Part shown: in pieces, positions 1 to 64,000 of the stretch | Layout: every line of letters begins with the position of its first letter | Numbering within the stretch: position 1 is the stretch's first letter | NCBI GenBank assembly: GCA_020629385.1 | Contig: JAHDDJ010000001.1 | Span: 5,797 to 69,796, forward strand | Origin: Erythrobacter sp. | GTDB taxonomy: Bacteria > Pseudomonadota > Alphaproteobacteria > Sphingomonadales > Sphingomonadaceae | DNA: 64,000 nt | Reading direction: 5' to 3' | Notes under the pieces: generated by a model | Seen by the model: only the letters and a program-made list of their open reading frames with translations | Told to the model about the DNA's origin: nothing | The model's database searches: none | Position numbers and translations under genes: made by a program

Positions 1-312
1 CAGATAAAGGACTTCAGAAAGATCGGTTCTGCTGCCGTCGAATGCTACATGGTAGCCGCCGGCCGAGTGGATGGGTTTACCACTCTCAACATTTCACCGT
101 GGGACGTGGCTGCTGGGGTACTCGCAGTGCAAGAAGCCGGAGGCCGTGTCAGTGATTTCAATGGTAATCCATGGAACTTAAACAAGACGGATTTATTAGT
201 CTCCAACGGGGTTGTTCACGAACGAATATTAAAAGAACTTGAAAATTCGGGTGTCGTTCAAAACCCACCAAGTATGGACGCGATGGCAACGCGGTGGCAG
301 CGCAGTGAGTAA
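1..312 (+). CDS. Inositol monophosphatase family protein (SuhB-like), 5' truncated by window edge
   Basis: Frame 1 is open from base 1 (QIKDFRKIGSAAVECYMVAAGRVDG...PWDVAAG...EAGGRVSD), matching the IMPase C-terminal motifs R-x-x-GSAA and WD-x-AAG. Confidence 0.85.
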   Translation, partial: QIKDFRKIGSAAVECYMVAAGRVDGFTTLNISPWDVAAGVLAVQEAGGRVSDFNGNPWNLNKTDLLVSNGVVHERILKELENSGVVQNPPSMDAMATRWQRSE

Positions 313-1591
313 CAGTAAGAACAACGAGGCTGGCTATTACATTCTTGAGCCAAACCTTCTACCCGCTTACTTAAGCACCATCCCGAATATCAGTGATCAC
401 ATTGGGAACTGTGACGATCTATCGATTACGGAAATTGGTGACGGCAATTTAAATTACGTTTACAAAGTTAGCAGTCGGACCGATGATGCGAAAAGCATCA
501 TCGTTAAGCAAGCCGTGCCGTATCTCAGGATGGCGGGTGAAGCCTGGCCTTTAGGTCGAGAGCGGATGCTGTATGAAATTCGAGCACTGTCTGCTCACAA
601 CGACTTAGTGCCGCAATTCGTTCCTACCGTCATTCACGCTGATGAAGCAATGAGTACGGTCGTCATGCAGTGCCTGAACGAGCACATAATCCTTCGCTCA
701 GGAATGATTGAAGGTGTTGAATACCCCAACGTTGGAAGTCATATCGGGCATTTTCTCGCGGATACGTTGTTTAAAACCAGCGCGTTGTCAATGGACAGCG
801 CTAAGCGTCGGGAGATGATGCATCGTTTTACCCTCAATACAGAACTTTGTAAGCTAACCGAAGACTTCATTTTTAAATTTCCATTTCAGCCGCATGAGAG
901 TAACTACTCCAACCCGGCTACCGATCGTTGGGTAGAGGAAAACATTCATACCGACGAGAGATACAAAACTGACGTACTGCACTTCAAGCAATTATTCATC
1001 AGCAAAGCTGAGGCGTTATTACACGGTGATCTTCACAGCGGATCGGTTATGGTCAATGAACATGAAACGTTTGTTATTGATCCGGAGTTCGCTTTTTTTG
1101 GACCAATCAGTTTCGACGTGGGGAAAATAATTAGTAATTTTATCCTCTGCTGTACGGCTCACTGTGAACGCAACGGGGGCAAACACTATCAAGATTGGAT
1201 ACTGAGCCAGATCCCTGTGATCTGGAATACGTTTGAATCGCGTTTTCTCGAACTTTGGTCTGAAAAGACAGACGACTCGACCCTATCTGAAAAATCATTA
1301 CTGTCAGATAAAGGTCTTGGAGATTTCAGAACGAGGTTTCTTATAGAAACTTTACAAGACGCCATTGGTTTTGCAGCCTGCTCAATGGCCCGTCGCACAA
1401 TAGGAATAGCCGGTGTTGCAGATATCCGCGACATTGAGGATGTAGCCATACGCTCGAAATTGGAAATCGCTAACTTGAAACTGAGTAAGCATCTGATGCA
1501 AAGCAGATCAGAGATTACAGATATCGATGCTTTGAGCAGAACATTGCTTGACTTCTATTCAGAAAATTCACTGTGGGGCAAACGTGTCTAA
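305..1591 (+). CDS. mtnK: S-methyl-5-thioribose kinase family (MtnK/DrdK-type)
   Basis: Motifs EIGDGNLNYVY, VKQAVPY, LLHGDLHSGS, IDPEFAFFGP-FDVG and RRTIGIAGVAD. Likely GTG start at 305 overlaps the upstream stop (GTGAGTAA). Confidence 0.88.
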   Translation: MSNSKNNEAGYYILEPNLLPAYLSTIPNISDHIGNCDDLSITEIGDGNLNYVYKVSSRTDDAKSIIVKQAVPYLRMAGEAWPLGRERMLYEIRALSAHNDLVPQFVPTVIHADEAMSTVVMQCLNEHIILRSGMIEGVEYPNVGSHIGHFLADTLFKTSALSMDSAKRREMMHRFTLNTELCKLTEDFIFKFPFQPHESNYSNPATDRWVEENIHTDERYKTDVLHFKQLFISKAEALLHGDLHSGSVMVNEHETFVIDPEFAFFGPISFDVGKIISNFILCCTAHCERNGGKHYQDWILSQIPVIWNTFESRFLELWSEKTDDSTLSEKSLLSDKGLGDFRTRFLIETLQDAIGFAACSMARRTIGIAGVADIRDIEDVAIRSKLEIANLKLSKHLMQSRSEITDIDALSRTLLDFYSENSLWGKRV

Positions 1592-2336
1592 GCCAATTAT
1601 CGGTGTTATTCCAGCCGCAGGCAGCGGTGTACGTGCACGACCGTACACCTATGAAGTGCATAAAGGTATGTTTCTCATAGACGGTAAGCCGAACATCCAG
1701 CGGCATATCGAACTGATGCGCGACGAGATGGGCATTGATGAGATTGTAATCATCCTGGGTTACATGGGTGATTCCATAACGTCCTACTTCGAGGACGGTT
1801 CAAAATTCAACGTTCGCTTGCACTATGTTGAGAATCAGCACTTGGATAAAGGTTGGGCCTGGTCCGTGCTGCTTTCAAAGTCTTATCTGGCAGGCCGAGC
1901 AGCCTGCGTAATGCTCGCCGATGAATTTTATCTAGACTCCAACATAGGAAAGTTGGCAAGCGCTAATCTGGATGAATTCAGTGTGTACGTTCCGGTTAAG
2001 TCGGTGGAAGACCCATCAGTTATTGCCAAAAACTTCTCCGTTGAAAAAGACGGTGATCGAATTATTCGCCTGGTAGAGAACCCGGTTTCGTTACCTAACG
2101 ACCTTCTCGGGATGGCTTCTTTCCTAGTCGCCCCGACAGTGTTGGATCTATTGGAAGACGCATTTGATAAGGGCCGTAGTAGCCTGGATTTTGTGAGTTT
2201 CGTGGATGACCTAATACGTCTAGGGAGTAAAGTTGGGGCCTACGACATGTCAGGCTTTTATTTGAACTTGAATGATGTGGCTAGCTTGGAGGCTGCTCAG
2301 GATGCTGCTATAAAAAGTCGGCTTGCCGTAACTTAA
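1584..2336 (+). CDS. Sugar-phosphate nucleotidyltransferase (NTP_transferase family)
   Basis: N-terminal IPAAGSGVRARP...K signature, YFEDGSKFNV, LAD and C-terminal NLND. GTG start at 1584 overlaps the mtnK stop (GTGTCTAA). Confidence 0.85.
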   Translation: MSKPIIGVIPAAGSGVRARPYTYEVHKGMFLIDGKPNIQRHIELMRDEMGIDEIVIILGYMGDSITSYFEDGSKFNVRLHYVENQHLDKGWAWSVLLSKSYLAGRAACVMLADEFYLDSNIGKLASANLDEFSVYVPVKSVEDPSVIAKNFSVEKDGDRIIRLVENPVSLPNDLLGMASFLVAPTVLDLLEDAFDKGRSSLDFVSFVDDLIRLGSKVGAYDMSGFYLNLNDVASLEAAQDAAIKSRLAVT

Positions 2337-2829
2337 CGCGCCCCTGGCAAATTTCGAATCTCACAAAACATCATCTAATGCCAAGCGGGTTCTCGAGGAA
2401 TAAGAAGTAACTATTGTTTTCTAATTCGTCGCGGTAACTACGCAATTCACGCCGCACATCTGCTCAACAAAATTTTTTGACGCTGCGGCACTATTGAACT
2501 GACGTATTTCTGACTCAACTGTTTGTACCGTGATTCGAGGCGGAATTATGACGCCACTTTCATTTATATGACGTTACTCTCGGTTAATTGAGCAGCCGCA
2601 CAGCGTTTGATCCAACGGCATTGTCAGTAAAACCGAACGCTAAACCTGTACGACGAATCAACTGGCTCAAATTTCGCTCGAAACTGCCGTAAACAACTGT
2701 GTAGCGTTGTGGGTTACGAAGTGGTATCACGTCGACTCGCTAGTAAGATGCCTATACTTTGTGGGCTAACCACAGAGCTCTCGCAAGACGTGTGAGCTCG
2801 ACACCGCTTTTATATTTTCAGGAACAAGA

Positions 2830-4164
2830 ATGAAGATTACGATTTATGGCTCTGGGTATGTTGGGCTGGTAACTGGCTCACTCCTAGCCGATGTCGGCAA
2901 CGACGTGCTGTGCGTAGACGTGGATGAAAAGAAGGTCGCTAACCTGAAGAAAGGTGTCGTGCCGATCTTTGAGCCTGGTTTAGACGACGTGATCAAGCGT
3001 AACGTCGAAGCCAAGCGTCTGGACTTCACAACAGATATGGATGCCGCAGTGGCCCATGCTGAAGTACAGTTTATTGCGGTAGGCACACCACCGGACGAAG
3101 ACGGTTCCGCGGACATGCAGTACGTGGAAGCCGTAGCCCGCACCATCGGCAGTCGCATGACAGATAACAAAATCGTGGTCACAAAATCAACGGTCCCGGT
3201 AGGCACTGGTGATCGTGTAGAAGCCCGCTTGACCGAAGAGCTCGAAAAGCGTGGATCAGACATCACGTATTCCGTCGTTTCCAACCCGGAATTTTTGAAA
3301 GAAGGTGCCGCTATCGCCGACTTCAGAAAACCGGATCGCATCGTTGTGGGTACAGATGACGAGCATTCCAAGAACGTCATGCAGGAGCTGTATGGGCCGT
3401 TTATTCGAAACCGACCGAATAGCCTTGTGTTCATGAGCCGCCGCTCATCAGAACTGACCAAGTACGCGGCAAACTCTCTGCTTGCTACCAAAATCAGCTT
3501 TATGAACGAACTGTCAAATATTGCAGATCGTTTGGGTGCCGATATCGAAGATGTGCGCATGGGAATTGGCTCGGATCCTCGAATCGGGTATCACTTCATT
3601 TACCCGGGTTGTGGGTACGGTGGTTCGTGCTTCCCGAAAGACGTCAAAGCCCTGATCGCTACATCACGAGACGTGGACTACACAGCCCAGCTACTCACTG
3701 CGGTCGATGAAGTCAATGACCGCCAGAAGCACGTTCTGTTTGAAAAACTGATGAAGCACTTCGATGGGAACATCGAGGGCAAGACCTTCGCGGTTTGGGG
3801 ACTTTCCTTTAAACCCAATACGGATGATTTGCGAGAAGCTGCGAGTCGCGTATTGATTGAAGCCATATTGGAAGCTGGTGGTAGTGTGCGGGCGTATGAT
3901 CCTGTTGCGATGAAAGAGATGCGTCACTTTTACCCTAACGAGAAACGTATTGAGTTGTTAGGTACCGCGCAGGACTGCCTGGATGGTTCTGACGCATTGT
4001 TGATATGTACTGAGTGGCTCGAATTCCGCAGCCCGGATTATGAGGTGATCAAAAACGCGCTCAGCACCAATATCGTGATTGACGGGCGGAATTTGTATGA
4101 TCCACGGGTTATGAAGGAAGCTGGGTTGGTTTATGATTGTATTGGGCGGCCGGGTAAGACATAA
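2830..4164 (+). CDS. ugd: UDP-glucose 6-dehydrogenase
   Basis: GSGYVGL Rossmann motif, IAVGTP, KSTVPVGT, NPEFLKEG, catalytic GYGGSCFPKD, FKPNTDDLRE and DGRN. Confidence 0.96.
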   Translation: MKITIYGSGYVGLVTGSLLADVGNDVLCVDVDEKKVANLKKGVVPIFEPGLDDVIKRNVEAKRLDFTTDMDAAVAHAEVQFIAVGTPPDEDGSADMQYVEAVARTIGSRMTDNKIVVTKSTVPVGTGDRVEARLTEELEKRGSDITYSVVSNPEFLKEGAAIADFRKPDRIVVGTDDEHSKNVMQELYGPFIRNRPNSLVFMSRRSSELTKYAANSLLATKISFMNELSNIADRLGADIEDVRMGIGSDPRIGYHFIYPGCGYGGSCFPKDVKALIATSRDVDYTAQLLTAVDEVNDRQKHVLFEKLMKHFDGNIEGKTFAVWGLSFKPNTDDLREAASRVLIEAILEAGGSVRAYDPVAMKEMRHFYPNEKRIELLGTAQDCLDGSDALLICTEWLEFRSPDYEVIKNALSTNIVIDGRNLYDPRVMKEAGLVYDCIGRPGKT

Positions 4165-4227
4165 CGTTTGTGCGATTGAAGTACGCACTCTTGGTCTGGA
4201 TCACGTTTGTGACTTTCGCTGTAGTTT

Positions 4228-4261
4228 GTACGTAGGGCCTTCATACCGAAGCCCTGCGTAC
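4228..4261 (+). terminator. Stem-loop downstream of ugd (possible terminator or mRNA-stabilising hairpin)
   Basis: gtacgtagggc-cttc-atacc-gaag-ccctgcgtac forms a long imperfect inverted repeat. There is no clear U-tract. Confidence 0.4.
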
Positions 4262-4321
4262 TAGCAGAAAAACTTCTCTTAAACTGAATTTTATTTGCCT
4301 TAATTTGGGAGAATTTGTAGA

Positions 4322-5092
4322 GTGTCGGAGAGTTGGTTATTCATGTCAAAACTGTTACCAATTTTGGTAATGCCTTTGACCACATCTCTGGCCCTTCTAA
4401 TAGCTTGTTATCTCCTCCGGAGAACGCACAAAACGATCAGTCAACTTGCTGGATCTGTAGGGTTTGTATGCCTACTGTTATTCAGCACTCCAATTGTTTC
4501 GGATCGTCTGGTTATCTCGCTCGAAAGCCAGTATGTGTATGCCGAAAGCCAGGATTCCCCTCCTTTTGACATCGTTATCTTATTAAGTGGTGGGATCAAC
4601 GCTAAAGGTTTGCACAGGCCATCCACGCAGCTTGGACCAGGTGCGGACAGGCTAAGAATGGCTCACCGAATTTACATGAACAACAAAACCGACTTAATCT
4701 GGCTCGCTGGAGAGTATCCGACGGAACCCAAGGGCAAAGACTCGCCTCCACATAGCGTGGATTTACTCGAATCGTGGGGGATCCCCAAAAATGCCATCCT
4801 CGGAGAAGCGAAGAGCAGAAACACGTTTGAAAATGCTAGAGAATTTAGTAAAACCGCAGTCAGGAATGGGTGGGATTCTTTCGCGTTGATTACTTCAGCG
4901 TCTCATATGCCACGTGCCATGCAGCAGTTCCGCTCACATGGTTTAGAGCCTATCCCAATACCATCGGATCACTGGATTAAAGAATACGACTACTCAATTC
5001 TGAAATTTATTCCGCAAGCGGAGGCTCTAAACAATAGCTCTAAGGCTATTAGGGAATACTTGGGTATTCTTGTATACGCTTTGGTTAGGTAG
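4322..5092 (+). CDS. YdcF/ElyC (DUF218) family envelope protein
   Basis: Two N-terminal hydrophobic segments plus ILLSGG, SRNTFENA, LITSASHMPRA and REYLG motifs. Confidence 0.88.
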   Translation: MSESWLFMSKLLPILVMPLTTSLALLIACYLLRRTHKTISQLAGSVGFVCLLLFSTPIVSDRLVISLESQYVYAESQDSPPFDIVILLSGGINAKGLHRPSTQLGPGADRLRMAHRIYMNNKTDLIWLAGEYPTEPKGKDSPPHSVDLLESWGIPKNAILGEAKSRNTFENAREFSKTAVRNGWDSFALITSASHMPRAMQQFRSHGLEPIPIPSDHWIKEYDYSILKFIPQAEALNNSSKAIREYLGILVYALVR

Positions 5093-5128
5093 TCAGCATA
5101 GCTGACACCCCTCACGCAACTTGGGTAG

Positions 5129-5545
5129 TTAGACAGTGTAATTTGTACTGCAAGAGCCGTTTCGTGACTGTTGAAACCCGTAACCTATGCCGCCTGCATA
5201 ATGAAAGTAGTAATGCGTAGCACTCACGTCGCTGACAGTTTCGGTTACCCGTTCCCAAGAGCCAAGTGCGAGATACATATCAGAAACTTGATCAGTGCAC
5301 ACGCCCAAGTCTGTCATTGGGCCCAACAATTCTTGAAGTTCGATATTGACCTCCGCGTTAACTAACTGCGAATCCAGGTCGATACCATCATTTAGCTGCA
5401 AAGTGTTTTGATCGGTGCTATCCACGGATGCAGAGACGGTACTGGCAACTAATGGTTGATTTGGATTAGCGTGGTCAATTTCCGAAGAACAACCAACCAA
5501 AGTCAGAGCCAAAAAGAACACATATGAAATTTGAGTACGGCTCAT
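5129..5545 (-). CDS. Hypothetical lipoprotein
   Basis: ATG at 5545 has AGGAG upstream. Signal peptide MSRTQISYVFFLALTLVGC ends in an LVGC lipobox. No recognisable domain. Confidence 0.7.
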   Translation of the reverse strand: MSRTQISYVFFLALTLVGCSSEIDHANPNQPLVASTVSASVDSTDQNTLQLNDGIDLDSQLVNAEVNIELQELLGPMTDLGVCTDQVSDMYLALGSWERVTETVSDVSATHYYFHYAGGIGYGFQQSRNGSCSTNYTV

Positions 5546-5621
5546 ACCAGTCTCCTGATTCATTCAGTAAATATCGGCCGATATTTCCAAAGCTAAATAG
5601 TCAATATATTGCATCGAAAAC

Positions 5622-7631
5622 TTAATCGGACGTAGCTGGTTTCGCTGCTATTGGTGTCGATCTCGAAACTTCGGTAGCTATTTCATTGGCATACCATTGC
5701 GTGAACACTAGCACTCCCCATAATCTATAGGCCCAATTGCGCCGCCCAGCCTTATGCTCCATCCAAATACTTCTTACCTTCGATGTATTAAGGAATCCGT
5801 GTTGATTTAGGGTTTCAGCACTAAGGAGTTCTTCAGCCCATTCTTTCAATGGGCCCCGTAACCAGTCATCCAGTGGCACCCCAAATCCCACTTTAGGACG
5901 GTATATAAGATCTTTCGGAATGTACTTTTCCAACGTTTTTTTGAGCACCCACTTCTGCTCATCTTGCCTGCATTTTACATTCTCGGGTAACGACCAAGCT
6001 AACTGCATCACATCCTGATCAAGAAATGGTGTCCGGGTTTCCAATGAGATACTCATAGCAGCGCGGTCAACCTTAACGAGTATATTGTCAGGGAGATATG
6101 TCAATAGATCGTAGGCCATCATCCACTCAGAGTCTGATAGACCGGTCCCAATCGATGCACTTAGGTCGCGAGTTATATCCTTGGCAAATGAACCATTTAC
6201 AAGATCTTGAGAGTGATCCCAATGTTGATTGAGTTGGTGGTATAGCGATTTGAGATTGGGCGCGTGGAGTAACGCAGCCCCTTTTAATAATCTATCCACG
6301 TTCAAATCACGATTACCCAATCGTGGCATTCGCTCACTCAAAATTGTTAAGGATTTGTTCCAAAACCTGTATGGCACTCGCTCGACAACGGCTGCAATGA
6401 TCGCTCTAACAGGACCAGGTATTTTTCTAAACTTGTTCCAGACCGTTTTAGTGAATTCATATCTTTCATAACCATAGAACAATTCATCCGCAGCATCGCC
6501 TGACAAGGCGACCGTGACGTGTTCACGCGTTATTCGAGCGAGCATTGTCGTTGGTAAAGCGGACGGGTCTGCGAATGGCTCAGCGTAGAGAGTTGGAAGC
6601 TCTGGTACTATATTTAACGCATCTTGACCTGATACGGTAACGCTGGTGTGTGATGACCCGATATGTTTCGCAACGTTTCGGGCGAATTCCGCTTCATTGT
6701 AAGCAGGATTGTCAAATCCAATTGTAAACGTATTAATTGGAGTATCCGATTGCTCCATCATTAAGGCTGCAACCAGGGACGAATCAGTTCCCCCTGAAAG
6801 AAACGCACCTAGTGGTACGTCAGACAGCATTTGCGACTTGACCGCTCGACCAAGAGTCTGCCTGGTTTTTTCGATCAGTTGATCTTCACTTAAAGCGCTC
6901 AAACCTTTATCGACTTTTTGAAACTCTGATACCGTCGACCAATAAGCGGATTCCTCACACGTTCTACCCGCTGGGTCAACAATACAAATCGTGCCGGGTG
7001 TCACTTTAAACACCGAACGATACATCGACGCAGAACCAGGTAGATAGTTGTGCTTTAAAAAATCCGCTAATGCGTCTCGATTAATCTCGGATGTGAAATC
7101 TGGATGAGCGCGAATTGCGCTAAGCTCAGACCCGAAAAAAAATGTCTCTTTCTGCCAACCGTAATAGAGTGGTTTTTCTCCCATCCTGTCGCGCATGAGA
7201 ACGAGATTTTTCTTCTTTTTGTCCCACACAGCGGCCGCAAACATCCCGTGCACTTGTTTCAGTGTTTCTATAATTCCCCAAGCTTCAAAACCAGCCAATA
7301 GTGTTTCTGTGTCCGAATGTCCACGCCAATTGATCTCTTTGCCTTCAATTGCAAGTTTTTCACGAAGGAGCAAATGGTTATAAATCTCTCCGTTATACGT
7401 GCAAACAAAACGCCCACAATGGGACTCCATCGGTTGGGAGCCAGCATCAGTGAGGTCCATTATCGCTAATCTAGTGTGCCCCAGCCCAATGGAAGTAGAA
7501 TCCGAGTTGTCGATGGACCCATGCCACAAAGCCTGCTTATCGGGGCCGCGATGCACAAGTGCCCCGACCATGCCTTCCAACACCGTTTTCGCTGTTGTAT
7601 GGAAAGCTAGATATCCAGTTATTCCACACAT
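5622..7631 (-). CDS. asnB: Asparagine synthase (glutamine-hydrolysing)-like amidotransferase, copy 1
   Basis: True start is MCGITG at 7631 (TAATG overlap). Motifs HRGPD, RLAI, NGEIYN, LSGGTDSS, SGDAADELFYGY, KVDRAAM and RPKVGF. Confidence 0.93.
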   Translation of the reverse strand: MCGITGYLAFHTTAKTVLEGMVGALVHRGPDKQALWHGSIDNSDSTSIGLGHTRLAIMDLTDAGSQPMESHCGRFVCTYNGEIYNHLLLREKLAIEGKEINWRGHSDTETLLAGFEAWGIIETLKQVHGMFAAAVWDKKKKNLVLMRDRMGEKPLYYGWQKETFFFGSELSAIRAHPDFTSEINRDALADFLKHNYLPGSASMYRSVFKVTPGTICIVDPAGRTCEESAYWSTVSEFQKVDKGLSALSEDQLIEKTRQTLGRAVKSQMLSDVPLGAFLSGGTDSSLVAALMMEQSDTPINTFTIGFDNPAYNEAEFARNVAKHIGSSHTSVTVSGQDALNIVPELPTLYAEPFADPSALPTTMLARITREHVTVALSGDAADELFYGYERYEFTKTVWNKFRKIPGPVRAIIAAVVERVPYRFWNKSLTILSERMPRLGNRDLNVDRLLKGAALLHAPNLKSLYHQLNQHWDHSQDLVNGSFAKDITRDLSASIGTGLSDSEWMMAYDLLTYLPDNILVKVDRAAMSISLETRTPFLDQDVMQLAWSLPENVKCRQDEQKWVLKKTLEKYIPKDLIYRPKVGFGVPLDDWLRGPLKEWAEELLSAETLNQHGFLNTSKVRSIWMEHKAGRRNWAYRLWGVLVFTQWYANEIATEVSRSTPIAAKPATSD

Positions 7632-8776
7632 TATTCGCTGCTTCGTTTCATTTTTAGTTGAGTTTCCCAAATACGCTCGAATCCTTTCACCATCACCTCT
7701 ATAGAAAAGCGCTCGGAAATTACGTTTCGACAAAGCGTCGTCTTGGTGAGCCAAGCTTGCTTATCGTTGAATATGCGATGAGCATCGAATATAGCGCTCG
7801 TCAAAGCTGCAGAATCATTGCTTGGGATAATCCATCCGCTATTATTGAGAATGATTGAGGCATCCCCAACATCAGTGGCTATGCACGGGGTGCCACATAG
7901 CATGGCTTCAGCCAATACATTTGGAAATCCCTCGTCTAAACTTGGAAGCACGTGAACATCCATAGCGCAGTAGTAACGCTGAACATTATCGCTCTCACCG
8001 ACGAGTACTATGTGATCATTCAGACCAGACTCGGAAATCAGATCGCTTAGCTCTCTGTTTTCTTTATTCATGTAAGTGCCGACAAGAACCACGGTGAAAT
8101 TCATGCCCGAGCGCGCAACTGTCTTAAGCGCATCGAAAAGCAACCTATGGTTTTTTTGAGCATGCCAACGCGCAACAACACCTATCAAAAACGTACTTGG
8201 CTCTACGCCAAGCTCGCGTCGTACGAGTGTCGCCAACTCCGGTTCGCCTTTTAATGCTTGGATATCGTAACCGTTCGCTACAACACTGATTTTTTTCTCA
8301 GGGTAACCAACTTGCACATGTTCAACCTTCGCAGTTGATGCACAGCTTATAATATGATGTGGGATAACTATAGACAGCCTTCTGCACAGCTCAAAGACCA
8401 CACGCGAGCTCAATGAGTAGCGCACGTTTTTCACGTTGGTAACTCTTATCCCCCAAATTACTGGTAATGACGTAAGTACTCGGCACAATACACCACCAAG
8501 TAAATCAGAATGATACATCCATGTCTGCACCACATCAATGTCGTCTTCGCGCACGATCGAAATAAGTCGCCTTACCCCCCTCAGTGATATGCGCCCGTTG
8601 GGCATGTCAAGGTTGTCAACTTTAAAGCCCTCCGATAGCAACTGAGTTCCATAATATTCTTCTTTTGACAAACAAACGACGTGATGCTCATGATTATTGG
8701 AATTGGTGACTAATCGATAAAGAGCAGCTTCCGCTCCTCCACGCCCTAAGGTTGCGATAATGTGCAAAATCTTCAC
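7631..8776 (-). CDS. Glycosyltransferase family 4 (WbnK-like)
   Basis: GGAE, QTWMYHSD, ARWHAQKNH and PSLDEGFPNVLAEAM (EX7E). Confidence 0.92.
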   Translation of the reverse strand: MKILHIIATLGRGGAEAALYRLVTNSNNHEHHVVCLSKEEYYGTQLLSEGFKVDNLDMPNGRISLRGVRRLISIVREDDIDVVQTWMYHSDLLGGVLCRVLTSLPVIWGIRVTNVKNVRYSLSSRVVFELCRRLSIVIPHHIISCASTAKVEHVQVGYPEKKISVVANGYDIQALKGEPELATLVRRELGVEPSTFLIGVVARWHAQKNHRLLFDALKTVARSGMNFTVVLVGTYMNKENRELSDLISESGLNDHIVLVGESDNVQRYYCAMDVHVLPSLDEGFPNVLAEAMLCGTPCIATDVGDASIILNNSGWIIPSNDSAALTSAIFDAHRIFNDKQAWLTKTTLCRNVISERFSIEVMVKGFERIWETQLKMKRSSE

Positions 8777-9873
8777 AATCCACCGGCCTGTTTATAGCGG
8801 CTGACGGACTGTTCTTGATCGAAACGACTAAGCTCTCCAAACTGTGGGTCAACAGGTTTAGGTTTAGCCAACATGCGCACAAGCGCACTCGAAAGAGCTT
8901 CTACATCACCTACAGGAATTAAGGTACCCCACCGGCCGTTATCCAACAGCTCATTGGGCCCTGTTGGGCAATCTGTTGATATGATCCTCGCGCGGCACGC
9001 TAAGGCCTGTATAAGTGCATTCGGCATTCCCTCATATTTAGACGTAAGCACGAAGCAATCACATGCGGATATATATAACTCAGGATTGGCCACGTAACCG
9101 GGTAGAAAAAGCTCAACATTTTTTTCTTTGGCTTGCGCAAGCAGTTCAGACCGAAGCCCTCCTTCACCCAATATCAAAACAGCCAAACGATGTCGGTCAC
9201 GTATATCTGCCACCGCATCAATCAATACATCAAACGCTTTTTGATCAGTCAGTCTTCCGACAGCAACAACAAAGGGATTCGTCACACCCCATTCTTGTAG
9301 AGCCGCATCGACTTGTTGTTCTGCCCCAAGGTTCGGCTCTAAAAACGTAGGGTTGTAGATCGTCGTTAAGTTTTTGCGTTGAGTAATCTGTGCAGCCACT
9401 AATTCAGAAGCGAGAGCGTCAGAAACACAGACCACACAAAATGCTCGCCTGTAGGTGATTTTTGCCAGGTTTATCCATAACCAAAATTTGAAATTCGAAA
9501 CACTCTCTCGCAACATATTTAAGGAGACTGCCTCTCTAAGAACCATCCGTGCCTTTTGGCCAGATAATAAGTTGGCTACGGATGTAACAATATTTGCGTG
9601 CATCATAGTTGAATACACGACGGCGGGTTTTACTCGTTTCAGATAACGAACTAATCTTGGCAATGCGAACAGTAACCTTTCACGATCCAAATTTTCCAAT
9701 GGAATATTTTTATTAAGCTGGCACCCGGCTGGTCCGTGTCCGCAAGCTACTACAAACCGAACATCCAAACCGTCAGCATAAAACTGATTGGCTATACCAA
9801 TCATAACTTTCTCTGCGCCGCCACTGGCGAAAGACGGTAAGAAAAACACTATAGGTTTTAATTTAGTCCTCAT
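8773..9873 (-). CDS. Glycosyltransferase family 4
   Basis: GGAEKV, VGRLTDQKAF, SKYEGMPNALIQA and DCPTGPNE. Confidence 0.92.
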   Translation of the reverse strand: MRTKLKPIVFFLPSFASGGAEKVMIGIANQFYADGLDVRFVVACGHGPAGCQLNKNIPLENLDRERLLFALPRLVRYLKRVKPAVVYSTMMHANIVTSVANLLSGQKARMVLREAVSLNMLRESVSNFKFWLWINLAKITYRRAFCVVCVSDALASELVAAQITQRKNLTTIYNPTFLEPNLGAEQQVDAALQEWGVTNPFVVAVGRLTDQKAFDVLIDAVADIRDRHRLAVLILGEGGLRSELLAQAKEKNVELFLPGYVANPELYISACDCFVLTSKYEGMPNALIQALACRARIISTDCPTGPNELLDNGRWGTLIPVGDVEALSSALVRMLAKPKPVDPQFGELSRFDQEQSVSRYKQAGGL

Positions 9874-11791
9874 TTAAAAGCCACGCCTGCAACATTAAAA
9901 CGGTCCATAATTTACTTGCGTGGTCTCTTCGCCCCGAAACGTGTTCGTTCCAAACTTTGCTTACCACCGCATTGTCGAGAAGGGATGTTTTATTTAAAGC
10001 GTCCTTATTTATCAAAGATTCAGCCCAATCACGTAGTTCGCCACGTAACCACGCATGAAGCGGAATTTCAAATCCCGATTTCGGTCGATCAATGAGGCGC
10101 CTGGGTACCTTTCTATATACCAGTTCGCGTAAACACCATTTTGTGATTCCGTCCCGGATAAGTTGATCGTCACTAAGTGTCGCCGCAAAACTTATTACAG
10201 CTGGCGATAGAAACGGCACCCTGGTTTCCAATGAAACAGACATGGCTGCCCGGTCTACCTTTGTCAAAATATCTCCTGGAAGATATGTCTGACTATCCCG
10301 CTGCATCATCCAACGTAGAGGGCTCTCTTGATTTGGTAAACATTGATTTTGTGTTGCCAGTCGATCCTGACTCCCGAGTAGGACATCAGTGGAATCTGGC
10401 CATTCTTCACATAATTTTTCGTACAGCTCATTCAATGTACTACTTGGAAGTGTGTTGGAAATTTTTTGTAATTTTGTACCAAGCATTGGCACCTTGCTAT
10501 CGTCTACTGCTGAATATAGAGAACGAAAAACGGTGCTTTGCGATGATGGTATAGCGACAGTGTCAAGTAAAAAACTTACTACACTACGGATCGGCGCTGG
10601 GACCTTTTGAATTTTTGTCCAAAAGCGAGCAGCGTACTTGTAGCGGTTATACCCCCCGAATAACTCGTCCCCACCGTCACCCGACAAACATACAGTGACA
10701 TGTTCACGAGCCATTTTTGATACCAAGATAGTAGGAATCTGTGAAGAATCCGCAAAAGGCTCATCGTAAACTGAAGGAAGCTTCGGAATGACATCAAGCG
10801 CATCTGCTGCAGACACATATAGCTCATGATGATTCGTGCCGAGGTGTTCTGCTATCGCTTTGGCATATTTAGCTTCGTCCAGCTCAGCGAAATCAAAACC
10901 GATAGAAAAGGTGTTAATAGGAGCTGCTGATCTTTCCTGCATCAAACTGGCTATAGCGGTCGAATCGATTCCTCCGGATAAAAAGGCACCAATTGGCACG
11001 TCAGATAGACACTGAGACTCAACCGAATCACCAAGAATAGAGGACAACGCATTCACCGCTTCGGTATCACTCCTCTCCTGATTATTGCCATACTCAGGGA
11101 ATTTCCAGTACTGTTCAGTGACTTCTGGAGAGCGCGCCCTGTTTTTCGGATCTACGGTAACGAAACTCCCCGGAGGCAACTTGTAAATCCCTTTATAAAC
11201 TGAAGCGGGTGCGGGAATGTACCGGCTACGCATGTATAACTGTAATGCATTCCGATCTAACTGGTTTGAAAACTCAGGGTGCTGTCGAAGGGCCTTTAGC
11301 TCGGAACCAAATAGAAATGTATTCCCCTGCCAACCGTAATAAAGGGGCTTTTCACCCACTCGATCGCGGCACAATGTCATCGTCTTTTCAGATCGATCCC
11401 AAACGGCCACTGCAAACATACCGTTCAGTTTGTGTAAAGCTTGCTTAATACCTAGATGTTCAAAACATGCCAAGAGCGTTTCGGTATCCGATCCTCCACG
11501 CCATTTGTTGAATCCAGTTGACGCCTCCAGCTCTAAACGCAGTGCCAGGTGATTGTATATTTCTCCGTTGTACACAGCTACGTATCGACCCGAGCTAGAT
11601 TCCATAGGCTGAGAGCCGCTAGCTGATAAATCCAGAATCGATAATCGCCTGTGAACTAAGCAGACTCCAGAATCCGGATCTGTCCAGATACCTTGGTCGT
11701 CCGGTCCGCGGTGCTCCAAAGAAGCCGCCATGGCTTCGGCTACGCATTCTTTAACTAACGTGGTGCCCACATAACCAGCAATTCCGCACAT
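9863..11791 (-). CDS. asnB: AsnB-like amidotransferase, copy 2
   Basis: MCGIAG start at 11791. Motifs HRGPD, RRLSI, NGEIYN, LSGGIDST, SGDGGDELFGGY and KVDRAAM. Confidence 0.93.
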   Translation of the reverse strand: MCGIAGYVGTTLVKECVAEAMAASLEHRGPDDQGIWTDPDSGVCLVHRRLSILDLSASGSQPMESSSGRYVAVYNGEIYNHLALRLELEASTGFNKWRGGSDTETLLACFEHLGIKQALHKLNGMFAVAVWDRSEKTMTLCRDRVGEKPLYYGWQGNTFLFGSELKALRQHPEFSNQLDRNALQLYMRSRYIPAPASVYKGIYKLPPGSFVTVDPKNRARSPEVTEQYWKFPEYGNNQERSDTEAVNALSSILGDSVESQCLSDVPIGAFLSGGIDSTAIASLMQERSAAPINTFSIGFDFAELDEAKYAKAIAEHLGTNHHELYVSAADALDVIPKLPSVYDEPFADSSQIPTILVSKMAREHVTVCLSGDGGDELFGGYNRYKYAARFWTKIQKVPAPIRSVVSFLLDTVAIPSSQSTVFRSLYSAVDDSKVPMLGTKLQKISNTLPSSTLNELYEKLCEEWPDSTDVLLGSQDRLATQNQCLPNQESPLRWMMQRDSQTYLPGDILTKVDRAAMSVSLETRVPFLSPAVISFAATLSDDQLIRDGITKWCLRELVYRKVPRRLIDRPKSGFEIPLHAWLRGELRDWAESLINKDALNKTSLLDNAVVSKVWNEHVSGRRDHASKLWTVLMLQAWLLNED

Positions 11792-11792
11792 T

Positions 11793-13775
11793 TCAAAGGC
11801 TTCCTCTTGAAGCGCTACCATCTACACAAACAATTGATGCATTTTCGAGAAGCCAAGACTGGAACATCAGGATGTTCCACATCGGACCACCCAAGTCCCA
11901 TCGACCACTTAGATGCAACTCCCACGACCTTCGGACAGCGGACGCGTTAAAGAGGCCTTGCTGTTCCAGTGTTTTCGGACAGAGCAGTACTTCCGCCCAC
12001 TCTCGAAGTGGGCCGCGCAACCAAATGCCCACAGGTAAAGAAAATCCTTTTTTCGGTCGCTCAATTAATTCGTTTGGGATGTGGCGTTTAAGAACTTCCT
12101 TTAAGAGAATTTTCCCATTACCCGCGCGCAATTTGCTTTCAACGGGTATTCGCCATGCAAGTTCCGCAAGCTGGTGATCAAGCAGTGGAGCTCTCGCCTC
12201 GAGACCCACGGCCATGCTGGCTCGATCCACTTTGCACATAATGGTATCGTGCAAGTAAGTAGACGCGTCACACAGCATCATTTGTTCGAAAGCGTCGTGA
12301 AGCCCTATTTCTTTTGCTTTGTCAAAGCGCTCGATGATGTAGGGTGAATTTGAATTGCTCGGAAAGACTTCCTTAGGATTTAGCCATTGGGACATTATCG
12401 CTTGATAGAGATGTGGGTGCGATTCAAGTGACGCCAACTCGAGTAAACGTCGCCAATGAGCTACTTTGGCTGAGTACCGCCTTCCACCGTTTGCAGCGTT
12501 ATCGCTTCTTCTTAATCCAAGAACTGCCGCACCCAAACGTGACGCAGGACTCCTTATAACTTGAGGCACTCTGTTTAGTCTTTCCCAAATATTCACTGAC
12601 TCCCAATACCTTCGATAGCCACCAAACATCTCGTCACCACCGTCGCCCGAAAGACTGACCACCACATGTTGTCTCGTCAATTTCGATACCAAATACGTTG
12701 GTATCTGAGAAGAGTCAGCAAATGGCTCATCCCACACTGATGACAAATTGGGTATGACGTCAATGGCATCAGACGCGCTCACGTAAAGCTCGTTGTGTTG
12801 TGTTCCAAGATGGGTGGCGACACTTCTGGCATAAGGGGCCTCGTCATAAGCCTCTTCTTCAAACCCGATACTGAACGTATTCACCGACTTTGACCCAGTA
12901 GCTTTCATCATGGCTACCACTAAACTGGAGTCCACGCCCCCGGAGAGAAAGGCGCCGAGCGGAACGTCACTATTCATCCGAGATTGCACACTTTCCAAAA
13001 GCTGTGTTTCGAGCACGTCAACTATTTCAGCATGATCAAGTTCTACTGGATTCCTGGAGCCATTCTCAGCGGCTCGCTCTATCGACCAATAGCTGCCGTA
13101 CTCAGCATTCTCCAGGTCGGATTCATCAAACGTAACGATGCTCCCGGGAAGAAGCTTGTGTATACCTTCGTAGATGGTTTTTGGTGCTGGAATATTGTTG
13201 TAGCGTAAGAAATCAGACACCGCACTGAAGTTCAAATTAAATCGGGTGTCCGTTCCTTCTACTATCGCTTTCAGTTCAGATGCGAAAACTAAAGCCCGAC
13301 CGATAACACCGAAATACAACGGCTTTTCACCCAGTCGGTCTCGCACTAAATGAAGTTTCCGCAGATCTTGATCGTATAGTGCAAAAGCGAACATCCCGTT
13401 GATTTTAGACAACGTCTTATCAATACCCCACTGGGTAAAACATTCGATCAATGTTTCTGTATCGGAGGTGCCGCGCCATTCAATGGGGCATGACTGCTCT
13501 AATTCTTCTCTTAGAGCAGAATGGTTATATATTTCCCCGTTGTAGCTGATCACATATCTGCTGGATTTCGAAAGCATTGGTTGACTTCCATTGCTGGACA
13601 AATCCAGTATGGAAAGCCTTCGATGGCCAAGAGTGACACGGCAATCTCTCGACTGCCAAATCCCTTCTCCATCTGGGCCGCGATGTCGAATCGCAGCCAG
13701 CATTGCATTAACCCGGGTAATTGAGTCTTGTCCTGATACGCCATCGGCTGGCAAAAAACCTGCTATTCCGCACAA
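11793..13775 (-). CDS. asnB: AsnB-like amidotransferase, copy 3
   Basis: TTG start giving MCGIAG. Motifs HRGPD, NGEIYN, LSGGVDSS, SGDGGDEMFGGY and KVDRASM. Confidence 0.93.
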   Translation of the reverse strand: MCGIAGFLPADGVSGQDSITRVNAMLAAIRHRGPDGEGIWQSRDCRVTLGHRRLSILDLSSNGSQPMLSKSSRYVISYNGEIYNHSALREELEQSCPIEWRGTSDTETLIECFTQWGIDKTLSKINGMFAFALYDQDLRKLHLVRDRLGEKPLYFGVIGRALVFASELKAIVEGTDTRFNLNFSAVSDFLRYNNIPAPKTIYEGIHKLLPGSIVTFDESDLENAEYGSYWSIERAAENGSRNPVELDHAEIVDVLETQLLESVQSRMNSDVPLGAFLSGGVDSSLVVAMMKATGSKSVNTFSIGFEEEAYDEAPYARSVATHLGTQHNELYVSASDAIDVIPNLSSVWDEPFADSSQIPTYLVSKLTRQHVVVSLSGDGGDEMFGGYRRYWESVNIWERLNRVPQVIRSPASRLGAAVLGLRRSDNAANGGRRYSAKVAHWRRLLELASLESHPHLYQAIMSQWLNPKEVFPSNSNSPYIIERFDKAKEIGLHDAFEQMMLCDASTYLHDTIMCKVDRASMAVGLEARAPLLDHQLAELAWRIPVESKLRAGNGKILLKEVLKRHIPNELIERPKKGFSLPVGIWLRGPLREWAEVLLCPKTLEQQGLFNASAVRRSWELHLSGRWDLGGPMWNILMFQSWLLENASIVCVDGSASRGSL

Positions 13776-13824
13776 AACATATTCCCCAGAGTTTGGTTAT
13801 AAACGTTACCGCAATTAGAGTCGA

Positions 13825-14925
13825 TTACTCTCGGCCCAGTACTTCAACCCAGTTGCTCAAATTCTGTTGCTCGCTATGAGAGATCAGTATCTGAGTGGCA
13901 CTGCGTCCAAGCCGTTCTCGTAACTTTCCATCGCGAACCGCTTCGGAGATTGCCCCTGCCAACGCTGTAGTGTCCCCAGCCGGCACCAACAGCCCATTAA
14001 TTCCATGCTCAATCAATTCCGCTGGACCTGCGGGACAGTCAAATGCAATAGAACATTTCCCTGCTGCCATCGCTTCCATTAAAACATTCGGATACCCCTC
14101 TTTCCGGGAAGGCAATACAAATATGTCTGCTCGCTGGTACCAATCACTTAGGTTGCCAACTCGACCAGGAAGAACGAGTTGATCGTGAATCCCCAAGTTG
14201 CTGGCCTGCTGCATAACCTCGTCCCCTTGTTTCAGACCAGCAATTGCCAATTTGACATTGGGATCAAATTCGCATTTTGCGAAGCTCTCTAATAGGAGGT
14301 CAAATCCTTTAAACCATGAGTTACGTCCCACAGCCAGTATCACGAACTCTTCAGCTGAAAGATAATCAGTCGTCGGTTTATTTGGATCGCTATCGGCCAA
14401 AGGAAACACTACCGAATTGGGTATTGTTACGACAGATTTCACACCGGCATTTCGCTCTAGCCAACTTGACGCCCTGGCGGTTTGGGCAACAACCTCACTC
14501 GCAAAACGGTAGGTCAACCTGCGCAGAGGGTGCCAAATTCGGCCATCTTGCTTGGTTGGGAAATTCCTTTCGGCCAATACAACCCGTGTTTTTAGTCCAA
14601 GAGTAGCAATGGAGAGAATGACGTTCTGCGTCGTCATAAATGACAATGCCACATCTGGCTGTAGTTGTTTTACGGCTTTCCGCGTAACCCGAACTCGATT
14701 TATGTTTGATGCTAAACCGTGCAACGCGGAAGTAGACTGAGTATCCAGCTCGAGATGATGTCGATCGACCCGCTCATCCAGAGGATACTGATCTTCCACC
14801 TGAGATGATTGTGTCAACACATTAACCTTCCATCCAATGTCACAGAGGCTTTTTGCTAACCGAACGACCGTTCTTTCAGCGCCACCACCATCCAGCGAAT
14901 GAACAAAAATTGAGATTTTCCGCAT
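13825..14925 (-). CDS. Glycosyltransferase family 4 (AmsD-like)
   Basis: GGAER, VGRNSWFKGF, PSRKEGYPNVLMEAM and DCPAGPAE. Confidence 0.92.
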   Translation of the reverse strand: MRKISIFVHSLDGGGAERTVVRLAKSLCDIGWKVNVLTQSSQVEDQYPLDERVDRHHLELDTQSTSALHGLASNINRVRVTRKAVKQLQPDVALSFMTTQNVILSIATLGLKTRVVLAERNFPTKQDGRIWHPLRRLTYRFASEVVAQTARASSWLERNAGVKSVVTIPNSVVFPLADSDPNKPTTDYLSAEEFVILAVGRNSWFKGFDLLLESFAKCEFDPNVKLAIAGLKQGDEVMQQASNLGIHDQLVLPGRVGNLSDWYQRADIFVLPSRKEGYPNVLMEAMAAGKCSIAFDCPAGPAELIEHGINGLLVPAGDTTALAGAISEAVRDGKLRERLGRSATQILISHSEQQNLSNWVEVLGRE

Positions 14926-15051
14926 TTACTTAACTTGACCAATAGTTCACATATTACAGTGCGGTTTAGATCGCGCATTCGAAGTATGCTCTCACCCACG
15001 AATGTTGGAATTTGAACTGATCAGCTCAAGTTAGCCGATCCTCGGAGCCCT

Positions 15052-16380
15052 GTGATTTTACCAAATAATAAGCTGTCCATCTTGGTCGAAAGAATGAAGA
15101 GCGTTCCATTGCTGCGAGAATCCGGCCTAATTTTTTTCGTTAGAGCCTCGGCCTACGCTATCGCTTTTTTGGTAAACATTTTCTATGCGCGAATTCTTGG
15201 CGTAGACGAGTTCACTACTTACATCTACGCACTTAGTTGGTTGCCCCTGTTGCAAATCTTATCGTTAGCGGGAAGCGATAGTGCGATATTGAAATTTGTA
15301 CCCCAATATTTAGTTACTAAAGAGTGGAAATATGTAAGGGGCCTACTAGATCACAGTTTTTATGTCGTTTTGGCTAACTCACTCCTCGTCGGGGGGGCGT
15401 TTTATTTTCTGATGACAAAGTTCCCCGTATCCGATCAAATAGAAGTAAAGAAAGCCCTTAATTACTTAGTTTTTGTATTGCCGCTTTTAGTTTACTTTTC
15501 ACTACAGTATTCGTTTTTAAGAGTTTTAAAACAGACCATTGTCGGAACAGCACTTCAGGAAATAGCTAGACCATTGTTGCAACTCGTCATAGTGGTGGTG
15601 TCTTACTACTTGGTCGGGCCGGTAACCGCCTCTTCTACGCTGCTCGTATACGGCATGACAATGGTTCTAGCAATTTTATGCGCTCATGCCCTGACGAAGA
15701 AGAACATACCTGTACAGGTATGTGAAAGCCGCAGAAATACAGACTGGCGCCTATGGATATCAGTTTCAGTTCCGATGTTTGCAGTCGCAGGCTTTCAGTT
15801 AATTACGGCAACGATGGATGTACTAATGTTAGGTTACCTAGTCGATACAAAAACAGCGGGGATCTACGGGGTCGCTACCAAAATCGCGGCGCTGGGTTCA
15901 TTCGGATTTTCCGCGATTGCACTATTTGTGGTGCCGACATTTTCAGAGCTACACGCCAAAGGCGATAAAGCCGCGTTACAGAAAAGAATAACTGATTCAT
16001 CAAGGCTTATATTTTTGTCAGCAGTTGTTTTCACTGTTCTAATTTCTGTATCCAGCACCTTTTTATTAGGGTTATTTGGTGAGGAGTATGTTCCGGCGAG
16101 GACAAACTTACTCATTTTGCTCTTTGGCCATCTTTTTATCGGATTTGCAGGTGCAGCTGCGTACGTTTTAGCGATGACAGGCCATCATAAAAAGGTTTTT
16201 CTTTTCACATTTCTAGCCGCTAGTCAAAATGTGGTTTTAAATTACATTCTTATTGGGATTTACGGAGACACTGGCGCGGCGGTGGCGACGGTTTACACAC
16301 AAATTTTTTCCACAAGCGCAATGGTTGTTTACCTTATTGTCCGAACTGGCTTAAACACGACTATACTTAAGCGAATTTAA
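15052..16380 (+). CDS. wzx: Wzx-type oligosaccharide flippase
   Basis: About 12 hydrophobic segments, with ARILG..EF, D-VLMLG, AGIYGVA and GAAVAT motifs of the PST/MOP family. Confidence 0.88.
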   Translation: MILPNNKLSILVERMKSVPLLRESGLIFFVRASAYAIAFLVNIFYARILGVDEFTTYIYALSWLPLLQILSLAGSDSAILKFVPQYLVTKEWKYVRGLLDHSFYVVLANSLLVGGAFYFLMTKFPVSDQIEVKKALNYLVFVLPLLVYFSLQYSFLRVLKQTIVGTALQEIARPLLQLVIVVVSYYLVGPVTASSTLLVYGMTMVLAILCAHALTKKNIPVQVCESRRNTDWRLWISVSVPMFAVAGFQLITATMDVLMLGYLVDTKTAGIYGVATKIAALGSFGFSAIALFVVPTFSELHAKGDKAALQKRITDSSRLIFLSAVVFTVLISVSSTFLLGLFGEEYVPARTNLLILLFGHLFIGFAGAAAYVLAMTGHHKKVFLFTFLAASQNVVLNYILIGIYGDTGAAVATVYTQIFSTSAMVVYLIVRTGLNTTILKRI

Positions 16381-16478
16381 CAATGTTCACCGTTGCCACT
16401 TTGGCAGACCGAGCTCTGAAACGGCTTTAGTGAGAGAATGTGAACTGTAAATTGACATAGCGCCCAAGGAAAGCGTTC

Positions 16479-17534
16479 ATGAACATACGTCCGTGCAGGA
16501 TCTGTTTTGGAACAGCGCTTCTGCTAATAGCGACATTCCCTGTTAGTAGTTTCGCCGATCAGTCAGAAATTTCAGCGGTAGGTTTCGGGTCAAATGCGAC
16601 AGGCGGCGCGGGCGGAAGAACTTGCGAGGTTTCAAGCCTTGCTGACGAAGGCGATAACACCCTACGATCCTGCATAAACGACGGTGGTCCTGTGGAGGTA
16701 AACTTCTCCATTGATGGAACGATAGAGACATCCAAATACCTATACCTAGTGAGTGACATGACGATCGACGGCAGTGGAGCTGAGATCACAATCAGCGGCG
16801 CTGATGGCATGGCATGTTTCGGTAAATCCAACATTATCATCAAAAACGTTGAAATCGCCGACGTTGGGTCGGGGATCCGATTCCGTGAAAAATGTTCTGA
16901 TATCTGGATCGACCGCGTACACATTACCCGTGCAAAAGATGAAGGAATAGCGATTGATCAAGGCTCAACAAATGTAACGATCTCAAACTCCCGTATCGAC
17001 CACACTGAAAAAGCGATCCTGATAGGCTCAAGCGCAACTGATACCGACACAAAAAATTCACGAGTTACTATTCACAACAACATTCTGTCGGCGAAACAAC
17101 GCAATCCGAACGTTCGTCATGCATCGGTACACGTGTTTAATAATGCAATTATCGACTACCTTTTTGAAGGTGTTATCGCATCTGAAGGTGCGAAAGTCAT
17201 TGTCGAAAATAACATCATCAGACCAGCGGATAGTAGCAACAGAAAATTTTACGGCTTGAAAGCTGACGTCCACAATCAAGGGGACGAAAATGAAGGCTAC
17301 ATCTGGGCCGATGGCAATCTTTTCGCTGACGGGGCCAGCTACCGCGGGTCTGGCCTGTCTCAGGGTACCGTTAAGCCAGAAAGCGTTATAAGCTCCATTA
17401 AGAACTTCGTGTTTTATCCTGGTTTTTTTTCTTCACCGCCTGAACCCTTTGAAATCCCGTACGACTATCACCTCTTACCCGCTGATCTCGATTTGCTAGA
17501 TACACTCGAAAAAACAGTTGGACCCAACAGTTAG
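16479..17534 (+). CDS. Secreted polysaccharide lyase family 1 (pectate lyase fold), paralog A
   Basis: Signal peptide ending SFA. Motifs GFGSNATGGAGG, IWID, NVTISNS, KAILIG and RNPNVR...HVFNN (RxPxxR). Confidence 0.85.
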   Translation: MNIRPCRICFGTALLLIATFPVSSFADQSEISAVGFGSNATGGAGGRTCEVSSLADEGDNTLRSCINDGGPVEVNFSIDGTIETSKYLYLVSDMTIDGSGAEITISGADGMACFGKSNIIIKNVEIADVGSGIRFREKCSDIWIDRVHITRAKDEGIAIDQGSTNVTISNSRIDHTEKAILIGSSATDTDTKNSRVTIHNNILSAKQRNPNVRHASVHVFNNAIIDYLFEGVIASEGAKVIVENNIIRPADSSNRKFYGLKADVHNQGDENEGYIWADGNLFADGASYRGSGLSQGTVKPESVISSIKNFVFYPGFFSSPPEPFEIPYDYHLLPADLDLLDTLEKTVGPNS

Positions 17535-17544
17535 CCTCTCAATA

Positions 17545-17580
17545 AATCCAACAGATGGATTCTTCGGCCCGCACGGGCCG
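17545..17580 (+). other. Two tandem perfect 6-bp hairpins after PL1 paralog A
   Basis: aatcca-acaga-tggatt (17545-17561) and cggccc-gcac-gggccg (17565-17580). No U-tract follows. Confidence 0.35.
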
Positions 17581-17773
17581 GTCCAAAACAATTGTCGACT
17601 AAGTGGCTTTTATTAAAAAATCTGTGCGATACATCCAAATCAAATAAAGCGTCCCTCACAGAAAGAGCAGTAAGTCAAAAGATATCCTAAAACAGATCGC
17701 TACATGCCTTGTACCGATCGGTTAATGCTCGCTGTCGGCTGTAATAAGCAACGATCGGCTCCCTACTATAAAG

Positions 17774-19297
17774 GTGCAAGCCGTGAGAATAATAATAATA
17801 GGACTGGCAGTCTTTTTATGCTCGTGTAGCTCTGGAGGTCCAGATGAAATTTTTGAAGCGACACCCGATGCTGTCAAGCCACCGCTTGCACTTGCAACCA
17901 CAGATGGTGCAGCAGTTCTCAGCAACTCTTCAGACGCTAATGGGAGTTTGACCGCTTCAACGACTGATGCTCAGCCGTCTCTCGGAGCTGCAAATCCTGA
18001 TAGCACAGCAGAGGGTTCTCCAACCGACCAAACCGACAATGAGACCACATCGTCAGGCACTTTAAACCCTACACTTGCTGCAGAAACCGCAGAAAGCGCT
18101 ATTTCAAACAATCAGCCATTTACAGTGCAAGCACCCGAAACGGAGCTAGGCGAAGGGCAAGCGCCGCAATTGCCAACACCAGATCTACTATCCAATGCGG
18201 CCAACCCATCACAAGCGAAAATCGAGTTGCCCACTCCTCAGGTAACTGAGTCGTCCAGCACTTCAAACGAAAATGAAACAAACCGAGAAGACGATAATTC
18301 TCTTGTCGACAGCGGCAATAACGAACCACCTATTGACTCGTCACCTGACTTATCCACTGATCACTTTCCAGATGGGGACAACTATGAAGATTTATTAACC
18401 TCTTCTGGAAGAATAGGGTTTGGTGCTAACGCTACCGGTGGCTTCGCCAGCGAGTTGTGTTTAGTTACAAACTTAAGCGACAGTGGAACCGGTTCTCTGC
18501 GCGAGTGCATTGAGAAAGCAGGAGCTAATTGGATCCGTTTTTCCGTAAGCGGCACCATTAATTCAAGTGGATATATTTACCTGAATAGCAATAAAACGAT
18601 AGACGGACGGGGGGCGGACATTACCCTTTCCGGTGAGCAAGGATTAATCTGTTTTGGCAAAGAAAATATTATTATTCACAACATAAAGATAAAGAATATA
18701 GGTTCTGGAATTAAGCTTCGCGAACAGTGCAAGAACGTGTGGATTGATCATGTTGAACTGAGTTACGTTGAAGATGAAGCCTTGTCTGCAGACCAAGGTT
18801 CTACCGACATCACTTTTTCTAGGGTACACGTTCATAGCACCGTAAAAGCCGCGCTCATAGGTTCAGCTCCCGATCAGACAGAAACAAGGAACACCCGCGT
18901 AACTATCCACAACAGCATCCTAGCCGCACGGATGAGAAATCCTAATTCAAGGTACGCATCGGTTCATGTTTTTAACAACGTCATTGAAAACTTTCAATGG
19001 GAAGGAATGGTAGCGTCGCAGGAAGCACGCATAATTTCGGAGAACAACGTACTAATCGCCGGTCAGGACACCGTAGAAGAGCGATATGCGCAGATCGCTC
19101 AGATTCATAATCAAGGGGATTACAATACGGGGTACCTCTGGTCTGTAGGTGATGATTTTAGAAATGGAGCAGACCAGTCAGGCGAGGGAATAAATCCTGA
19201 TACATCTATGAAGTTTGATATCCCCTACCATTACCCGTTGGATCTAGCAGACGATGCCTTGATCGAGAGGCTCAGATCAGAGGTAGGTTGGCAGTAG
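17774..19297 (+). CDS. Lipoprotein with long low-complexity linker and PL1 pectate-lyase-fold domain, paralog B
   Basis: Lipobox LCSC-S, then about 190 aa rich in S/T/A/P/D/E, then GFGANATGG, DSGTGSLR, KTIDGRG, VWIDH and RNPNSR...HVFNN. Confidence 0.87.
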   Translation: MQAVRIIIIGLAVFLCSCSSGGPDEIFEATPDAVKPPLALATTDGAAVLSNSSDANGSLTASTTDAQPSLGAANPDSTAEGSPTDQTDNETTSSGTLNPTLAAETAESAISNNQPFTVQAPETELGEGQAPQLPTPDLLSNAANPSQAKIELPTPQVTESSSTSNENETNREDDNSLVDSGNNEPPIDSSPDLSTDHFPDGDNYEDLLTSSGRIGFGANATGGFASELCLVTNLSDSGTGSLRECIEKAGANWIRFSVSGTINSSGYIYLNSNKTIDGRGADITLSGEQGLICFGKENIIIHNIKIKNIGSGIKLREQCKNVWIDHVELSYVEDEALSADQGSTDITFSRVHVHSTVKAALIGSAPDQTETRNTRVTIHNSILAARMRNPNSRYASVHVFNNVIENFQWEGMVASQEARIISENNVLIAGQDTVEERYAQIAQIHNQGDYNTGYLWSVGDDFRNGADQSGEGINPDTSMKFDIPYHYPLDLADDALIERLRSEVGWQ

Positions 19298-19322
19298 TCG
19301 CCCACGGGGCCGGATATCTCTC

Positions 19323-20603
19323 TCACGCCCACCGGGTCCGCCTGCGCCTGCTTCGTTTCTTGTGGGGAACTGGCTCGCGCTCGCGGATCATAGTTCTGTT
19401 GAGGTCGGTGGTACCAAACAACGCCATCGCAATAGCGAACTGCCAGAAAAACGTCTCTAACAAATTGTGTGTGTAAAAAGAAAACCACAGATACGCGAGG
19501 GCTAATACACCAAAATCCGAGAATATCCTTCTATTAGCCCCTTTATTAAACAGAAGCCATAGCATCCAACCCCACATAAACACACCTGTAATACCAAAGA
19601 TGTACGCCCAATCTATGATCATATTATGGGATTGAGCATCACTAAATTGATTCCCTAAGATCGGGCTATCAAAAAAACCAGCCAATCCATCTCTCGCAAG
19701 CTGCGCCCTACCAGTGGCGCTGTCGTCGTCTATCTGAGCGACTCCTTCTTCGAAAATTGAGATTCGACTCATCATATTCGCAACGTACCCTGGATTATCT
19801 GGAAACTTTTCATTTAACCGGTCTTCGATAAGGGGTAATGAGTAGGAGTAAGACAGCACTGCCGCTATAAATAACAGCAGGGAAGCACGAGGAAGCTTCC
19901 CTGACATAACGTACAGCACTCCCAGAACTACCCAGAAAACCATCCCCGCCCGGGAAAACGTAAGTATTACCGCCAAACCGCACAGTGCGAATAAGAATAT
20001 TGATGAAAGACCCCGAATATGGCTTATCACCAAAACAAGCGTAACCAGGGTTGCTTCGCCAGCTAGATTCGGATTAATAAAAGTACCTTCAGCGCGCCCA
20101 CTGGCTAGCTTGTCTTCAGACAATGACGCAAATAAATCAGTGAAGAAGAAATCTAAAATAATGATTGTGGGTATCAGGAACGATGCAACCTTCAGATATC
20201 TGAGCACAGTTTCTGTATTCGTATTAAGTAAAAGAAAACCTAGAATAAAAAAGAGAATAAATCGCTCTATTCTATTGCGGTCGTACCATATCTCTTCCTG
20301 ATCGACAAGCTTGTCTATATTCAAAAATAGAAAATGATTTACAAGAAACATCAGTACAACAGCGGTACCCCACGCAAAGCCCGGATTGCTGACGAACAAA
20401 TACCAGTTACGGTAGTAAAAAAGTATACTTAGTGCACCTACCACAAGGAGCACCAAATCGAAATACGGAGCATTGACAGTACTAAAACGATAATCCAAAA
20501 ATAGCGGAAGATTGGTATAGGTGATCAACACGATGTATGCCATAGAAATATTCAAAAAAATGACTTCCAAGACTTTGAATATTTTTGAATTTTTTCTTTT
20601 CAT
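19323..20603 (-). CDS. O-antigen ligase / Wzy polymerase family membrane protein
   Basis: Multi-TM protein with RAEGTFINPN, TFSRAG, SATGR and SHN motifs (Wzy_C-like). Arg-rich C-terminal tail. Confidence 0.82.
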   Translation of the reverse strand: MKRKNSKIFKVLEVIFLNISMAYIVLITYTNLPLFLDYRFSTVNAPYFDLVLLVVGALSILFYYRNWYLFVSNPGFAWGTAVVLMFLVNHFLFLNIDKLVDQEEIWYDRNRIERFILFFILGFLLLNTNTETVLRYLKVASFLIPTIIILDFFFTDLFASLSEDKLASGRAEGTFINPNLAGEATLVTLVLVISHIRGLSSIFLFALCGLAVILTFSRAGMVFWVVLGVLYVMSGKLPRASLLLFIAAVLSYSYSLPLIEDRLNEKFPDNPGYVANMMSRISIFEEGVAQIDDDSATGRAQLARDGLAGFFDSPILGNQFSDAQSHNMIIDWAYIFGITGVFMWGWMLWLLFNKGANRRIFSDFGVLALAYLWFSFYTHNLLETFFWQFAIAMALFGTTDLNRTMIREREPVPHKKRSRRRRTRWA

Positions 20604-20866
20604 GCCAATTGACTGGTTCAGCCCTAGTCCGAGTTAAATGCTACAAAGCTCACAACTCTTACGCGTTGACAACTTTGACTGTGTGATCACTTCACGTTTT
20701 TCGTGTTTAGCATACCCCTCGAACTGAAACTGGAGTGGTATGCGAGTTTCAACGGTGAGGCTTGTTCGTTCGCGGCAAACCTTGGACGGGCTATTCTTCT
20801 TCATTTCGGGTTTGTCTATACTAGTCGCAAAAGCCAGACTGAGCTACATCGGTTAGCGAACCCATT

Positions 20867-22075
20867 ATGCATCTACACAGAAATTCTACGATAATTGCCG
20901 CATATATCATCACACGTATAGTGGCGGTCGGCACACTGTGGCTAGTAACCGGAGGTAGGGAGGTTGCTAGCGACGTAGATTTTTACAGGATGATGATCGA
21001 GTCTCCCCTGGGGATAATAAATGGCAACCTCACACAAGAGGTTTCAAGCTACGCCCCATTACAGTTTTTGTATACCTACCCAGCGCATAGATTTTTCTCG
21101 TCGTTTTTGGATGACTTCTGGAGTTATCGATTGGTCATGATCGCTGTAGAAGTCGCTGCAGCCTACTTACTTTTCACCATTTTAGATATGGCAGAAGTAC
21201 CTGATAACGTCGCTGTGTTTTCTAAATGGCTAACTGTATTCTCACCCAGTCTGGTGTTAACGACATCAGTCTTTGTCCAGGACGAAATAATAAGCTACTT
21301 CTTTGTGGCTCTAGCGTTGCATTCTTATTTACGTTCAAAACCTACGCTAGCGATATTTTCACTCACGTGCGGGATATTGCTAGGTAAGATCTTTTTGATA
21401 GTACCGTTGTTTTTCGTATTTCTATTCTTAAAGGTAAGCGTAAAAACGTTGGCGGCTCTAGTTCCCTTGGCAGCAATCTATGGTTTAGTTGTAATTGCCG
21501 CCGTCGACAAAGGGGGTTATCTCCCGTTAGTTGGATTCAGCCCTGGTGCAGACTACAGCTCCTTTCTGTGGGTTTTGCTCATCCAATCTCAACCAAATAA
21601 TTTGGAGGCTATCAAGCTTTTCAGTCTGCTTTCAACTGCCCTGCTCCAGCTATTATTTTTTGCTTTGTTTTTGTACGTTCGATATTTTCGTGATATTCCC
21701 ATTCGTGCAGAGACGCTGGTACTTGTGCCTTTGTCGGGACTCTTTTTAACTCTTTATCAGCATAACGCCGAATACCTAATTTTGCTGATACCGGCAGCTT
21801 ATCTGTACTGCAGCTCAAAAATGGAAGTACTGTTACTGACTACCCTGCTTGCCTTCGCCTGGATACCCCGAGTGCTGCACGGATTGGTGGGGCTGGGAAG
21901 CACCGAGGCGTCGACGTTTGAGACTAGGCAGCAGCTGCTGGGCCCTTTATTCGGGCCCATTCAGGATAGTCTGCCGTCCATACATCACGCGTCAATTGTG
22001 TGCTACTCGGCATTCTACTTCCTTGCGTTAGTTGTTCTCTGGGCTAAGACACGAAACCGACTTGGAGGACGTTAG
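20867..22075 (+). CDS. Polytopic membrane protein, probable GT-C (GT87-like) glycosyltransferase
   Basis: SDVDFY after TM1, followed by YAPL, QDEI and GILLGKIFLIVP, resembling GT-C family motifs. About 11 TM segments. Confidence 0.6.
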   Translation: MHLHRNSTIIAAYIITRIVAVGTLWLVTGGREVASDVDFYRMMIESPLGIINGNLTQEVSSYAPLQFLYTYPAHRFFSSFLDDFWSYRLVMIAVEVAAAYLLFTILDMAEVPDNVAVFSKWLTVFSPSLVLTTSVFVQDEIISYFFVALALHSYLRSKPTLAIFSLTCGILLGKIFLIVPLFFVFLFLKVSVKTLAALVPLAAIYGLVVIAAVDKGGYLPLVGFSPGADYSSFLWVLLIQSQPNNLEAIKLFSLLSTALLQLLFFALFLYVRYFRDIPIRAETLVLVPLSGLFLTLYQHNAEYLILLIPAAYLYCSSKMEVLLLTTLLAFAWIPRVLHGLVGLGSTEASTFETRQQLLGPLFGPIQDSLPSIHHASIVCYSAFYFLALVVLWAKTRNRLGGR

Positions 22076-23281
22076 CCTATCTTTCTTTTTAATCAGTTCA
22101 TAACAGTCCAAGCCATTCCAGCCAGCTCCAGAACTGACGCTTTCGTAGAGCCATTCCCCGGCAGGTATCAACGTGCCGATATACATCGATTCCCGCTTAT
22201 CTGTCCAACGATCTATGCCAATTCCAGATTGACTAGCCTGCTGCCAAAATAGGTTACCTGCACCCCAAGAGGCACCGGCCACATCGTCACCTTGATTATG
22301 CACATCCGCCCGTATTCCGTACTGTGGAAATATGGTGTCGTCCGAGGCAACTATTAAATTATTTTCTGCCAATAAATGACCATTCTGAGAAACGATCATT
22401 CCCTCATATATAAAGTCGGAGACAACGTTGTTATAAGCATGAACATGTGCATAACGTATGTTCGGGTTACGTTGTTCCGCGCCAAACCAGTTGTTATGCA
22501 TCAATACGTAAGATTGCTCGGTTGCATAATCCCGATGGGAGCTACCAATTAGTACCGATTTGGGCGTCTCAGTGAAACGCGACCAAGAAACAACCACGTT
22601 TGTCGACCCTTGATCAATAGCTATAGATTCATCCTCGATGTTCGAAAAACTGACGTGATCCACCCAAACGTCCGAGCACTGCTCTCGCAAGCGTATCCCA
22701 GATCCGATATCGTCAAACTTAATATTATGAATAATAATGTTGGACTCGGAAAAACAAGCGATACCATTTTCTCCAGATAACGTTATGTCCACACCTCGGC
22801 CGTCTACTGCTTTGTTCGATTTTATGTATAGGTAGTTATCGGTATAGATTGTGCCGCTCACTGCGAACCGCACCCATGAAGAGGTGTAGCTTTCGAGACA
22901 GCTTCGCAGCGAACCCTCTCCCGAATCAAGCAAATTTGTTACCCAACATTCTTCCGAATCAAGGCCGTGGCTAAAGGAGAATCCGAGATCTTCCGCTGCT
23001 TGGGAACCATTTACTAGGTAGTCTACTTCCCAGTTCACTCGGTTTGGTACTTGATCCAGACTAGGTGTGCCGTCACTCGGTCCGATGGCACCGATTAAGA
23101 GCTCATAATCGAGCTTGTCAATAGAATTGTGCGAGCTCAAAACGGCCCCCCGATCGCTTACAACAGCTTCAATGCCCAGCTGCGACCAACCGCCTTGCTG
23201 CTCCGCATCATTAGCGTTCAAACCAGTAGTAAAAGAAAAGCAGATGAAGAGCTTGGCCAGAATTTTCAAAGATGCTTTCAT
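22028..23281 (-). CDS. Secreted PL1 pectate-lyase-fold protein, paralog C
   Basis: N-terminal signal ending LNA. Motifs VTNLLDSGEGSLR, KAVDGRG, VWVDH, KSVLIG and RNPNIR...HAYNN. Confidence 0.85.
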   Translation of the reverse strand: MKASLKILAKLFICFSFTTGLNANDAEQQGGWSQLGIEAVVSDRGAVLSSHNSIDKLDYELLIGAIGPSDGTPSLDQVPNRVNWEVDYLVNGSQAAEDLGFSFSHGLDSEECWVTNLLDSGEGSLRSCLESYTSSWVRFAVSGTIYTDNYLYIKSNKAVDGRGVDITLSGENGIACFSESNIIIHNIKFDDIGSGIRLREQCSDVWVDHVSFSNIEDESIAIDQGSTNVVVSWSRFTETPKSVLIGSSHRDYATEQSYVLMHNNWFGAEQRNPNIRYAHVHAYNNVVSDFIYEGMIVSQNGHLLAENNLIVASDDTIFPQYGIRADVHNQGDDVAGASWGAGNLFWQQASQSGIGIDRWTDKRESMYIGTLIPAGEWLYESVSSGAGWNGLDCYELIKKKDRLTSSKSVSCLSPENN

Positions 23282-23375
23282 AAATGCCTCATGCGTCAGC
23301 TAACGGTAGGATCAATCCGAAGCCGCTCATTGTTCAAAAAGCTAATCGGCCTGACGCGAGAATACGACATTTTAT

Positions 23376-23387
23376 TGACATATGTCA
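23376..23387. promoter_or_regulatory. Perfect palindrome TGACATATGTCA overlapping -35-like hexamers in a divergent promoter region
   Basis: 12-bp perfect palindrome. TTGACA at 23375-23380 on +, and CTGACA-N18-TATTCT on - pointing at PL1 paralog C. Confidence 0.4.
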
Positions 23388-23775
23388 GATTTTTGACTTA
23401 CACGGTAGCCTTCGCTTGAGGTGGTGAATCCTTTCAAATCAGCTTGGGTTTTTAGACTCATACCTTTGAGAGCTTGAAAGGGTCGGCATATCAATGTTAG
23501 CCGTAGCAGTGGGCAAGGCGTCGTATCTAACGCTTACGCTTAAATTATGTGCGCCAATTCTCAATTGTGACTGGCCACGGTCATAGAGAACCTAAATGCA
23601 AGGGGCCGCTTTTTCTGTTGAGTTACACCAGCACCGGCAGAACTTTGCGCCTTTTTACTGCAGACGCAGACTAGCGTCCCAATTCAAGATGGTCATCCGG
23701 ATAGGGGTAACCTGTGGTGTGTTTGCCGTAGTAATATTCCGACATTGTTGAGCACAGATTGACAAGGGAAAGGTA

Positions 23776-25164
23776 GTGGCGGCAAAACTGTTGTGTTACG
23801 AATTAAATGAGGTGTCGTGGCGTGTCATCGATTACTACATTGGAGAAAAGCCCGACAGCCACCTGGCATCACTGCTAGCAAAGTCAGCACAGCTGACAAC
23901 GCATTGTAATGACCAGGGGGAGCTTCAACCGTGGTCAACCTGGTCAACTCTTCATCGTGGCGTATCTAATGAAACACACAAAATAAACTACCTGAATCAA
24001 GATCTTACCGAAAGCGCCGCGTGGCCGCCGGTTTGGAATCTATTGAATCAAGCGGACGTCACCACAGGAATTTTCGGGAGTCTGCAAAGCTACCCACCTG
24101 TCGAAGACCAGAGGATGAAATTTCACATACCAGATACTTTCGCGGCTGGTGACGAGACGAAGCCGATGCGCGCTGCACCGTTTCAGGCGTTTAACCTGCA
24201 GCAAACCGGCGCAAACAAAGCGACGGCCTCCGACATTAATACCCGGGACCTTCCTGATATTCTTGGACTGTTAAAAGCAGGGATCAAACCTCAAACATTA
24301 CTTAAGGTGATCAGTCACTTGGTTAGAGAGCGTATCAATCCGCTCCACAAAAGCCGACGATCGATCTTGCAGCCCATGCTGGCTTTCGATGTATTCCTAA
24401 GGTGCCTTCAGGATGATCAACCTGAGTTTGTGACTTTCTTCTCCAATCATGTCGCGGGGATCATGCATCGATACTGGAAGTACTCTTTCCCTGATGACTT
24501 CGATGTGCCTGTACCGGAAGATAAGATTACGCGTTTCCATCGTGAATCCTTGATCAAAGCCATGGATTTGTTTGATGAGCAGCTTGGTATGCTCATGAAG
24601 TTCGGCGATAAAAACGACTACAGAATAATCGTCACGTCCAGCATGGGTCAGGAAGCGATTGATCGCGGTGAGTACATAGATGAACTTCAGCTCAATGAGA
24701 TCGACAATTTAACTCAGGCATTAGGTTGCGATTACCCCGTGGGGATGAATTTAGCGATGCAACCTGATATAGCTTTTACCTTCGAGTCCAAAAACGACTT
24801 ACAAGACTTTAGCAACAAGATCAGCCGAGTAAAAGATGCCGATGGTGCAAGCCTACTGGTTCAGAGATACGAGGCTGTCGGCACCACCCTTAACATAGCT
24901 TCGACTTCTACTAAGACTTTGGTGAATGACCGAACCGTTTACTACGAGGGTAAAAAATATCCCTTAGATAAATTTGGGCTGGATCTGATCAACCGTGATC
25001 AGGGTACCGCTTATCACCAGCCTGAAGGTATCTTGATATGGGAGGGCAATTCCATTGACGGAAACGTAAGAGCAACGGTGGACAGTCGAAGGTTTGCTCC
25101 CTCGTTGCTGACGTACTTCGGCGTAGAACCGAGAGAGTACATGGCGAGACCAATGGAAGTTTAA
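23776..25164 (+). CDS. Hypothetical protein, probable alkaline-phosphatase/phosphodiesterase superfamily fold
   Basis: YELNE, QPWSTWSTLHRG, NHVAGIMHRYW, IVTSSMGQ and HQPEG fall in the order of the NPP/AlkP core motifs. No signal peptide. Confidence 0.55.
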   Translation: MAAKLLCYELNEVSWRVIDYYIGEKPDSHLASLLAKSAQLTTHCNDQGELQPWSTWSTLHRGVSNETHKINYLNQDLTESAAWPPVWNLLNQADVTTGIFGSLQSYPPVEDQRMKFHIPDTFAAGDETKPMRAAPFQAFNLQQTGANKATASDINTRDLPDILGLLKAGIKPQTLLKVISHLVRERINPLHKSRRSILQPMLAFDVFLRCLQDDQPEFVTFFSNHVAGIMHRYWKYSFPDDFDVPVPEDKITRFHRESLIKAMDLFDEQLGMLMKFGDKNDYRIIVTSSMGQEAIDRGEYIDELQLNEIDNLTQALGCDYPVGMNLAMQPDIAFTFESKNDLQDFSNKISRVKDADGASLLVQRYEAVGTTLNIASTSTKTLVNDRTVYYEGKKYPLDKFGLDLINRDQGTAYHQPEGILIWEGNSIDGNVRATVDSRRFAPSLLTYFGVEPREYMARPMEV

Positions 25165-25260
25165 TCAAGCCACGTGATACTCTATCGATCAATCGCCAGA
25201 ACAGGGTTAAGCACGGCAGCGAAGCGATTTATCAGAACGACGCAAGCAAACTCCTTCCCA

Positions 25261-26304
25261 CTAAACTGCTTCAGCCAGCACACGCTCGTGTTGAGTCTTT
25301 AGACTTTCGGTTGCTAGATCGCCCATGTTCAAGGATTGCATGTCGTATGTCTGATTTAGGAAATTATAGTGCGTTAGGATCTGATCCAACTTTTCCAGTT
25401 GAAATTTTGTATCGTGCCCGAAGTTATGAGGGTGCCACCACAGGTGGTACATACGCCCATGCTGAGCAGCGAATGTCATAGACTCTTTAATGCGCCTAAC
25501 CGAAAACTGAGAGAATGCTTTTAAGGCGCGAGGCGACGGTCTTAAAAATTTGCTAGCAGGAATATTCAAGGGTTGATCTTTAATCACCGACAACGGAAGC
25601 TCATGAGTGTTGTGTCCGAAAACTGGAAGGTAGTCATCTAGCAGTCTCAGAAGCTTTACGCCTACGTGAATATCTTTGTCTGCCATAGGGTCGTAAATCC
25701 AACCTTCCGGATTTCCTCTTACTGCTTCGAATCCTAACTTCCATGCGATGGCTGCGCTTTCGTCGTTATATTGATTCCTTGGAAACACCAGGCTTTTTAG
25801 GTTAAGCCCCCTGGTCTTTGCGATGCTGCGGGCTGCTTTCAGATCGGCTTCGAATGATTTTGTATCCGTCCCACTTTCTAACATGCAGTAATGCGCATAC
25901 GTGTGAGACCCAATCTCCTGGCCGTGGACGCTGGCTACTTTCTCAACTAAAGACGGTGCGAACCATTCCGGAGCACTTGCTTCATCTAATTCTGGGCTAC
26001 TTCGCAACAAATCGTAGGGATTTCCAGTACCGCTCTGATAACTGCGGTTTATTGAGGGACTATTTTTTAGTGCGATTGCGGAATTGTCAGCCATTAACAA
26101 TCCCACAGTGGCCCAAGTTGCGTGAATTTTATGTTTTTCAAAGCGCAAAAGGATTTCGGGAATCGCGAGCCGTGTAGCTTTTGCTCGCTCTGAAAACTTG
26201 TTCACTGGAGTGTGATCGAAAACGCCCCAATGGAGTTCAAAATCCAGAGAAATTGTGAAAACACCCTTTCCTGCGTAAGGCATACGATAGTTCGCATCAA
26301 TCAT
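25261..26304 (-). CDS. Polysaccharide deacetylase (CE4/NodB-like)
   Basis: FTISLDFELHWG, ATWATVG, EIGSHTYAH, SLVFPRN and HLWWHPHNF. Start codon uncertain. Confidence 0.85.
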   Translation of the reverse strand: MIDANYRMPYAGKGVFTISLDFELHWGVFDHTPVNKFSERAKATRLAIPEILLRFEKHKIHATWATVGLLMADNSAIALKNSPSINRSYQSGTGNPYDLLRSSPELDEASAPEWFAPSLVEKVASVHGQEIGSHTYAHYCMLESGTDTKSFEADLKAARSIAKTRGLNLKSLVFPRNQYNDESAAIAWKLGFEAVRGNPEGWIYDPMADKDIHVGVKLLRLLDDYLPVFGHNTHELPLSVIKDQPLNIPASKFLRPSPRALKAFSQFSVRRIKESMTFAAQHGRMYHLWWHPHNFGHDTKFQLEKLDQILTHYNFLNQTYDMQSLNMGDLATESLKTQHERVLAEAV

Positions 26305-26471
26305 TGAGCTTCTCTGTGTTTCCACAATTCGCAAGGCTCATTAATTTGACGCCTTTGTCGCAATAAACTAGCTGAATTTCGCAAATGTTGCAGCCGTATT
26401 CGAAATAAATATTACAAACTAGGCGAATATCTAGTGTGAGACTAATTTTCCGTTCGCACTATTTTGGGGCG

Positions 26472-27266
26472 CTACTTGCGTAGAGGAGAAAATTTCGCCA
26501 CGAATTTTATCGCGCTCCTGAGGATCGGTTTTGAACGAACAAAGCTGATCGTCCAGGCGGAGAGGAATGCTTTTCGATACTCGAATTCAGTATTGAAATC
26601 CTCTTTTCTTATGACGCGCCAGGTCCGCTGAATGTGCGTGGCCCATTCAATTTTGTATTGCAGATCTCCCACCATAAAATCGAATAGGTCATAACGACCT
26701 GAAGAGACGGTGTCTCGCATCAGATACGCCATCAGTATGGTGCCGAAACCGTATTTCCGATACGCGGGATCTGTCGTTGACGCATGTTGATATAAATAGC
26801 GAATCCTGTTTTGCTCAAGGCAATACCCAAATGATAGGAGCTCATCAGAGTCGGTTCGATAAAGCACCGCGAGCGATGCGTTGCCCTCTGGAGCAAGGCT
26901 GAGCATCGCATCGCTGTAAGGTTGAAAACCAGCCCCGGTATTCCACTCCGAAGTGGTAAATTCACCTTTCCAACGTTGAAGAAACAAGCGATGAACTTTA
27001 GGCAGCCATTTCTGCAACTGGTCTGGCTGCGAAATGATATCGAACTTTAGCCCGGCCACATCTCGTGCAAATTTTCTTTCGGATCTTGATCTTTCGCGCC
27101 AATATTTAGAAGATCTTCGCTGGTGCAATTCTTCAACTGTTTTAGGTACTAATACCGCAGGTGCGTCCAAATGAGGAATTCGCACAGAGTCAGAAGCATC
27201 CCCCACTTCAGGCAGCAACACATATTCTGGGCTAGGGTTACATTTATTTTTAACGTAGATAAACAC
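26472..27266 (-). CDS. GNAT family acyltransferase (Acetyltransf_6 / FemAB-related)
   Basis: RSSKYWRERSRSERK, YRKYGFGTIL and FDFMVGDLQYKIEW (FDF-x-x-G-x-x-x-YK-x-x-W). Confidence 0.8.
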   Translation of the reverse strand: MFIYVKNKCNPSPEYVLLPEVGDASDSVRIPHLDAPAVLVPKTVEELHQRRSSKYWRERSRSERKFARDVAGLKFDIISQPDQLQKWLPKVHRLFLQRWKGEFTTSEWNTGAGFQPYSDAMLSLAPEGNASLAVLYRTDSDELLSFGYCLEQNRIRYLYQHASTTDPAYRKYGFGTILMAYLMRDTVSSGRYDLFDFMVGDLQYKIEWATHIQRTWRVIRKEDFNTEFEYRKAFLSAWTISFVRSKPILRSAIKFVAKFSPLRK

Positions 27267-27302
27267 CGCTACCCTTTCCGCTATTCGACGATTAACGCAG
27301 TT

Positions 27303-28430
27303 TTACTGGCGCAACAACGAATGGTAGATCTCACTGTGGCGGGCGGCTATCGTTTCCACCTGCATATGCGTCTCTACCAGCTTTCTCCCAGCAACACCCA
27401 TATCTTCTCTGAGTTCCGGGTTCTTCACTAACTCTACGATCGCTTCAGCCAACGCTTTGCTGTCCCGAACAGGAACAAGTACTCCCGTGACACCGGGAGT
27501 TATCGCATCTCTACACCCCGGCACATCGGTTGTTACCACGGCCCTGCCAGCCGCACCAGCTTCTACCAACACCTTAGGGAGACCTTCCCTGTAGGAAGGC
27601 AACACTATGATATTCGATGCAGCAAATAGCGCGGGTATATAAGTAACTTCTCCCAGCCAACTAACAGCCGAATTCTCGCGTAATTGTTGGAGTTCCCTAA
27701 CGGAAAACGCTTCTGGATTCCCCGCACCCGCATTGCCACCAGCTATTTGAAAGGTCACATCATCGATAGTGGAAGATACTATTTCTGCCGCTTCGATAAA
27801 TTCACGAATTCCCTTGTCCTTGAGCAATCTCGCCGCCAAGGTAATAACCGTACCCTTCGATGGCTCAGCTACAGGTTTAAAGTCGCTTAATCTCACCCCA
27901 GAGCCACGGATAATTGTCGAGTTATTACCCTTCAGGCTTAACTCTTTCAAAAGGCGAGTTTTATCATCCTGATTCTGGAAAATTATTGCGGAATTCGGAT
28001 GACTAATCGCGTAAACGTAAGCCCTTCTGACTGCCAACCGGATAACTCGTGCAAGCCGTGATTTCCCGGAGAACACTGATCCCAAACCAGATACCGCATA
28101 GACCACGCCTTTCACCTTCAGCAGTCGGCATACGATCCCGCCGTAAAGTACCGGCTTAACGGTAATCAAATGAACTACGTCTGGCTTGAATCGATGAATT
28201 ACTCGGATCAGCTGAATGACGGATCTGGCTTCACCCAGTGGATTTAATCCTCTAGGGGATATACGCCAAGGGAAGCAGACGATACCTAAATCACTTATTT
28301 CAGTTGTTTTATGATCAGCTCTAGCACACAGGCCGCACTGCCACCCCTGTCTGTTCATTGCTACCGCTATGTCGGCACGATGAGAGGCGAAAAACCAAGT
28401 ATCGTTTGTTATGAATAGAATCTTAGGCAA
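27303..28430 (-). CDS. Glycosyltransferase family 4 (CapM-like)
   Basis: FFASHR, KPVLYG, FQNQDD, ARLLKDKG, PSYREGLPKVLVEA and DVPGCRDA. Confidence 0.93.
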   Translation of the reverse strand: MPKILFITNDTWFFASHRADIAVAMNRQGWQCGLCARADHKTTEISDLGIVCFPWRISPRGLNPLGEARSVIQLIRVIHRFKPDVVHLITVKPVLYGGIVCRLLKVKGVVYAVSGLGSVFSGKSRLARVIRLAVRRAYVYAISHPNSAIIFQNQDDKTRLLKELSLKGNNSTIIRGSGVRLSDFKPVAEPSKGTVITLAARLLKDKGIREFIEAAEIVSSTIDDVTFQIAGGNAGAGNPEAFSVRELQQLRENSAVSWLGEVTYIPALFAASNIIVLPSYREGLPKVLVEAGAAGRAVVTTDVPGCRDAITPGVTGVLVPVRDSKALAEAIVELVKNPELREDMGVAGRKLVETHMQVETIAARHSEIYHSLLRQ

Positions 28431-28533
28431 GCGAATAGATCATCTGGTGGTGCAAATCAGGGAAGTTGAATTATGTTCACCACTGAGTCCTTCTTCTTAT
28501 TGTACATCGCTCGAGTGATTAAGGGATTCATCG

Positions 28534-29580
28534 CTAAGACGCCGACAGACCAACAATTTTAGACACGATAATCCTCGTAAGGAAGAAATGCGCGATCACA
28601 ATTACTACAAAACCCCAAAACAGATAGGGTTCATAGGCTGCCGATTCGTTAAACGCAATCCCAACACTAACTAATAAGGTGTGTAGGAGTACGATCACTA
28701 ACAACGTCTTTTGAGTAGAAATTCCGTTATCCAACAAAAGGTGGTGGAAATGATCTCTATCCGCTTCAAAGGGTGATTTACCCTTAAGTATCCGACCAAC
28801 TGTCACGCTGATTGTATCGGCTAAAGGCAAGCCAAATATCCAGCCCGCGCTGACCGGAGACAACGGGGCTCCTTCGCCCTGCGTAAACAGCACGAAAAAC
28901 CACACCAAAGTCAATCCCAAAAAGGTGCTTCCTGAATCTCCCAAAAACACCAGTGCTTTTGCTCGAAAAAATTGAGAGTTAAAATACAAGAACCCGGCTA
29001 GGGCCCCCACCACGGCAGCGAGAAAACCCATCTGTTCAACTTTGCCTTGACTCATCGCGAGCAAAAATAACGAGAAAAAGCTTATTAAAAGGATGCTACC
29101 GGACAGCCCATCCATACCATCAATCATATTGATGGCATTGATAACCCCGATCACGCAGATGACAGTAAACACTAACGAAAACGATAATCCGAACTGCGTC
29201 TGTTGGCCGGGTAATAACTCGCCAACGGAAACGATGGCAACATCGCCGAAGACAACCATCGCAAAAGCTACAATTACTTGGAAGGCAAGTCTGAAAATAG
29301 CGCTTAAGTTGTATATATCGTCGATCAATCCTAAAAGTAATAGAACAAACGACAACGACATCAATATTAAATAATTATTGTAGAAACCTTGAATCATCAA
29401 CGCAGTTGCAATTGCAAAAAATATACAAATGCCTCCTACAAGGGGTATTGAACCTGTATGAGTTTTCCTCGCGTCTGGCGTATCAACGATGCGAAATTTA
29501 GAGCCGAGATTAGCAAAATGCGGCATAGTTAAAAAACTAAAAACCAGAGCAATTAGAAAACTTGTTACAGCTGCTGTCAC
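28534..29580 (-). CDS. wecA: UDP-GlcNAc:undecaprenyl-phosphate GlcNAc-1-P transferase (WecA/MraY family)
   Basis: DTPDARKTH, GLIDD, NAINMIDGMDGL, FLGDSGS and ADRDHFHH. Polytopic. Confidence 0.9.
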   Translation of the reverse strand: MTAAVTSFLIALVFSFLTMPHFANLGSKFRIVDTPDARKTHTGSIPLVGGICIFFAIATALMIQGFYNNYLILMSLSFVLLLLGLIDDIYNLSAIFRLAFQVIVAFAMVVFGDVAIVSVGELLPGQQTQFGLSFSLVFTVICVIGVINAINMIDGMDGLSGSILLISFFSLFLLAMSQGKVEQMGFLAAVVGALAGFLYFNSQFFRAKALVFLGDSGSTFLGLTLVWFFVLFTQGEGAPLSPVSAGWIFGLPLADTISVTVGRILKGKSPFEADRDHFHHLLLDNGISTQKTLLVIVLLHTLLVSVGIAFNESAAYEPYLFWGFVVIVIAHFFLTRIIVSKIVGLSAS

Positions 29581-30037
29581 GACGGATTAACCCTGATCAT
29601 CATTACGTTTCTCTACTTAAAAAGCAGCGCCCACAAAACTGTGAATCATCTCTCCAAGTCAAGTGATGCTAAAAACCTTGTCAAAAAGCTCGTTATTAGC
29701 GGAACATTAAATTCAAATGTAATTACGTCTCCTTCGTTTATGCCGTAAGTTGAGGCAAACGGCACAGGTAGGACTACTACGTCTTACCGATTAGGAGGTT
29801 ACACAAAACCTATCTGTGTGATGTGCATACAAATACCATTTTAAACCCTAAGGCCCCAAGGCGATTGAATTAATACGTATCGTGAGGGAATTTTGAGCAA
29901 CAGTTCTTCCAACATCATCACCGATGCGAACAAGGTCGCAATTATCCTTGGCAATTAGATTTGTTTAATTCCCTTTCCCACTATTAAGTTGCGCTAGATT
30001 GCTACCAGCCGACGTGGCGAACTCTTAGATCAAAATT

Positions 30038-30865
30038 CTAATTCTTCCGCTTCACGAACACGTATTCGTTGCAGCCCCAGCCACCTTGGACCGTTGAAAT
30101 CATGCGCAGAGAGAAGCCACTCTTTACTAAAGGATTGATAACTTCATCCGGACTCGCAACTTCAAATGGCAATCCCCCGACCCAATCAACCCAGTCATAC
30201 CACGCCGACATTCCCCTTTTAGCTTTCTTCTGTTGCCAGTCTTCGAAGGGTAGAGGATTCTTTCCTCGGATCAAACGACCCACCGCATATTTGATTTCGT
30301 AATACCCCGCGACGATTGCCACAAGTCCAGAGTTTAAGGGCGCAGGCAATTTGTTGTACAGCTGCTTTATCTTTAACCAACGCCGACTAGCCCCTGCTTG
30401 ATCGTTGTACAGCGCGATGAAGTAGGAACCGTCATCAGCAACTAAGGCAGATGATAGCCTCACGGCTTTCTTCATTTGCCCGGTGTGATGCAACACCCCC
30501 CAAGAATAAACAACGTCGAACGTCCCCAGTTGATTTAACCACAAGCTATCCAATACCGACCCTTGGTGTACAGACCACGTTGGACTAGATTCCGCGTACG
30601 TTGATTTCAGATATTCAGTACACGCGACACTCGATTCATCGTAATCGAAAGACACCACCTCAGCGCCTAACCGATGTGCCGCCAAAGAGAACAATCCGCT
30701 TCCACAGCCTATGTCCAGAAATCGTTTCCCAGACAATGTATCCACACCCAATTTAGTCTTCAAAGAATTTACTGCTGCTTCCACCCGCTCATCGTCAAGC
30801 CGTGACAAAAACGCTTTCCAGTTTTCGCCAAACGCAAATCTCTCTTCTTCGTTTTCAGTCGACAT
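30038..30865 (-). CDS. Class I SAM-dependent methyltransferase
   Basis: FLDIGCGSG and FDVVYSWGVLHHTG. Start MSTENEEERFAFGENW at 30865. Confidence 0.9.
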   Translation of the reverse strand: MSTENEEERFAFGENWKAFLSRLDDERVEAAVNSLKTKLGVDTLSGKRFLDIGCGSGLFSLAAHRLGAEVVSFDYDESSVACTEYLKSTYAESSPTWSVHQGSVLDSLWLNQLGTFDVVYSWGVLHHTGQMKKAVRLSSALVADDGSYFIALYNDQAGASRRWLKIKQLYNKLPAPLNSGLVAIVAGYYEIKYAVGRLIRGKNPLPFEDWQQKKAKRGMSAWYDWVDWVGGLPFEVASPDEVINPLVKSGFSLRMISTVQGGWGCNEYVFVKRKN

Positions 30866-30893
30866 AATTAATGAAGGAATTCCGATTCTTATT

Positions 30894-32357
30894 TCAGACG
30901 AAGGAGTTCTGAGGACCAGTTCTACCATACTCGTCACCTATGCGAACGATATCATCCTCTCCCAGGTAACTACCGGATTGAACTTCAATAATTTCGAGGG
31001 GAATTTTTCCGGGGTTGAACAATCGATGCACGGCGCCTAATGGAATGTAGGTAGACTCGTTTTCAGATAGCTGAGTTTCGATTTCATCGATAGTAACTAC
31101 TGCGGTGCCCGTAACAACGACCCAATGTTCTGACCGGTGGTAGTGCTTCTGTAACGACAAGCGGGCACCGGGTTTGACCATTATGCTTTTAACCTGAAAC
31201 CTCGAGCCGGAGGCAAGGATTGTGTAACTCCCCCATGGCCGGTAGCATGTCTGATGTGATTCAAGTTCAACGCGACCCATCGCGTTCAGCTCACCAACCA
31301 ATTCCTTTATTTTTTGTGCGCTTCCCGTATCAATGACGAGGACCGCGTCTGGGGTTTCAACCACGGATACGTCGCGCAGACCTTTTAGCGCGACAAGTCT
31401 GCTGGTGGAGTGAACGTAGACGTTGCTGCAGTCTTGCTGAACGACATCGCCATTTAAAATATTTCCATCCGCATCAGACGAAGCAGATTCGGCCACTGAA
31501 TCCCAGCTGCCTACATCTGACCAGGAAAAATCAGCAGGTACCACAGCAATATTCGCCGCTTTTTCCATCACAGCAAAATCGATAGAGATACTTTTGCATT
31601 TAGAAAAACTCTCTGCTTCCAACCGAATAAAATCTAAGTCTACGGTAGCGTTGCTAAATGACTCCCTGGAATAGTGGTACAAGTCTTTTTCAAACTTCTT
31701 AAGTTCACTCAAATAATTCGACGCTTTAAATACAAAAATTCCTGAATTCCAAAGATACTCATTGTCTTGTATTAATTGTTCCGCAACCTCTCGGGATGGT
31801 TTTTCTAGAAAATGAGATACCTGGTGGTATCTCAGATCTGATTCAGCAGTTTTTTCCTTAACTTTTTTGATATAGCCAAAGCCTGTAGCCGCACACGTTG
31901 GAACTATCCCAATGGTAACTAGTTGATCCAGCTGAGCTGCTTCAATCGCTTTATCAATTGTCTCTCTAAAAGCGACGTCTTCCGTAATGAGATGGTCAGC
32001 AGGCAGCACGACCATTACCCCATCACGATCTGTTTCAAAAATTTTATGAGCAGCAGCGGCAATCGCAGGCGCAGTATCCTTTCTTACTGGTTCCAGTAAA
32101 ATGGAACAATCGGTAACGTGAATTTGAGACAACTGTTCCGCAACAAGGAATCGGTGCCTCTCTGAACATACGATTACCGGAGATTGAAAAGACTCGGAGT
32201 AAAGTCTTGCAACCGATCTTTGCAACAGGCTTTTCGTAGAATCCCCAAGTGTCAAAAATTGCTTCGGGTAGTCTTCCCTGGAAAGTGGCCAAAGACGGCT
32301 CCCGGAGCCACCAGCGATAACAACAGGATAAACGTTAAGAATTTTCTCGCTAGCCAT
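30894..32357 (-). CDS. manC: Mannose-1-phosphate guanylyltransferase / mannose-6-phosphate isomerase
   Basis: AGGSGSRLWPLSR..PKQF, WNSG, SIDFAVMEK and WSDVGSW, with a C-terminal cupin (RPWG, QKHYHRSEHW, GEDDIVR). Confidence 0.96.
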   Translation of the reverse strand: MASEKILNVYPVVIAGGSGSRLWPLSREDYPKQFLTLGDSTKSLLQRSVARLYSESFQSPVIVCSERHRFLVAEQLSQIHVTDCSILLEPVRKDTAPAIAAAAHKIFETDRDGVMVVLPADHLITEDVAFRETIDKAIEAAQLDQLVTIGIVPTCAATGFGYIKKVKEKTAESDLRYHQVSHFLEKPSREVAEQLIQDNEYLWNSGIFVFKASNYLSELKKFEKDLYHYSRESFSNATVDLDFIRLEAESFSKCKSISIDFAVMEKAANIAVVPADFSWSDVGSWDSVAESASSDADGNILNGDVVQQDCSNVYVHSTSRLVALKGLRDVSVVETPDAVLVIDTGSAQKIKELVGELNAMGRVELESHQTCYRPWGSYTILASGSRFQVKSIMVKPGARLSLQKHYHRSEHWVVVTGTAVVTIDEIETQLSENESTYIPLGAVHRLFNPGKIPLEIIEVQSGSYLGEDDIVRIGDEYGRTGPQNSFV

Positions 32358-32374
32358 TAAAGAATACCTTGAGC

Positions 32375-33523
32375 CTAAACAATGACTGTCCGCTGCGGCT
32401 TAAGCACTGTAAACCCGAGCCGATTCCATGTGTAATACTGATGTAGGAAGTAGTTGCCTACCGCTGCAAAGGCCACCCCTATCAAATATATAAAATACAG
32501 TGAAAGCAGCCGTTCACCCATAGATGGGAAGTGCTGCAACAGCGTTGACACGACCGACAACTGCACGACTAATCCATAACAGCACACAATTTGATACAAG
32601 CCAAAACCAAGAAAAAAATCTTTACCCTTGAAAGTAAATGGGGTGAAGGTAAATTTATTGTTGGCAAAGTATGTCCATACGATGGCTAGCTCCACACCCG
32701 CAATGACCGCCCACGGAACAGATGCTCCTAATCCAAGTATTAACGCGAATCCCATAAAGTTGACCATCGAACCGGTGAGCCCGACAATCCCAAATTTTAC
32801 GAATTGATTGGGTATCAGCCAGCCAAACCGCAAATCTATTAAGGCTAAAAGATACTCTACAATAACTGTGGCGTTCAGCTTAGTTTCGCCGTGCAATCTA
32901 GTTCGAAACGTATAACCTACTTCTGTAGTATTCGGTGTTTTTCCACGTGCAACAAACTCGAGCAGGATTTTAAATCCTGTGGGATTAACTCGGTCTATGG
33001 TTGAATCGAAGTAGTTCCTGGATATAGCAAAAAAGCCACTCATAGGATCTGATACTGAAGTTCCAATCAACTGCTGTGCTAGCCCTTTGGCGGTAAAGCT
33101 AACCAATTTTCTCGTAGCAGACCAGTTCCCATAACTCCCCCCAGGGGCTTCTCTACTGCCTACACAGATATCGGATCCGCGCTGTACTTGTTCAAGCAGG
33201 TCGGGAAGGATCTTTTCATCGTGTTGCAAATCGGAATCCATCACCGCCATACACCGACCGTTAGCCGCTACCAGACCGGTTATCACAGCAGAAGACAATC
33301 CTTTGCTACCTATCCTCCTAATAATTCGAAACCTGCTGTTGGTTTGTTGAGCAAGTTCCACTAGTTGCCATGTTAAATCTGGGCTGTCATCGTCGACTAC
33401 GATAACTTCATAGTCAATATCCCTAAGTACTTCCGAGAGCCTACCAAGAAGAATTTGAATATTTTCTGCTTCGTTATAAGTCGGTATGACAACACTGAGC
33501 TCACAGGAACTCACCTTATTCAC
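32375..33523 (-). CDS. GT2 polyprenol-phosphate-mannose-synthase-like glycosyltransferase fused to a GtrA domain
   Basis: IPTYNE, VDDDSPD, MDSDLQH, DPMSGFF and RLHGETK, then a C-terminal 4-TM GtrA-like segment (KFGIVG...NNKFTF...NYFLHQYYTW). Confidence 0.88.
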   Translation of the reverse strand: MNKVSSCELSVVIPTYNEAENIQILLGRLSEVLRDIDYEVIVVDDDSPDLTWQLVELAQQTNSRFRIIRRIGSKGLSSAVITGLVAANGRCMAVMDSDLQHDEKILPDLLEQVQRGSDICVGSREAPGGSYGNWSATRKLVSFTAKGLAQQLIGTSVSDPMSGFFAISRNYFDSTIDRVNPTGFKILLEFVARGKTPNTTEVGYTFRTRLHGETKLNATVIVEYLLALIDLRFGWLIPNQFVKFGIVGLTGSMVNFMGFALILGLGASVPWAVIAGVELAIVWTYFANNKFTFTPFTFKGKDFFLGFGLYQIVCCYGLVVQLSVVSTLLQHFPSMGERLLSLYFIYLIGVAFAAVGNYFLHQYYTWNRLGFTVLKPQRTVIV

Positions 33524-34877
33524 CTATATCCTTTGCAATCATTTCAGCCATTGCTATGCCGTCCCTAACGGCGTAATTGGTACCACGGTCCATCGGGAAG
33601 ATTTGAGAAAAGTTGCACAAATAAACACCTTCCGCTGGTGTCCGATAATCTACGATCTTATTCTCAAACCCCACATCAACGATGTGCTGTGCGTCTCTAA
33701 ACCGAAATACCTGATGCTCCAAAACTGATTTCTCATCAAACTCGGGAAACATTTTTCCAAGCGCGTCGAACCAATGAGATTTGAGAGCATCGGGATCTTG
33801 GCTCATGTATTCGTGCTCTCTCGGAATGTAGTCCCCGATGTAGTAGACATGCTTTCCATTAAATTGCTGTGTGCCTATCAGGCTAGTGAGGCTGAGGAAT
33901 ACGACGAACGGGGAATTCGGGGTGTTAATGTTGTGCCAGTAGTAAGGCGAGATGGGTTTATCAGTTGCGAACAATAAAACTGCTGCATCAAGGTAATCAA
34001 TAGATTTAAGCTTTTCGAAATACTCAGGGCTTTTTTGCTCATGTTGTTCACGCAGTAACCGGTGAGCTACGCTGCATGGCACAGTAAGCAAAACCGAATC
34101 AAACTCCTCAGTGGCGTTTCCTGTAGAGACCATGTGTTTTAGTTCGCCGTCCGCGTTCTTTTCACTTTGAATACCGCTGATAGGCGAATCCGTAAGTATG
34201 GTGCCACCGGAGCCTTTAATTTCAGCCTCGAGCTTATCCACCAGTGTTACAAAACCACCTTCAATGTAACCCAATGCTTCACCTCCAAGCTTCTTATCTC
34301 TACTTTCGACGCGTTGCTTGATTCGCCCCCAGAGCCAACACATAGTGACTTTGTCGTAATAACGATCAAACTTTCCTCGTAACAAGGGAGCCCAGATAAC
34401 ATCAGTAACTTGCTTGCCCGAGTACCTTGTGAGCCAGTCAAGCGCAGAAATTTTGGTTAATTTCTCCCAATTTCGGACGTTTTGCAGATACAAAACCGCA
34501 AGCCCAGCCCTAATGCGATTTAGAAAAGTCAACGGAGTGAACTTAATCAAATCAAGCGGGCTTTCCATGGGGTATAGCCGTCCGTCATAGTATGTAGCTA
34601 CGGAAGACTTATGAAATTCTAACTTTTCATCTAATCCCAACTCTTTCAATACACCCAACATATGAGCGTCAGTTTTGTACAAAAAATGGTAGGCCTTTTC
34701 TACGGGAACATCTAGTAAAGTACAGCCACTGGCTAATCCGCCGATAACCGAATTCGCTTCAAATACAACTGCCTCACCGCCATGTTGTTGAATTTTCCAA
34801 GCAGCCGTTAGGCCTGTGAAACCTCCACCAACCACAGCAATGCGTTTGCCCTTTAGAGGCTTTGGTTGCGTGTCCAT
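33516..34877 (-). CDS. FAD-dependent oxidoreductase (amine oxidase / protoporphyrinogen oxidase-like family)
   Basis: VVGGGFTGLTAA, E...GGLA, EKAYHF, LGYIEGGF and PMDRGTNYAV. Confidence 0.85.
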   Translation of the reverse strand: MDTQPKPLKGKRIAVVGGGFTGLTAAWKIQQHGGEAVVFEANSVIGGLASGCTLLDVPVEKAYHFLYKTDAHMLGVLKELGLDEKLEFHKSSVATYYDGRLYPMESPLDLIKFTPLTFLNRIRAGLAVLYLQNVRNWEKLTKISALDWLTRYSGKQVTDVIWAPLLRGKFDRYYDKVTMCWLWGRIKQRVESRDKKLGGEALGYIEGGFVTLVDKLEAEIKGSGGTILTDSPISGIQSEKNADGELKHMVSTGNATEEFDSVLLTVPCSVAHRLLREQHEQKSPEYFEKLKSIDYLDAAVLLFATDKPISPYYWHNINTPNSPFVVFLSLTSLIGTQQFNGKHVYYIGDYIPREHEYMSQDPDALKSHWFDALGKMFPEFDEKSVLEHQVFRFRDAQHIVDVGFENKIVDYRTPAEGVYLCNFSQIFPMDRGTNYAVRDGIAMAEMIAKDIGE

Positions 34878-35263
34878 TATGAAAAAGATACCCGTGAATT
34901 TAAAAAGTACTGAAAGATGAAAACAAGCGGTAGAGATGCTAGCTTCCCCACGCTCGCGCCGAACGGCGTGTACTGTTCAGTTATGTAAATAACAAACGCG
35001 CCTAGTAGATAACCTAAAAACACAACGATGGCGAAGGAAAGAGCTCTAAATAGCAACTTATCTGTTTTCTTAAAATTAAATACCGCATTCATTGAGAAAC
35101 TGAATAATGCAGACGTCCCAATTGATACGGTGTGACTACTGATGGCCGAGAAGTCAAAGAGCTCATAAAACAAAAGAAACAGGCCAACATCAATGGCGGA
35201 TGCCGTTCCTCCAATGCCTAAATACATCAGAAGTTTGTTCTGAGTTAATGTTGTTAGGTTCAT
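34877..35263 (-). CDS. GtrA family flippase-like protein
   Basis: About 128 aa with four TM segments, plus N-AVFNFK and FQYFLNSRVSF. Alternative start at 35293. Confidence 0.85.
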   Translation of the reverse strand: MNLTTLTQNKLLMYLGIGGTASAIDVGLFLLFYELFDFSAISSHTVSIGTSALFSFSMNAVFNFKKTDKLLFRALSFAIVVFLGYLLGAFVIYITEQYTPFGASVGKLASLPLVFIFQYFLNSRVSFS

Positions 35264-35780
35264 GGGATTGGTTTTCGTCCTGGGCTGACGCATCAGGTAG
35301 GGGCAACGCCCCTTTCCGACATAGCACCGAAATTGTAACTGATTAGATAGCTTCGTAATTGAGACTCAAGCCGCAGCAACGGCGAACGGAATACTTTCAA
35401 CGCAGCCATCCACGGTAACCGTGTTCAACTGTATCGGATGAAATAAAACCGATACTTGTGGTTGACTAATAAGTGGCGCGTTTTCCTTACCCTGTTCCTT
35501 GCGCTCGTTCGTATGATTGACCCCAGTCCAATCGAAAATCCTTCGCCAAGAAAAGGGTTCGTGCAGTCATTGCGTGCTTTGAGGCGGTCTCCACATTAGT
35601 GGAATTAGTCGACCTCGCGAGCCATACTGCTGCCTAATCGCCTACAAGTCTGAAATGCGAGAATGCAGCTAGCCGTTAAGTTGGTTGGAGCAGATACACA
35701 TCGGCTGCGACTACTTTAGATGTTGAAATCCATCTTCGTATTTCCTTCTGGAAACCTCAGCGCGCGATTAAGACGCAAAG

Positions 35781-35807
35781 ATCGAGCAGCATCCTTGCTG
35801 GCTCGAT
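35781..35807 (-). terminator. Probable terminator hairpin downstream of wza-wzc
   Basis: atcgag-cagca-tcct-tgctg-g-ctcgat forms an 11-bp stem with one bulge, 14 nt after the wzc stop. The following T-run is weak (ctttgcgtctt on -). Confidence 0.5.
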
Positions 35808-35821
35808 GCTTAAACCAATAG

Positions 35822-38530
35822 CTACAGAAAATCTAAATCATCATTAAGTTGTTTTCTAGTTTTGGATTTGCGCGCTTCATGCAACGCAGTTTTGCTACCA
35901 ATCCGCCCATGACCATTCAAGCCATTCATCTGCGTTGTTCGATCAAACTCATGCTCGTCGGTCAATTCATCCGTGGAAGCGCGCAGATGGCTGGCCCCCA
36001 ACCCGAGATCTATTTCAGAATCATCGTTCTGGATCTCCCGTAATTTCGCCTGGCTCAGTTTTAACTTACCTCGGCCCTGATCACCCTTAGACCCGCCAGC
36101 TTGCTTTTCAGAGTAGCCGTAGTAATCGTAATGGCCTTGATAATAATAGTCACCGCCGTACGAAACCATTTTTTCTACATCTACCTGCGTGACCAAGATC
36201 CCAGCGATGTTCGCATCGACTTGCCTGAGTCGATCTATTCCGCGTTTTACGATATCGATGGACGTTTCCTGCGATTCAACACAATAGACAACGCTGTCGG
36301 CTACCTTGCTTAAAACCATCGCGTCAGACACGGCTTGGATGGGCGCGCAATCCAGAACGATCCTGTCGTAGTGCTTGGACAGACTTGCCAGAATGCTACG
36401 GAATCTTCCGCTACTGATAAGTTCCAACGGACGCTCTGGAAGTTGGCCTGCTGGCAGTATGTCCAGGTGGTGGTCAAAAGCACCTCGTATGATGCATTCG
36501 TTCGCACTCGCAGAGCCGGTAATTAACTCGCTGAGTCCAGGCTGCCGCGCGCGTTCATTCTTGTCAGAAATAACGGATTTAACTACCGTTGGCTTTCTTA
36601 AATCGCAGTCGATCAACAAGACTTTCTCGATTTTTGACAACGAATAAGCCAGGTTGAGGGATGTGGTGGATTTACCTTCACCCGGCTTAGAAGAAGTAAC
36701 CATAATGATTTTTCGATCTTCATCGCCATCACTCAAACATATAGCTGTACGGGCAGTATCCACGGCTTCGAAGAACTTGTGTATAGACTCCTTCTTTGCA
36801 CCTTTTAAGCCCCCCATTTCGCCAACTAACAGCGCTGGATTCACCGGATTCCCTTCATTCCGGTTAACAACCCCGCTTTTGATAAGCGGCAGTATGCCCA
36901 ACAGCCGTAACCCCAACTTGTCTTCAACATCGCTGGTGCTTTTGATTGTGTCGTCCATTTGTTCGTAAAGAAAAGCCATCAACATCGCCAGTACCAACGA
37001 AGCTAGCGCTGCCAACGCAATGATCAATTGCTTTTGCGGCTTCACAGGTGCAGCAGAGGCAACCGCATAATCAGAAATGCGCGCATTGGCAGACTCAAGG
37101 CCATCCGCTGACTTCGCCTGTGTAATTTGGTTGTAGAACGCGTCGTAAATATCTTGATTCGTGTCCACCTCACCCTGCAGCTCATCCAGCTCAAACTTTT
37201 TAGAGCCGATTGCCTGAATTTCCTGCTTACCTGAGTTCAGCTTTGCTTGAATCGAAGCTACTTGTTGCCGGGCTAACTGGTAATCGTTTGCTATCGAACC
37301 CACTACCCGATTGACGTGGCCTTCCAGTGTGAGGTTCAAAGTAGCAAGTTGCGATTTTGCGTCAACGACTCGCGGATGACGCTCACCGTATCGGTTTAGC
37401 AGCTCATCCAACTCACGTTGTGCAACCCCTTGATCGATCTTGGTTCGCTGAACCAATGGGTCGGCTTGAATTGCAGGTATTGATTCGAGAAGGTCTGTTC
37501 GCCCACGTAATGCTTGAACTTCGTTGAACACGTTTTGTTGTTGCGCAAGCTCACTTCGGGCGCTGGCCAGCTCAGCTGTCGCCAGAAGAAGTTGTTGTTC
37601 GTTCAAACGCCCGACGCTGCCATCGACATCTACTAATCCGTTCACTTCCTTGAAAGCGATCAATCGAGATTTCGAGTCGTCTAGTGTGGCCTTAAGCTCT
37701 CTCAGACGTTGATTTAAAAACGTGGCCGCGGAGCTCGTTCGCTCCAGTTTTGCGTCCAAATAGCTTTCAATATACTGCTGCCCCACCGTGTTGGCCACGA
37801 GAGCGGCAAAGTCCGGATCTTCAGATAAAAAGGAGATATTTACCAACTTGGTCTTGCGTAAAGGTGCTATTGATAGCCGACCCATGAACCCGTTGACCAC
37901 ACTTTGCTGATCTGGAGTAAGTTCGTCAGTCGCATTCACAATCTGAGTTGAGGGGGTGAATACCGCGGAGCCGGTTTCCACAACAGTTTTCGACTCGAAA
38001 GGCTCCGGGTCGCCAGCACCGCTGAATATGCCCTGAATTCGCTCAAGTACCGAAGCGGACTCTTGCTCTGGTGCAGTTGAGTCACCACCAAGCACCTCGC
38101 GTTCTGCTGCCGCCTGGCGAGCCTGGTCTTCGCGTGCTCGCGGGGAGAGCTCCGGGTGGTTCCATAGACCCATTTGGTTCACAACACGGGTAGCCAACGC
38201 TCTAGAGCGGAGGATCTCGTACTGAGTTTGGTAGTAATCGTAACTTTCAGTATCACCCGTCACCAACTCCTCGATAGTCGGTACGTTGGTGCTTTGAGTT
38301 TCGATAAGCAACGTGGAGGTTGAGCTGTATATTGGTGTCGCTGTATACGCGTAGTACGCAGCCAGCGCTGTCACAGCGGCCGTAAATAACGTAATGGGGA
38401 ATTTGTGTTTGCGCAATATCCTCAGATAGTGCTGCAAATCAAGCTGATCCGAAAATGAACCTGACCCTTGTCTTTCCTGGGCAAAATCGTCCGCCATTCG
38501 TTCGTCATTTCTTTCGATCGAAGCCGCCAT
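35822..38530 (-). CDS. wzc: Wzc/GumC polysaccharide co-polymerase with BY-kinase domain
   Basis: Two TM segments flank a coiled coil (RYGERHPRVV). Walker A SSKPGEGKST, A' LIDCDLRKP, B VLDCAP, and Tyr cluster YGGDYYYQGHYDYYGY. Confidence 0.93.
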   Translation of the reverse strand: MAASIERNDERMADDFAQERQGSGSFSDQLDLQHYLRILRKHKFPITLFTAAVTALAAYYAYTATPIYSSTSTLLIETQSTNVPTIEELVTGDTESYDYYQTQYEILRSRALATRVVNQMGLWNHPELSPRAREDQARQAAAEREVLGGDSTAPEQESASVLERIQGIFSGAGDPEPFESKTVVETGSAVFTPSTQIVNATDELTPDQQSVVNGFMGRLSIAPLRKTKLVNISFLSEDPDFAALVANTVGQQYIESYLDAKLERTSSAATFLNQRLRELKATLDDSKSRLIAFKEVNGLVDVDGSVGRLNEQQLLLATAELASARSELAQQQNVFNEVQALRGRTDLLESIPAIQADPLVQRTKIDQGVAQRELDELLNRYGERHPRVVDAKSQLATLNLTLEGHVNRVVGSIANDYQLARQQVASIQAKLNSGKQEIQAIGSKKFELDELQGEVDTNQDIYDAFYNQITQAKSADGLESANARISDYAVASAAPVKPQKQLIIALAALASLVLAMLMAFLYEQMDDTIKSTSDVEDKLGLRLLGILPLIKSGVVNRNEGNPVNPALLVGEMGGLKGAKKESIHKFFEAVDTARTAICLSDGDEDRKIIMVTSSKPGEGKSTTSLNLAYSLSKIEKVLLIDCDLRKPTVVKSVISDKNERARQPGLSELITGSASANECIIRGAFDHHLDILPAGQLPERPLELISSGRFRSILASLSKHYDRIVLDCAPIQAVSDAMVLSKVADSVVYCVESQETSIDIVKRGIDRLRQVDANIAGILVTQVDVEKMVSYGGDYYYQGHYDYYGYSEKQAGGSKGDQGRGKLKLSQAKLREIQNDDSEIDLGLGASHLRASTDELTDEHEFDRTTQMNGLNGHGRIGSKTALHEARKSKTRKQLNDDLDFL

Positions 38531-39156
38531 TAGAAGAATCCTTCCTTGATTGAAATAGTATCGCCAGGAGCGATCGGTTGGGAGAGTGCCGCGCGAAATT
38601 CTTCGCCCGTCGGCTTGACCACGAAAATGCGACGCGATGAGGCTCTGTCAGTCAGACCGCCCGCAAGTGCAATGGCGCGATTTAGCGTCAGGCCTGGTTG
38701 ATAGGGATAGCTACCGGGGGATCGAACCTCGCCGCCAATGTAAAATGGCCGATATTCTTTTATTGTGACATTCACAGCCGGGTTCACTAAGTAGCCGTTA
38801 CGCAGTAGCTCAGTGATGTGTTGTTCCAGTTCTACACTGGTTTTGCCTGACACCTGCACATCACCCAGATAGGAATAGTTTATCGACCCACTGGCGCTAA
38901 CCCGAGCATCCATTGTAAGGTCAGGCTCGTCAAACACCTGGATGGCGATTTGGTCGCCCTCTCCGAGACGATATTGGCCAGTTGACACTGGCACCAGCTC
39001 CGGCACGTCCGCGTTGCTGTCGACTGGTGCTGAGGGAACGGTCGCGACAGGCTCAGAAGGAAGGCTATCGGCCTCTCCGAATGTACTAGCGCAACCTAGT
39101 AGGGTACCGAAGAGCGGCCCCAAAGCAAGCAACCGAAAGATGCAGGAGAACTTCAT
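38530..39156 (-). CDS. wza: Short OPX (Wza-like) polysaccharide export lipoprotein
   Basis: Lipobox LLGC, PES motif YRLGEGD..I.VFDEPDL, one SLBB domain (GEVRSPGSY, AIALAGG). Ends ISIKEGFF with no C-terminal membrane helix. Confidence 0.9.
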   Translation of the reverse strand: MKFSCIFRLLALGPLFGTLLGCASTFGEADSLPSEPVATVPSAPVDSNADVPELVPVSTGQYRLGEGDQIAIQVFDEPDLTMDARVSASGSINYSYLGDVQVSGKTSVELEQHITELLRNGYLVNPAVNVTIKEYRPFYIGGEVRSPGSYPYQPGLTLNRAIALAGGLTDRASSRRIFVVKPTGEEFRAALSQPIAPGDTISIKEGFF

Positions 39157-39415
39157 AGAAAATCAGCCCTTAAATTCACAACGGCCAGCCTATAGAATTT
39201 TATTGACTCAGCGGGGTGTCTGAATCGCAAAAATCACATCAAGACGGTCGCGAATATCGAGAAACGGTAATGGTACACAAAAGATTTTGCCACCGGCCGG
39301 AAGAAGAGCCATTCTTTCTGCGCGCTAACGTAATTTTACAAGCCATCGGTTTCACTGCTGAAAACCTGCGCGGCTTCGCTATACTGGCCGCCCGCAAGGA
39401 CTTTAACCAATCGAA

Positions 39416-40624
39416 ATGCTACCCCACAAACCATCGACTGGCGCCGCTCTGTTTGGCATCTTTTTGACGCTACCCACTCATGGCTTCGCGCAGGGGGCCG
39501 CCGTCTCCCTGGGTGAGACGGAACTCGTCCCTAGCTTGCAGTTGACTTACCTCAGCAGCGACAACTTACTCAGAACCGAGGAGGATCCCATCGAGGGCAG
39601 CGTGGTGTCTGTTCAGCCTCGACTCGACTGGACGGCAGATCGCCGGCTGCTAACCCTGAACGCCAGTTACGCTGGGGACTACACAACTACCGCCGAGTCC
39701 GCGGCAGACTACACCGATCACGCCGTTGAATTTTCAGCTGCCGCTGAGTTCACGAGTCGCAACCGGTCTGACTTCTCCTTGCAATTCATCAGGGACCATA
39801 TCGATGTAGGAGTTGGCTTACTGGCAAACAGCAATTCCGTTGACGAGGTCGCCGAGTTCTCACAAGCAAATTTAGAACTAGGTCACACCTTTGGTGCAGC
39901 GAATGCCAAAGGCAACGTTAGGGGTACGTTTAAGGTCCAGTCACGAAATTACTCAAATCTTCCAACCTTCACCACTGGTTACGATTACAACCTGATTGAG
40001 GGAGCTGGCGAATTTAGTTACCGAGCATCTGCCGACACTCGCTTATTAGTCGGTATCAGAGCAGCGCAAATTGATTTCAGCTCAGATGCGAGAGACCGCG
40101 ATGAAGTCGGCGTTTACACCGGATTACAATTTTCAGCCACAGGAAAATTGCGAGGCGCCATTCGTCTTGGGGCAACCCAAGCCTCTTACCCATCAATTAA
40201 TCGCGACCCTTCTACAGATTTGACCATCACAGGCGCGCTAGATTATTTGATCAGCGATATCTCCAATATCAAGTTAGCGGTCAGACGAGAAGTAGACAAC
40301 GCTCAAGGGGTGGTTAGCGATTTATCCACCAGCCCGGTTGAAACCACCCTGGGCGCATCATGGTCACGGCAATGGACGTCACGTATCTCCAGTAAGGTTG
40401 GAATTGAAGCTGAGTACATTGACGCTAGCTGCCCTAACGTGTCGATGCAGACAACAACCCCTTCTCTAGAACTCAGTTACGCATTCCGTCGCTGGATAAG
40501 TGCCGGTGCACAGGCTGCGATTGAAACACGAGGTGCAGACAACTGCATAGACGACCCGAACAGTAACTTTGTCGAGGACTATGAACGACAGTCGGTTGGG
40601 GTATTTATTCGAGCCACGCTGTAG
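39416..40624 (+). CDS. Outer-membrane beta-barrel protein, EPS-export associated
   Basis: Signal peptide, alternating amphipathic beta-strand pattern and terminal strand VGVFIRATL. Divergent from wza. Confidence 0.75.
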   Translation: MLPHKPSTGAALFGIFLTLPTHGFAQGAAVSLGETELVPSLQLTYLSSDNLLRTEEDPIEGSVVSVQPRLDWTADRRLLTLNASYAGDYTTTAESAADYTDHAVEFSAAAEFTSRNRSDFSLQFIRDHIDVGVGLLANSNSVDEVAEFSQANLELGHTFGAANAKGNVRGTFKVQSRNYSNLPTFTTGYDYNLIEGAGEFSYRASADTRLLVGIRAAQIDFSSDARDRDEVGVYTGLQFSATGKLRGAIRLGATQASYPSINRDPSTDLTITGALDYLISDISNIKLAVRREVDNAQGVVSDLSTSPVETTLGASWSRQWTSRISSKVGIEAEYIDASCPNVSMQTTTPSLELSYAFRRWISAGAQAAIETRGADNCIDDPNSNFVEDYERQSVGVFIRATL

Positions 40625-40666
40625 CGCACTCGCGAAGGTCGGCTAGGTACGACTTTTACAAACGCT

Positions 40667-41731
40667 TCAACGCGATGGCCGAGCTGCGGTAGATCCCGCT
40701 CTCCAACGACCGGTAAGTAATCCATATAAACTGCCCAGGCCGTAGCTGGCATGAAACGCCAGTGTCAGCGGTGGTAAGAACAGGTAAGCAAGCCGAACAG
40801 CTTGCTCCCCGCGTGAAGACTTCAGTCGATAATGTGTGTATGACATTAATCCGCAAGCTTGATGAACCAGTAACAAGATCAGCAAAGCTGTAAAAAAACC
40901 TGATGCTAAGGCATGCATCCCCGCTAAAAAACAAATCACTGAGCCCAGCAGCAAACTCAGCAGTGCCATAACAAAAAACAACGGTACCCAGTGGTACCAT
41001 CGCAAAGCGCGTCTGTTGTGACCTAACGTAAAAACGTTCCAGTGCCCGTTTCTGAACGCGTAAAACATCGAATCTTTAACGGTCAGTTTCGGTGCATAAA
41101 CCGCTTCAGCCTTCCAAGTTATGAACAGTTTATGGCCCGCTTCAATCAGTCGGCGGTTCATATCATTGTCCTGGTTCCGAGTCAGAGCTGTGTTGTATAA
41201 GCCTACATCTATCAAGGCTTGTTTTTTGAATACTCCATACGGAATGGTCGTGGCATACCCCTCTTTTATATTCCGAAAAGATTGTGAAGAACAGGTAAAT
41301 GGCAACGACATTAACAGCGCAAGCACTCTTGATTCGTAATTTTGACTGGCTGTAGTTATTTGAACACGTCCGCTGCACCCGACTGCCTTCTTTTCGAGAA
41401 GGACCTCAAAGCAGGTTTGCAGGTAGCGTGTGTCGTAACAGGCGTGTGAACCGAGTATGGCAACGTATTCTCCAGACGCCTGTTGTATTCCGGTATTGAA
41501 CGCGTGGGGGGCAGTTTGCATGGGGTTTTCCACCATTCGCGCATTCGCGTGTCGTGCGCAGAAATCTTCCGCAACTGATCGGCTACCGTCGGTTGACATG
41601 CCGTCGACAATGATGATCTCAATATCGATTCCATCACAGGATTGAGCGGCGAGACTTTCCAACGCGGCGCCGAGGTGCTCGATTTCATTACGCACTGCAA
41701 GTACAACACTAATCAAAGGTTGAGCGCTCAA
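40667..41731 (-). CDS. Glycosyltransferase family 2 (ExoA-like)
   Basis: ISVVLAVRNE, VDGMSTDGS, NQDNDMNRR and C-terminal TMs ending HASYGLG. Likely TTG start at 41731. Confidence 0.88.
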   Translation of the reverse strand: MSAQPLISVVLAVRNEIEHLGAALESLAAQSCDGIDIEIIIVDGMSTDGSRSVAEDFCARHANARMVENPMQTAPHAFNTGIQQASGEYVAILGSHACYDTRYLQTCFEVLLEKKAVGCSGRVQITTASQNYESRVLALLMSLPFTCSSQSFRNIKEGYATTIPYGVFKKQALIDVGLYNTALTRNQDNDMNRRLIEAGHKLFITWKAEAVYAPKLTVKDSMFYAFRNGHWNVFTLGHNRRALRWYHWVPLFFVMALLSLLLGSVICFLAGMHALASGFFTALLILLLVHQACGLMSYTHYRLKSSRGEQAVRLAYLFLPPLTLAFHASYGLGSLYGLLTGRWRAGSTAARPSR

Positions 41732-41860
41732 AACAAATCCTGTTGTCTTCCTGTTCTGCGCGTACACTTTACTGCATTCACTCAGCGGCAATACCAAAAT
41801 TAATCATCGCGTTGAGATATTGAATTACTGCCTCTTAAGTTATGCAAACGAAATAGTCAT

Positions 41861-43072
41861 ATGCAGGAACGCGATAGCACCAAAAGGATTCTCTATATAA
41901 CAGCAGCATTTCCATGGCCGCAATCAGAGAGTTTTCTGATTCCAGAAATTAACACCCTGGCAAAAGCGGGGGATCAACTGATCGTAGTGCCGACACGTCT
42001 CATACAGACGCCTGTGGCGTTGCCAGATGAGATGCACCACACCGTTTCATTGCATGCCGTGGCGCTATTCAAGCCAGCTTGTTTAAAGGCATTTGCAAAG
42101 CTTTTATATGCTCGACCGAAGTTCATAAGCCAGCTTATAATTCGTTTATTCGGCAGCGGTTTTAAAAAAGGTTTAAAAAATTTATTGGTATTACCCAAGG
42201 CTGCTTATTTCGCCCAACTGATTCGAGAAACACCGATTGATCACATTCATGCTCACTGGGCTGGTGTTTCCGGTTCACTGGCATTTGAGATTGCTGAAAT
42301 ATCAGGCGTAAGTTTTAGCATCACCGCGCATCGGTGGGATGTGTCCGAAAATAATCTGCTTCCGCTAAAAAGCCAGCATGCATCGTTCATGCGTTTTATT
42401 TCCGAAAAAGAGCGACAACTGGCAATCTCTTTGGGCGCAAGGGAACGCACTGCTGTTCGCATTCCCATGGGGGTTACAACCGGCGGTGCGTCAGCACGAA
42501 CGTTTCCCAAAAAACCGGTTACGTGGCAACTTATCTGCATTGCCTCTTTTCTTGAAGTTAAAGGGCATGAATTCTTATTCTGCGCTTTTGAAACTTTGCT
42601 TTCGAAAAAGATCGATGTGCACCTGACACTGGTTGGAGACGGCCCACTCAAACAGCGCTTAGAAACACGGTACGCTCATTTGAGCGGGAATCTGACTTTT
42701 AAGGGAAACCTGAAACACGCCGTGGTCATGGATCAACTAGCCAGTGGGCATTTTCATATTGGAGTACTTAGCAGCGTAACTGATCGTCATGGCGAACATG
42801 AGGGAGTTCCGGTTTGCCTGATGGAGATGATGTCTGCAGGTATGCCGGTTGTGGCGACACAAACCGGTTCGATTCACGAACTTCTACCAGAACATCTTTT
42901 GCTAACGGCTCCGGAGAAAGACGCCAATGCACTTGCTGAACGAATTGAAAAACTCATAACGCAGCCAGCTCACTACGAAACAGCCGCCGCTGAGTTATTA
43001 GCCGTTGTCAATACAAGATATAATAGTGAGTTGAATACATTGACACTTCGCTCACATATTCACAGCAGCTAA
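41861..43072 (+). CDS. Glycosyltransferase family 4 (WcaL/AmsK-like)
   Basis: FPWPQSESF, HIHAHW, TAHRWD, EVKGH and EGVPVCLMEMM. Confidence 0.9.
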   Translation: MQERDSTKRILYITAAFPWPQSESFLIPEINTLAKAGDQLIVVPTRLIQTPVALPDEMHHTVSLHAVALFKPACLKAFAKLLYARPKFISQLIIRLFGSGFKKGLKNLLVLPKAAYFAQLIRETPIDHIHAHWAGVSGSLAFEIAEISGVSFSITAHRWDVSENNLLPLKSQHASFMRFISEKERQLAISLGARERTAVRIPMGVTTGGASARTFPKKPVTWQLICIASFLEVKGHEFLFCAFETLLSKKIDVHLTLVGDGPLKQRLETRYAHLSGNLTFKGNLKHAVVMDQLASGHFHIGVLSSVTDRHGEHEGVPVCLMEMMSAGMPVVATQTGSIHELLPEHLLLTAPEKDANALAERIEKLITQPAHYETAAAELLAVVNTRYNSELNTLTLRSHIHSS

Positions 43073-44334
43073 TGGAGTATCGAAAAAATCGCGTTCTAAG
43101 CCTACTAGACGCATCGCAAGCGGTGCTTATTCAGTCACTTGGTCCGCTAAGCTATTTCGTGCTCATACTGGTAATCACCCAGGTGTGGGGAGCTGAAGTT
43201 CAAGGGCAATATGCACAAGCCAAAGCGTGGGTTGATTTCAGCGTGGCATTCGGCGCACTCGGTTTGGCTCAAGGTGTGACTTACGCGTTGAACAAGTCAT
43301 CGTTGGTCATATCCGATGTACTTAAACTAGGTGCATTTTTTGGCGTAATAACATTTTGCATCCTGTTCATCGCCGCCTTACTGTTGCCTGCGCACACGAC
43401 TCAGGTGTTTTCATCCGTTGGGAGTGACTGGGTTATTGCAGCACTTATAACGGCGAGCAGCGTGGGCGTAATGGCATCCATTTGGCGAGGTGGGCTACTT
43501 AGCATTGCCGATGGTGTCGTTTACTCAGTGGCCACGGTGTTTCAGCCCGTGACACTTTTGCTACTGGTATGCGTGCTGAGCCTTCTTATTACGAACCTCC
43601 CCATCATCGGGCTTATGAGTATCTCCTACTCGGTTGCTGCCGCGTTTATTTTTGTGAGTCTGCTGGTTCTTAAAACAAGTACAGAACGCTTAATACAAAG
43701 CGAATCACCACACGCTCAGCTGACGGCAGCCAGCTTTCACGCGTTTTTACAAAACGTAAGCATGGCGCTGGTACCGTTATTATCCATCTGGCTGCTCCAA
43801 GTACACGGCGCATCTTTGGCAGACATTGGCGTTTGGAGCGTAGCAGCCGCTGTCTTTCAAATAATCGCCAGCCCGGTCGCCATGATCGCCCCCATGCTAT
43901 TCAGCCGCTGGTCTTCAGGCACAAAGACCAATTCTGTCGCGCAGGCAAAATCATTAGCCTCGTTGGCTTTTATTGTCTCACTACCCTTCACCCTGGTCCT
44001 GGTCATTTGCACCTACAACGCGCTGCCGTGGGTCTTCGGTGAGGCTTTTTCTGGTGCTTCAATAGCGGCGAGCGTATTGGCCGCAGGCACCCCGCTGGTT
44101 GTGGTGTCGCGGATTTTGTCACCATTGATATTTGCTACGGACAACGCTCGCTTATTAAGCGGACTGTATTTTACGCGGCTGATCTGCATCCTAGCTTTAA
44201 GCATAGTGCTTTTAAGGGTAACAACGCTTCCTCCTAGCGTTGTAATTGCTATAAGCTGGACAACAGCCGAAGCAGGACTCACCGCATTGTGCTGGCATTG
44301 GCTCGGCAACCAAATCCTCAACGTAGCGCGATAG
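43072..44334 (+). CDS. Wzx-like flippase (polysaccharide biosynthesis membrane protein)
   Basis: About 12 TM segments with WGAEVQGQY, IGVWSVA and FGEAF patterns typical of PST flippases. Confidence 0.7.
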   Translation: MEYRKNRVLSLLDASQAVLIQSLGPLSYFVLILVITQVWGAEVQGQYAQAKAWVDFSVAFGALGLAQGVTYALNKSSLVISDVLKLGAFFGVITFCILFIAALLLPAHTTQVFSSVGSDWVIAALITASSVGVMASIWRGGLLSIADGVVYSVATVFQPVTLLLLVCVLSLLITNLPIIGLMSISYSVAAAFIFVSLLVLKTSTERLIQSESPHAQLTAASFHAFLQNVSMALVPLLSIWLLQVHGASLADIGVWSVAAAVFQIIASPVAMIAPMLFSRWSSGTKTNSVAQAKSLASLAFIVSLPFTLVLVICTYNALPWVFGEAFSGASIAASVLAAGTPLVVVSRILSPLIFATDNARLLSGLYFTRLICILALSIVLLRVTTLPPSVVIAISWTTAEAGLTALCWHWLGNQILNVAR

Positions 44335-44396
44335 TTCGATCTCCAGCTATTAAATTCGTTGTGAAAACAGTACCGGAGTAAACGGAAATATCTATC

Positions 44397-45041
44397 TTGA
44401 GCACGGATGGCGAGTTATCAGCGGGAAAACAAGCTGGTTATTACAAACGATACGGCAAACGGGTACTCGATATCATTGGCGCCGCCTTCGCTTTGGTGAT
44501 TCTGTCGCCGCTGCTAGCCGCACTGGCATTTACGATTATGGTCGCACAAGGAAGGCCTGTACTCTTCAAACAAACAAGAGTCGGTAAACACGGCACTGAA
44601 TTCACTTTGTATAAATTTCGTACAATGCAAGTCCGGACTGGTTCAGACGAAGGTTTTCTATCGAGCGAACGCCCTGACGTGACTCCCTTGGGAGCATGGA
44701 TGAGAAGGCGAAAACTGGATGAACTACCCCAATTAGTAAACGTGTTGTGCGGGCACATGTCATTCGTTGGCCCGCGACCGGAAACCCCGAACTGGGTGCA
44801 AAAATCAAAGCTAGACTGGTCAAAAGTCGAGCAGGTTCGACCAGGCATAACTGATTTAGCGTCGATTAAGTATCGAAACGAAGAACAAATTCTTGCGTCC
44901 GTGGATGACGCTAGACAATACTACCAACACACGATATTGCCGGATAAAATCAAGATCGCAAGTCGTTATGTAGACACGATGTCCTTGTCTACCGACCTGA
45001 TAATCGTTGTAAGAACGTTAAAACTAATCGGCAAAGAGTAG
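44397..45041 (+). CDS. Monotopic phosphoglycosyl transferase (Bac_transf, PglC/WbaP C-domain)
   Basis: KRVLD, FKQTRVG, KFRTM, LDELPQL, MSFVGPRP and RPGITD. Confidence 0.93.
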   Translation: MSTDGELSAGKQAGYYKRYGKRVLDIIGAAFALVILSPLLAALAFTIMVAQGRPVLFKQTRVGKHGTEFTLYKFRTMQVRTGSDEGFLSSERPDVTPLGAWMRRRKLDELPQLVNVLCGHMSFVGPRPETPNWVQKSKLDWSKVEQVRPGITDLASIKYRNEEQILASVDDARQYYQHTILPDKIKIASRYVDTMSLSTDLIIVVRTLKLIGKE

Positions 45042-45097
45042 AGCTTGAATTAGGCCAAGCAATTGGACGCATTGGCACAACACATAAGCATTGATTT

Positions 45098-46303
45098 ATG
45101 GACATAACTTCGAAAGCAATCCCGTTCGCATCAGTGGACTGCTCCGGCAACGAGCTAGTTTACGTTCAGGATGTTTTGGGCAGCGGTTGGCTAACCACGG
45201 GGAAATGGGTCGAACGACTTGAGCAAGAGTTCGCAAACCACATTGGTTGTAAGCACGCGCTCGCGGTAAATTCCTGTACTTCTGCTCTGCATCTAGCCCT
45301 GGACGCGGTGGGGGTTCGCGAAGGTGACAAAGTGCTGGTACCAGCGATGACTTTCGCATCCACGGTCGAAGTCATCTGTTACCAGCGAGCCGTTCCTATT
45401 TTGATGGACGTTGACCCGAATACCTCAGCACTCAGTGGTGCAATCATGAAGAAAGCACTTGCCGAACACCCGGATGCGAAAGCCATGATCGTCGTTCACT
45501 ATGGTGGTCAGTGCGTGCCCATGTTGGGTGAAGACGGCGCGGTAGCGTTGTGTCGCAAAGCTGGTGTCAAACTTATCGAAGATGCCGCTCATGCTTTCCC
45601 GGCCAAAGAAAATGACCAATACGTGGGCACACTGGCAGATGCCACCTGCTTCAGTTTTTACGCCAACAAAACGATTACCACCGGGGAAGGTGGGATGCTG
45701 ACGTGTCGTTCAGATGCTATCGCAAAACGCGCCCGCCTCATGCGCCTTCACGGCATTGATAGAGATGTTTGGACACGGTTCACTCACACCAGAACCATCC
45801 GCGGCTGGGAATACGACGTCACTGCACCGGGGTACAAGTACAACATGGCGGACATTAACGCAGCCATTGGTGTCGCGCAGCTCGAAAGAGCAGAAACCAT
45901 GCGCAACCAACGACAGACAATAGCGGCGAAGTACGATGTAGCCTTCAAAAATCATGAATACCTTGAAGCACTGGATTGCAGAGTTCAACCCGACGAACAC
46001 GCCTGGCACTTGTACCCAATAAAATTAAAAGATGGTTGTGCTAATAAAAGAGACGCATTGATCGACTTTTTATCGAAGGCCGGTATTGGCACCTCAGTGC
46101 ACTACAAACCTATACATCGCTTGAGCTACTACAACCGTTTGTTGAATGTTACTGACGATGAATTTGCCAACAGCGACATGCTATGGAATTCGTCAATCTC
46201 CCTACCCCTTTACCACACGCTCAATGAGCCGGCTGTTCGTAAAATTATTCAAACCGTCATGGCGGGTTGTGAGGCACTGTACCCAACTGCTGTCGTGAGC
46301 TAA
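45098..46303 (+). CDS. DegT/DnrJ/EryC1/StrS aminotransferase
   Basis: GWLTTG, NSCTSALH, EDAAHA, SFYANKTITTGEGG (PLP lysine) and GYKYNM. Confidence 0.93.
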   Translation: MDITSKAIPFASVDCSGNELVYVQDVLGSGWLTTGKWVERLEQEFANHIGCKHALAVNSCTSALHLALDAVGVREGDKVLVPAMTFASTVEVICYQRAVPILMDVDPNTSALSGAIMKKALAEHPDAKAMIVVHYGGQCVPMLGEDGAVALCRKAGVKLIEDAAHAFPAKENDQYVGTLADATCFSFYANKTITTGEGGMLTCRSDAIAKRARLMRLHGIDRDVWTRFTHTRTIRGWEYDVTAPGYKYNMADINAAIGVAQLERAETMRNQRQTIAAKYDVAFKNHEYLEALDCRVQPDEHAWHLYPIKLKDGCANKRDALIDFLSKAGIGTSVHYKPIHRLSYYNRLLNVTDDEFANSDMLWNSSISLPLYHTLNEPAVRKIIQTVMAGCEALYPTAVVS

Positions 46304-48189
46304 ACAGTAACCTCATAAACTCGCAGCCAAACAGCGAGCATAGCAACTCTAAAATAAAAATCTCGAGCGCTTGCGGACATCTGGCGCTCGGGTTGCTGCA
46401 ATGACTCGAGCAAGGCATCTACATTGACTAATTGTCGTAGCTGCTCGCTCGTCTGCATTTCATGATGCAGCCGGGTATTTAGCCCATCATTTATCCACTG
46501 TTGTAAGGGGGCAAAAAAATTGAATTTATTCCGTCGAGCAAGAACTTGCTCTGGAACGGATCCCTTTAGCGAGTCTCTCAAAATAGATTTAGTAACGCCT
46601 CGCTTTAATTTGTAAGAGGCGGGCAAGGCCAGCCCCCACTCGACGACACGATGATCGAGATATGGCACACGACTCTCGATAGACCAGGCCATCGAATTCC
46701 TGTCCTCCAAACGCAATAGTGCGGGCACGGAGGTGGTTAGCAAATCAAGTCGCTGCATGGCTTGAACGTTACCTCCCAACAAACGCACAGACTGATCATT
46801 TGGTACGTTTTCCAGCGCAGTTCCGTGTAAAGCAGTTTGAATTATGTTCGTATCCGATCTCATCCAGGCGGGCAAATACCTAGCGGCTTCGTGCCATCTA
46901 AAAAAGCCTCGGTCGCCGTAAGCGGCAAAGTGTGCCGCAGTTCGTATAAATCGAGCGTACTCGCCCTGTTTCATCAAAGAGCTAAGGTGCAGGGGAAAGT
47001 ACTTTTTGTACCCACAAAAAATTTCATCAGCTCCCTGACCGTCCAACAGCACGGGAATCCCGTGCTTGCGTGCAAGTTTCATCACACACCATTGAGCGAA
47101 AACGCTGGTACCGGTAATCGGTTCTTCTTGATGCCATATCAGCGCATCCAGGCTGGACTCAAAATCTTGCCGCTTCGGTAAGGTGGTGTGGAAGTCAAAG
47201 CCGCAATACTCAGCCACTATTTCAGCCCAACGGGTTTCATCTAGTTGGCTTTCTGAATTCGAGGCGGTGAAGGTATTCATCGAACGATCGGCGTGTTGAG
47301 CCGCGATACCACAGATACCCGACGAATCTACTCCCCCTGATAAACACGCCCCTACCGGCACATCACTGCGCAGTTGCAACCGGATGGCGTCAGTCAATAG
47401 CTGTTGAGTCTCAGCAACGGCTTCTGAGTACGAAACCTGGTTTTCTTCTGCGTCTTCAGCAACCGACCAAAAAGGAATTTGATTTATCGATGAAGGGTCG
47501 TCCATATCGACAACAGAATAGTGTCCGGGATTAAATACATAAACACCTTCGAAAAACGTTTTATCACTGTGGTTAGTTAACGACCGGGTCAGAAAGTCTC
47601 GAACCGCTGGAAGATATAATTTAGGCGAATCGGATCTGGTCGAAAGGAGTCCTTTAATTTCACTGGAGAACTGCAGAGTTCCCTCATACTTGGCGAAGTG
47701 TAACGGTTTGATACCGAGTCGATCTCGAGACAATATCAACTGGTTCGCCTGCGTATCTACAATGGCCAATGCCCACATGCCGTTGAAGCGTTTAAAACAC
47801 TCTACGCCCCAAAAGGCGTACGCTTCGATAACAACCTCTGAATCGCTGTCGGTTCGAAACTGCACACCGTTGTTCTGCAGTTCCGATCGGATCTCTTTGT
47901 AGTTGTAGACTTCGCCATTGTAACTAAGCCAATAGCGCTGTTGGCCATCGCACATGGGCTGAAGCGAGCGAGCTTCAGGATCGATGATGGCTAATCGAAC
48001 GTGGCCTAGCCCGTATCGACCGATTGACGGCTGGGGTAGCTCCTGATCAGTAGTCTGTAAAAAGGCGGAGTGATCACCGACTAAGAACCCATATCCATCC
48101 GGGCCACGGTGCCGTTGTGCAGAGCACATGCGGTTAAGCGGCGACAGGTCAGTTACCCGCGGTGAAACGATGCCTGCAATTCCGCACAC
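46300..48189 (-). CDS. asnB: AsnB-like amidotransferase, copy 4 (divergent subtype)
   Basis: GTG start giving MCGIAG. Motifs HRGPD, NGEVYN, CLSGGVDSS, LDGQGADE and EDRNSMAWSIESRVP. Confidence 0.92.
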   Translation of the reverse strand: MCGIAGIVSPRVTDLSPLNRMCSAQRHRGPDGYGFLVGDHSAFLQTTDQELPQPSIGRYGLGHVRLAIIDPEARSLQPMCDGQQRYWLSYNGEVYNYKEIRSELQNNGVQFRTDSDSEVVIEAYAFWGVECFKRFNGMWALAIVDTQANQLILSRDRLGIKPLHFAKYEGTLQFSSEIKGLLSTRSDSPKLYLPAVRDFLTRSLTNHSDKTFFEGVYVFNPGHYSVVDMDDPSSINQIPFWSVAEDAEENQVSYSEAVAETQQLLTDAIRLQLRSDVPVGACLSGGVDSSGICGIAAQHADRSMNTFTASNSESQLDETRWAEIVAEYCGFDFHTTLPKRQDFESSLDALIWHQEEPITGTSVFAQWCVMKLARKHGIPVLLDGQGADEIFCGYKKYFPLHLSSLMKQGEYARFIRTAAHFAAYGDRGFFRWHEAARYLPAWMRSDTNIIQTALHGTALENVPNDQSVRLLGGNVQAMQRLDLLTTSVPALLRLEDRNSMAWSIESRVPYLDHRVVEWGLALPASYKLKRGVTKSILRDSLKGSVPEQVLARRNKFNFFAPLQQWINDGLNTRLHHEMQTSEQLRQLVNVDALLESLQQPERQMSASARDFYFRVAMLAVWLRVYEVTV

Positions 48190-48232
48190 AGTGGGTGGCC
48201 TTTAGTTAGCGCAAATGGTTTTGAAAATTGAA

Positions 48233-49465
48233 TTAGAAGCCTTCTGCAGCCAAGCGCGACGCACGCCGCTTACGCTGCCTCCTGCTGCGCCCGCTCTGGC
48301 GAATTGATTTCAGCCCTACCTCAGAGGCAATCAGTAACACCAGCCAGGGCCCCAGGCTATTGGTAGCCGCTTTCGCCGTACCAATGACTACCAACGTCAG
48401 TATGGCATTGTTGATGCCCAGTAGCTTCGTCGTTCCCCACAACACCACCAGCAGCCCGAACACAGCCAGTATGCCACCTCGAAAAACAAGATTAGGACCG
48501 AAGCCCAGGTCATCAAAATGACAATCGTCACACAACTCGTTCGCATGCCCGAATCCAAGCACCTTAGTGACTGTTGGCAGCTGGTTGTATTCAGCTAATG
48601 CGATGCCGCGCCACTCCTGCTCTTCTTCATTGGTTTCAGTGACGTAACGCGCTTCAAGATAATCGTCTACGCCGAACGCTCCAAATCCAACAGCACCTAC
48701 AGCGGCTAGTACAGTAACGAGTGCAAAGGAACGCGCTCGACCTGCGCCTATGGCATCAAAACCAATCCAAACGGCAAATACCCCAAAGTAGATAACGGCT
48801 GCTGTGGAATAGGTTGGTAATAGGCTTGCAATGGCTGCCCATTCCACCACACCAAACCGGCCCAGCAACAGCCGCACCGCAACGATCATCATGGCAACCC
48901 AGGTGGCGTAAGTGCCTGGTTCGATGTGGAAGCCTGAATTTCGGATAAAGCCACCAAAGGTTTCCATACCGGACCGACCTTCTGACACCGGGAAGATCAT
49001 TTGATGAATATCGATATCGCTGCCTTGCAACGTGGTTAGCGCCGTTTGACTCACAAGCGCAACGATGTTGACTACCAAAGCGATTCTCAGGCCCAACACA
49101 AAAGCTGCGGTTTTTGAAACTGCGACTCGCGCTAAAAACGCACACGCAATCAGCCCTACCCACTCGGCTAACAACTGTAATGGCGGTGCCGGTACAACCA
49201 CCGTTAAATGCAGTAACACCGCCAGCAACAAAACGAATGCGGGGCGAATTTGCCGGATGGGTTTTACAACGATCAGCGGGGCGACGAGAACGACAGCTGC
49301 AATAGCTGCAAAGCGCGGAAGCAATACAGAAATGTAGCTGCCTTCACTTTCAAACGGTGTGAATATGACCAACAGCGCGATGGCCAGGATTAGCCCTTGA
49401 ACACCGGTGACGAGCGGACTGATGACCGCATCAGCGGCCCTTTGATCTGATGTGCGAATTGCCAA
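48233..49465 (-). CDS. Wzy-like polysaccharide polymerase (polytopic membrane protein)
   Basis: About 11 TM segments with R-x-x-GF-x-x-EP (RNSGFHIEPG), ST and LGFG. TTG start at 49465 has GGGAG upstream. Arg-rich tail. Confidence 0.65.
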   Translation of the reverse strand: MAIRTSDQRAADAVISPLVTGVQGLILAIALLVIFTPFESEGSYISVLLPRFAAIAAVVLVAPLIVVKPIRQIRPAFVLLLAVLLHLTVVVPAPPLQLLAEWVGLIACAFLARVAVSKTAAFVLGLRIALVVNIVALVSQTALTTLQGSDIDIHQMIFPVSEGRSGMETFGGFIRNSGFHIEPGTYATWVAMMIVAVRLLLGRFGVVEWAAIASLLPTYSTAAVIYFGVFAVWIGFDAIGAGRARSFALVTVLAAVGAVGFGAFGVDDYLEARYVTETNEEEQEWRGIALAEYNQLPTVTKVLGFGHANELCDDCHFDDLGFGPNLVFRGGILAVFGLLVVLWGTTKLLGINNAILTLVVIGTAKAATNSLGPWLVLLIASEVGLKSIRQSGRSRRQRKRRASRLAAEGF

Positions 49466-49484
49466 TGTTTGCTCCCTTAAACGA

Positions 49485-50192
49485 TTAGCCGGTCGGTTTC
49501 TCCAACCACACAACCTGGTGTGTCTTTAGCCACGGGACCACAGTGAGAACTGTGTACCAAAACGGTGAGTATCTGCACACTCTTCGACTGATCGGTGGCG
49601 CCAGCGTAACACGACGCACGCGAAAATTTGCTTCTGGGAAAAGGGTTTTTACCCTTGTCAGTGGAACACCTCGAACATCAGGATTTTTGGGATTATTGAC
49701 AGTGAAGTCATACCAGAGAATAGCCCCGCCGGGAACCAGTAAATCCCACATTCGACTGGCTAAACGCACTTGAAAATCATCGTCCAGTATGGACGAGAAG
49801 ACGGTTGACTGGATAATCAAGTCGAACTGGTTTTCACCGTATTCGGTTTCACAAGCATCCCCGGCAATCAGTGTTGTAGCGACGGGTAGTACTGACCTGG
49901 CCTGCGCCACGAGCGAGTCCTGAAGTTCAACCCCCATTATATTCTCTGGCCTTGCCCCTAACTGGACCATCTCTGCCAAATTCGCGCCGGCGCCGCAGCC
50001 TACTTCTAATATCGATATTTCCGACAGGTCGCGCCAATTTGCCCGCTTAAGCAGTGAAAGGATCGCCCTCTGCCGTTCCTGCAACCCCATGTACACGGAA
50101 GGCTGCAACGGGTGGTACCAACTTGCTTGCACTGATGTTCGACGGCCGTACCTTTCGTGTATCCGTTCGATTTCAGTGGTTGGCTTACTCAT
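49485..50192 (-). CDS. Class I SAM-dependent methyltransferase
   Basis: [22 protein letters not shown] and LVPGG..WYDF. Confidence 0.9.
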
Positions 50193-50787
50193 ACAGTCGG
50201 CATTTTACAGAGCCCGCTTCGTGCAGCAATTGGTATGTCTCTCCTGTGTGAGGGCATTTGGCCACGTTTTGGCCGTTGAATTCAACAAAGTGGAGTTGCT
50301 CACCGAAGCGGCTCATCCACCCAACCTGCTTAGCAGGCACACCCACCATCAGAGCGAAATCAGGCACGGTTTCCGTTACAACCGCTCCCGCGCCGATAAA
50401 CGCATAAGCGCCGATTGTCACACCACAAACAATGGTGGCATTCGCACCGATGGAAGCGCCGCGTTGCACATGCGTGTGTAGATACTCAGACTTTCTGGAC
50501 ACCGCCGAGCGCGGGTTGTACACATTTGTGAACACCATGCTTGGCCCGCAGAAAACATCATCTTCAAGTGATACACGGTCGTACACCGATACATTATTCT
50601 GAATTTTTACGTTGTTACCGATCTGGACCTCATTACCCACATAAACGTTTTGCCCTAAGGAGCATCGTTCACCGATGACAGCACCAGAGCAAACGTGAGA
50701 AAAATGCCAAATACGCGTTTGCGCACCGATCGTCGCGCCTTCATCAATGACCGCACTGGCGTGTGCGGTATAACCTATATCAATCAT
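50185..50787 (-). CDS. wbpD: UDP-2-acetamido-3-amino-2,3-dideoxy-glucuronate N-acetyltransferase
   Basis: Hexapeptide repeats with [33 protein letters not shown] and C-terminal CPHTG, characteristic of WbpD/WlbB. Confidence 0.88.
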
Positions 50788-51739
50788 CGGTTAGCTTGCT
50801 CAGCAACGGATGCGCACAACTTGAGTTAGTAGTTATCGGAAGATTCCGCAAATTCGCAACCGTTTCTATCGCCACGCGATTGTCTTCCAAACCGTAGCCA
50901 TCGCCATTTAAAATCGCCGCGTAGCTCTTTGTGTGCAGATCTGTAAATCCACCGGAGAATTCAAATTCGTTTTCCCCAATAGAGATGTTGCGGAATGTGC
51001 GTTGGCCAGCCTGTATCGCAGAATCGGGGAGGTTTTGCGCGTCGATAGACAAACACCAGCGTACCCGCGCGTGCTGATACTCAAGATACCCACAACTGGT
51101 TTTATGGTCACGATAATGCAGCTCGCTGTGTTGTAAATCACCAAACACAAAGTGCAGCATGTCGTAAAAATGCACACCGATATTGGTGGCAATACCGCCA
51201 CTTTTCGATTCATCACCCTTCCATGAAGTGTGATACCAACGGCCTCTTGAAGTGATATAGGTTAAATCAACGTCGTATTTCGTTGATGCATTCGCTTGCA
51301 CCTTCTCTTTTAACGCCAGCACCGATTCGTGGTGGCGAAGCTGCAGTATGGTGAATACGCGCTTACCCGTTTCCCGTTCCATTTCTTGTAAGCCATCGAT
51401 ATTCCACGGGTTCAATACAATCGGTTTCTCACAAATGACATCCGCCCCCGACCTCAAACCAAACCGCGCATGCGAATCGTGCAAGTAATTGGGTGAGCAC
51501 ACACTTAGATAATCGATGGGCTCCTGCTTACGACGCAGCATATCGATGTGGCGATCGAAGCGTTCGAATTCTGTAAAGAATCGTGCGGACGGAAAATAGC
51601 TATCAATGATTCCAACAGAATCGTTCGGGTCTAACGCTGCAACAATCTGGTTGCCGGTATTCGCTACCGATTCCATGTGCCGGGGTGCTATGTATCCAGC
51701 GGCACCAATTAGCGCGAATGTTTTTTCTCCATTATCCAT
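50780..51739 (-). CDS. wbpB: UDP-GlcNAcA 3-dehydrogenase (Gfo/Idh/MocA family)
   Basis: [42 protein letters not shown] and FTDLHT, characteristic of WbpB/WlbA. Confidence 0.9.
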
Positions 51740-51784
51740 AACGATTTTGCATCCATTCGAATTAAAAATATCTATTCTTTTACG

Positions 51785-52441
51785 CTAGCTACACGGGGCG
51801 TTTGTCGGCTTACCGTCTTTACTGATTGGGCTGCTCTCACCACTCTTGGAACCCATAAATTCCGCACTGGTAGCTTCGCCACTGGATGTTATCCCCTCTC
51901 GTTTAAACACTTTCACTAGCGTTAGCGCAAGGATTTTCAGGTCCAGTGTAAAACTTTGATTGTTAACGTACCAAACATCAAGATCAAATTTACGTTCCCA
52001 GCACAGTGCATTACGCCCGTTAACTTGAGCATAACCAGTGATACCCGGACGCACCTCATGACGGCGTGCTTGCTCAGCGTTATAACGTAGAAGGTAACTC
52101 ATTAGCAAAGGTCTTGGACCGACCAAGCTCATATGTCCGACCAGAACGTTATACAGGCTGGGTAGCTCATCCAAGCTACATTTACGCAGGAACCCACCGA
52201 AGGGTGTAAGCCTCTTGCCATCGCTGGCGACGCCTTCTTGCATCTCTTGCACGCTCGGGTTGCGAAGCGTTCGAAACTTAAACAGTGTGAACGGCTGCCC
52301 ATGCAAGCCAGGGCGCTGCTGCCGGAACAAGATCGGGGCACCCAGTAAAATACGAACGGCTAAAGCCAACATAACTAGCAAAGGTGTCAGTAACACCAGC
52401 AGCGAAGCTGATACCAATACATCAAACATGCGCTTCATCAT
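51785..52441 (-). CDS. PglC/WeeH-type phosphoglycosyl transferase
   Basis: KRMFD, FRQQRPG, KFRT, SLDELP, MSLVGPRPL, PGITGYAQVNGRN and FMG. Confidence 0.93.
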   Translation of the reverse strand: MMKRMFDVLVSASLLVLLTPLLVMLALAVRILLGAPILFRQQRPGLHGQPFTLFKFRTLRNPSVQEMQEGVASDGKRLTPFGGFLRKCSLDELPSLYNVLVGHMSLVGPRPLLMSYLLRYNAEQARRHEVRPGITGYAQVNGRNALCWERKFDLDVWYVNNQSFTLDLKILALTLVKVFKREGITSSGEATSAEFMGSKSGESSPISKDGKPTNAPCS

Positions 52442-53619
52442 TGGCGACTGATCTCATCGTTAATTTTTGATAAGGCGTCGCAGGTACGCTGTATTTCTGA
52501 ATCCGTTAGCGTGGGGTGAACAAGGAACATAATGCTACTACTACCTAATGCGTGTGCTACGGACAGTGGCTGCGCAGGTGCACACCCTAATGGTTCAAAC
52601 GCTTTCTCACGATACACTTCCGAACAACTGCCGCTGTAGGCGGGCACCCCGAGAGCCAGCAAACGCTCGATGATAAGGTCCCGCGTCCAGCCTTCGGGTA
52701 ACGTTTCTGGTTCCACAAATACGTAGCACTTGTAGTAGGCCTGCCTGGAACCCGGGCCTGGGGATTCTGGAACTCGAAGCCACTCGTAAGCCTTCACATG
52801 ATCGTGAATTCTTTCAGCGTTTTGTTGCCGTTGTTGCTGCCAGGTGTCAATCTGTTTTAACTGTATACGTCCGATCACCGCTTGCATCTCCAGCATTCGC
52901 CAGTTACTGCCCAAAGTATCGTGAATCCATTTGAATCCAGGATTATCTGCTGGTTTTGCCATAGCCACACGGGATTTACCGTGGTCCTTGAACGCCCACA
53001 TTTTTTCTTCGTACACGGCGGAGTTGGTGGTCACCATGCCGCCCTCACCACCTGTTGTCATAATTTTATCTTGGCAAAATGACCAGGCACCCAAATGGCC
53101 GATGCTGCCAACCGAACGATTTTTATACCGCGCCCCATGTGCTTGTGCACAATCCTCAATGACGACTAAATTATTCTCTGCTGCCAGGTCCATAATAGGG
53201 TCCAGATCAGCTGGGTATCCGCCCAAATGCACCACGATAATCGCCCGGGTTTTCTCGGTGATCAATGGCTCAATGGTCTCAGCGGTAATGGCTTGCGAGT
53301 GCGGGTCGACATCTGCAAACACGGGGGATCCACCGGCTATGGCAATAGAAGACGCCGAGGCCAGGAAAGTGCGCGGGGTAACGATCACCTCATCGCCTTG
53401 CGTTAGGTCAATGGCTCTTAGACACAACTCCAACGCGAGCGTCCCATTTGAAACGGCTACGGCGTATTGCGTTCCCGCGTAACTGGCAAATTCACGTTCG
53501 AACGCTCGGACATGCTCACCTGTCCATTGATTTACGCGGTTGCTCAGTAAGACGTCGCGCACCGCGTTGGCTTCTTCGTCGGAGAAACTCGGCCAAGGTG
53601 AAAAAGGTGTGTTCAGCAT
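52438..53619 (-). CDS. DegT-family aminotransferase (WeeJ/PglE-like)
   Basis: Start MLNTPFSPWPSF. Motifs EDCAQAHGA, WSFCQDKIMTTGGEGG and GSCSEVY. Confidence 0.9.
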   Translation of the reverse strand: MLNTPFSPWPSFSDEEANAVRDVLLSNRVNQWTGEHVRAFEREFASYAGTQYAVAVSNGTLALELCLRAIDLTQGDEVIVTPRTFLASASSIAIAGGSPVFADVDPHSQAITAETIEPLITEKTRAIIVVHLGGYPADLDPIMDLAAENNLVVIEDCAQAHGARYKNRSVGSIGHLGAWSFCQDKIMTTGGEGGMVTTNSAVYEEKMWAFKDHGKSRVAMAKPADNPGFKWIHDTLGSNWRMLEMQAVIGRIQLKQIDTWQQQRQQNAERIHDHVKAYEWLRVPESPGPGSRQAYYKCYVFVEPETLPEGWTRDLIIERLLALGVPAYSGSCSEVYREKAFEPLGCAPAQPLSVAHALGSSSIMFLVHPTLTDSEIQRTCDALSKINDEISRQ

Positions 53620-53647
53620 ATTCTGCCACCCGTAGTAATGGTGCGCA

Positions 53648-54283
53648 CTATGTATTCCCGTTTCTTGTTTGTGGCTTCGCAGGGCACCCCACAGCAAGAC
53701 TATTAGACGGTAAATCGCTGACTACCACTGCGCCTGCGCCCACCACAGTGTTGGTACCGATTACCACACCGTCCCGAACACAAGCGCCCACACCGATCCA
53801 TGAGCGTTCCCCCACTTTAACCCTTCCCGCAAGGGTAACGCCGGGGCAAAGGTGAACACCTGCCCCCAAACGACAATGGTGATCGGCAATAGCGCCGGTG
53901 TTAATGATAACCGCTTCCCCAGTGACACTGCCGGCATTTAGGATTGCACCGGCGCAAACCACCGACCCCGCTCCCAACGCAACGTCGCCTGCCAATACGG
54001 CGGCGGGGTGTACAACTGTGACGAGCTGCGCACCGCGTTCGGCAAGCTGATTACCTAACGCCAGGCGCACATCAGCGGAACCTATTGCCACTATAAGGTG
54101 TGACCCGTTTGACTGATTTACCGCATTAGCCAAATTCCCACCAAAGACGGTATTCGATGGCAGCCGTTCAGGAGTGGCGTCGTCGTAGACGGTTATTGTG
54201 TCCCACTTAGCCATCAAGTGCGCTGCATCGCAAACGACCGCTGCATGACCACCAGCACCAAGCACGTGTAAGTCAGGTCTCAC
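53648..54283 (-). CDS. PglD/NeuD-like hexapeptide acetyltransferase
   Basis: GAGGHA, VAIGS...R, HPAA, INTGAIADHHC and hexapeptide repeats. GTG start at 54283 has GGGAGG upstream. Confidence 0.9.
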   Translation of the reverse strand: MRPDLHVLGAGGHAAVVCDAAHLMAKWDTITVYDDATPERLPSNTVFGGNLANAVNQSNGSHLIVAIGSADVRLALGNQLAERGAQLVTVVHPAAVLAGDVALGAGSVVCAGAILNAGSVTGEAVIINTGAIADHHCRLGAGVHLCPGVTLAGRVKVGERSWIGVGACVRDGVVIGTNTVVGAGAVVVSDLPSNSLAVGCPAKPQTRNGNT

Positions 54284-55514
54284 TTCCAGCCTCCCTGTTA
54301 ACTTGCTCCAACGCATCAACGAATTGAGCTACCAGGTCTTGGCGGTTGAATTGCTCTTTTGCCACTCTATGAGCGTTCATCGATTGTTGGATAAGTTCTT
54401 GCGGGTTATTCGACATGGCTATCAATGCATCCGCGAAAGACTCAGGGTCATCTGGTTTTACAACTCGTCCTAAATTTTCTGCTTCGATAATGCCTGCTAC
54501 CCAACCGGGATAATTGTTCAGTACCGGCTTACCGTTGGCCAAAAAATCGAAGAATTTGTTGGGTGATGTGCCGAAATAAAACGCGGGAACATTGGCCAGC
54601 ACCATCAACCCAACGTCGGCGCGTTTTAAATAACCGGCCAATACAGGCTTGGCCACCGGATCAATGAACAAGCACTGAGAGAGCTCTTGTGTTCTGGCTC
54701 GGGCCATAAGTGCCGGTTTGTCCCGCCCTGTACCGACAAACACAAATTTGATTCTTGAATTACCGCGTTTTTTTAATTCAAACGCAGTGTCCAGAACGGC
54801 ATCCAGGCCATTGGCTGGCCCATGGGCACCAGGAAAAATGGCTACAAAATCGTCATCGGTCACGCCGGGAATATTCGTTCCTGAAGACGTATTCCCATCT
54901 GCGAATAGTTCCGTGTCACACCCGTTGGGGATCATTTTTACCGGTGTGTTCGCCGCTGCTCTGCGTTGAATTCCGTCAACCATCCCGGGAGATAAGCCGA
55001 TGCAGAGTGAAGCACTTCGATAGGCTGCCCATTCCAGCGCTGACAAACTGGCAAGTATCAACGGATTCTTGATCACACCCATGGCCCTGGGAAGTTCCGG
55101 CCAAAGATCTCTAACCTCAAATACGAAGGGTTTCCGTCGAAAAACAGACGCAAAAATTCCGGGTATGGCCGCCGTTAGCGGCGTTGAAGTGGCGAATAGC
55201 ACATCGTACTTATCGGTCATTGCCAGCTTTACACTGCGTGCGGCAAACTGCAAAAACAAACCACTACGCTTTAGCAACCCATCAGAATTCTTGTAGGGTA
55301 TTTCGAATTCGATAACGTGAATACCATCGACCACACCGGTCCTTTTACCCGTTTGGTAGTGGCCTGTTAGGCCGGTGTTCGCTACTTGAAAACTTCCACA
55401 CACCATCGTAACCGTATGACCTTGCTGTACCAGTGCGCGCGCCTGCTCATAAGACCGGCTACCAGTTGAACCCTGGGGCGTGGAGAAATGTTGATGAAAA
55501 TACAAAACGTGCAT
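54273..55514 (-). CDS. Glycosyltransferase family 4 (WbuB/WeeG-like)
   Basis: YFHQHF, ATSTPL, FEVRDLWPE and TSPNKFFD. Confidence 0.92.
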   Translation of the reverse strand: MHVLYFHQHFSTPQGSTGSRSYEQARALVQQGHTVTMVCGSFQVANTGLTGHYQTGKRTGVVDGIHVIEFEIPYKNSDGLLKRSGLFLQFAARSVKLAMTDKYDVLFATSTPLTAAIPGIFASVFRRKPFVFEVRDLWPELPRAMGVIKNPLILASLSALEWAAYRSASLCIGLSPGMVDGIQRRAAANTPVKMIPNGCDTELFADGNTSSGTNIPGVTDDDFVAIFPGAHGPANGLDAVLDTAFELKKRGNSRIKFVFVGTGRDKPALMARARTQELSQCLFIDPVAKPVLAGYLKRADVGLMVLANVPAFYFGTSPNKFFDFLANGKPVLNNYPGWVAGIIEAENLGRVVKPDDPESFADALIAMSNNPQELIQQSMNAHRVAKEQFNRQDLVAQFVDALEQVNREAGSET

Positions 55515-55520
55515 AGATGA

Positions 55521-56606
55521 TCACAACGCCTGTATGTGATCTACGATGCGTTCTGCCGCTCGACCATCCCACAGATCTGGAATACCGCCGGTTTTCCATT
55601 CTCCCCTCACCATACGTGGTGTCCAGAGTTTCACGGCATCAATAGAGGTGCCCACAAGTTCGTTGGTGCCTACGCTGACGGTTTCGGGACGCTCGGTACT
55701 GTCACGCAATGTCATGCACGGAATGCCCAGTACGGTGGTTTCCTCAGTAATGCCTCCAGAGTCTGTAATGACGCCCAGCGCATTGCTGACCAAGTGGTTA
55801 AACTCTAAATAACCCAAAGGCGGGATCATATGTAAATTTTGTGCGCTCAGACCACTCTTGGACAATACAGCGGAGGTACGCGGGTGTACGGCGAACACGA
55901 TGGGCGTCGCTTGTGCAGCAGCCGCAATAGCAGTGAGTTTTTCCACTAATAACGTCACATCATCCACGTTAGCGGGTCGATGCATAGTGAGCACGATATA
56001 CCCTCTTGTCTCCAATCCTATTTGTTCCCAGCACTTCGGCTCACGAAAGCGCTTACGATTGGCGAGTAGCGTATCGATCATGGTGTTGCCAACCAGCTTA
56101 ATAGAAGATTTACTTACACCAGCAGCTACCAGGTTGTTATTAGCGACTGCCCCGGTTGTGTAAAACCAATTGCTCACTGAATCGGTAACAATTCGGTTGA
56201 TTTCTTCTGGCATGGTCCAATCGCCAGAGCGTATACCAGCTTCAACATGCGCCACAGAAACAGCCGCTTTCCTTGCCGTTATTGCGCAGGCCATTGTGCT
56301 GGTCACATCGCCCACAACAAGGCAAAGATCAGGTTTCGCGTCAGTCAGAGCTTTTTCATAGCCAACCATGATCGCCGCTGTTTGCTCTGCTTGGGTTCCA
56401 GAGCCAACGCCAAGGTTTATATCAGGTTCCGGTATTCCTAAATCTGCAAAAAAATTCCCAGACATGGCCGCATCATAATGCTGACCCGTATGCACTAGTC
56501 GAAAGTTCAAGCTTGAATCGTTGCTCTGGCGGGATTGTATCTGAGCCAGAATTGGCGCAATTTTCATAAAGTTCGGACGGGCGCCTGCAATGATATCGAG
56601 CAACAT
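55521..56606 (-). CDS. wecB: UDP-N-acetylglucosamine 2-epimerase (non-hydrolysing), WecB/WbpI family
   Basis: GARPNFMK, HTGQHYD, GDVTST, HVEAGIRS, PEEINR, TDSGG.TEE and ERPE. Confidence 0.94.
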   Translation of the reverse strand: MLLDIIAGARPNFMKIAPILAQIQSRQSNDSSLNFRLVHTGQHYDAAMSGNFFADLGIPEPDINLGVGSGTQAEQTAAIMVGYEKALTDAKPDLCLVVGDVTSTMACAITARKAAVSVAHVEAGIRSGDWTMPEEINRIVTDSVSNWFYTTGAVANNNLVAAGVSKSSIKLVGNTMIDTLLANRKRFREPKCWEQIGLETRGYIVLTMHRPANVDDVTLLVEKLTAIAAAAQATPIVFAVHPRTSAVLSKSGLSAQNLHMIPPLGYLEFNHLVSNALGVITDSGGITEETTVLGIPCMTLRDSTERPETVSVGTNELVGTSIDAVKLWTPRMVRGEWKTGGIPDLWDGRAAERIVDHIQAL

Positions 56607-56626
56607 AATGAAACTTTAAGGTGTAG

Positions 56627-58492
56627 TTATGCTGGAATGATACGCGTTTGAATAACGCAAGGCTGAGATACCGGAACCACGATGGAACAGGTTTCACGCG
56701 CATGCCGATAAAAACGTGACTCGCGTACGGTTTCCAGTGTGGGTGTAATAGGAATACCGTCTACTTCAACGTTAATGCTGGCAAGTGGGGAATTAACTTC
56801 AAACCCGTTAATGTGCCACTCTGAAAGACCCAATCGCCAACGCAAGGAGGCCTCTGAAAAATGCCCGCTTATCTCGTCGGTCACAACCCAAGCGTCATTT
56901 GTGCGTTGTACGGTACGGACATGCTGTTCACCACTATTACCAACATACCCACAGGTGACACGGCGTTGTTCTTCATCTTTCTCTAACACCGACGGCTTGA
57001 GCCATGCACCAAAAAGAAAACGCGATAATCGAGGCATTTGATTGCGTTTGTCGAAGCACACCGTATTGTGTGCTGATGTTCCTGCAAACTCATCTAACGA
57101 AGCGTTATCCAGGTTATAAGCATAAGTACCTGCATCTGGGCAAATATTTACTCCATTACTCCAAATATCTACATGCAGTGCATCCGGCTGCGACGGTCGA
57201 AAACGATAACCGGGTAACCTGAATAATGCCCAATCATCATCATCGCCCAGGCGTATAAATCCTTCTGCTTCTTTTACGAAGTTACTACCGCACCGGGAAC
57301 CTTCGCCGCCTATCGAACTTCCAGTGGAAATTTCATCTTCAAAGGCGTACATCAATGCGTGACGTTCCGTATTTGAGCCTGCCGAACGAGAACAGAACAC
57401 CGTCTCGGCAAGCTCAGCACTCACACGAAAATTGCGGTAATGATGCCCAGCCGCATTAAACAGATGTGCACCGTCGTTCGCGCCAACGTTTGGTGCATCT
57501 CCACTGCGTTTGTCGACAAACAGATTTAACCAGTCAGTTGCCGCCACCATACTTCGATAGAATTGATCTGAGAACAGAGTATGATTAAAACGACGTCGAC
57601 ACAGCTCTGCATAGACTACTGTGTCCAGCATCATACGATGGTAAACGATCGAATATTGAGAAAAGGTACCGTCGGGCGATATCAACTTATCCACCCGGTT
57701 TTCCAGCAGCTTTCTACCCACCTTAGCTGATCGATTCGCTAACTTACTGTGGGTACCGTTGCCCCCTAAACCCGCCAACCATAGCCCACCCACGTAAAGG
57801 GCGACGGCTTCAGACGTACCGTGGTTATTGTCTTGAGCCTTCGCATAGTGCGTAGTAGGCAGAATACGTTCAAGATGCGGAATTAGAAAGGCACGCCATG
57901 ATTCATTGGTGGCTAGCGAAACGTTACAACTGCCAAACAACTGATTAGCAAATAGTGCATGCATGACACGGATGGATGCCTCTTGTGCACACTTCCAGTT
58001 TGGTCCGTGATTTGGTGGGTTGTTTACGCACCAATCATTGAGTAATGCCAGGGCTTGCTGTTCTGATAACTCGTCAGGTTTTTCACATGAAGTTACCCCT
58101 CTCCAGCAGGCGTCAAGTACTGCTTGCAAGCGAGACCATTCCCAAACGCATTTGATATCACCAACTTCCTGATTAAAGTCAGGTGTTATGCTCCAGTGCC
58201 CATCTAAACCAGATGCCTTTTTTTTCTCAAGATTATTGGCATGCCAGTCAATACCTTCTGACAACGGTTGTGGGTACCAGCCGAAAAGCAAAGCCTGCTC
58301 GTTTTTGAAGGGCCATTTGCTTTCGTTTTCGTATGAAAACGCGGAGTTGCCACTGGGCGCAGCCCATTTGGACTCAGGCAATCGACGGCGAAACCAGCCC
58401 AGCTTTACCTGGGCGCGATACAAAGCGACGTTGCATAAACTAACGATACCCAAGCGCCAAAAGGTTAAGACTTTACTGTTCCAAGACACCAC
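56627..58492 (-). CDS. Heparinase II/III family protein (WeeF-like)
   Basis: DIKCVWEWSR, QDNNH, QYSIVYHR, GANDG, DALH, DAGTYAY and AHNTV. Confidence 0.87.
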   Translation of the reverse strand: MVSWNSKVLTFWRLGIVSLCNVALYRAQVKLGWFRRRLPESKWAAPSGNSAFSYENESKWPFKNEQALLFGWYPQPLSEGIDWHANNLEKKKASGLDGHWSITPDFNQEVGDIKCVWEWSRLQAVLDACWRGVTSCEKPDELSEQQALALLNDWCVNNPPNHGPNWKCAQEASIRVMHALFANQLFGSCNVSLATNESWRAFLIPHLERILPTTHYAKAQDNNHGTSEAVALYVGGLWLAGLGGNGTHSKLANRSAKVGRKLLENRVDKLISPDGTFSQYSIVYHRMMLDTVVYAELCRRRFNHTLFSDQFYRSMVAATDWLNLFVDKRSGDAPNVGANDGAHLFNAAGHHYRNFRVSAELAETVFCSRSAGSNTERHALMYAFEDEISTGSSIGGEGSRCGSNFVKEAEGFIRLGDDDDWALFRLPGYRFRPSQPDALHVDIWSNGVNICPDAGTYAYNLDNASLDEFAGTSAHNTVCFDKRNQMPRLSRFLFGAWLKPSVLEKDEEQRRVTCGYVGNSGEQHVRTVQRTNDAWVVTDEISGHFSEASLRWRLGLSEWHINGFEVNSPLASINVEVDGIPITPTLETVRESRFYRHARETCSIVVPVSQPCVIQTRIIPA

Positions 58493-58496
58493 CAGA

Positions 58497-60638
58497 TTAA
58501 GAGGAGCGAATTTGCTCAGCAGCAGTAACTGCCGCGCGTGAAACTTCTAAAATCTCAGATAAGGGTATCAAAGCCTGTTTTCCGCTTTTGAGAGTATCAA
58601 CATACCGCTGCACACAGATCGTCTGCCCCTTATTCTGCCGTAAAGAGCGCTTGTATTTAAATCCTTGCCACCCGAACCCTCTCAGGGACCGGTAATTATC
58701 TAGCTGTAACACCGCATCACCAACAAACACTTCAAGACGTTCCTTTGGAAAAACCTTCCCACCATTTGCAAAGTATTGAATAGAACCGATCGATCCATCT
58801 TCAAATTGCAAAGAAATGACAGCTTTATCTTCCGTTACCTCATCAAAGGTGTTTTCTCCCATGGCCATAGCGCTAATACTTTTTATAGGGGAACCCGCCA
58901 GAAATCTCATTAAATCTATAAGGTGACAGGCTTCACCGATAATACGGCCACCTCCCTGCTCTATGGACTGGACCCATGAATCACCTGGTATGGCTCCAGC
59001 GTTCATCGTAAAGTTGAAACATTTTGGCTGCGGCTTGGCATCTAATAATGTCTTCATGTTCTCTACCAGGGGTGCAAATCTCCGATTGAAACCAATCATT
59101 AGAGACTTGCCAGCCGCTGCGTCGCTCATAACAGCCGCTTGCACAGCATCGAGTTCAGCGTGCGTAAGCCCCAATGGTTTTTCAACGAACACGTGCTTAC
59201 CTTGGTGCAATGCGTCGCAGACGAATTTAGCGTGTGTATCGTGACGCGTGGCTACGACAATTACGTCAGTAGTTTCACTTTTTAGGACTGCGTCAGCGTC
59301 AGTTGAAACCGCCTTAAATCCTTTTTCTGCACCATGGTGGGACCCGCCTACGCCTCCCCGGTTAACTACTGTATCCAAGGTCACATCTGTGCTTTGAAAG
59401 GCCGGCATCAAAATTCTGGATGCGTAGTTACCAGAGCCGATGAATGACACAGCAAGCTTGTCTATCGTTGATTTTACAGTTGATGAGAGGGATTGATTTA
59501 GATTGACCGTTTTGGCCAATACGGTTTCAGCGCCCCTGTCAGGATACTCGAGTAAAATTCCCATTGCGTTTTTATTCGATGTTACTTCGCTGTAAGCGTC
59601 GCCAGCATCCTCTACGGAGTAGCGGGAAGTAATTAATTCTTTCACTGATAGGCGACCCTGTTGCATTAGCTGCAGTACCGCCTCAAAGTTACGCTTTTCT
59701 GTCCAACGTACGTAGCCTATTGGGTAATCGTTTCCTTCTTCCTCGTGAAAAGGATCATATCGCCCTGCACCGTAGGAGCACGACACTTGAAAAGTTAATT
59801 CTTTTTCGTAAAAGTCGGCACGATTGAGTTGTAGCCCCGTAACGCCCACCAAAACGATACGACCACGTTTCCGGCAGCACTGTGCAGCATGGGTAATTGG
59901 ATCTGAACTATTGGTAGATGCGGTTATGATTACGGCGTCTACACCATCCAGTGAGGTGTGTGATTTTACTGCCTGAACAACATCGGTGTCGCTAGTAAGC
60001 ACAACGCCTGAAGCACCATAGCCTTCCGCAAGCTTTACCTTGCTCTCATCGTAATCAGTCCCGATAACATTACAACCCTGGGCAACGAGCAACTGGACAG
60101 TGAGCAGGCCAATTAATCCTAAACCCATGACCACGACCGTCTCCCCTAGCGACGGATTTATCAGACGAATACCCTGCAGTCCGATAGCAGCGACAGGCAC
60201 AAACGTAGCCTCATCATCTGAAACATTCGATGGGATTTTTGCGGCTAGGTTACGGGAAACTGAAACCACTTCGGCGTGAGGACCATTACATACAATCCTG
60301 TCACCAACCGAGAATTCCTCGCAGTTTGAATCAACCACATTACCTACCGAGCAGTAACCCATTTGAATTGGCTGATTAAGCTTGCTTCGCACAGAGTCCA
60401 GAGTTGCTATAGCCCCATCGGTCGCGACCTTATCAACAACTGCCTTGACCTTATCTGGTTGTTGTCGTGCTTTCTGAGCTAGATTTCCTTGGCCAAATTT
60501 TACTAGAGACTTTTCGGTTCCGATGGAGATCAAAGATCGAGTGGCATGGCTGAGAACTCCCTTATCTAAGACAACGGGTAGCGGTGAATCGATAACGGAT
60601 GTTTTTCCGCTGCTCAAACTTTGTATAACTGTGCGCAT
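58497..60638 (-). CDS. Bi-domain oxidoreductase (MDR alcohol-dehydrogenase-like + Gfo/Idh/MocA), WeeE-like
   Basis: SLISIGTE, GLGLIG, SCSYGAGRYD and YVRWTE, then IGSGNYA, FVEKP, GFNRRF and GGRIIGEACH. Confidence 0.9.
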   Translation of the reverse strand: MRTVIQSLSSGKTSVIDSPLPVVLDKGVLSHATRSLISIGTEKSLVKFGQGNLAQKARQQPDKVKAVVDKVATDGAIATLDSVRSKLNQPIQMGYCSVGNVVDSNCEEFSVGDRIVCNGPHAEVVSVSRNLAAKIPSNVSDDEATFVPVAAIGLQGIRLINPSLGETVVVMGLGLIGLLTVQLLVAQGCNVIGTDYDESKVKLAEGYGASGVVLTSDTDVVQAVKSHTSLDGVDAVIITASTNSSDPITHAAQCCRKRGRIVLVGVTGLQLNRADFYEKELTFQVSCSYGAGRYDPFHEEEGNDYPIGYVRWTEKRNFEAVLQLMQQGRLSVKELITSRYSVEDAGDAYSEVTSNKNAMGILLEYPDRGAETVLAKTVNLNQSLSSTVKSTIDKLAVSFIGSGNYASRILMPAFQSTDVTLDTVVNRGGVGGSHHGAEKGFKAVSTDADAVLKSETTDVIVVATRHDTHAKFVCDALHQGKHVFVEKPLGLTHAELDAVQAAVMSDAAAGKSLMIGFNRRFAPLVENMKTLLDAKPQPKCFNFTMNAGAIPGDSWVQSIEQGGGRIIGEACHLIDLMRFLAGSPIKSISAMAMGENTFDEVTEDKAVISLQFEDGSIGSIQYFANGGKVFPKERLEVFVGDAVLQLDNYRSLRGFGWQGFKYKRSLRQNKGQTICVQRYVDTLKSGKQALIPLSEILEVSRAAVTAAEQIRSS

Positions 60639-60789
60639 AGATGTTAACAATCAAACTCTATAAAAGGGTCGCTGGCGCGAATAGTAACTTGAAAATTGTT
60701 AGTAATGCCAAATAGTCTCCGAATTCTGCGTATACAGACCTAAATTAAGGGCAAACTTATTGAAGTTAAGAAATACATAGAAAAGACCC

Positions 60790-60954
60790 TAGTTTTTTGT
60801 TTGACAGAAGAATAAATTCTAAGTTTTTTCACACTTTTTTCGGGGACTAATTTCGGGGCTTTTTTGATTATAAAAAGCATAGTTCCAATACTCATCCATG
60901 TGAGATGCCCCTGTTTGCTGGTCCAATCAAACTGTTAGTTTTTTTTGACAGAAG
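60790..60954. repeat. Imperfect direct repeat TAG-T(n)-GACAGAAG, two copies in an AT-rich intergenic region
   Basis: tagttttttgtttgacagaag (60790-60810) and tagttttttttgacagaag (60936-60954). Confidence 0.55.
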
Positions 60955-61171
60955 TATCAGAAAGCTGGGAAACCGGTCGCCGTTATGTAAATATGTGAAC
61001 GTCAGAAACCACAAAAAATTCCCGTCTTTAGAAAAGCAATATTGCTTTATCGCGTTCGAACAGTAGGGGTGTTCGCCTTCACCGAAGCATACTTATTTCA
61101 TCTTGATGATTTTACAGTAACTGGGCTTTGTTACTGCAAACCTCAATGTTGAGTGGAGACACATCTACTGA

Positions 61172-62182
61172 TTACGTAGAGTTGTAAATACCCATGATAT
61201 CTTCAAAATAATCAGCCCCAAGCGATTCAGACATGCTGGGCCCCTTCAATATCGCTTCTTTTAAAGCACCTGCAAGCGATCGATAGTCTCCGCTTGCAAA
61301 CTGAATTACTCCGTTTGGACGTTTAACTGCATCACTGGCAACACAACTCACGCCTTTGGATAAGGATTCTCTTACGGAAAGTGAGTCACCATCTGTCCTA
61401 GTAGCACGGATCGAAACCGTAGCGTAAGTTAATAGAGCTGTATAACTGACATCTTTACCGCCAACATATATTACTTTCCAACTATCAGACTGATGCCCTG
61501 CAAAAAATTCGATTAGGTCACTACGATACTCGTTTGATGGATCCAAAAGGACTAGCACTGCAGTGCACTCATGGTCCATCGTCTTTGCCAAGTACTGGTA
61601 TGCCTCAAGTATCAAGTCAAACCCATAAACCTCTTCACCATTCAAAAGATTCTTGCGATAACAGTTACTAACCAGTACCTGACGGTATCCATGAATACCT
61701 CTCTTCAGTGAGGCTGGTATGTCTTCATATCCAGAGCCAGCAATGTATGCAGGTATCCTAACCATCTTCTTGCGCTTGTATAGTCTACCGTTTGAATAAA
61801 ATCGCAAACTCTTTTCGTTAACAAATATCGTGGTGCTGCAAAAAATGATTGTTAAGCCGGTTCTAACCCATCCCAATTGTTGCTCGTTGTGATGAGTGTA
61901 TATAACTTTTTTGCCTAACAACCTAGCAATTAAACACACAAGCACTTTTAATGCACTGGAGATATGTATGTGAACGATCTCACATTTACTTAAAAACTGA
62001 AACACCTCAAACAAACTGCTATATTCACCACCTTTAGTTACAATTTTCCTCTGACGAATATCGAGCAAGGCCACTACCTCTTCATTCCTATCATCGAAAA
62101 TCATTCGTTTGACATGAAGAGAAATACCTCCTATCGGAGGCGGCAATGCGCCGAGTAACAGCACTCTAGGATATTTTTGCAT
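61172..62182 (-). CDS. Glycosyltransferase (GT-B / family 4-like)
   Basis: PPPIGGISLH, YGFD and RATRTDGDSLSVRESL (variant of the EX7E region). Confidence 0.8.
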   Translation of the reverse strand: MQKYPRVLLLGALPPPIGGISLHVKRMIFDDRNEEVVALLDIRQRKIVTKGGEYSSLFEVFQFLSKCEIVHIHISSALKVLVCLIARLLGKKVIYTHHNEQQLGWVRTGLTIIFCSTTIFVNEKSLRFYSNGRLYKRKKMVRIPAYIAGSGYEDIPASLKRGIHGYRQVLVSNCYRKNLLNGEEVYGFDLILEAYQYLAKTMDHECTAVLVLLDPSNEYRSDLIEFFAGHQSDSWKVIYVGGKDVSYTALLTYATVSIRATRTDGDSLSVRESLSKGVSCVASDAVKRPNGVIQFASGDYRSLAGALKEAILKGPSMSESLGADYFEDIMGIYNST

Positions 62183-62510
62183 TCAGATTTACACCTGACC
62201 TACTGAAACACAGTAACGGGAATCACCGCTTGATCTGGGATTTCATAACATGTTTACATAATAGCGATAGCTTACGATGCAAAAATTGACATTTGCTACC
62301 AGACTCAATAAGACTTTGATACTCGCGATTAACCATTGGTTTTCAGTCTTCAGAATTAAGCTATGTCTTTTCGCGTAGACCCAAGAAAGAAAATTTACCA
62401 GTATCCCAACGCTCCACGAACCACGCCATTGGTATTTTTTCCTAAAAGACTGGGCGTAACACCCTGACGCAAAAAAGCTAGAGGCCTCCATATTGTCTCG
62501 TGAGATCTGC

Positions 62511-63431
62511 TCACCACACATACCCTAGCACCCAACTGTGTAAGCGGTCCAATCGGTTCTGAGAAAGTTTTAAATCTAAATCATTGATTTCTATTTGGCC
62601 TGGGTTAACGATACACGCAACATCACTGAGCTCGGAAGAATAATCTCCCACCCAAGGCGACATGATCGGTATTACCCCCCTCGCCGCGTATTCAACTACC
62701 TTCAGAGGGGAAGCTGTACGATTTACCAAATTATCATCCCTAACAATAAAACCATAATTCGCATGGTCAAGATAACTAAAAACCTCATCCCTCGAGCACG
62801 TAATGACTTTTGTATTAGGCAAACGATACCTTTCCACTATCTCAGAGGCCTTATCAACCTCCTTCGTTAGCACCACAAATTCTCGGTCTTTATAATTCAA
62901 GTTGCCATATAACTCACACGCCCGCTCAAAACCCTGCCATACGCTTAAAGAGCCCGCATATATAAATGTCAGTTTTTTGTTAACTAACACTTTTCTATGA
63001 ACATACATTCTGTTTAAGTTACAGGGTTCGACGCGAGTGACGTCAATACCGTGGGTACAACTTATGTAGTTACTTAGTGCGTTTGACACCGTCCAAACCT
63101 CGTCTGCCGCTCTACACGAACAACGCTCCATGAAAAAAAGAAAGTACTTTCTAATTCGCGATCTGTGTCTTAGAAAGCTCTCCTCTGAAATTATCCCTCT
63201 GAAATCAAATATTATATGCAGCTTTTTAAATCGCACCCTTGAATGCAAGTACACAGTCAAAAAGTCAAACACAGACCTAACGTATACACGTGATTTCGCA
63301 GGTATATCATCCAAGTCTTTCGTTGTGCAAATGATATCTGATTCGCTAAATCTTTCCACAATCTGAGACTTCAAAATTGCTTCAGATATAGCTCGAGGAA
63401 CCACCACGTGAATTGGTGTTAGAAGATCCAT
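62511..63431 (-). CDS. Glycosyltransferase (GT-B / family 4-like), possibly C-terminally truncated
   Basis: FDFRG..SEE, TVSNAL, YAGSLSVWQ and NRTASPLKVVEY..G. Confidence 0.78.
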   Translation of the reverse strand: MDLLTPIHVVVPRAISEAILKSQIVERFSESDIICTTKDLDDIPAKSRVYVRSVFDFLTVYLHSRVRFKKLHIIFDFRGIISEESFLRHRSRIRKYFLFFMERCSCRAADEVWTVSNALSNYISCTHGIDVTRVEPCNLNRMYVHRKVLVNKKLTFIYAGSLSVWQGFERACELYGNLNYKDREFVVLTKEVDKASEIVERYRLPNTKVITCSRDEVFSYLDHANYGFIVRDDNLVNRTASPLKVVEYAARGVIPIMSPWVGDYSSELSDVACIVNPGQIEINDLDLKLSQNRLDRLHSWVLGYVW

Positions 63432-64000
63432 CGCACGTTTCTCAATGAGACTAAAATCAGCAGTGCGAATGTTATCGCAAAGGTAACATTTGAAAATTTA
63501 CTTCGGCGAAATACAAAACTGATGAATATTATGCAAGGTATCAAACCAGCCCTTACTCTTTCTTGGAAACCATCATTTATAAGGGTGTAAGCCACGAGAT
63601 TGAACAAAACCAGAAAGCTAGAAAAATAGTATAAGTTTAGGTGTTCCCCACTCACTTTGGCCGTATCTGAAATGGGCTTCAAAAACAAATATACAAAGTA
63701 AACCCAGGCCATTGCAAACATTATGTGTGACAGTTTCGTGAACACGTTATCATCGTAGTAGGAGCTACCGTCAACGGCCTGAGCTATCAGCTGGAATGGT
63801 GACGTACCTACCAGCCCTAATGGAATCTTGATCATTCTCGAAATTTCGAAGCGATAGTGCCCTATTAGCATTACTAAAAATACCGAAACAACGAGGCAGA
63901 TAAATAAGGCCCATCCGTATTTCCGCTTTACTGTAACGCTCAAAATGGCACTTACGACAACTCCAGCCAGAAGCGCGCTCAATAACTCTGTTCTTGTGAA
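63419..64000 (-). CDS. Polytopic membrane protein, probable Wzy polymerase; 5' end lies outside the window
   Basis: Frame is open to the window edge (FTRTELLSALLAG...). Multiple TM segments and a Q-x-R-x-R motif near the C-terminus. Overlaps the next GT. Confidence 0.55.
   Translation of the reverse strand, partial: FTRTELLSALLAGVVVSAILSVTVKRKYGWALFICLVVSVFLVMLIGHYRFEISRMIKIPLGLVGTSPFQLIAQAVDGSSYYDDNVFTKLSHIMFAMAWVYFVYLFLKPISDTAKVSGEHLNLYYFSSFLVLFNLVAYTLINDGFQERVRAGLIPCIIFISFVFRRSKFSNVTFAITFALLILVSLRNVRWIF

What the first reader, a model, noticed from the sequence alone, without database searches (positions are those of the whole stretch)
5622..23281. Candidate coupled system: AsnB amidation of uronic acids plus Ca2+-independent lyases for the amidated polymer
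Seen: the GT4/AsnB operon (5622-14925) is divergent from wzx and PL1-A/B, with wzy and PL1-C adjacent and ugd just upstream. Established: AsnB homologs in O-antigen loci (e.g. Pseudomonas WbpS) convert uronic acid carboxylates to amides, and beta-elimination needs the C6 charge neutralised. Inference: heavy amidation would pre-neutralise the polymer, which would explain the apparent loss of Ca2+ ligands in the three lyases. That would amount to a 'uronamide lyase' write-and-cut module, which I do not know to be described. This is my best candidate for a new system here, but it rests on co-location and motif logic only.
Basis: inference. Interest (0 to 1): 0.7.

Follow-up and report, generated by a model that had tools for sequence, protein, structure and literature searches.

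The report
Surface-glycan locus with three own lyases
A bacterial surface-sugar gene cluster carries three amidotransferase genes and three pectate-lyase-family genes whose products likely cut the cell's own polymer, but related clusters keep either gene type without the other, so a special amide-cutting partnership is possible yet unlikely.

Summary
The genes and layout are real. Three intact asnB and three GT4 genes face wzx and PL1-A/B, with wzy-like and PL1-C genes beside them. A second metagenome contig (L006) repeats the layout with two asnB. The lyases form a small PL1 clade lacking two of the three usual Ca2+ aspartates. The amide link is not supported.
- Their closest solved relative, VexL, is metal-independent on a non-amidated polymer.
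- Two sister-clade lyases (62% identical, near-identical motifs) sit in loci with two asnB and with none.
- 0 of 80 asnB loci sampled across GTDB carry a PL1.
- In the contig's probable order, PL1 occurs in 10 of 20 asnB-positive and 4 of 9 asnB-negative glycan loci (p=1).
- The two most syntenic two-asnB clusters carry oligogalacturonate-lyase-fold propellers instead of PL1.
- A lyase cutting a C6-amidated uronate from its own locus is already published (RbmB).
Best reading: cognate exported depolymerases in a swappable slot of a Wzx/Wzy locus. This is a new variant of a known kind. The contig is probably mis-binned.

The parts
2830..4164 (+). UDP-glucose 6-dehydrogenase (ugd); the only uronate-forming dehydrogenase found on the contig
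   Evidence: Pfam/NCBIfam; a TviB query finds nothing better on C540; 78% identical ortholog in the syntenic cluster of G923
4322..5092 (+). ElyC/DUF218 membrane protein
   Evidence: orthologs in the G923 and G943 clusters
5622..7631 (-). AsnB amidotransferase 3 (Met-Cys start at 7631)
7631..8776 (-). GT4 glycosyltransferase (the label 'WbnK-like' is recalled; best NCBIfam match TIGR03088, below cut-off)
8773..9873 (-). GT4, best match PglJ (below cut-off)
9863..11791 (-). AsnB amidotransferase 2
11793..13775 (-). AsnB amidotransferase 1
13825..14925 (-). GT4, best match PglH (below cut-off)
15052..16380 (+). Wzx flippase
   Evidence: PF01943; ortholog overlaps the PL1 start in L006
16479..17534 (+). 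PL1-A, parallel beta-helix lyase with a signal-peptide-like N terminus (by eye); K178, R208, R213 kept; S131, D154-E155, A158, N211
17774..19297 (+). PL1-B, lipobox-like N terminus (by eye), long low-complexity linker, then the lyase domain
   Evidence: similar build in L007
19323..20603 (-). Wzy polymerase or O-antigen-ligase-like membrane protein
   Evidence: PF04932
20867..22075 (+). Unannotated multi-pass membrane protein conserved in related clusters
   Evidence: no family; orthologs in G923, G943, G942, G904
22028..23281 (-). PL1-C, signal-peptide-like N terminus (by eye)
23776..29580 (.). Continuation of the same cluster: unannotated 462-aa protein, polysaccharide deacetylase, GNAT, GT4, wecA
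   Evidence: same genes in the G923 and G943 clusters; the 462-aa ortholog lies beside the PL1 in L007
35822..39156 (-). wzc and wza export genes
   Evidence: orthologs in the G923 cluster

Best explanation
This is a Wzx/Wzy-type surface-glycan cluster whose three PL1 genes likely encode exported depolymerases that cut the cell's own, probably partly amidated, uronate-containing polymer, and whose altered calcium site likely reflects clade ancestry rather than amidation. Shown: gene content and order, the PL1 fold, the residue changes, and that related clusters fill the same slot with other lyase-fold genes or leave it empty. Inferred steps: (1) Ugd, or a UDP-GlcNAc dehydrogenase elsewhere in the true genome, supplies the uronate. 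(2) The three AsnB turn some C6 carboxylates into amides. (3) The GT4s, Wzx, the Wzy-like protein and Wzc/Wza build and export the chain. (4) PL1-A and PL1-C (soluble, exported) and PL1-B (lipoprotein on a long tether) cut 4-linked uronosyl bonds by beta-elimination with Arg208 as base, trimming, clearing or releasing polymer. (5) C6 is most likely neutralised by the invariant basic residues (R/K134, R136, K178, R213) and/or a metal held by D154-E155, so a free carboxylate is an adequate substrate.
For: Best sequence and fold match is VexL (E 8.6e-30; Z 38.4, rmsd 2.0 over 294 residues). VexL is a periplasmic lyase encoded in its own capsule locus, EDTA-insensitive on non-amidated GalNAcA (PMC6003464). 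A VexL ortholog locus has no annotated asnB among 24 features. The window clade (8 sequences, support 0.999) is sister to 17 PL1 domains that mostly share a D-D pair and lack the same two Asp sites. Six of these were seen inside Wzx/Wzy loci, four with asnB and two without. The PL1s of G886 (no asnB in 38.9 kb; TviB and a sulfotransferase present) and G873 (two asnB) are 62% identical with near-identical motifs. PL1 vs asnB in 29 glycan loci of the probable order: 10 of 20 vs 4 of 9, Fisher p=1. 0 of 80 GTDB-wide asnB loci carry a PL1. The syntenic two-asnB clusters of G923 and G943 have three and two beta-propeller genes and no PL1. A model of one propeller matches oligogalacturonate lyase best (Z 25.2, rmsd 4.1 over 315 residues; next 20.7).
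Against: No activity, substrate or glycan structure is shown. The clade lacks both the canonical Ca2+ triad and VexL's essential R172 and R235 (E155 and N211 here), so step 5 is the weakest inference. Both testable loci of the exact clade (window, L006) are multi-asnB. Among 12 loci anchored on the 7631-type GT4, 6 of 7 with asnB have a PL1 and 0 of 5 without do. G886 and G889 each have another asnB on a different contig, and the G889 locus encodes an ATP-grasp enzyme that could form amides. The counter-examples are 24-35% identical sister lyases, not the exact clade.
Confidence: 0.6

Rival explanations
1. One reading: the lyases are selective for primary uronamides (CONH2) made by the three AsnB. 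The amide needs no Ca2+ or Arg clamp and would be read by E155 and N211.
For: E155 and N211 are invariant in 8 of 8 clade members, where VexL has R172 and R235 and 90 of 147 outgroup domains have R at 211. Both testable loci are multi-asnB. 10 of 20 asnB-anchored loci in the probable order carry a PL1-fold gene, against 0 of 80 GTDB-wide. The GT4-anchored subset gives 6 of 7 vs 0 of 5. RbmB shows elimination at a C6 amide is feasible.
Against: The same D-D, K178, N211, R213 set occurs in the asnB-free G886 locus. G883 has asnB and keeps R211. No enrichment across 29 loci (p=1; short-type PL1 3 of 20 vs 2 of 9, p=0.63). 4 of 9 multi-asnB loci lack any PL1. Five of the six positives in the favourable subset are the other PL1 type, and its negatives are two truncated contigs, two loci of one layout and one non-glycan region. 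RbmB is still about two-fold stimulated by calcium, so amide does not imply metal independence. Five conserved basic residues fit an anionic substrate.
Confidence: 0.2
2. The proteins bind or remodel the polymer (matrix or scaffold proteins, or epimerase-like enzymes) rather than depolymerise it.
For: Three paralogs, one a tethered lipoprotein. Canonical metal site eroded. Beta-helix epimerases AlgG and AlgE appear lower in the fold lists.
Against: The catalytic Arg (R208 = VexL R232), K178 (= K195) and R213 are invariant in 8 of 8. PL1 enzymes score Z 30-38, against about 21 for epimerases.
Confidence: 0.12
3. Catabolic pectin- or algal-uronan lyases that happen to lie in the cluster.
For: PL1 is mainly a pectin-degrading family, and some PL1-fold genes in the order lie in regions with no glycan-synthesis hit.
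Against: Start codon overlaps the wzx stop in L006. The genes are interleaved with wzx and wzy-like genes. Sister-clade members recur inside biosynthesis loci. No uptake or uronate-catabolism genes were annotated among the window ORFs scanned.
Confidence: 0.08

Closest known systems
VexL (PL1 subfamily 13 per PMC11229556; PDB 6FI2; PMC6003464)
   Same: Best sequence and fold match. Exported PL1 in a capsule biosynthesis locus, lacking the canonical Ca2+ aspartates. K195 and R232 are conserved as K178 and R208.
   Different: Only 28-32% identical and outside the window's clade in the tree. R172, R235, Q237 and Y254 become E, N, R and E. VexL loci use an ABC exporter, and the one checked has no asnB; the window uses Wzx/Wzy with three asnB and has three paralogs.
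RbmB of the vps cluster (PDB 9OZL/9OZD; PMC11637428, PMC12993940)
   Same: Beta-helix lyase encoded in its own Wzy/Wzx-like glycan cluster; eliminates at a C6-amide-linked uronate; probably periplasmic.
   Different: Distant fold match (Z 21.6, 15% identity). Lys base. The amide is to glycine, whose carboxylate is still bound by arginines. Stimulated by calcium. No AsnB is described in the passages read.
WbpS/PglH/PglJ uronamide pathway (H. pullorum, PMC6025236; P. aeruginosa WbpO/P/S as cited there)
   Same: AsnB-type amidotransferase with PglH- and PglJ-like GT4s; product mixes HexNAcA and HexNAcAN.
   Different: There wbpO is present and the glycan is a short N-glycan with no lyase. No TviB/WbpO was found on this contig.
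PfPL1 (PL1 subfamily 2; PDB 9BUJ; PMC11229556)
   Same: PL1 proposed to catalyse without the catalytic Ca2+ on ordinary pectin.
   Different: Catabolic. Metal independence is inferred from structure. Z 30.9, 23% identity to PL1-A.

Membership tests
Polysaccharide lyase family 1 | Parallel beta-helix with PF00544 match | tested here: met
   All three above the Pfam cut-off; model pLDDT 83.7, top folds all PL1
Polysaccharide lyase family 1 | Catalytic Arg in RxPxxR | tested here: met
   RNPNxR in 8 of 8 clade members
Polysaccharide lyase family 1 | Beta-elimination activity on a uronan | not testable with these tools
   Needs an enzyme assay
Classical Ca2+-dependent pectate lyase | Three acidic Ca2+ ligands at the canonical columns | tested here: not met
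   S131, D154, A/S158; all three are acidic in 124 of 163 comparison domains. A relocated site at D154/E155/D160 is not excluded.
VexL subfamily | High identity (65-89%) and same clade as VexL | tested here: not met
   28-32% identity; separate clade, with a Caballeronia ortholog standing for VexL in the tree
VexL subfamily | Essential R172 and R235 | tested here: not met
   E155 and N211
VexL subfamily | Adjacent to Vi (tvi/vex ABC) genes | tested here: not met
   Wzx/Wzy-type locus
AsnB-type glutamine amidotransferase | N-terminal Cys GATase plus Asn_synthase domain with intact motifs | tested here: met
WbpS-type uronate amidotransferase | Converts a uronate C6 carboxylate into an amide | not testable with these tools
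   Inferred from neighbourhood and PMC6025236; acceptor and amine unknown
Proposed AsnB-coupled uronamide-lyase module | Lyase subtype co-occurs specifically with (multi-)asnB loci | tested here: inconclusive
   Exact clade: 2 of 2 testable loci have asnB, too few to test. Sister clade and other PL1s: no association (p=1 and 0.63); reverse test 0 of 80.

The most novel reading that the evidence does not exclude
The window clade is the first PL1 group selective for primary uronamide (CONH2) residues. E155 and N211 replace both the calcium site and VexL's arginine clamp to read the amide, so AsnB amidation marks where the cell's own capsule is cut. The three paralogs would read different amidation patterns set by the three AsnB.
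Probability: 0.2. Interest if true: 0.65.

Novelty: new variant of a known kind. Interest (0 to 1): 0.4.

Why it matters
Cognate lyases in glycan loci are known (VexL, RbmB, AlgL), so the concept is not new. What is new is an uncharacterised PL1 clade with a third active-site solution: neither the Ca2+ triad nor VexL's arginine pair. Also new is evidence that one gammaproteobacterial order fills a slot in its Wzx/Wzy loci with interchangeable lyase folds, including an unannotated propeller family that resembles oligogalacturonate lyase. These are testable candidates for depolymerases of HexNAcA- or uronamide-type bacterial glycans, useful as tools for glycan analysis. If amide selectivity held, it would show how a lyase activates C5-H next to a primary amide.

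Tried and rejected
- Relatives and class of G000 (61 and 401 genomes, no clade member outside G000) tested the wrong lineage. The contig is a composition outlier (GC 47% vs 57%; tetranucleotide r=0.31 vs median 0.97), so G000 cannot show what the true genome holds.
- The first genome-contig scan with the three lyases found nothing.
- The exact clade was not found in the 85 genomes of the order of G817: best 163 bits, against 484-525 for the window's own genes. P0002, P0017, P0019 and P0170 lie on contigs of 2.5-13.5 kb; only the locus of a P0019 cluster relative (L007, 3.8 kb) was obtained, and it is too short to test.
- 'It is VexL' was rejected on identity, tree position and residues.
- The Pfam PL1 model found only 5 of 85 genomes, so custom profiles were used. 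These were seeded from the same loci and are partly circular.
- A promoter scan gave chance-level counts (13 vs 15.4).
- A PDB sequence search with a propeller found nothing.
- Earlier-findings look-ups were empty.
- Literature searches for an amide-selective PL1 or PL1s in such loci (listings only, open-access library) showed RbmB but no primary-uronamide lyase. Subscription papers are not covered.
- No complex prediction was run, since no protein-protein binding is claimed.
Full report
**Observation.** ORF calling and family scans confirm the layout. On the minus strand, 14925 to 5622 reads GT4 (best match PglH), asnB, asnB, GT4 (best match PglJ), GT4, asnB. The GT4 matches are below the curated cut-offs, so sugar specificity is not assigned. 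All three AsnB keep the N-terminal Cys and synthetase motifs. Divergently, wzx is followed by PL1-A and PL1-B, then a Wzy/ligase-like gene, an unannotated membrane gene and PL1-C. The cluster continues through a deacetylase, GNAT, GT4, wecA, wzc and wza, and a second cluster with a fourth asnB follows. Export signals (signal peptides for A and C, a lipobox and long linker for B) were judged by eye; no predictor was run.

**Origin of the contig.** C540 has 47% GC against 57% for G000, and its tetranucleotide correlation is 0.31 against a median of 0.97. It is probably mis-binned, so searches of G000's kin say nothing about it. Its Wzc matched best in four genomes among 400 scored from the class of G461, a genome titled Gammaproteobacteria. 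I used the 85-genome order of the best hit, G817, as the probable lineage. That placement rests on one gene. No TviB/WbpO was found on the contig, so the only uronate source seen is Ugd; HexNAcA would need a gene elsewhere.

**What the lyases are.** All three pass the Pfam PL1 cut-off. The best PDB match by sequence and by fold of an AlphaFold model (pLDDT 83.7; Z 38.4, rmsd 2.0 over 294 residues) is VexL, with Jun a 1 close behind (Z 36.8). A search of 1.84 billion representatives, two homolog searches and a metagenome scan gave a tight clade of only 8 sequences (support 0.999). It is sister to 17 other domains (joint support 0.84), inside a 33-member group (0.996); VexL, represented by a Caballeronia ortholog, lies outside (FastTree, 191 sequences, midpoint root). 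In PL1-A numbering the clade has S131, R/K134, R136, D154, E155, A/S158, K178, R208, N211, R213 and E230. Outgroup domains have D131 (138 of 147), D154 (143), G155 (121), D158 (124) and R211 (90). So two of three canonical Ca2+ aspartates are gone, one remains, and new acids sit beside it. The PelC equivalence of these columns is recalled.

**Loss of the site does not require amidation.** PMC6003464 (abstract, passages, section 7, and part 1 of 2 of sections 4 and 9 read; supplement not read) shows VexL is EDTA-insensitive, lacks the DXD motifs and cuts O-acetylated poly-GalNAcA with free carboxylates. A VexL ortholog locus has no annotated asnB among 24 features in 30.6 kb. PMC11229556 (abstract start in the listing and part 2 of 3 read) proposes metal-free catalysis for a pectin-active subfamily 2 enzyme. 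Against a simple 'VexL-like' reading, VexL's essential R172 and R235 align with E155 and N211 here. The window enzymes therefore use neither known solution. An amide substrate, a relocated metal site, or the other conserved basic residues could each fill the gap.

**Co-occurrence, forward.** Only one other locus of the exact clade was long enough to test. L006 has the same layout with two asnB, and wzx overlaps the PL1 start. L007 (3.8 kb) has a PL1-B-like gene beside an ortholog of the 23776 ORF. This shows linkage in one locus type, not specificity.

**Co-occurrence, reverse.** An asnB scan of GTDB stopped after 4 of 64 parts and kept the best 80 of 600 hits. None of the 80 has a PL1 within 10 kb by any profile used; 49 loci are 15 kb or longer and 6 have two asnB.

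**Co-occurrence in the probable order.** The exact clade was not found in 85 genomes, but other PL1-fold genes are common inside Wzx/Wzy loci. I examined 51 contig regions; 29 passed a filter of at least 11 kb and two GT hits, and 22 were dropped, among them G883:C43 (asnB, PL1) and G908:C33 (no asnB, PL1).
- Any PL1: 10 of 20 with asnB vs 4 of 9 without, p=1. Sister-type PL1: 3 of 20 vs 2 of 9, p=0.63. Many regions were chosen because of a PL1 hit, which inflates both rates, and kin are not independent.
- Anchored on asnB alone: 10 of 20 loci of 14 kb or more have a PL1 (3 shorter loci dropped). Of 9 multi-asnB loci, 5 do and 4 do not.
- Anchored on the PglH-like GT, seeds excluded: 0 of 5 asnB loci have a PL1, and 2 of 4 without asnB do (two of these four contigs are under 7 kb).
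Five of the six positives are the longer PL1 type (my label 'subfamily-2-like' is recalled from motifs). The negatives are two truncated contigs, two loci of one layout and one non-glycan region.

**Natural controls.** The sister-type PL1s of G886 and G873 are 62% identical and share D154-D155, K178 and R213; position 211 is N in G886 and E in G873. G873's locus has two asnB. G886's has none in 38.9 kb and instead encodes TviB, WbpB/D-like enzymes and a sulfotransferase. G913 has two sister-type PL1s and no Asn_synthase match in its possibly incomplete genome; those two keep R211. Caveats: G886 and G889 have another asnB on other contigs, and the G889 and G913:C7 loci encode ATP-grasp enzymes that could form amides. 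Conversely, the clusters most syntenic with the window, G923:C51 and G943:C31, have two asnB each and no PL1, but three and two exported beta-propeller genes. A model of one propeller (pLDDT 77.0) matches oligogalacturonate lyase best among 48,161 chains (Z 25.2, rmsd 4.1; next 20.7), and the Atlas's nearest named clusters agree weakly (0.88; lead only). A shared fold shows no function, but it suggests a swappable depolymerase slot.

**Precedent.** PMC12993940 (abstract, passages) and PMC11637428 (passages) describe RbmB. It is a beta-helix lyase encoded in the vps cluster that eliminates at a guluronate with a C6 amide-linked glycine, and it is about two-fold stimulated by calcium. A lyase for an amidated uronate in its own locus is therefore described, though not for a primary amide or in PL1 in what I found (searches; listings only). 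PMC6025236 (passages) links WbpS with PglH/PglJ to a glycan mixing HexNAcA and HexNAcAN, which suggests amidation here may be partial. PMC13232197 (passages) shows a PglJ can transfer GalNAcA. I recall, without having seen it in any call, that fungal pectin lyase A works poorly on amidated oligogalacturonides. No supplements were read; VexL's supplement holds the structural overlays and locus maps that bear on residue roles.

**Verdict.** Real and conserved locus. The lyases are probably cognate depolymerases of a new small PL1 clade (0.6). Selectivity for AsnB-made uronamides is not excluded by the active-site residues, but the larger co-occurrence tests do not support it (0.2). New variant of a known kind; interest 0.4.

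Noticed in passing
G000:C540 (whole contig holding the window): Composition outlier in its assembly (GC 47% vs 57%, tetranucleotide r=0.31 vs median 0.97); probably mis-binned, with gammaproteobacterial best matches for Wzc.
   Followed up: partly
L141:1652-6346 (G923:C51); L149:882-4270 (G943:C31); L165:2-1588; L168:1221-5758: Unannotated exported beta-propeller family in tandem inside glycan loci syntenic with the window, where the window has PL1s. Best fold match is oligogalacturonate lyase (Z 25.2); several invariant histidines.
   Followed up: partly
order of G817: L120, L122-L125, L127, L129, L130, L138, L139, L142, L152, L161, L163, L175: Diverse PL1-fold genes embedded in Wzx/Wzy biosynthesis loci, most missed by Pfam PF00544. 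10 of 20 asnB-anchored loci in this order have one, vs 0 of 80 GTDB-wide.
   Followed up: yes
window 40667-64000: Second glycan cluster: fourth asnB (46300-48189), WbpB/WbpD-like genes, two PglC-type transferases, UDP-GlcNAc 2-epimerase and a heparinase II/III-like gene (56627-58492). No WbpA/TviB found on the contig.
   Followed up: no
window 5129-5563 (-): 144-aa ORF with a lipobox-like N terminus directly downstream of asnB3; no family match.
   Followed up: no
window 23776-25164 (+) and 20867-22075 (+): Two proteins with no Pfam or NCBIfam match that are conserved in the syntenic clusters (54-58% and 34-35% identity).
   Followed up: partly
L123/L164, L160/L161, L157/L158: Related loci without asnB carry one to several sulfotransferases, and two carry an ATP-grasp, aminotransferase and hydroxyacid-dehydrogenase trio, suggesting sulfated or amino-acylated glycans.
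   Followed up: no
G000:C540:74972-77340 (beyond the window): Exported protein(s) with what look by eye like two GH16-type catalytic motifs next to the second glycan cluster, interrupted by masked bases; no family scan run.
   Followed up: no
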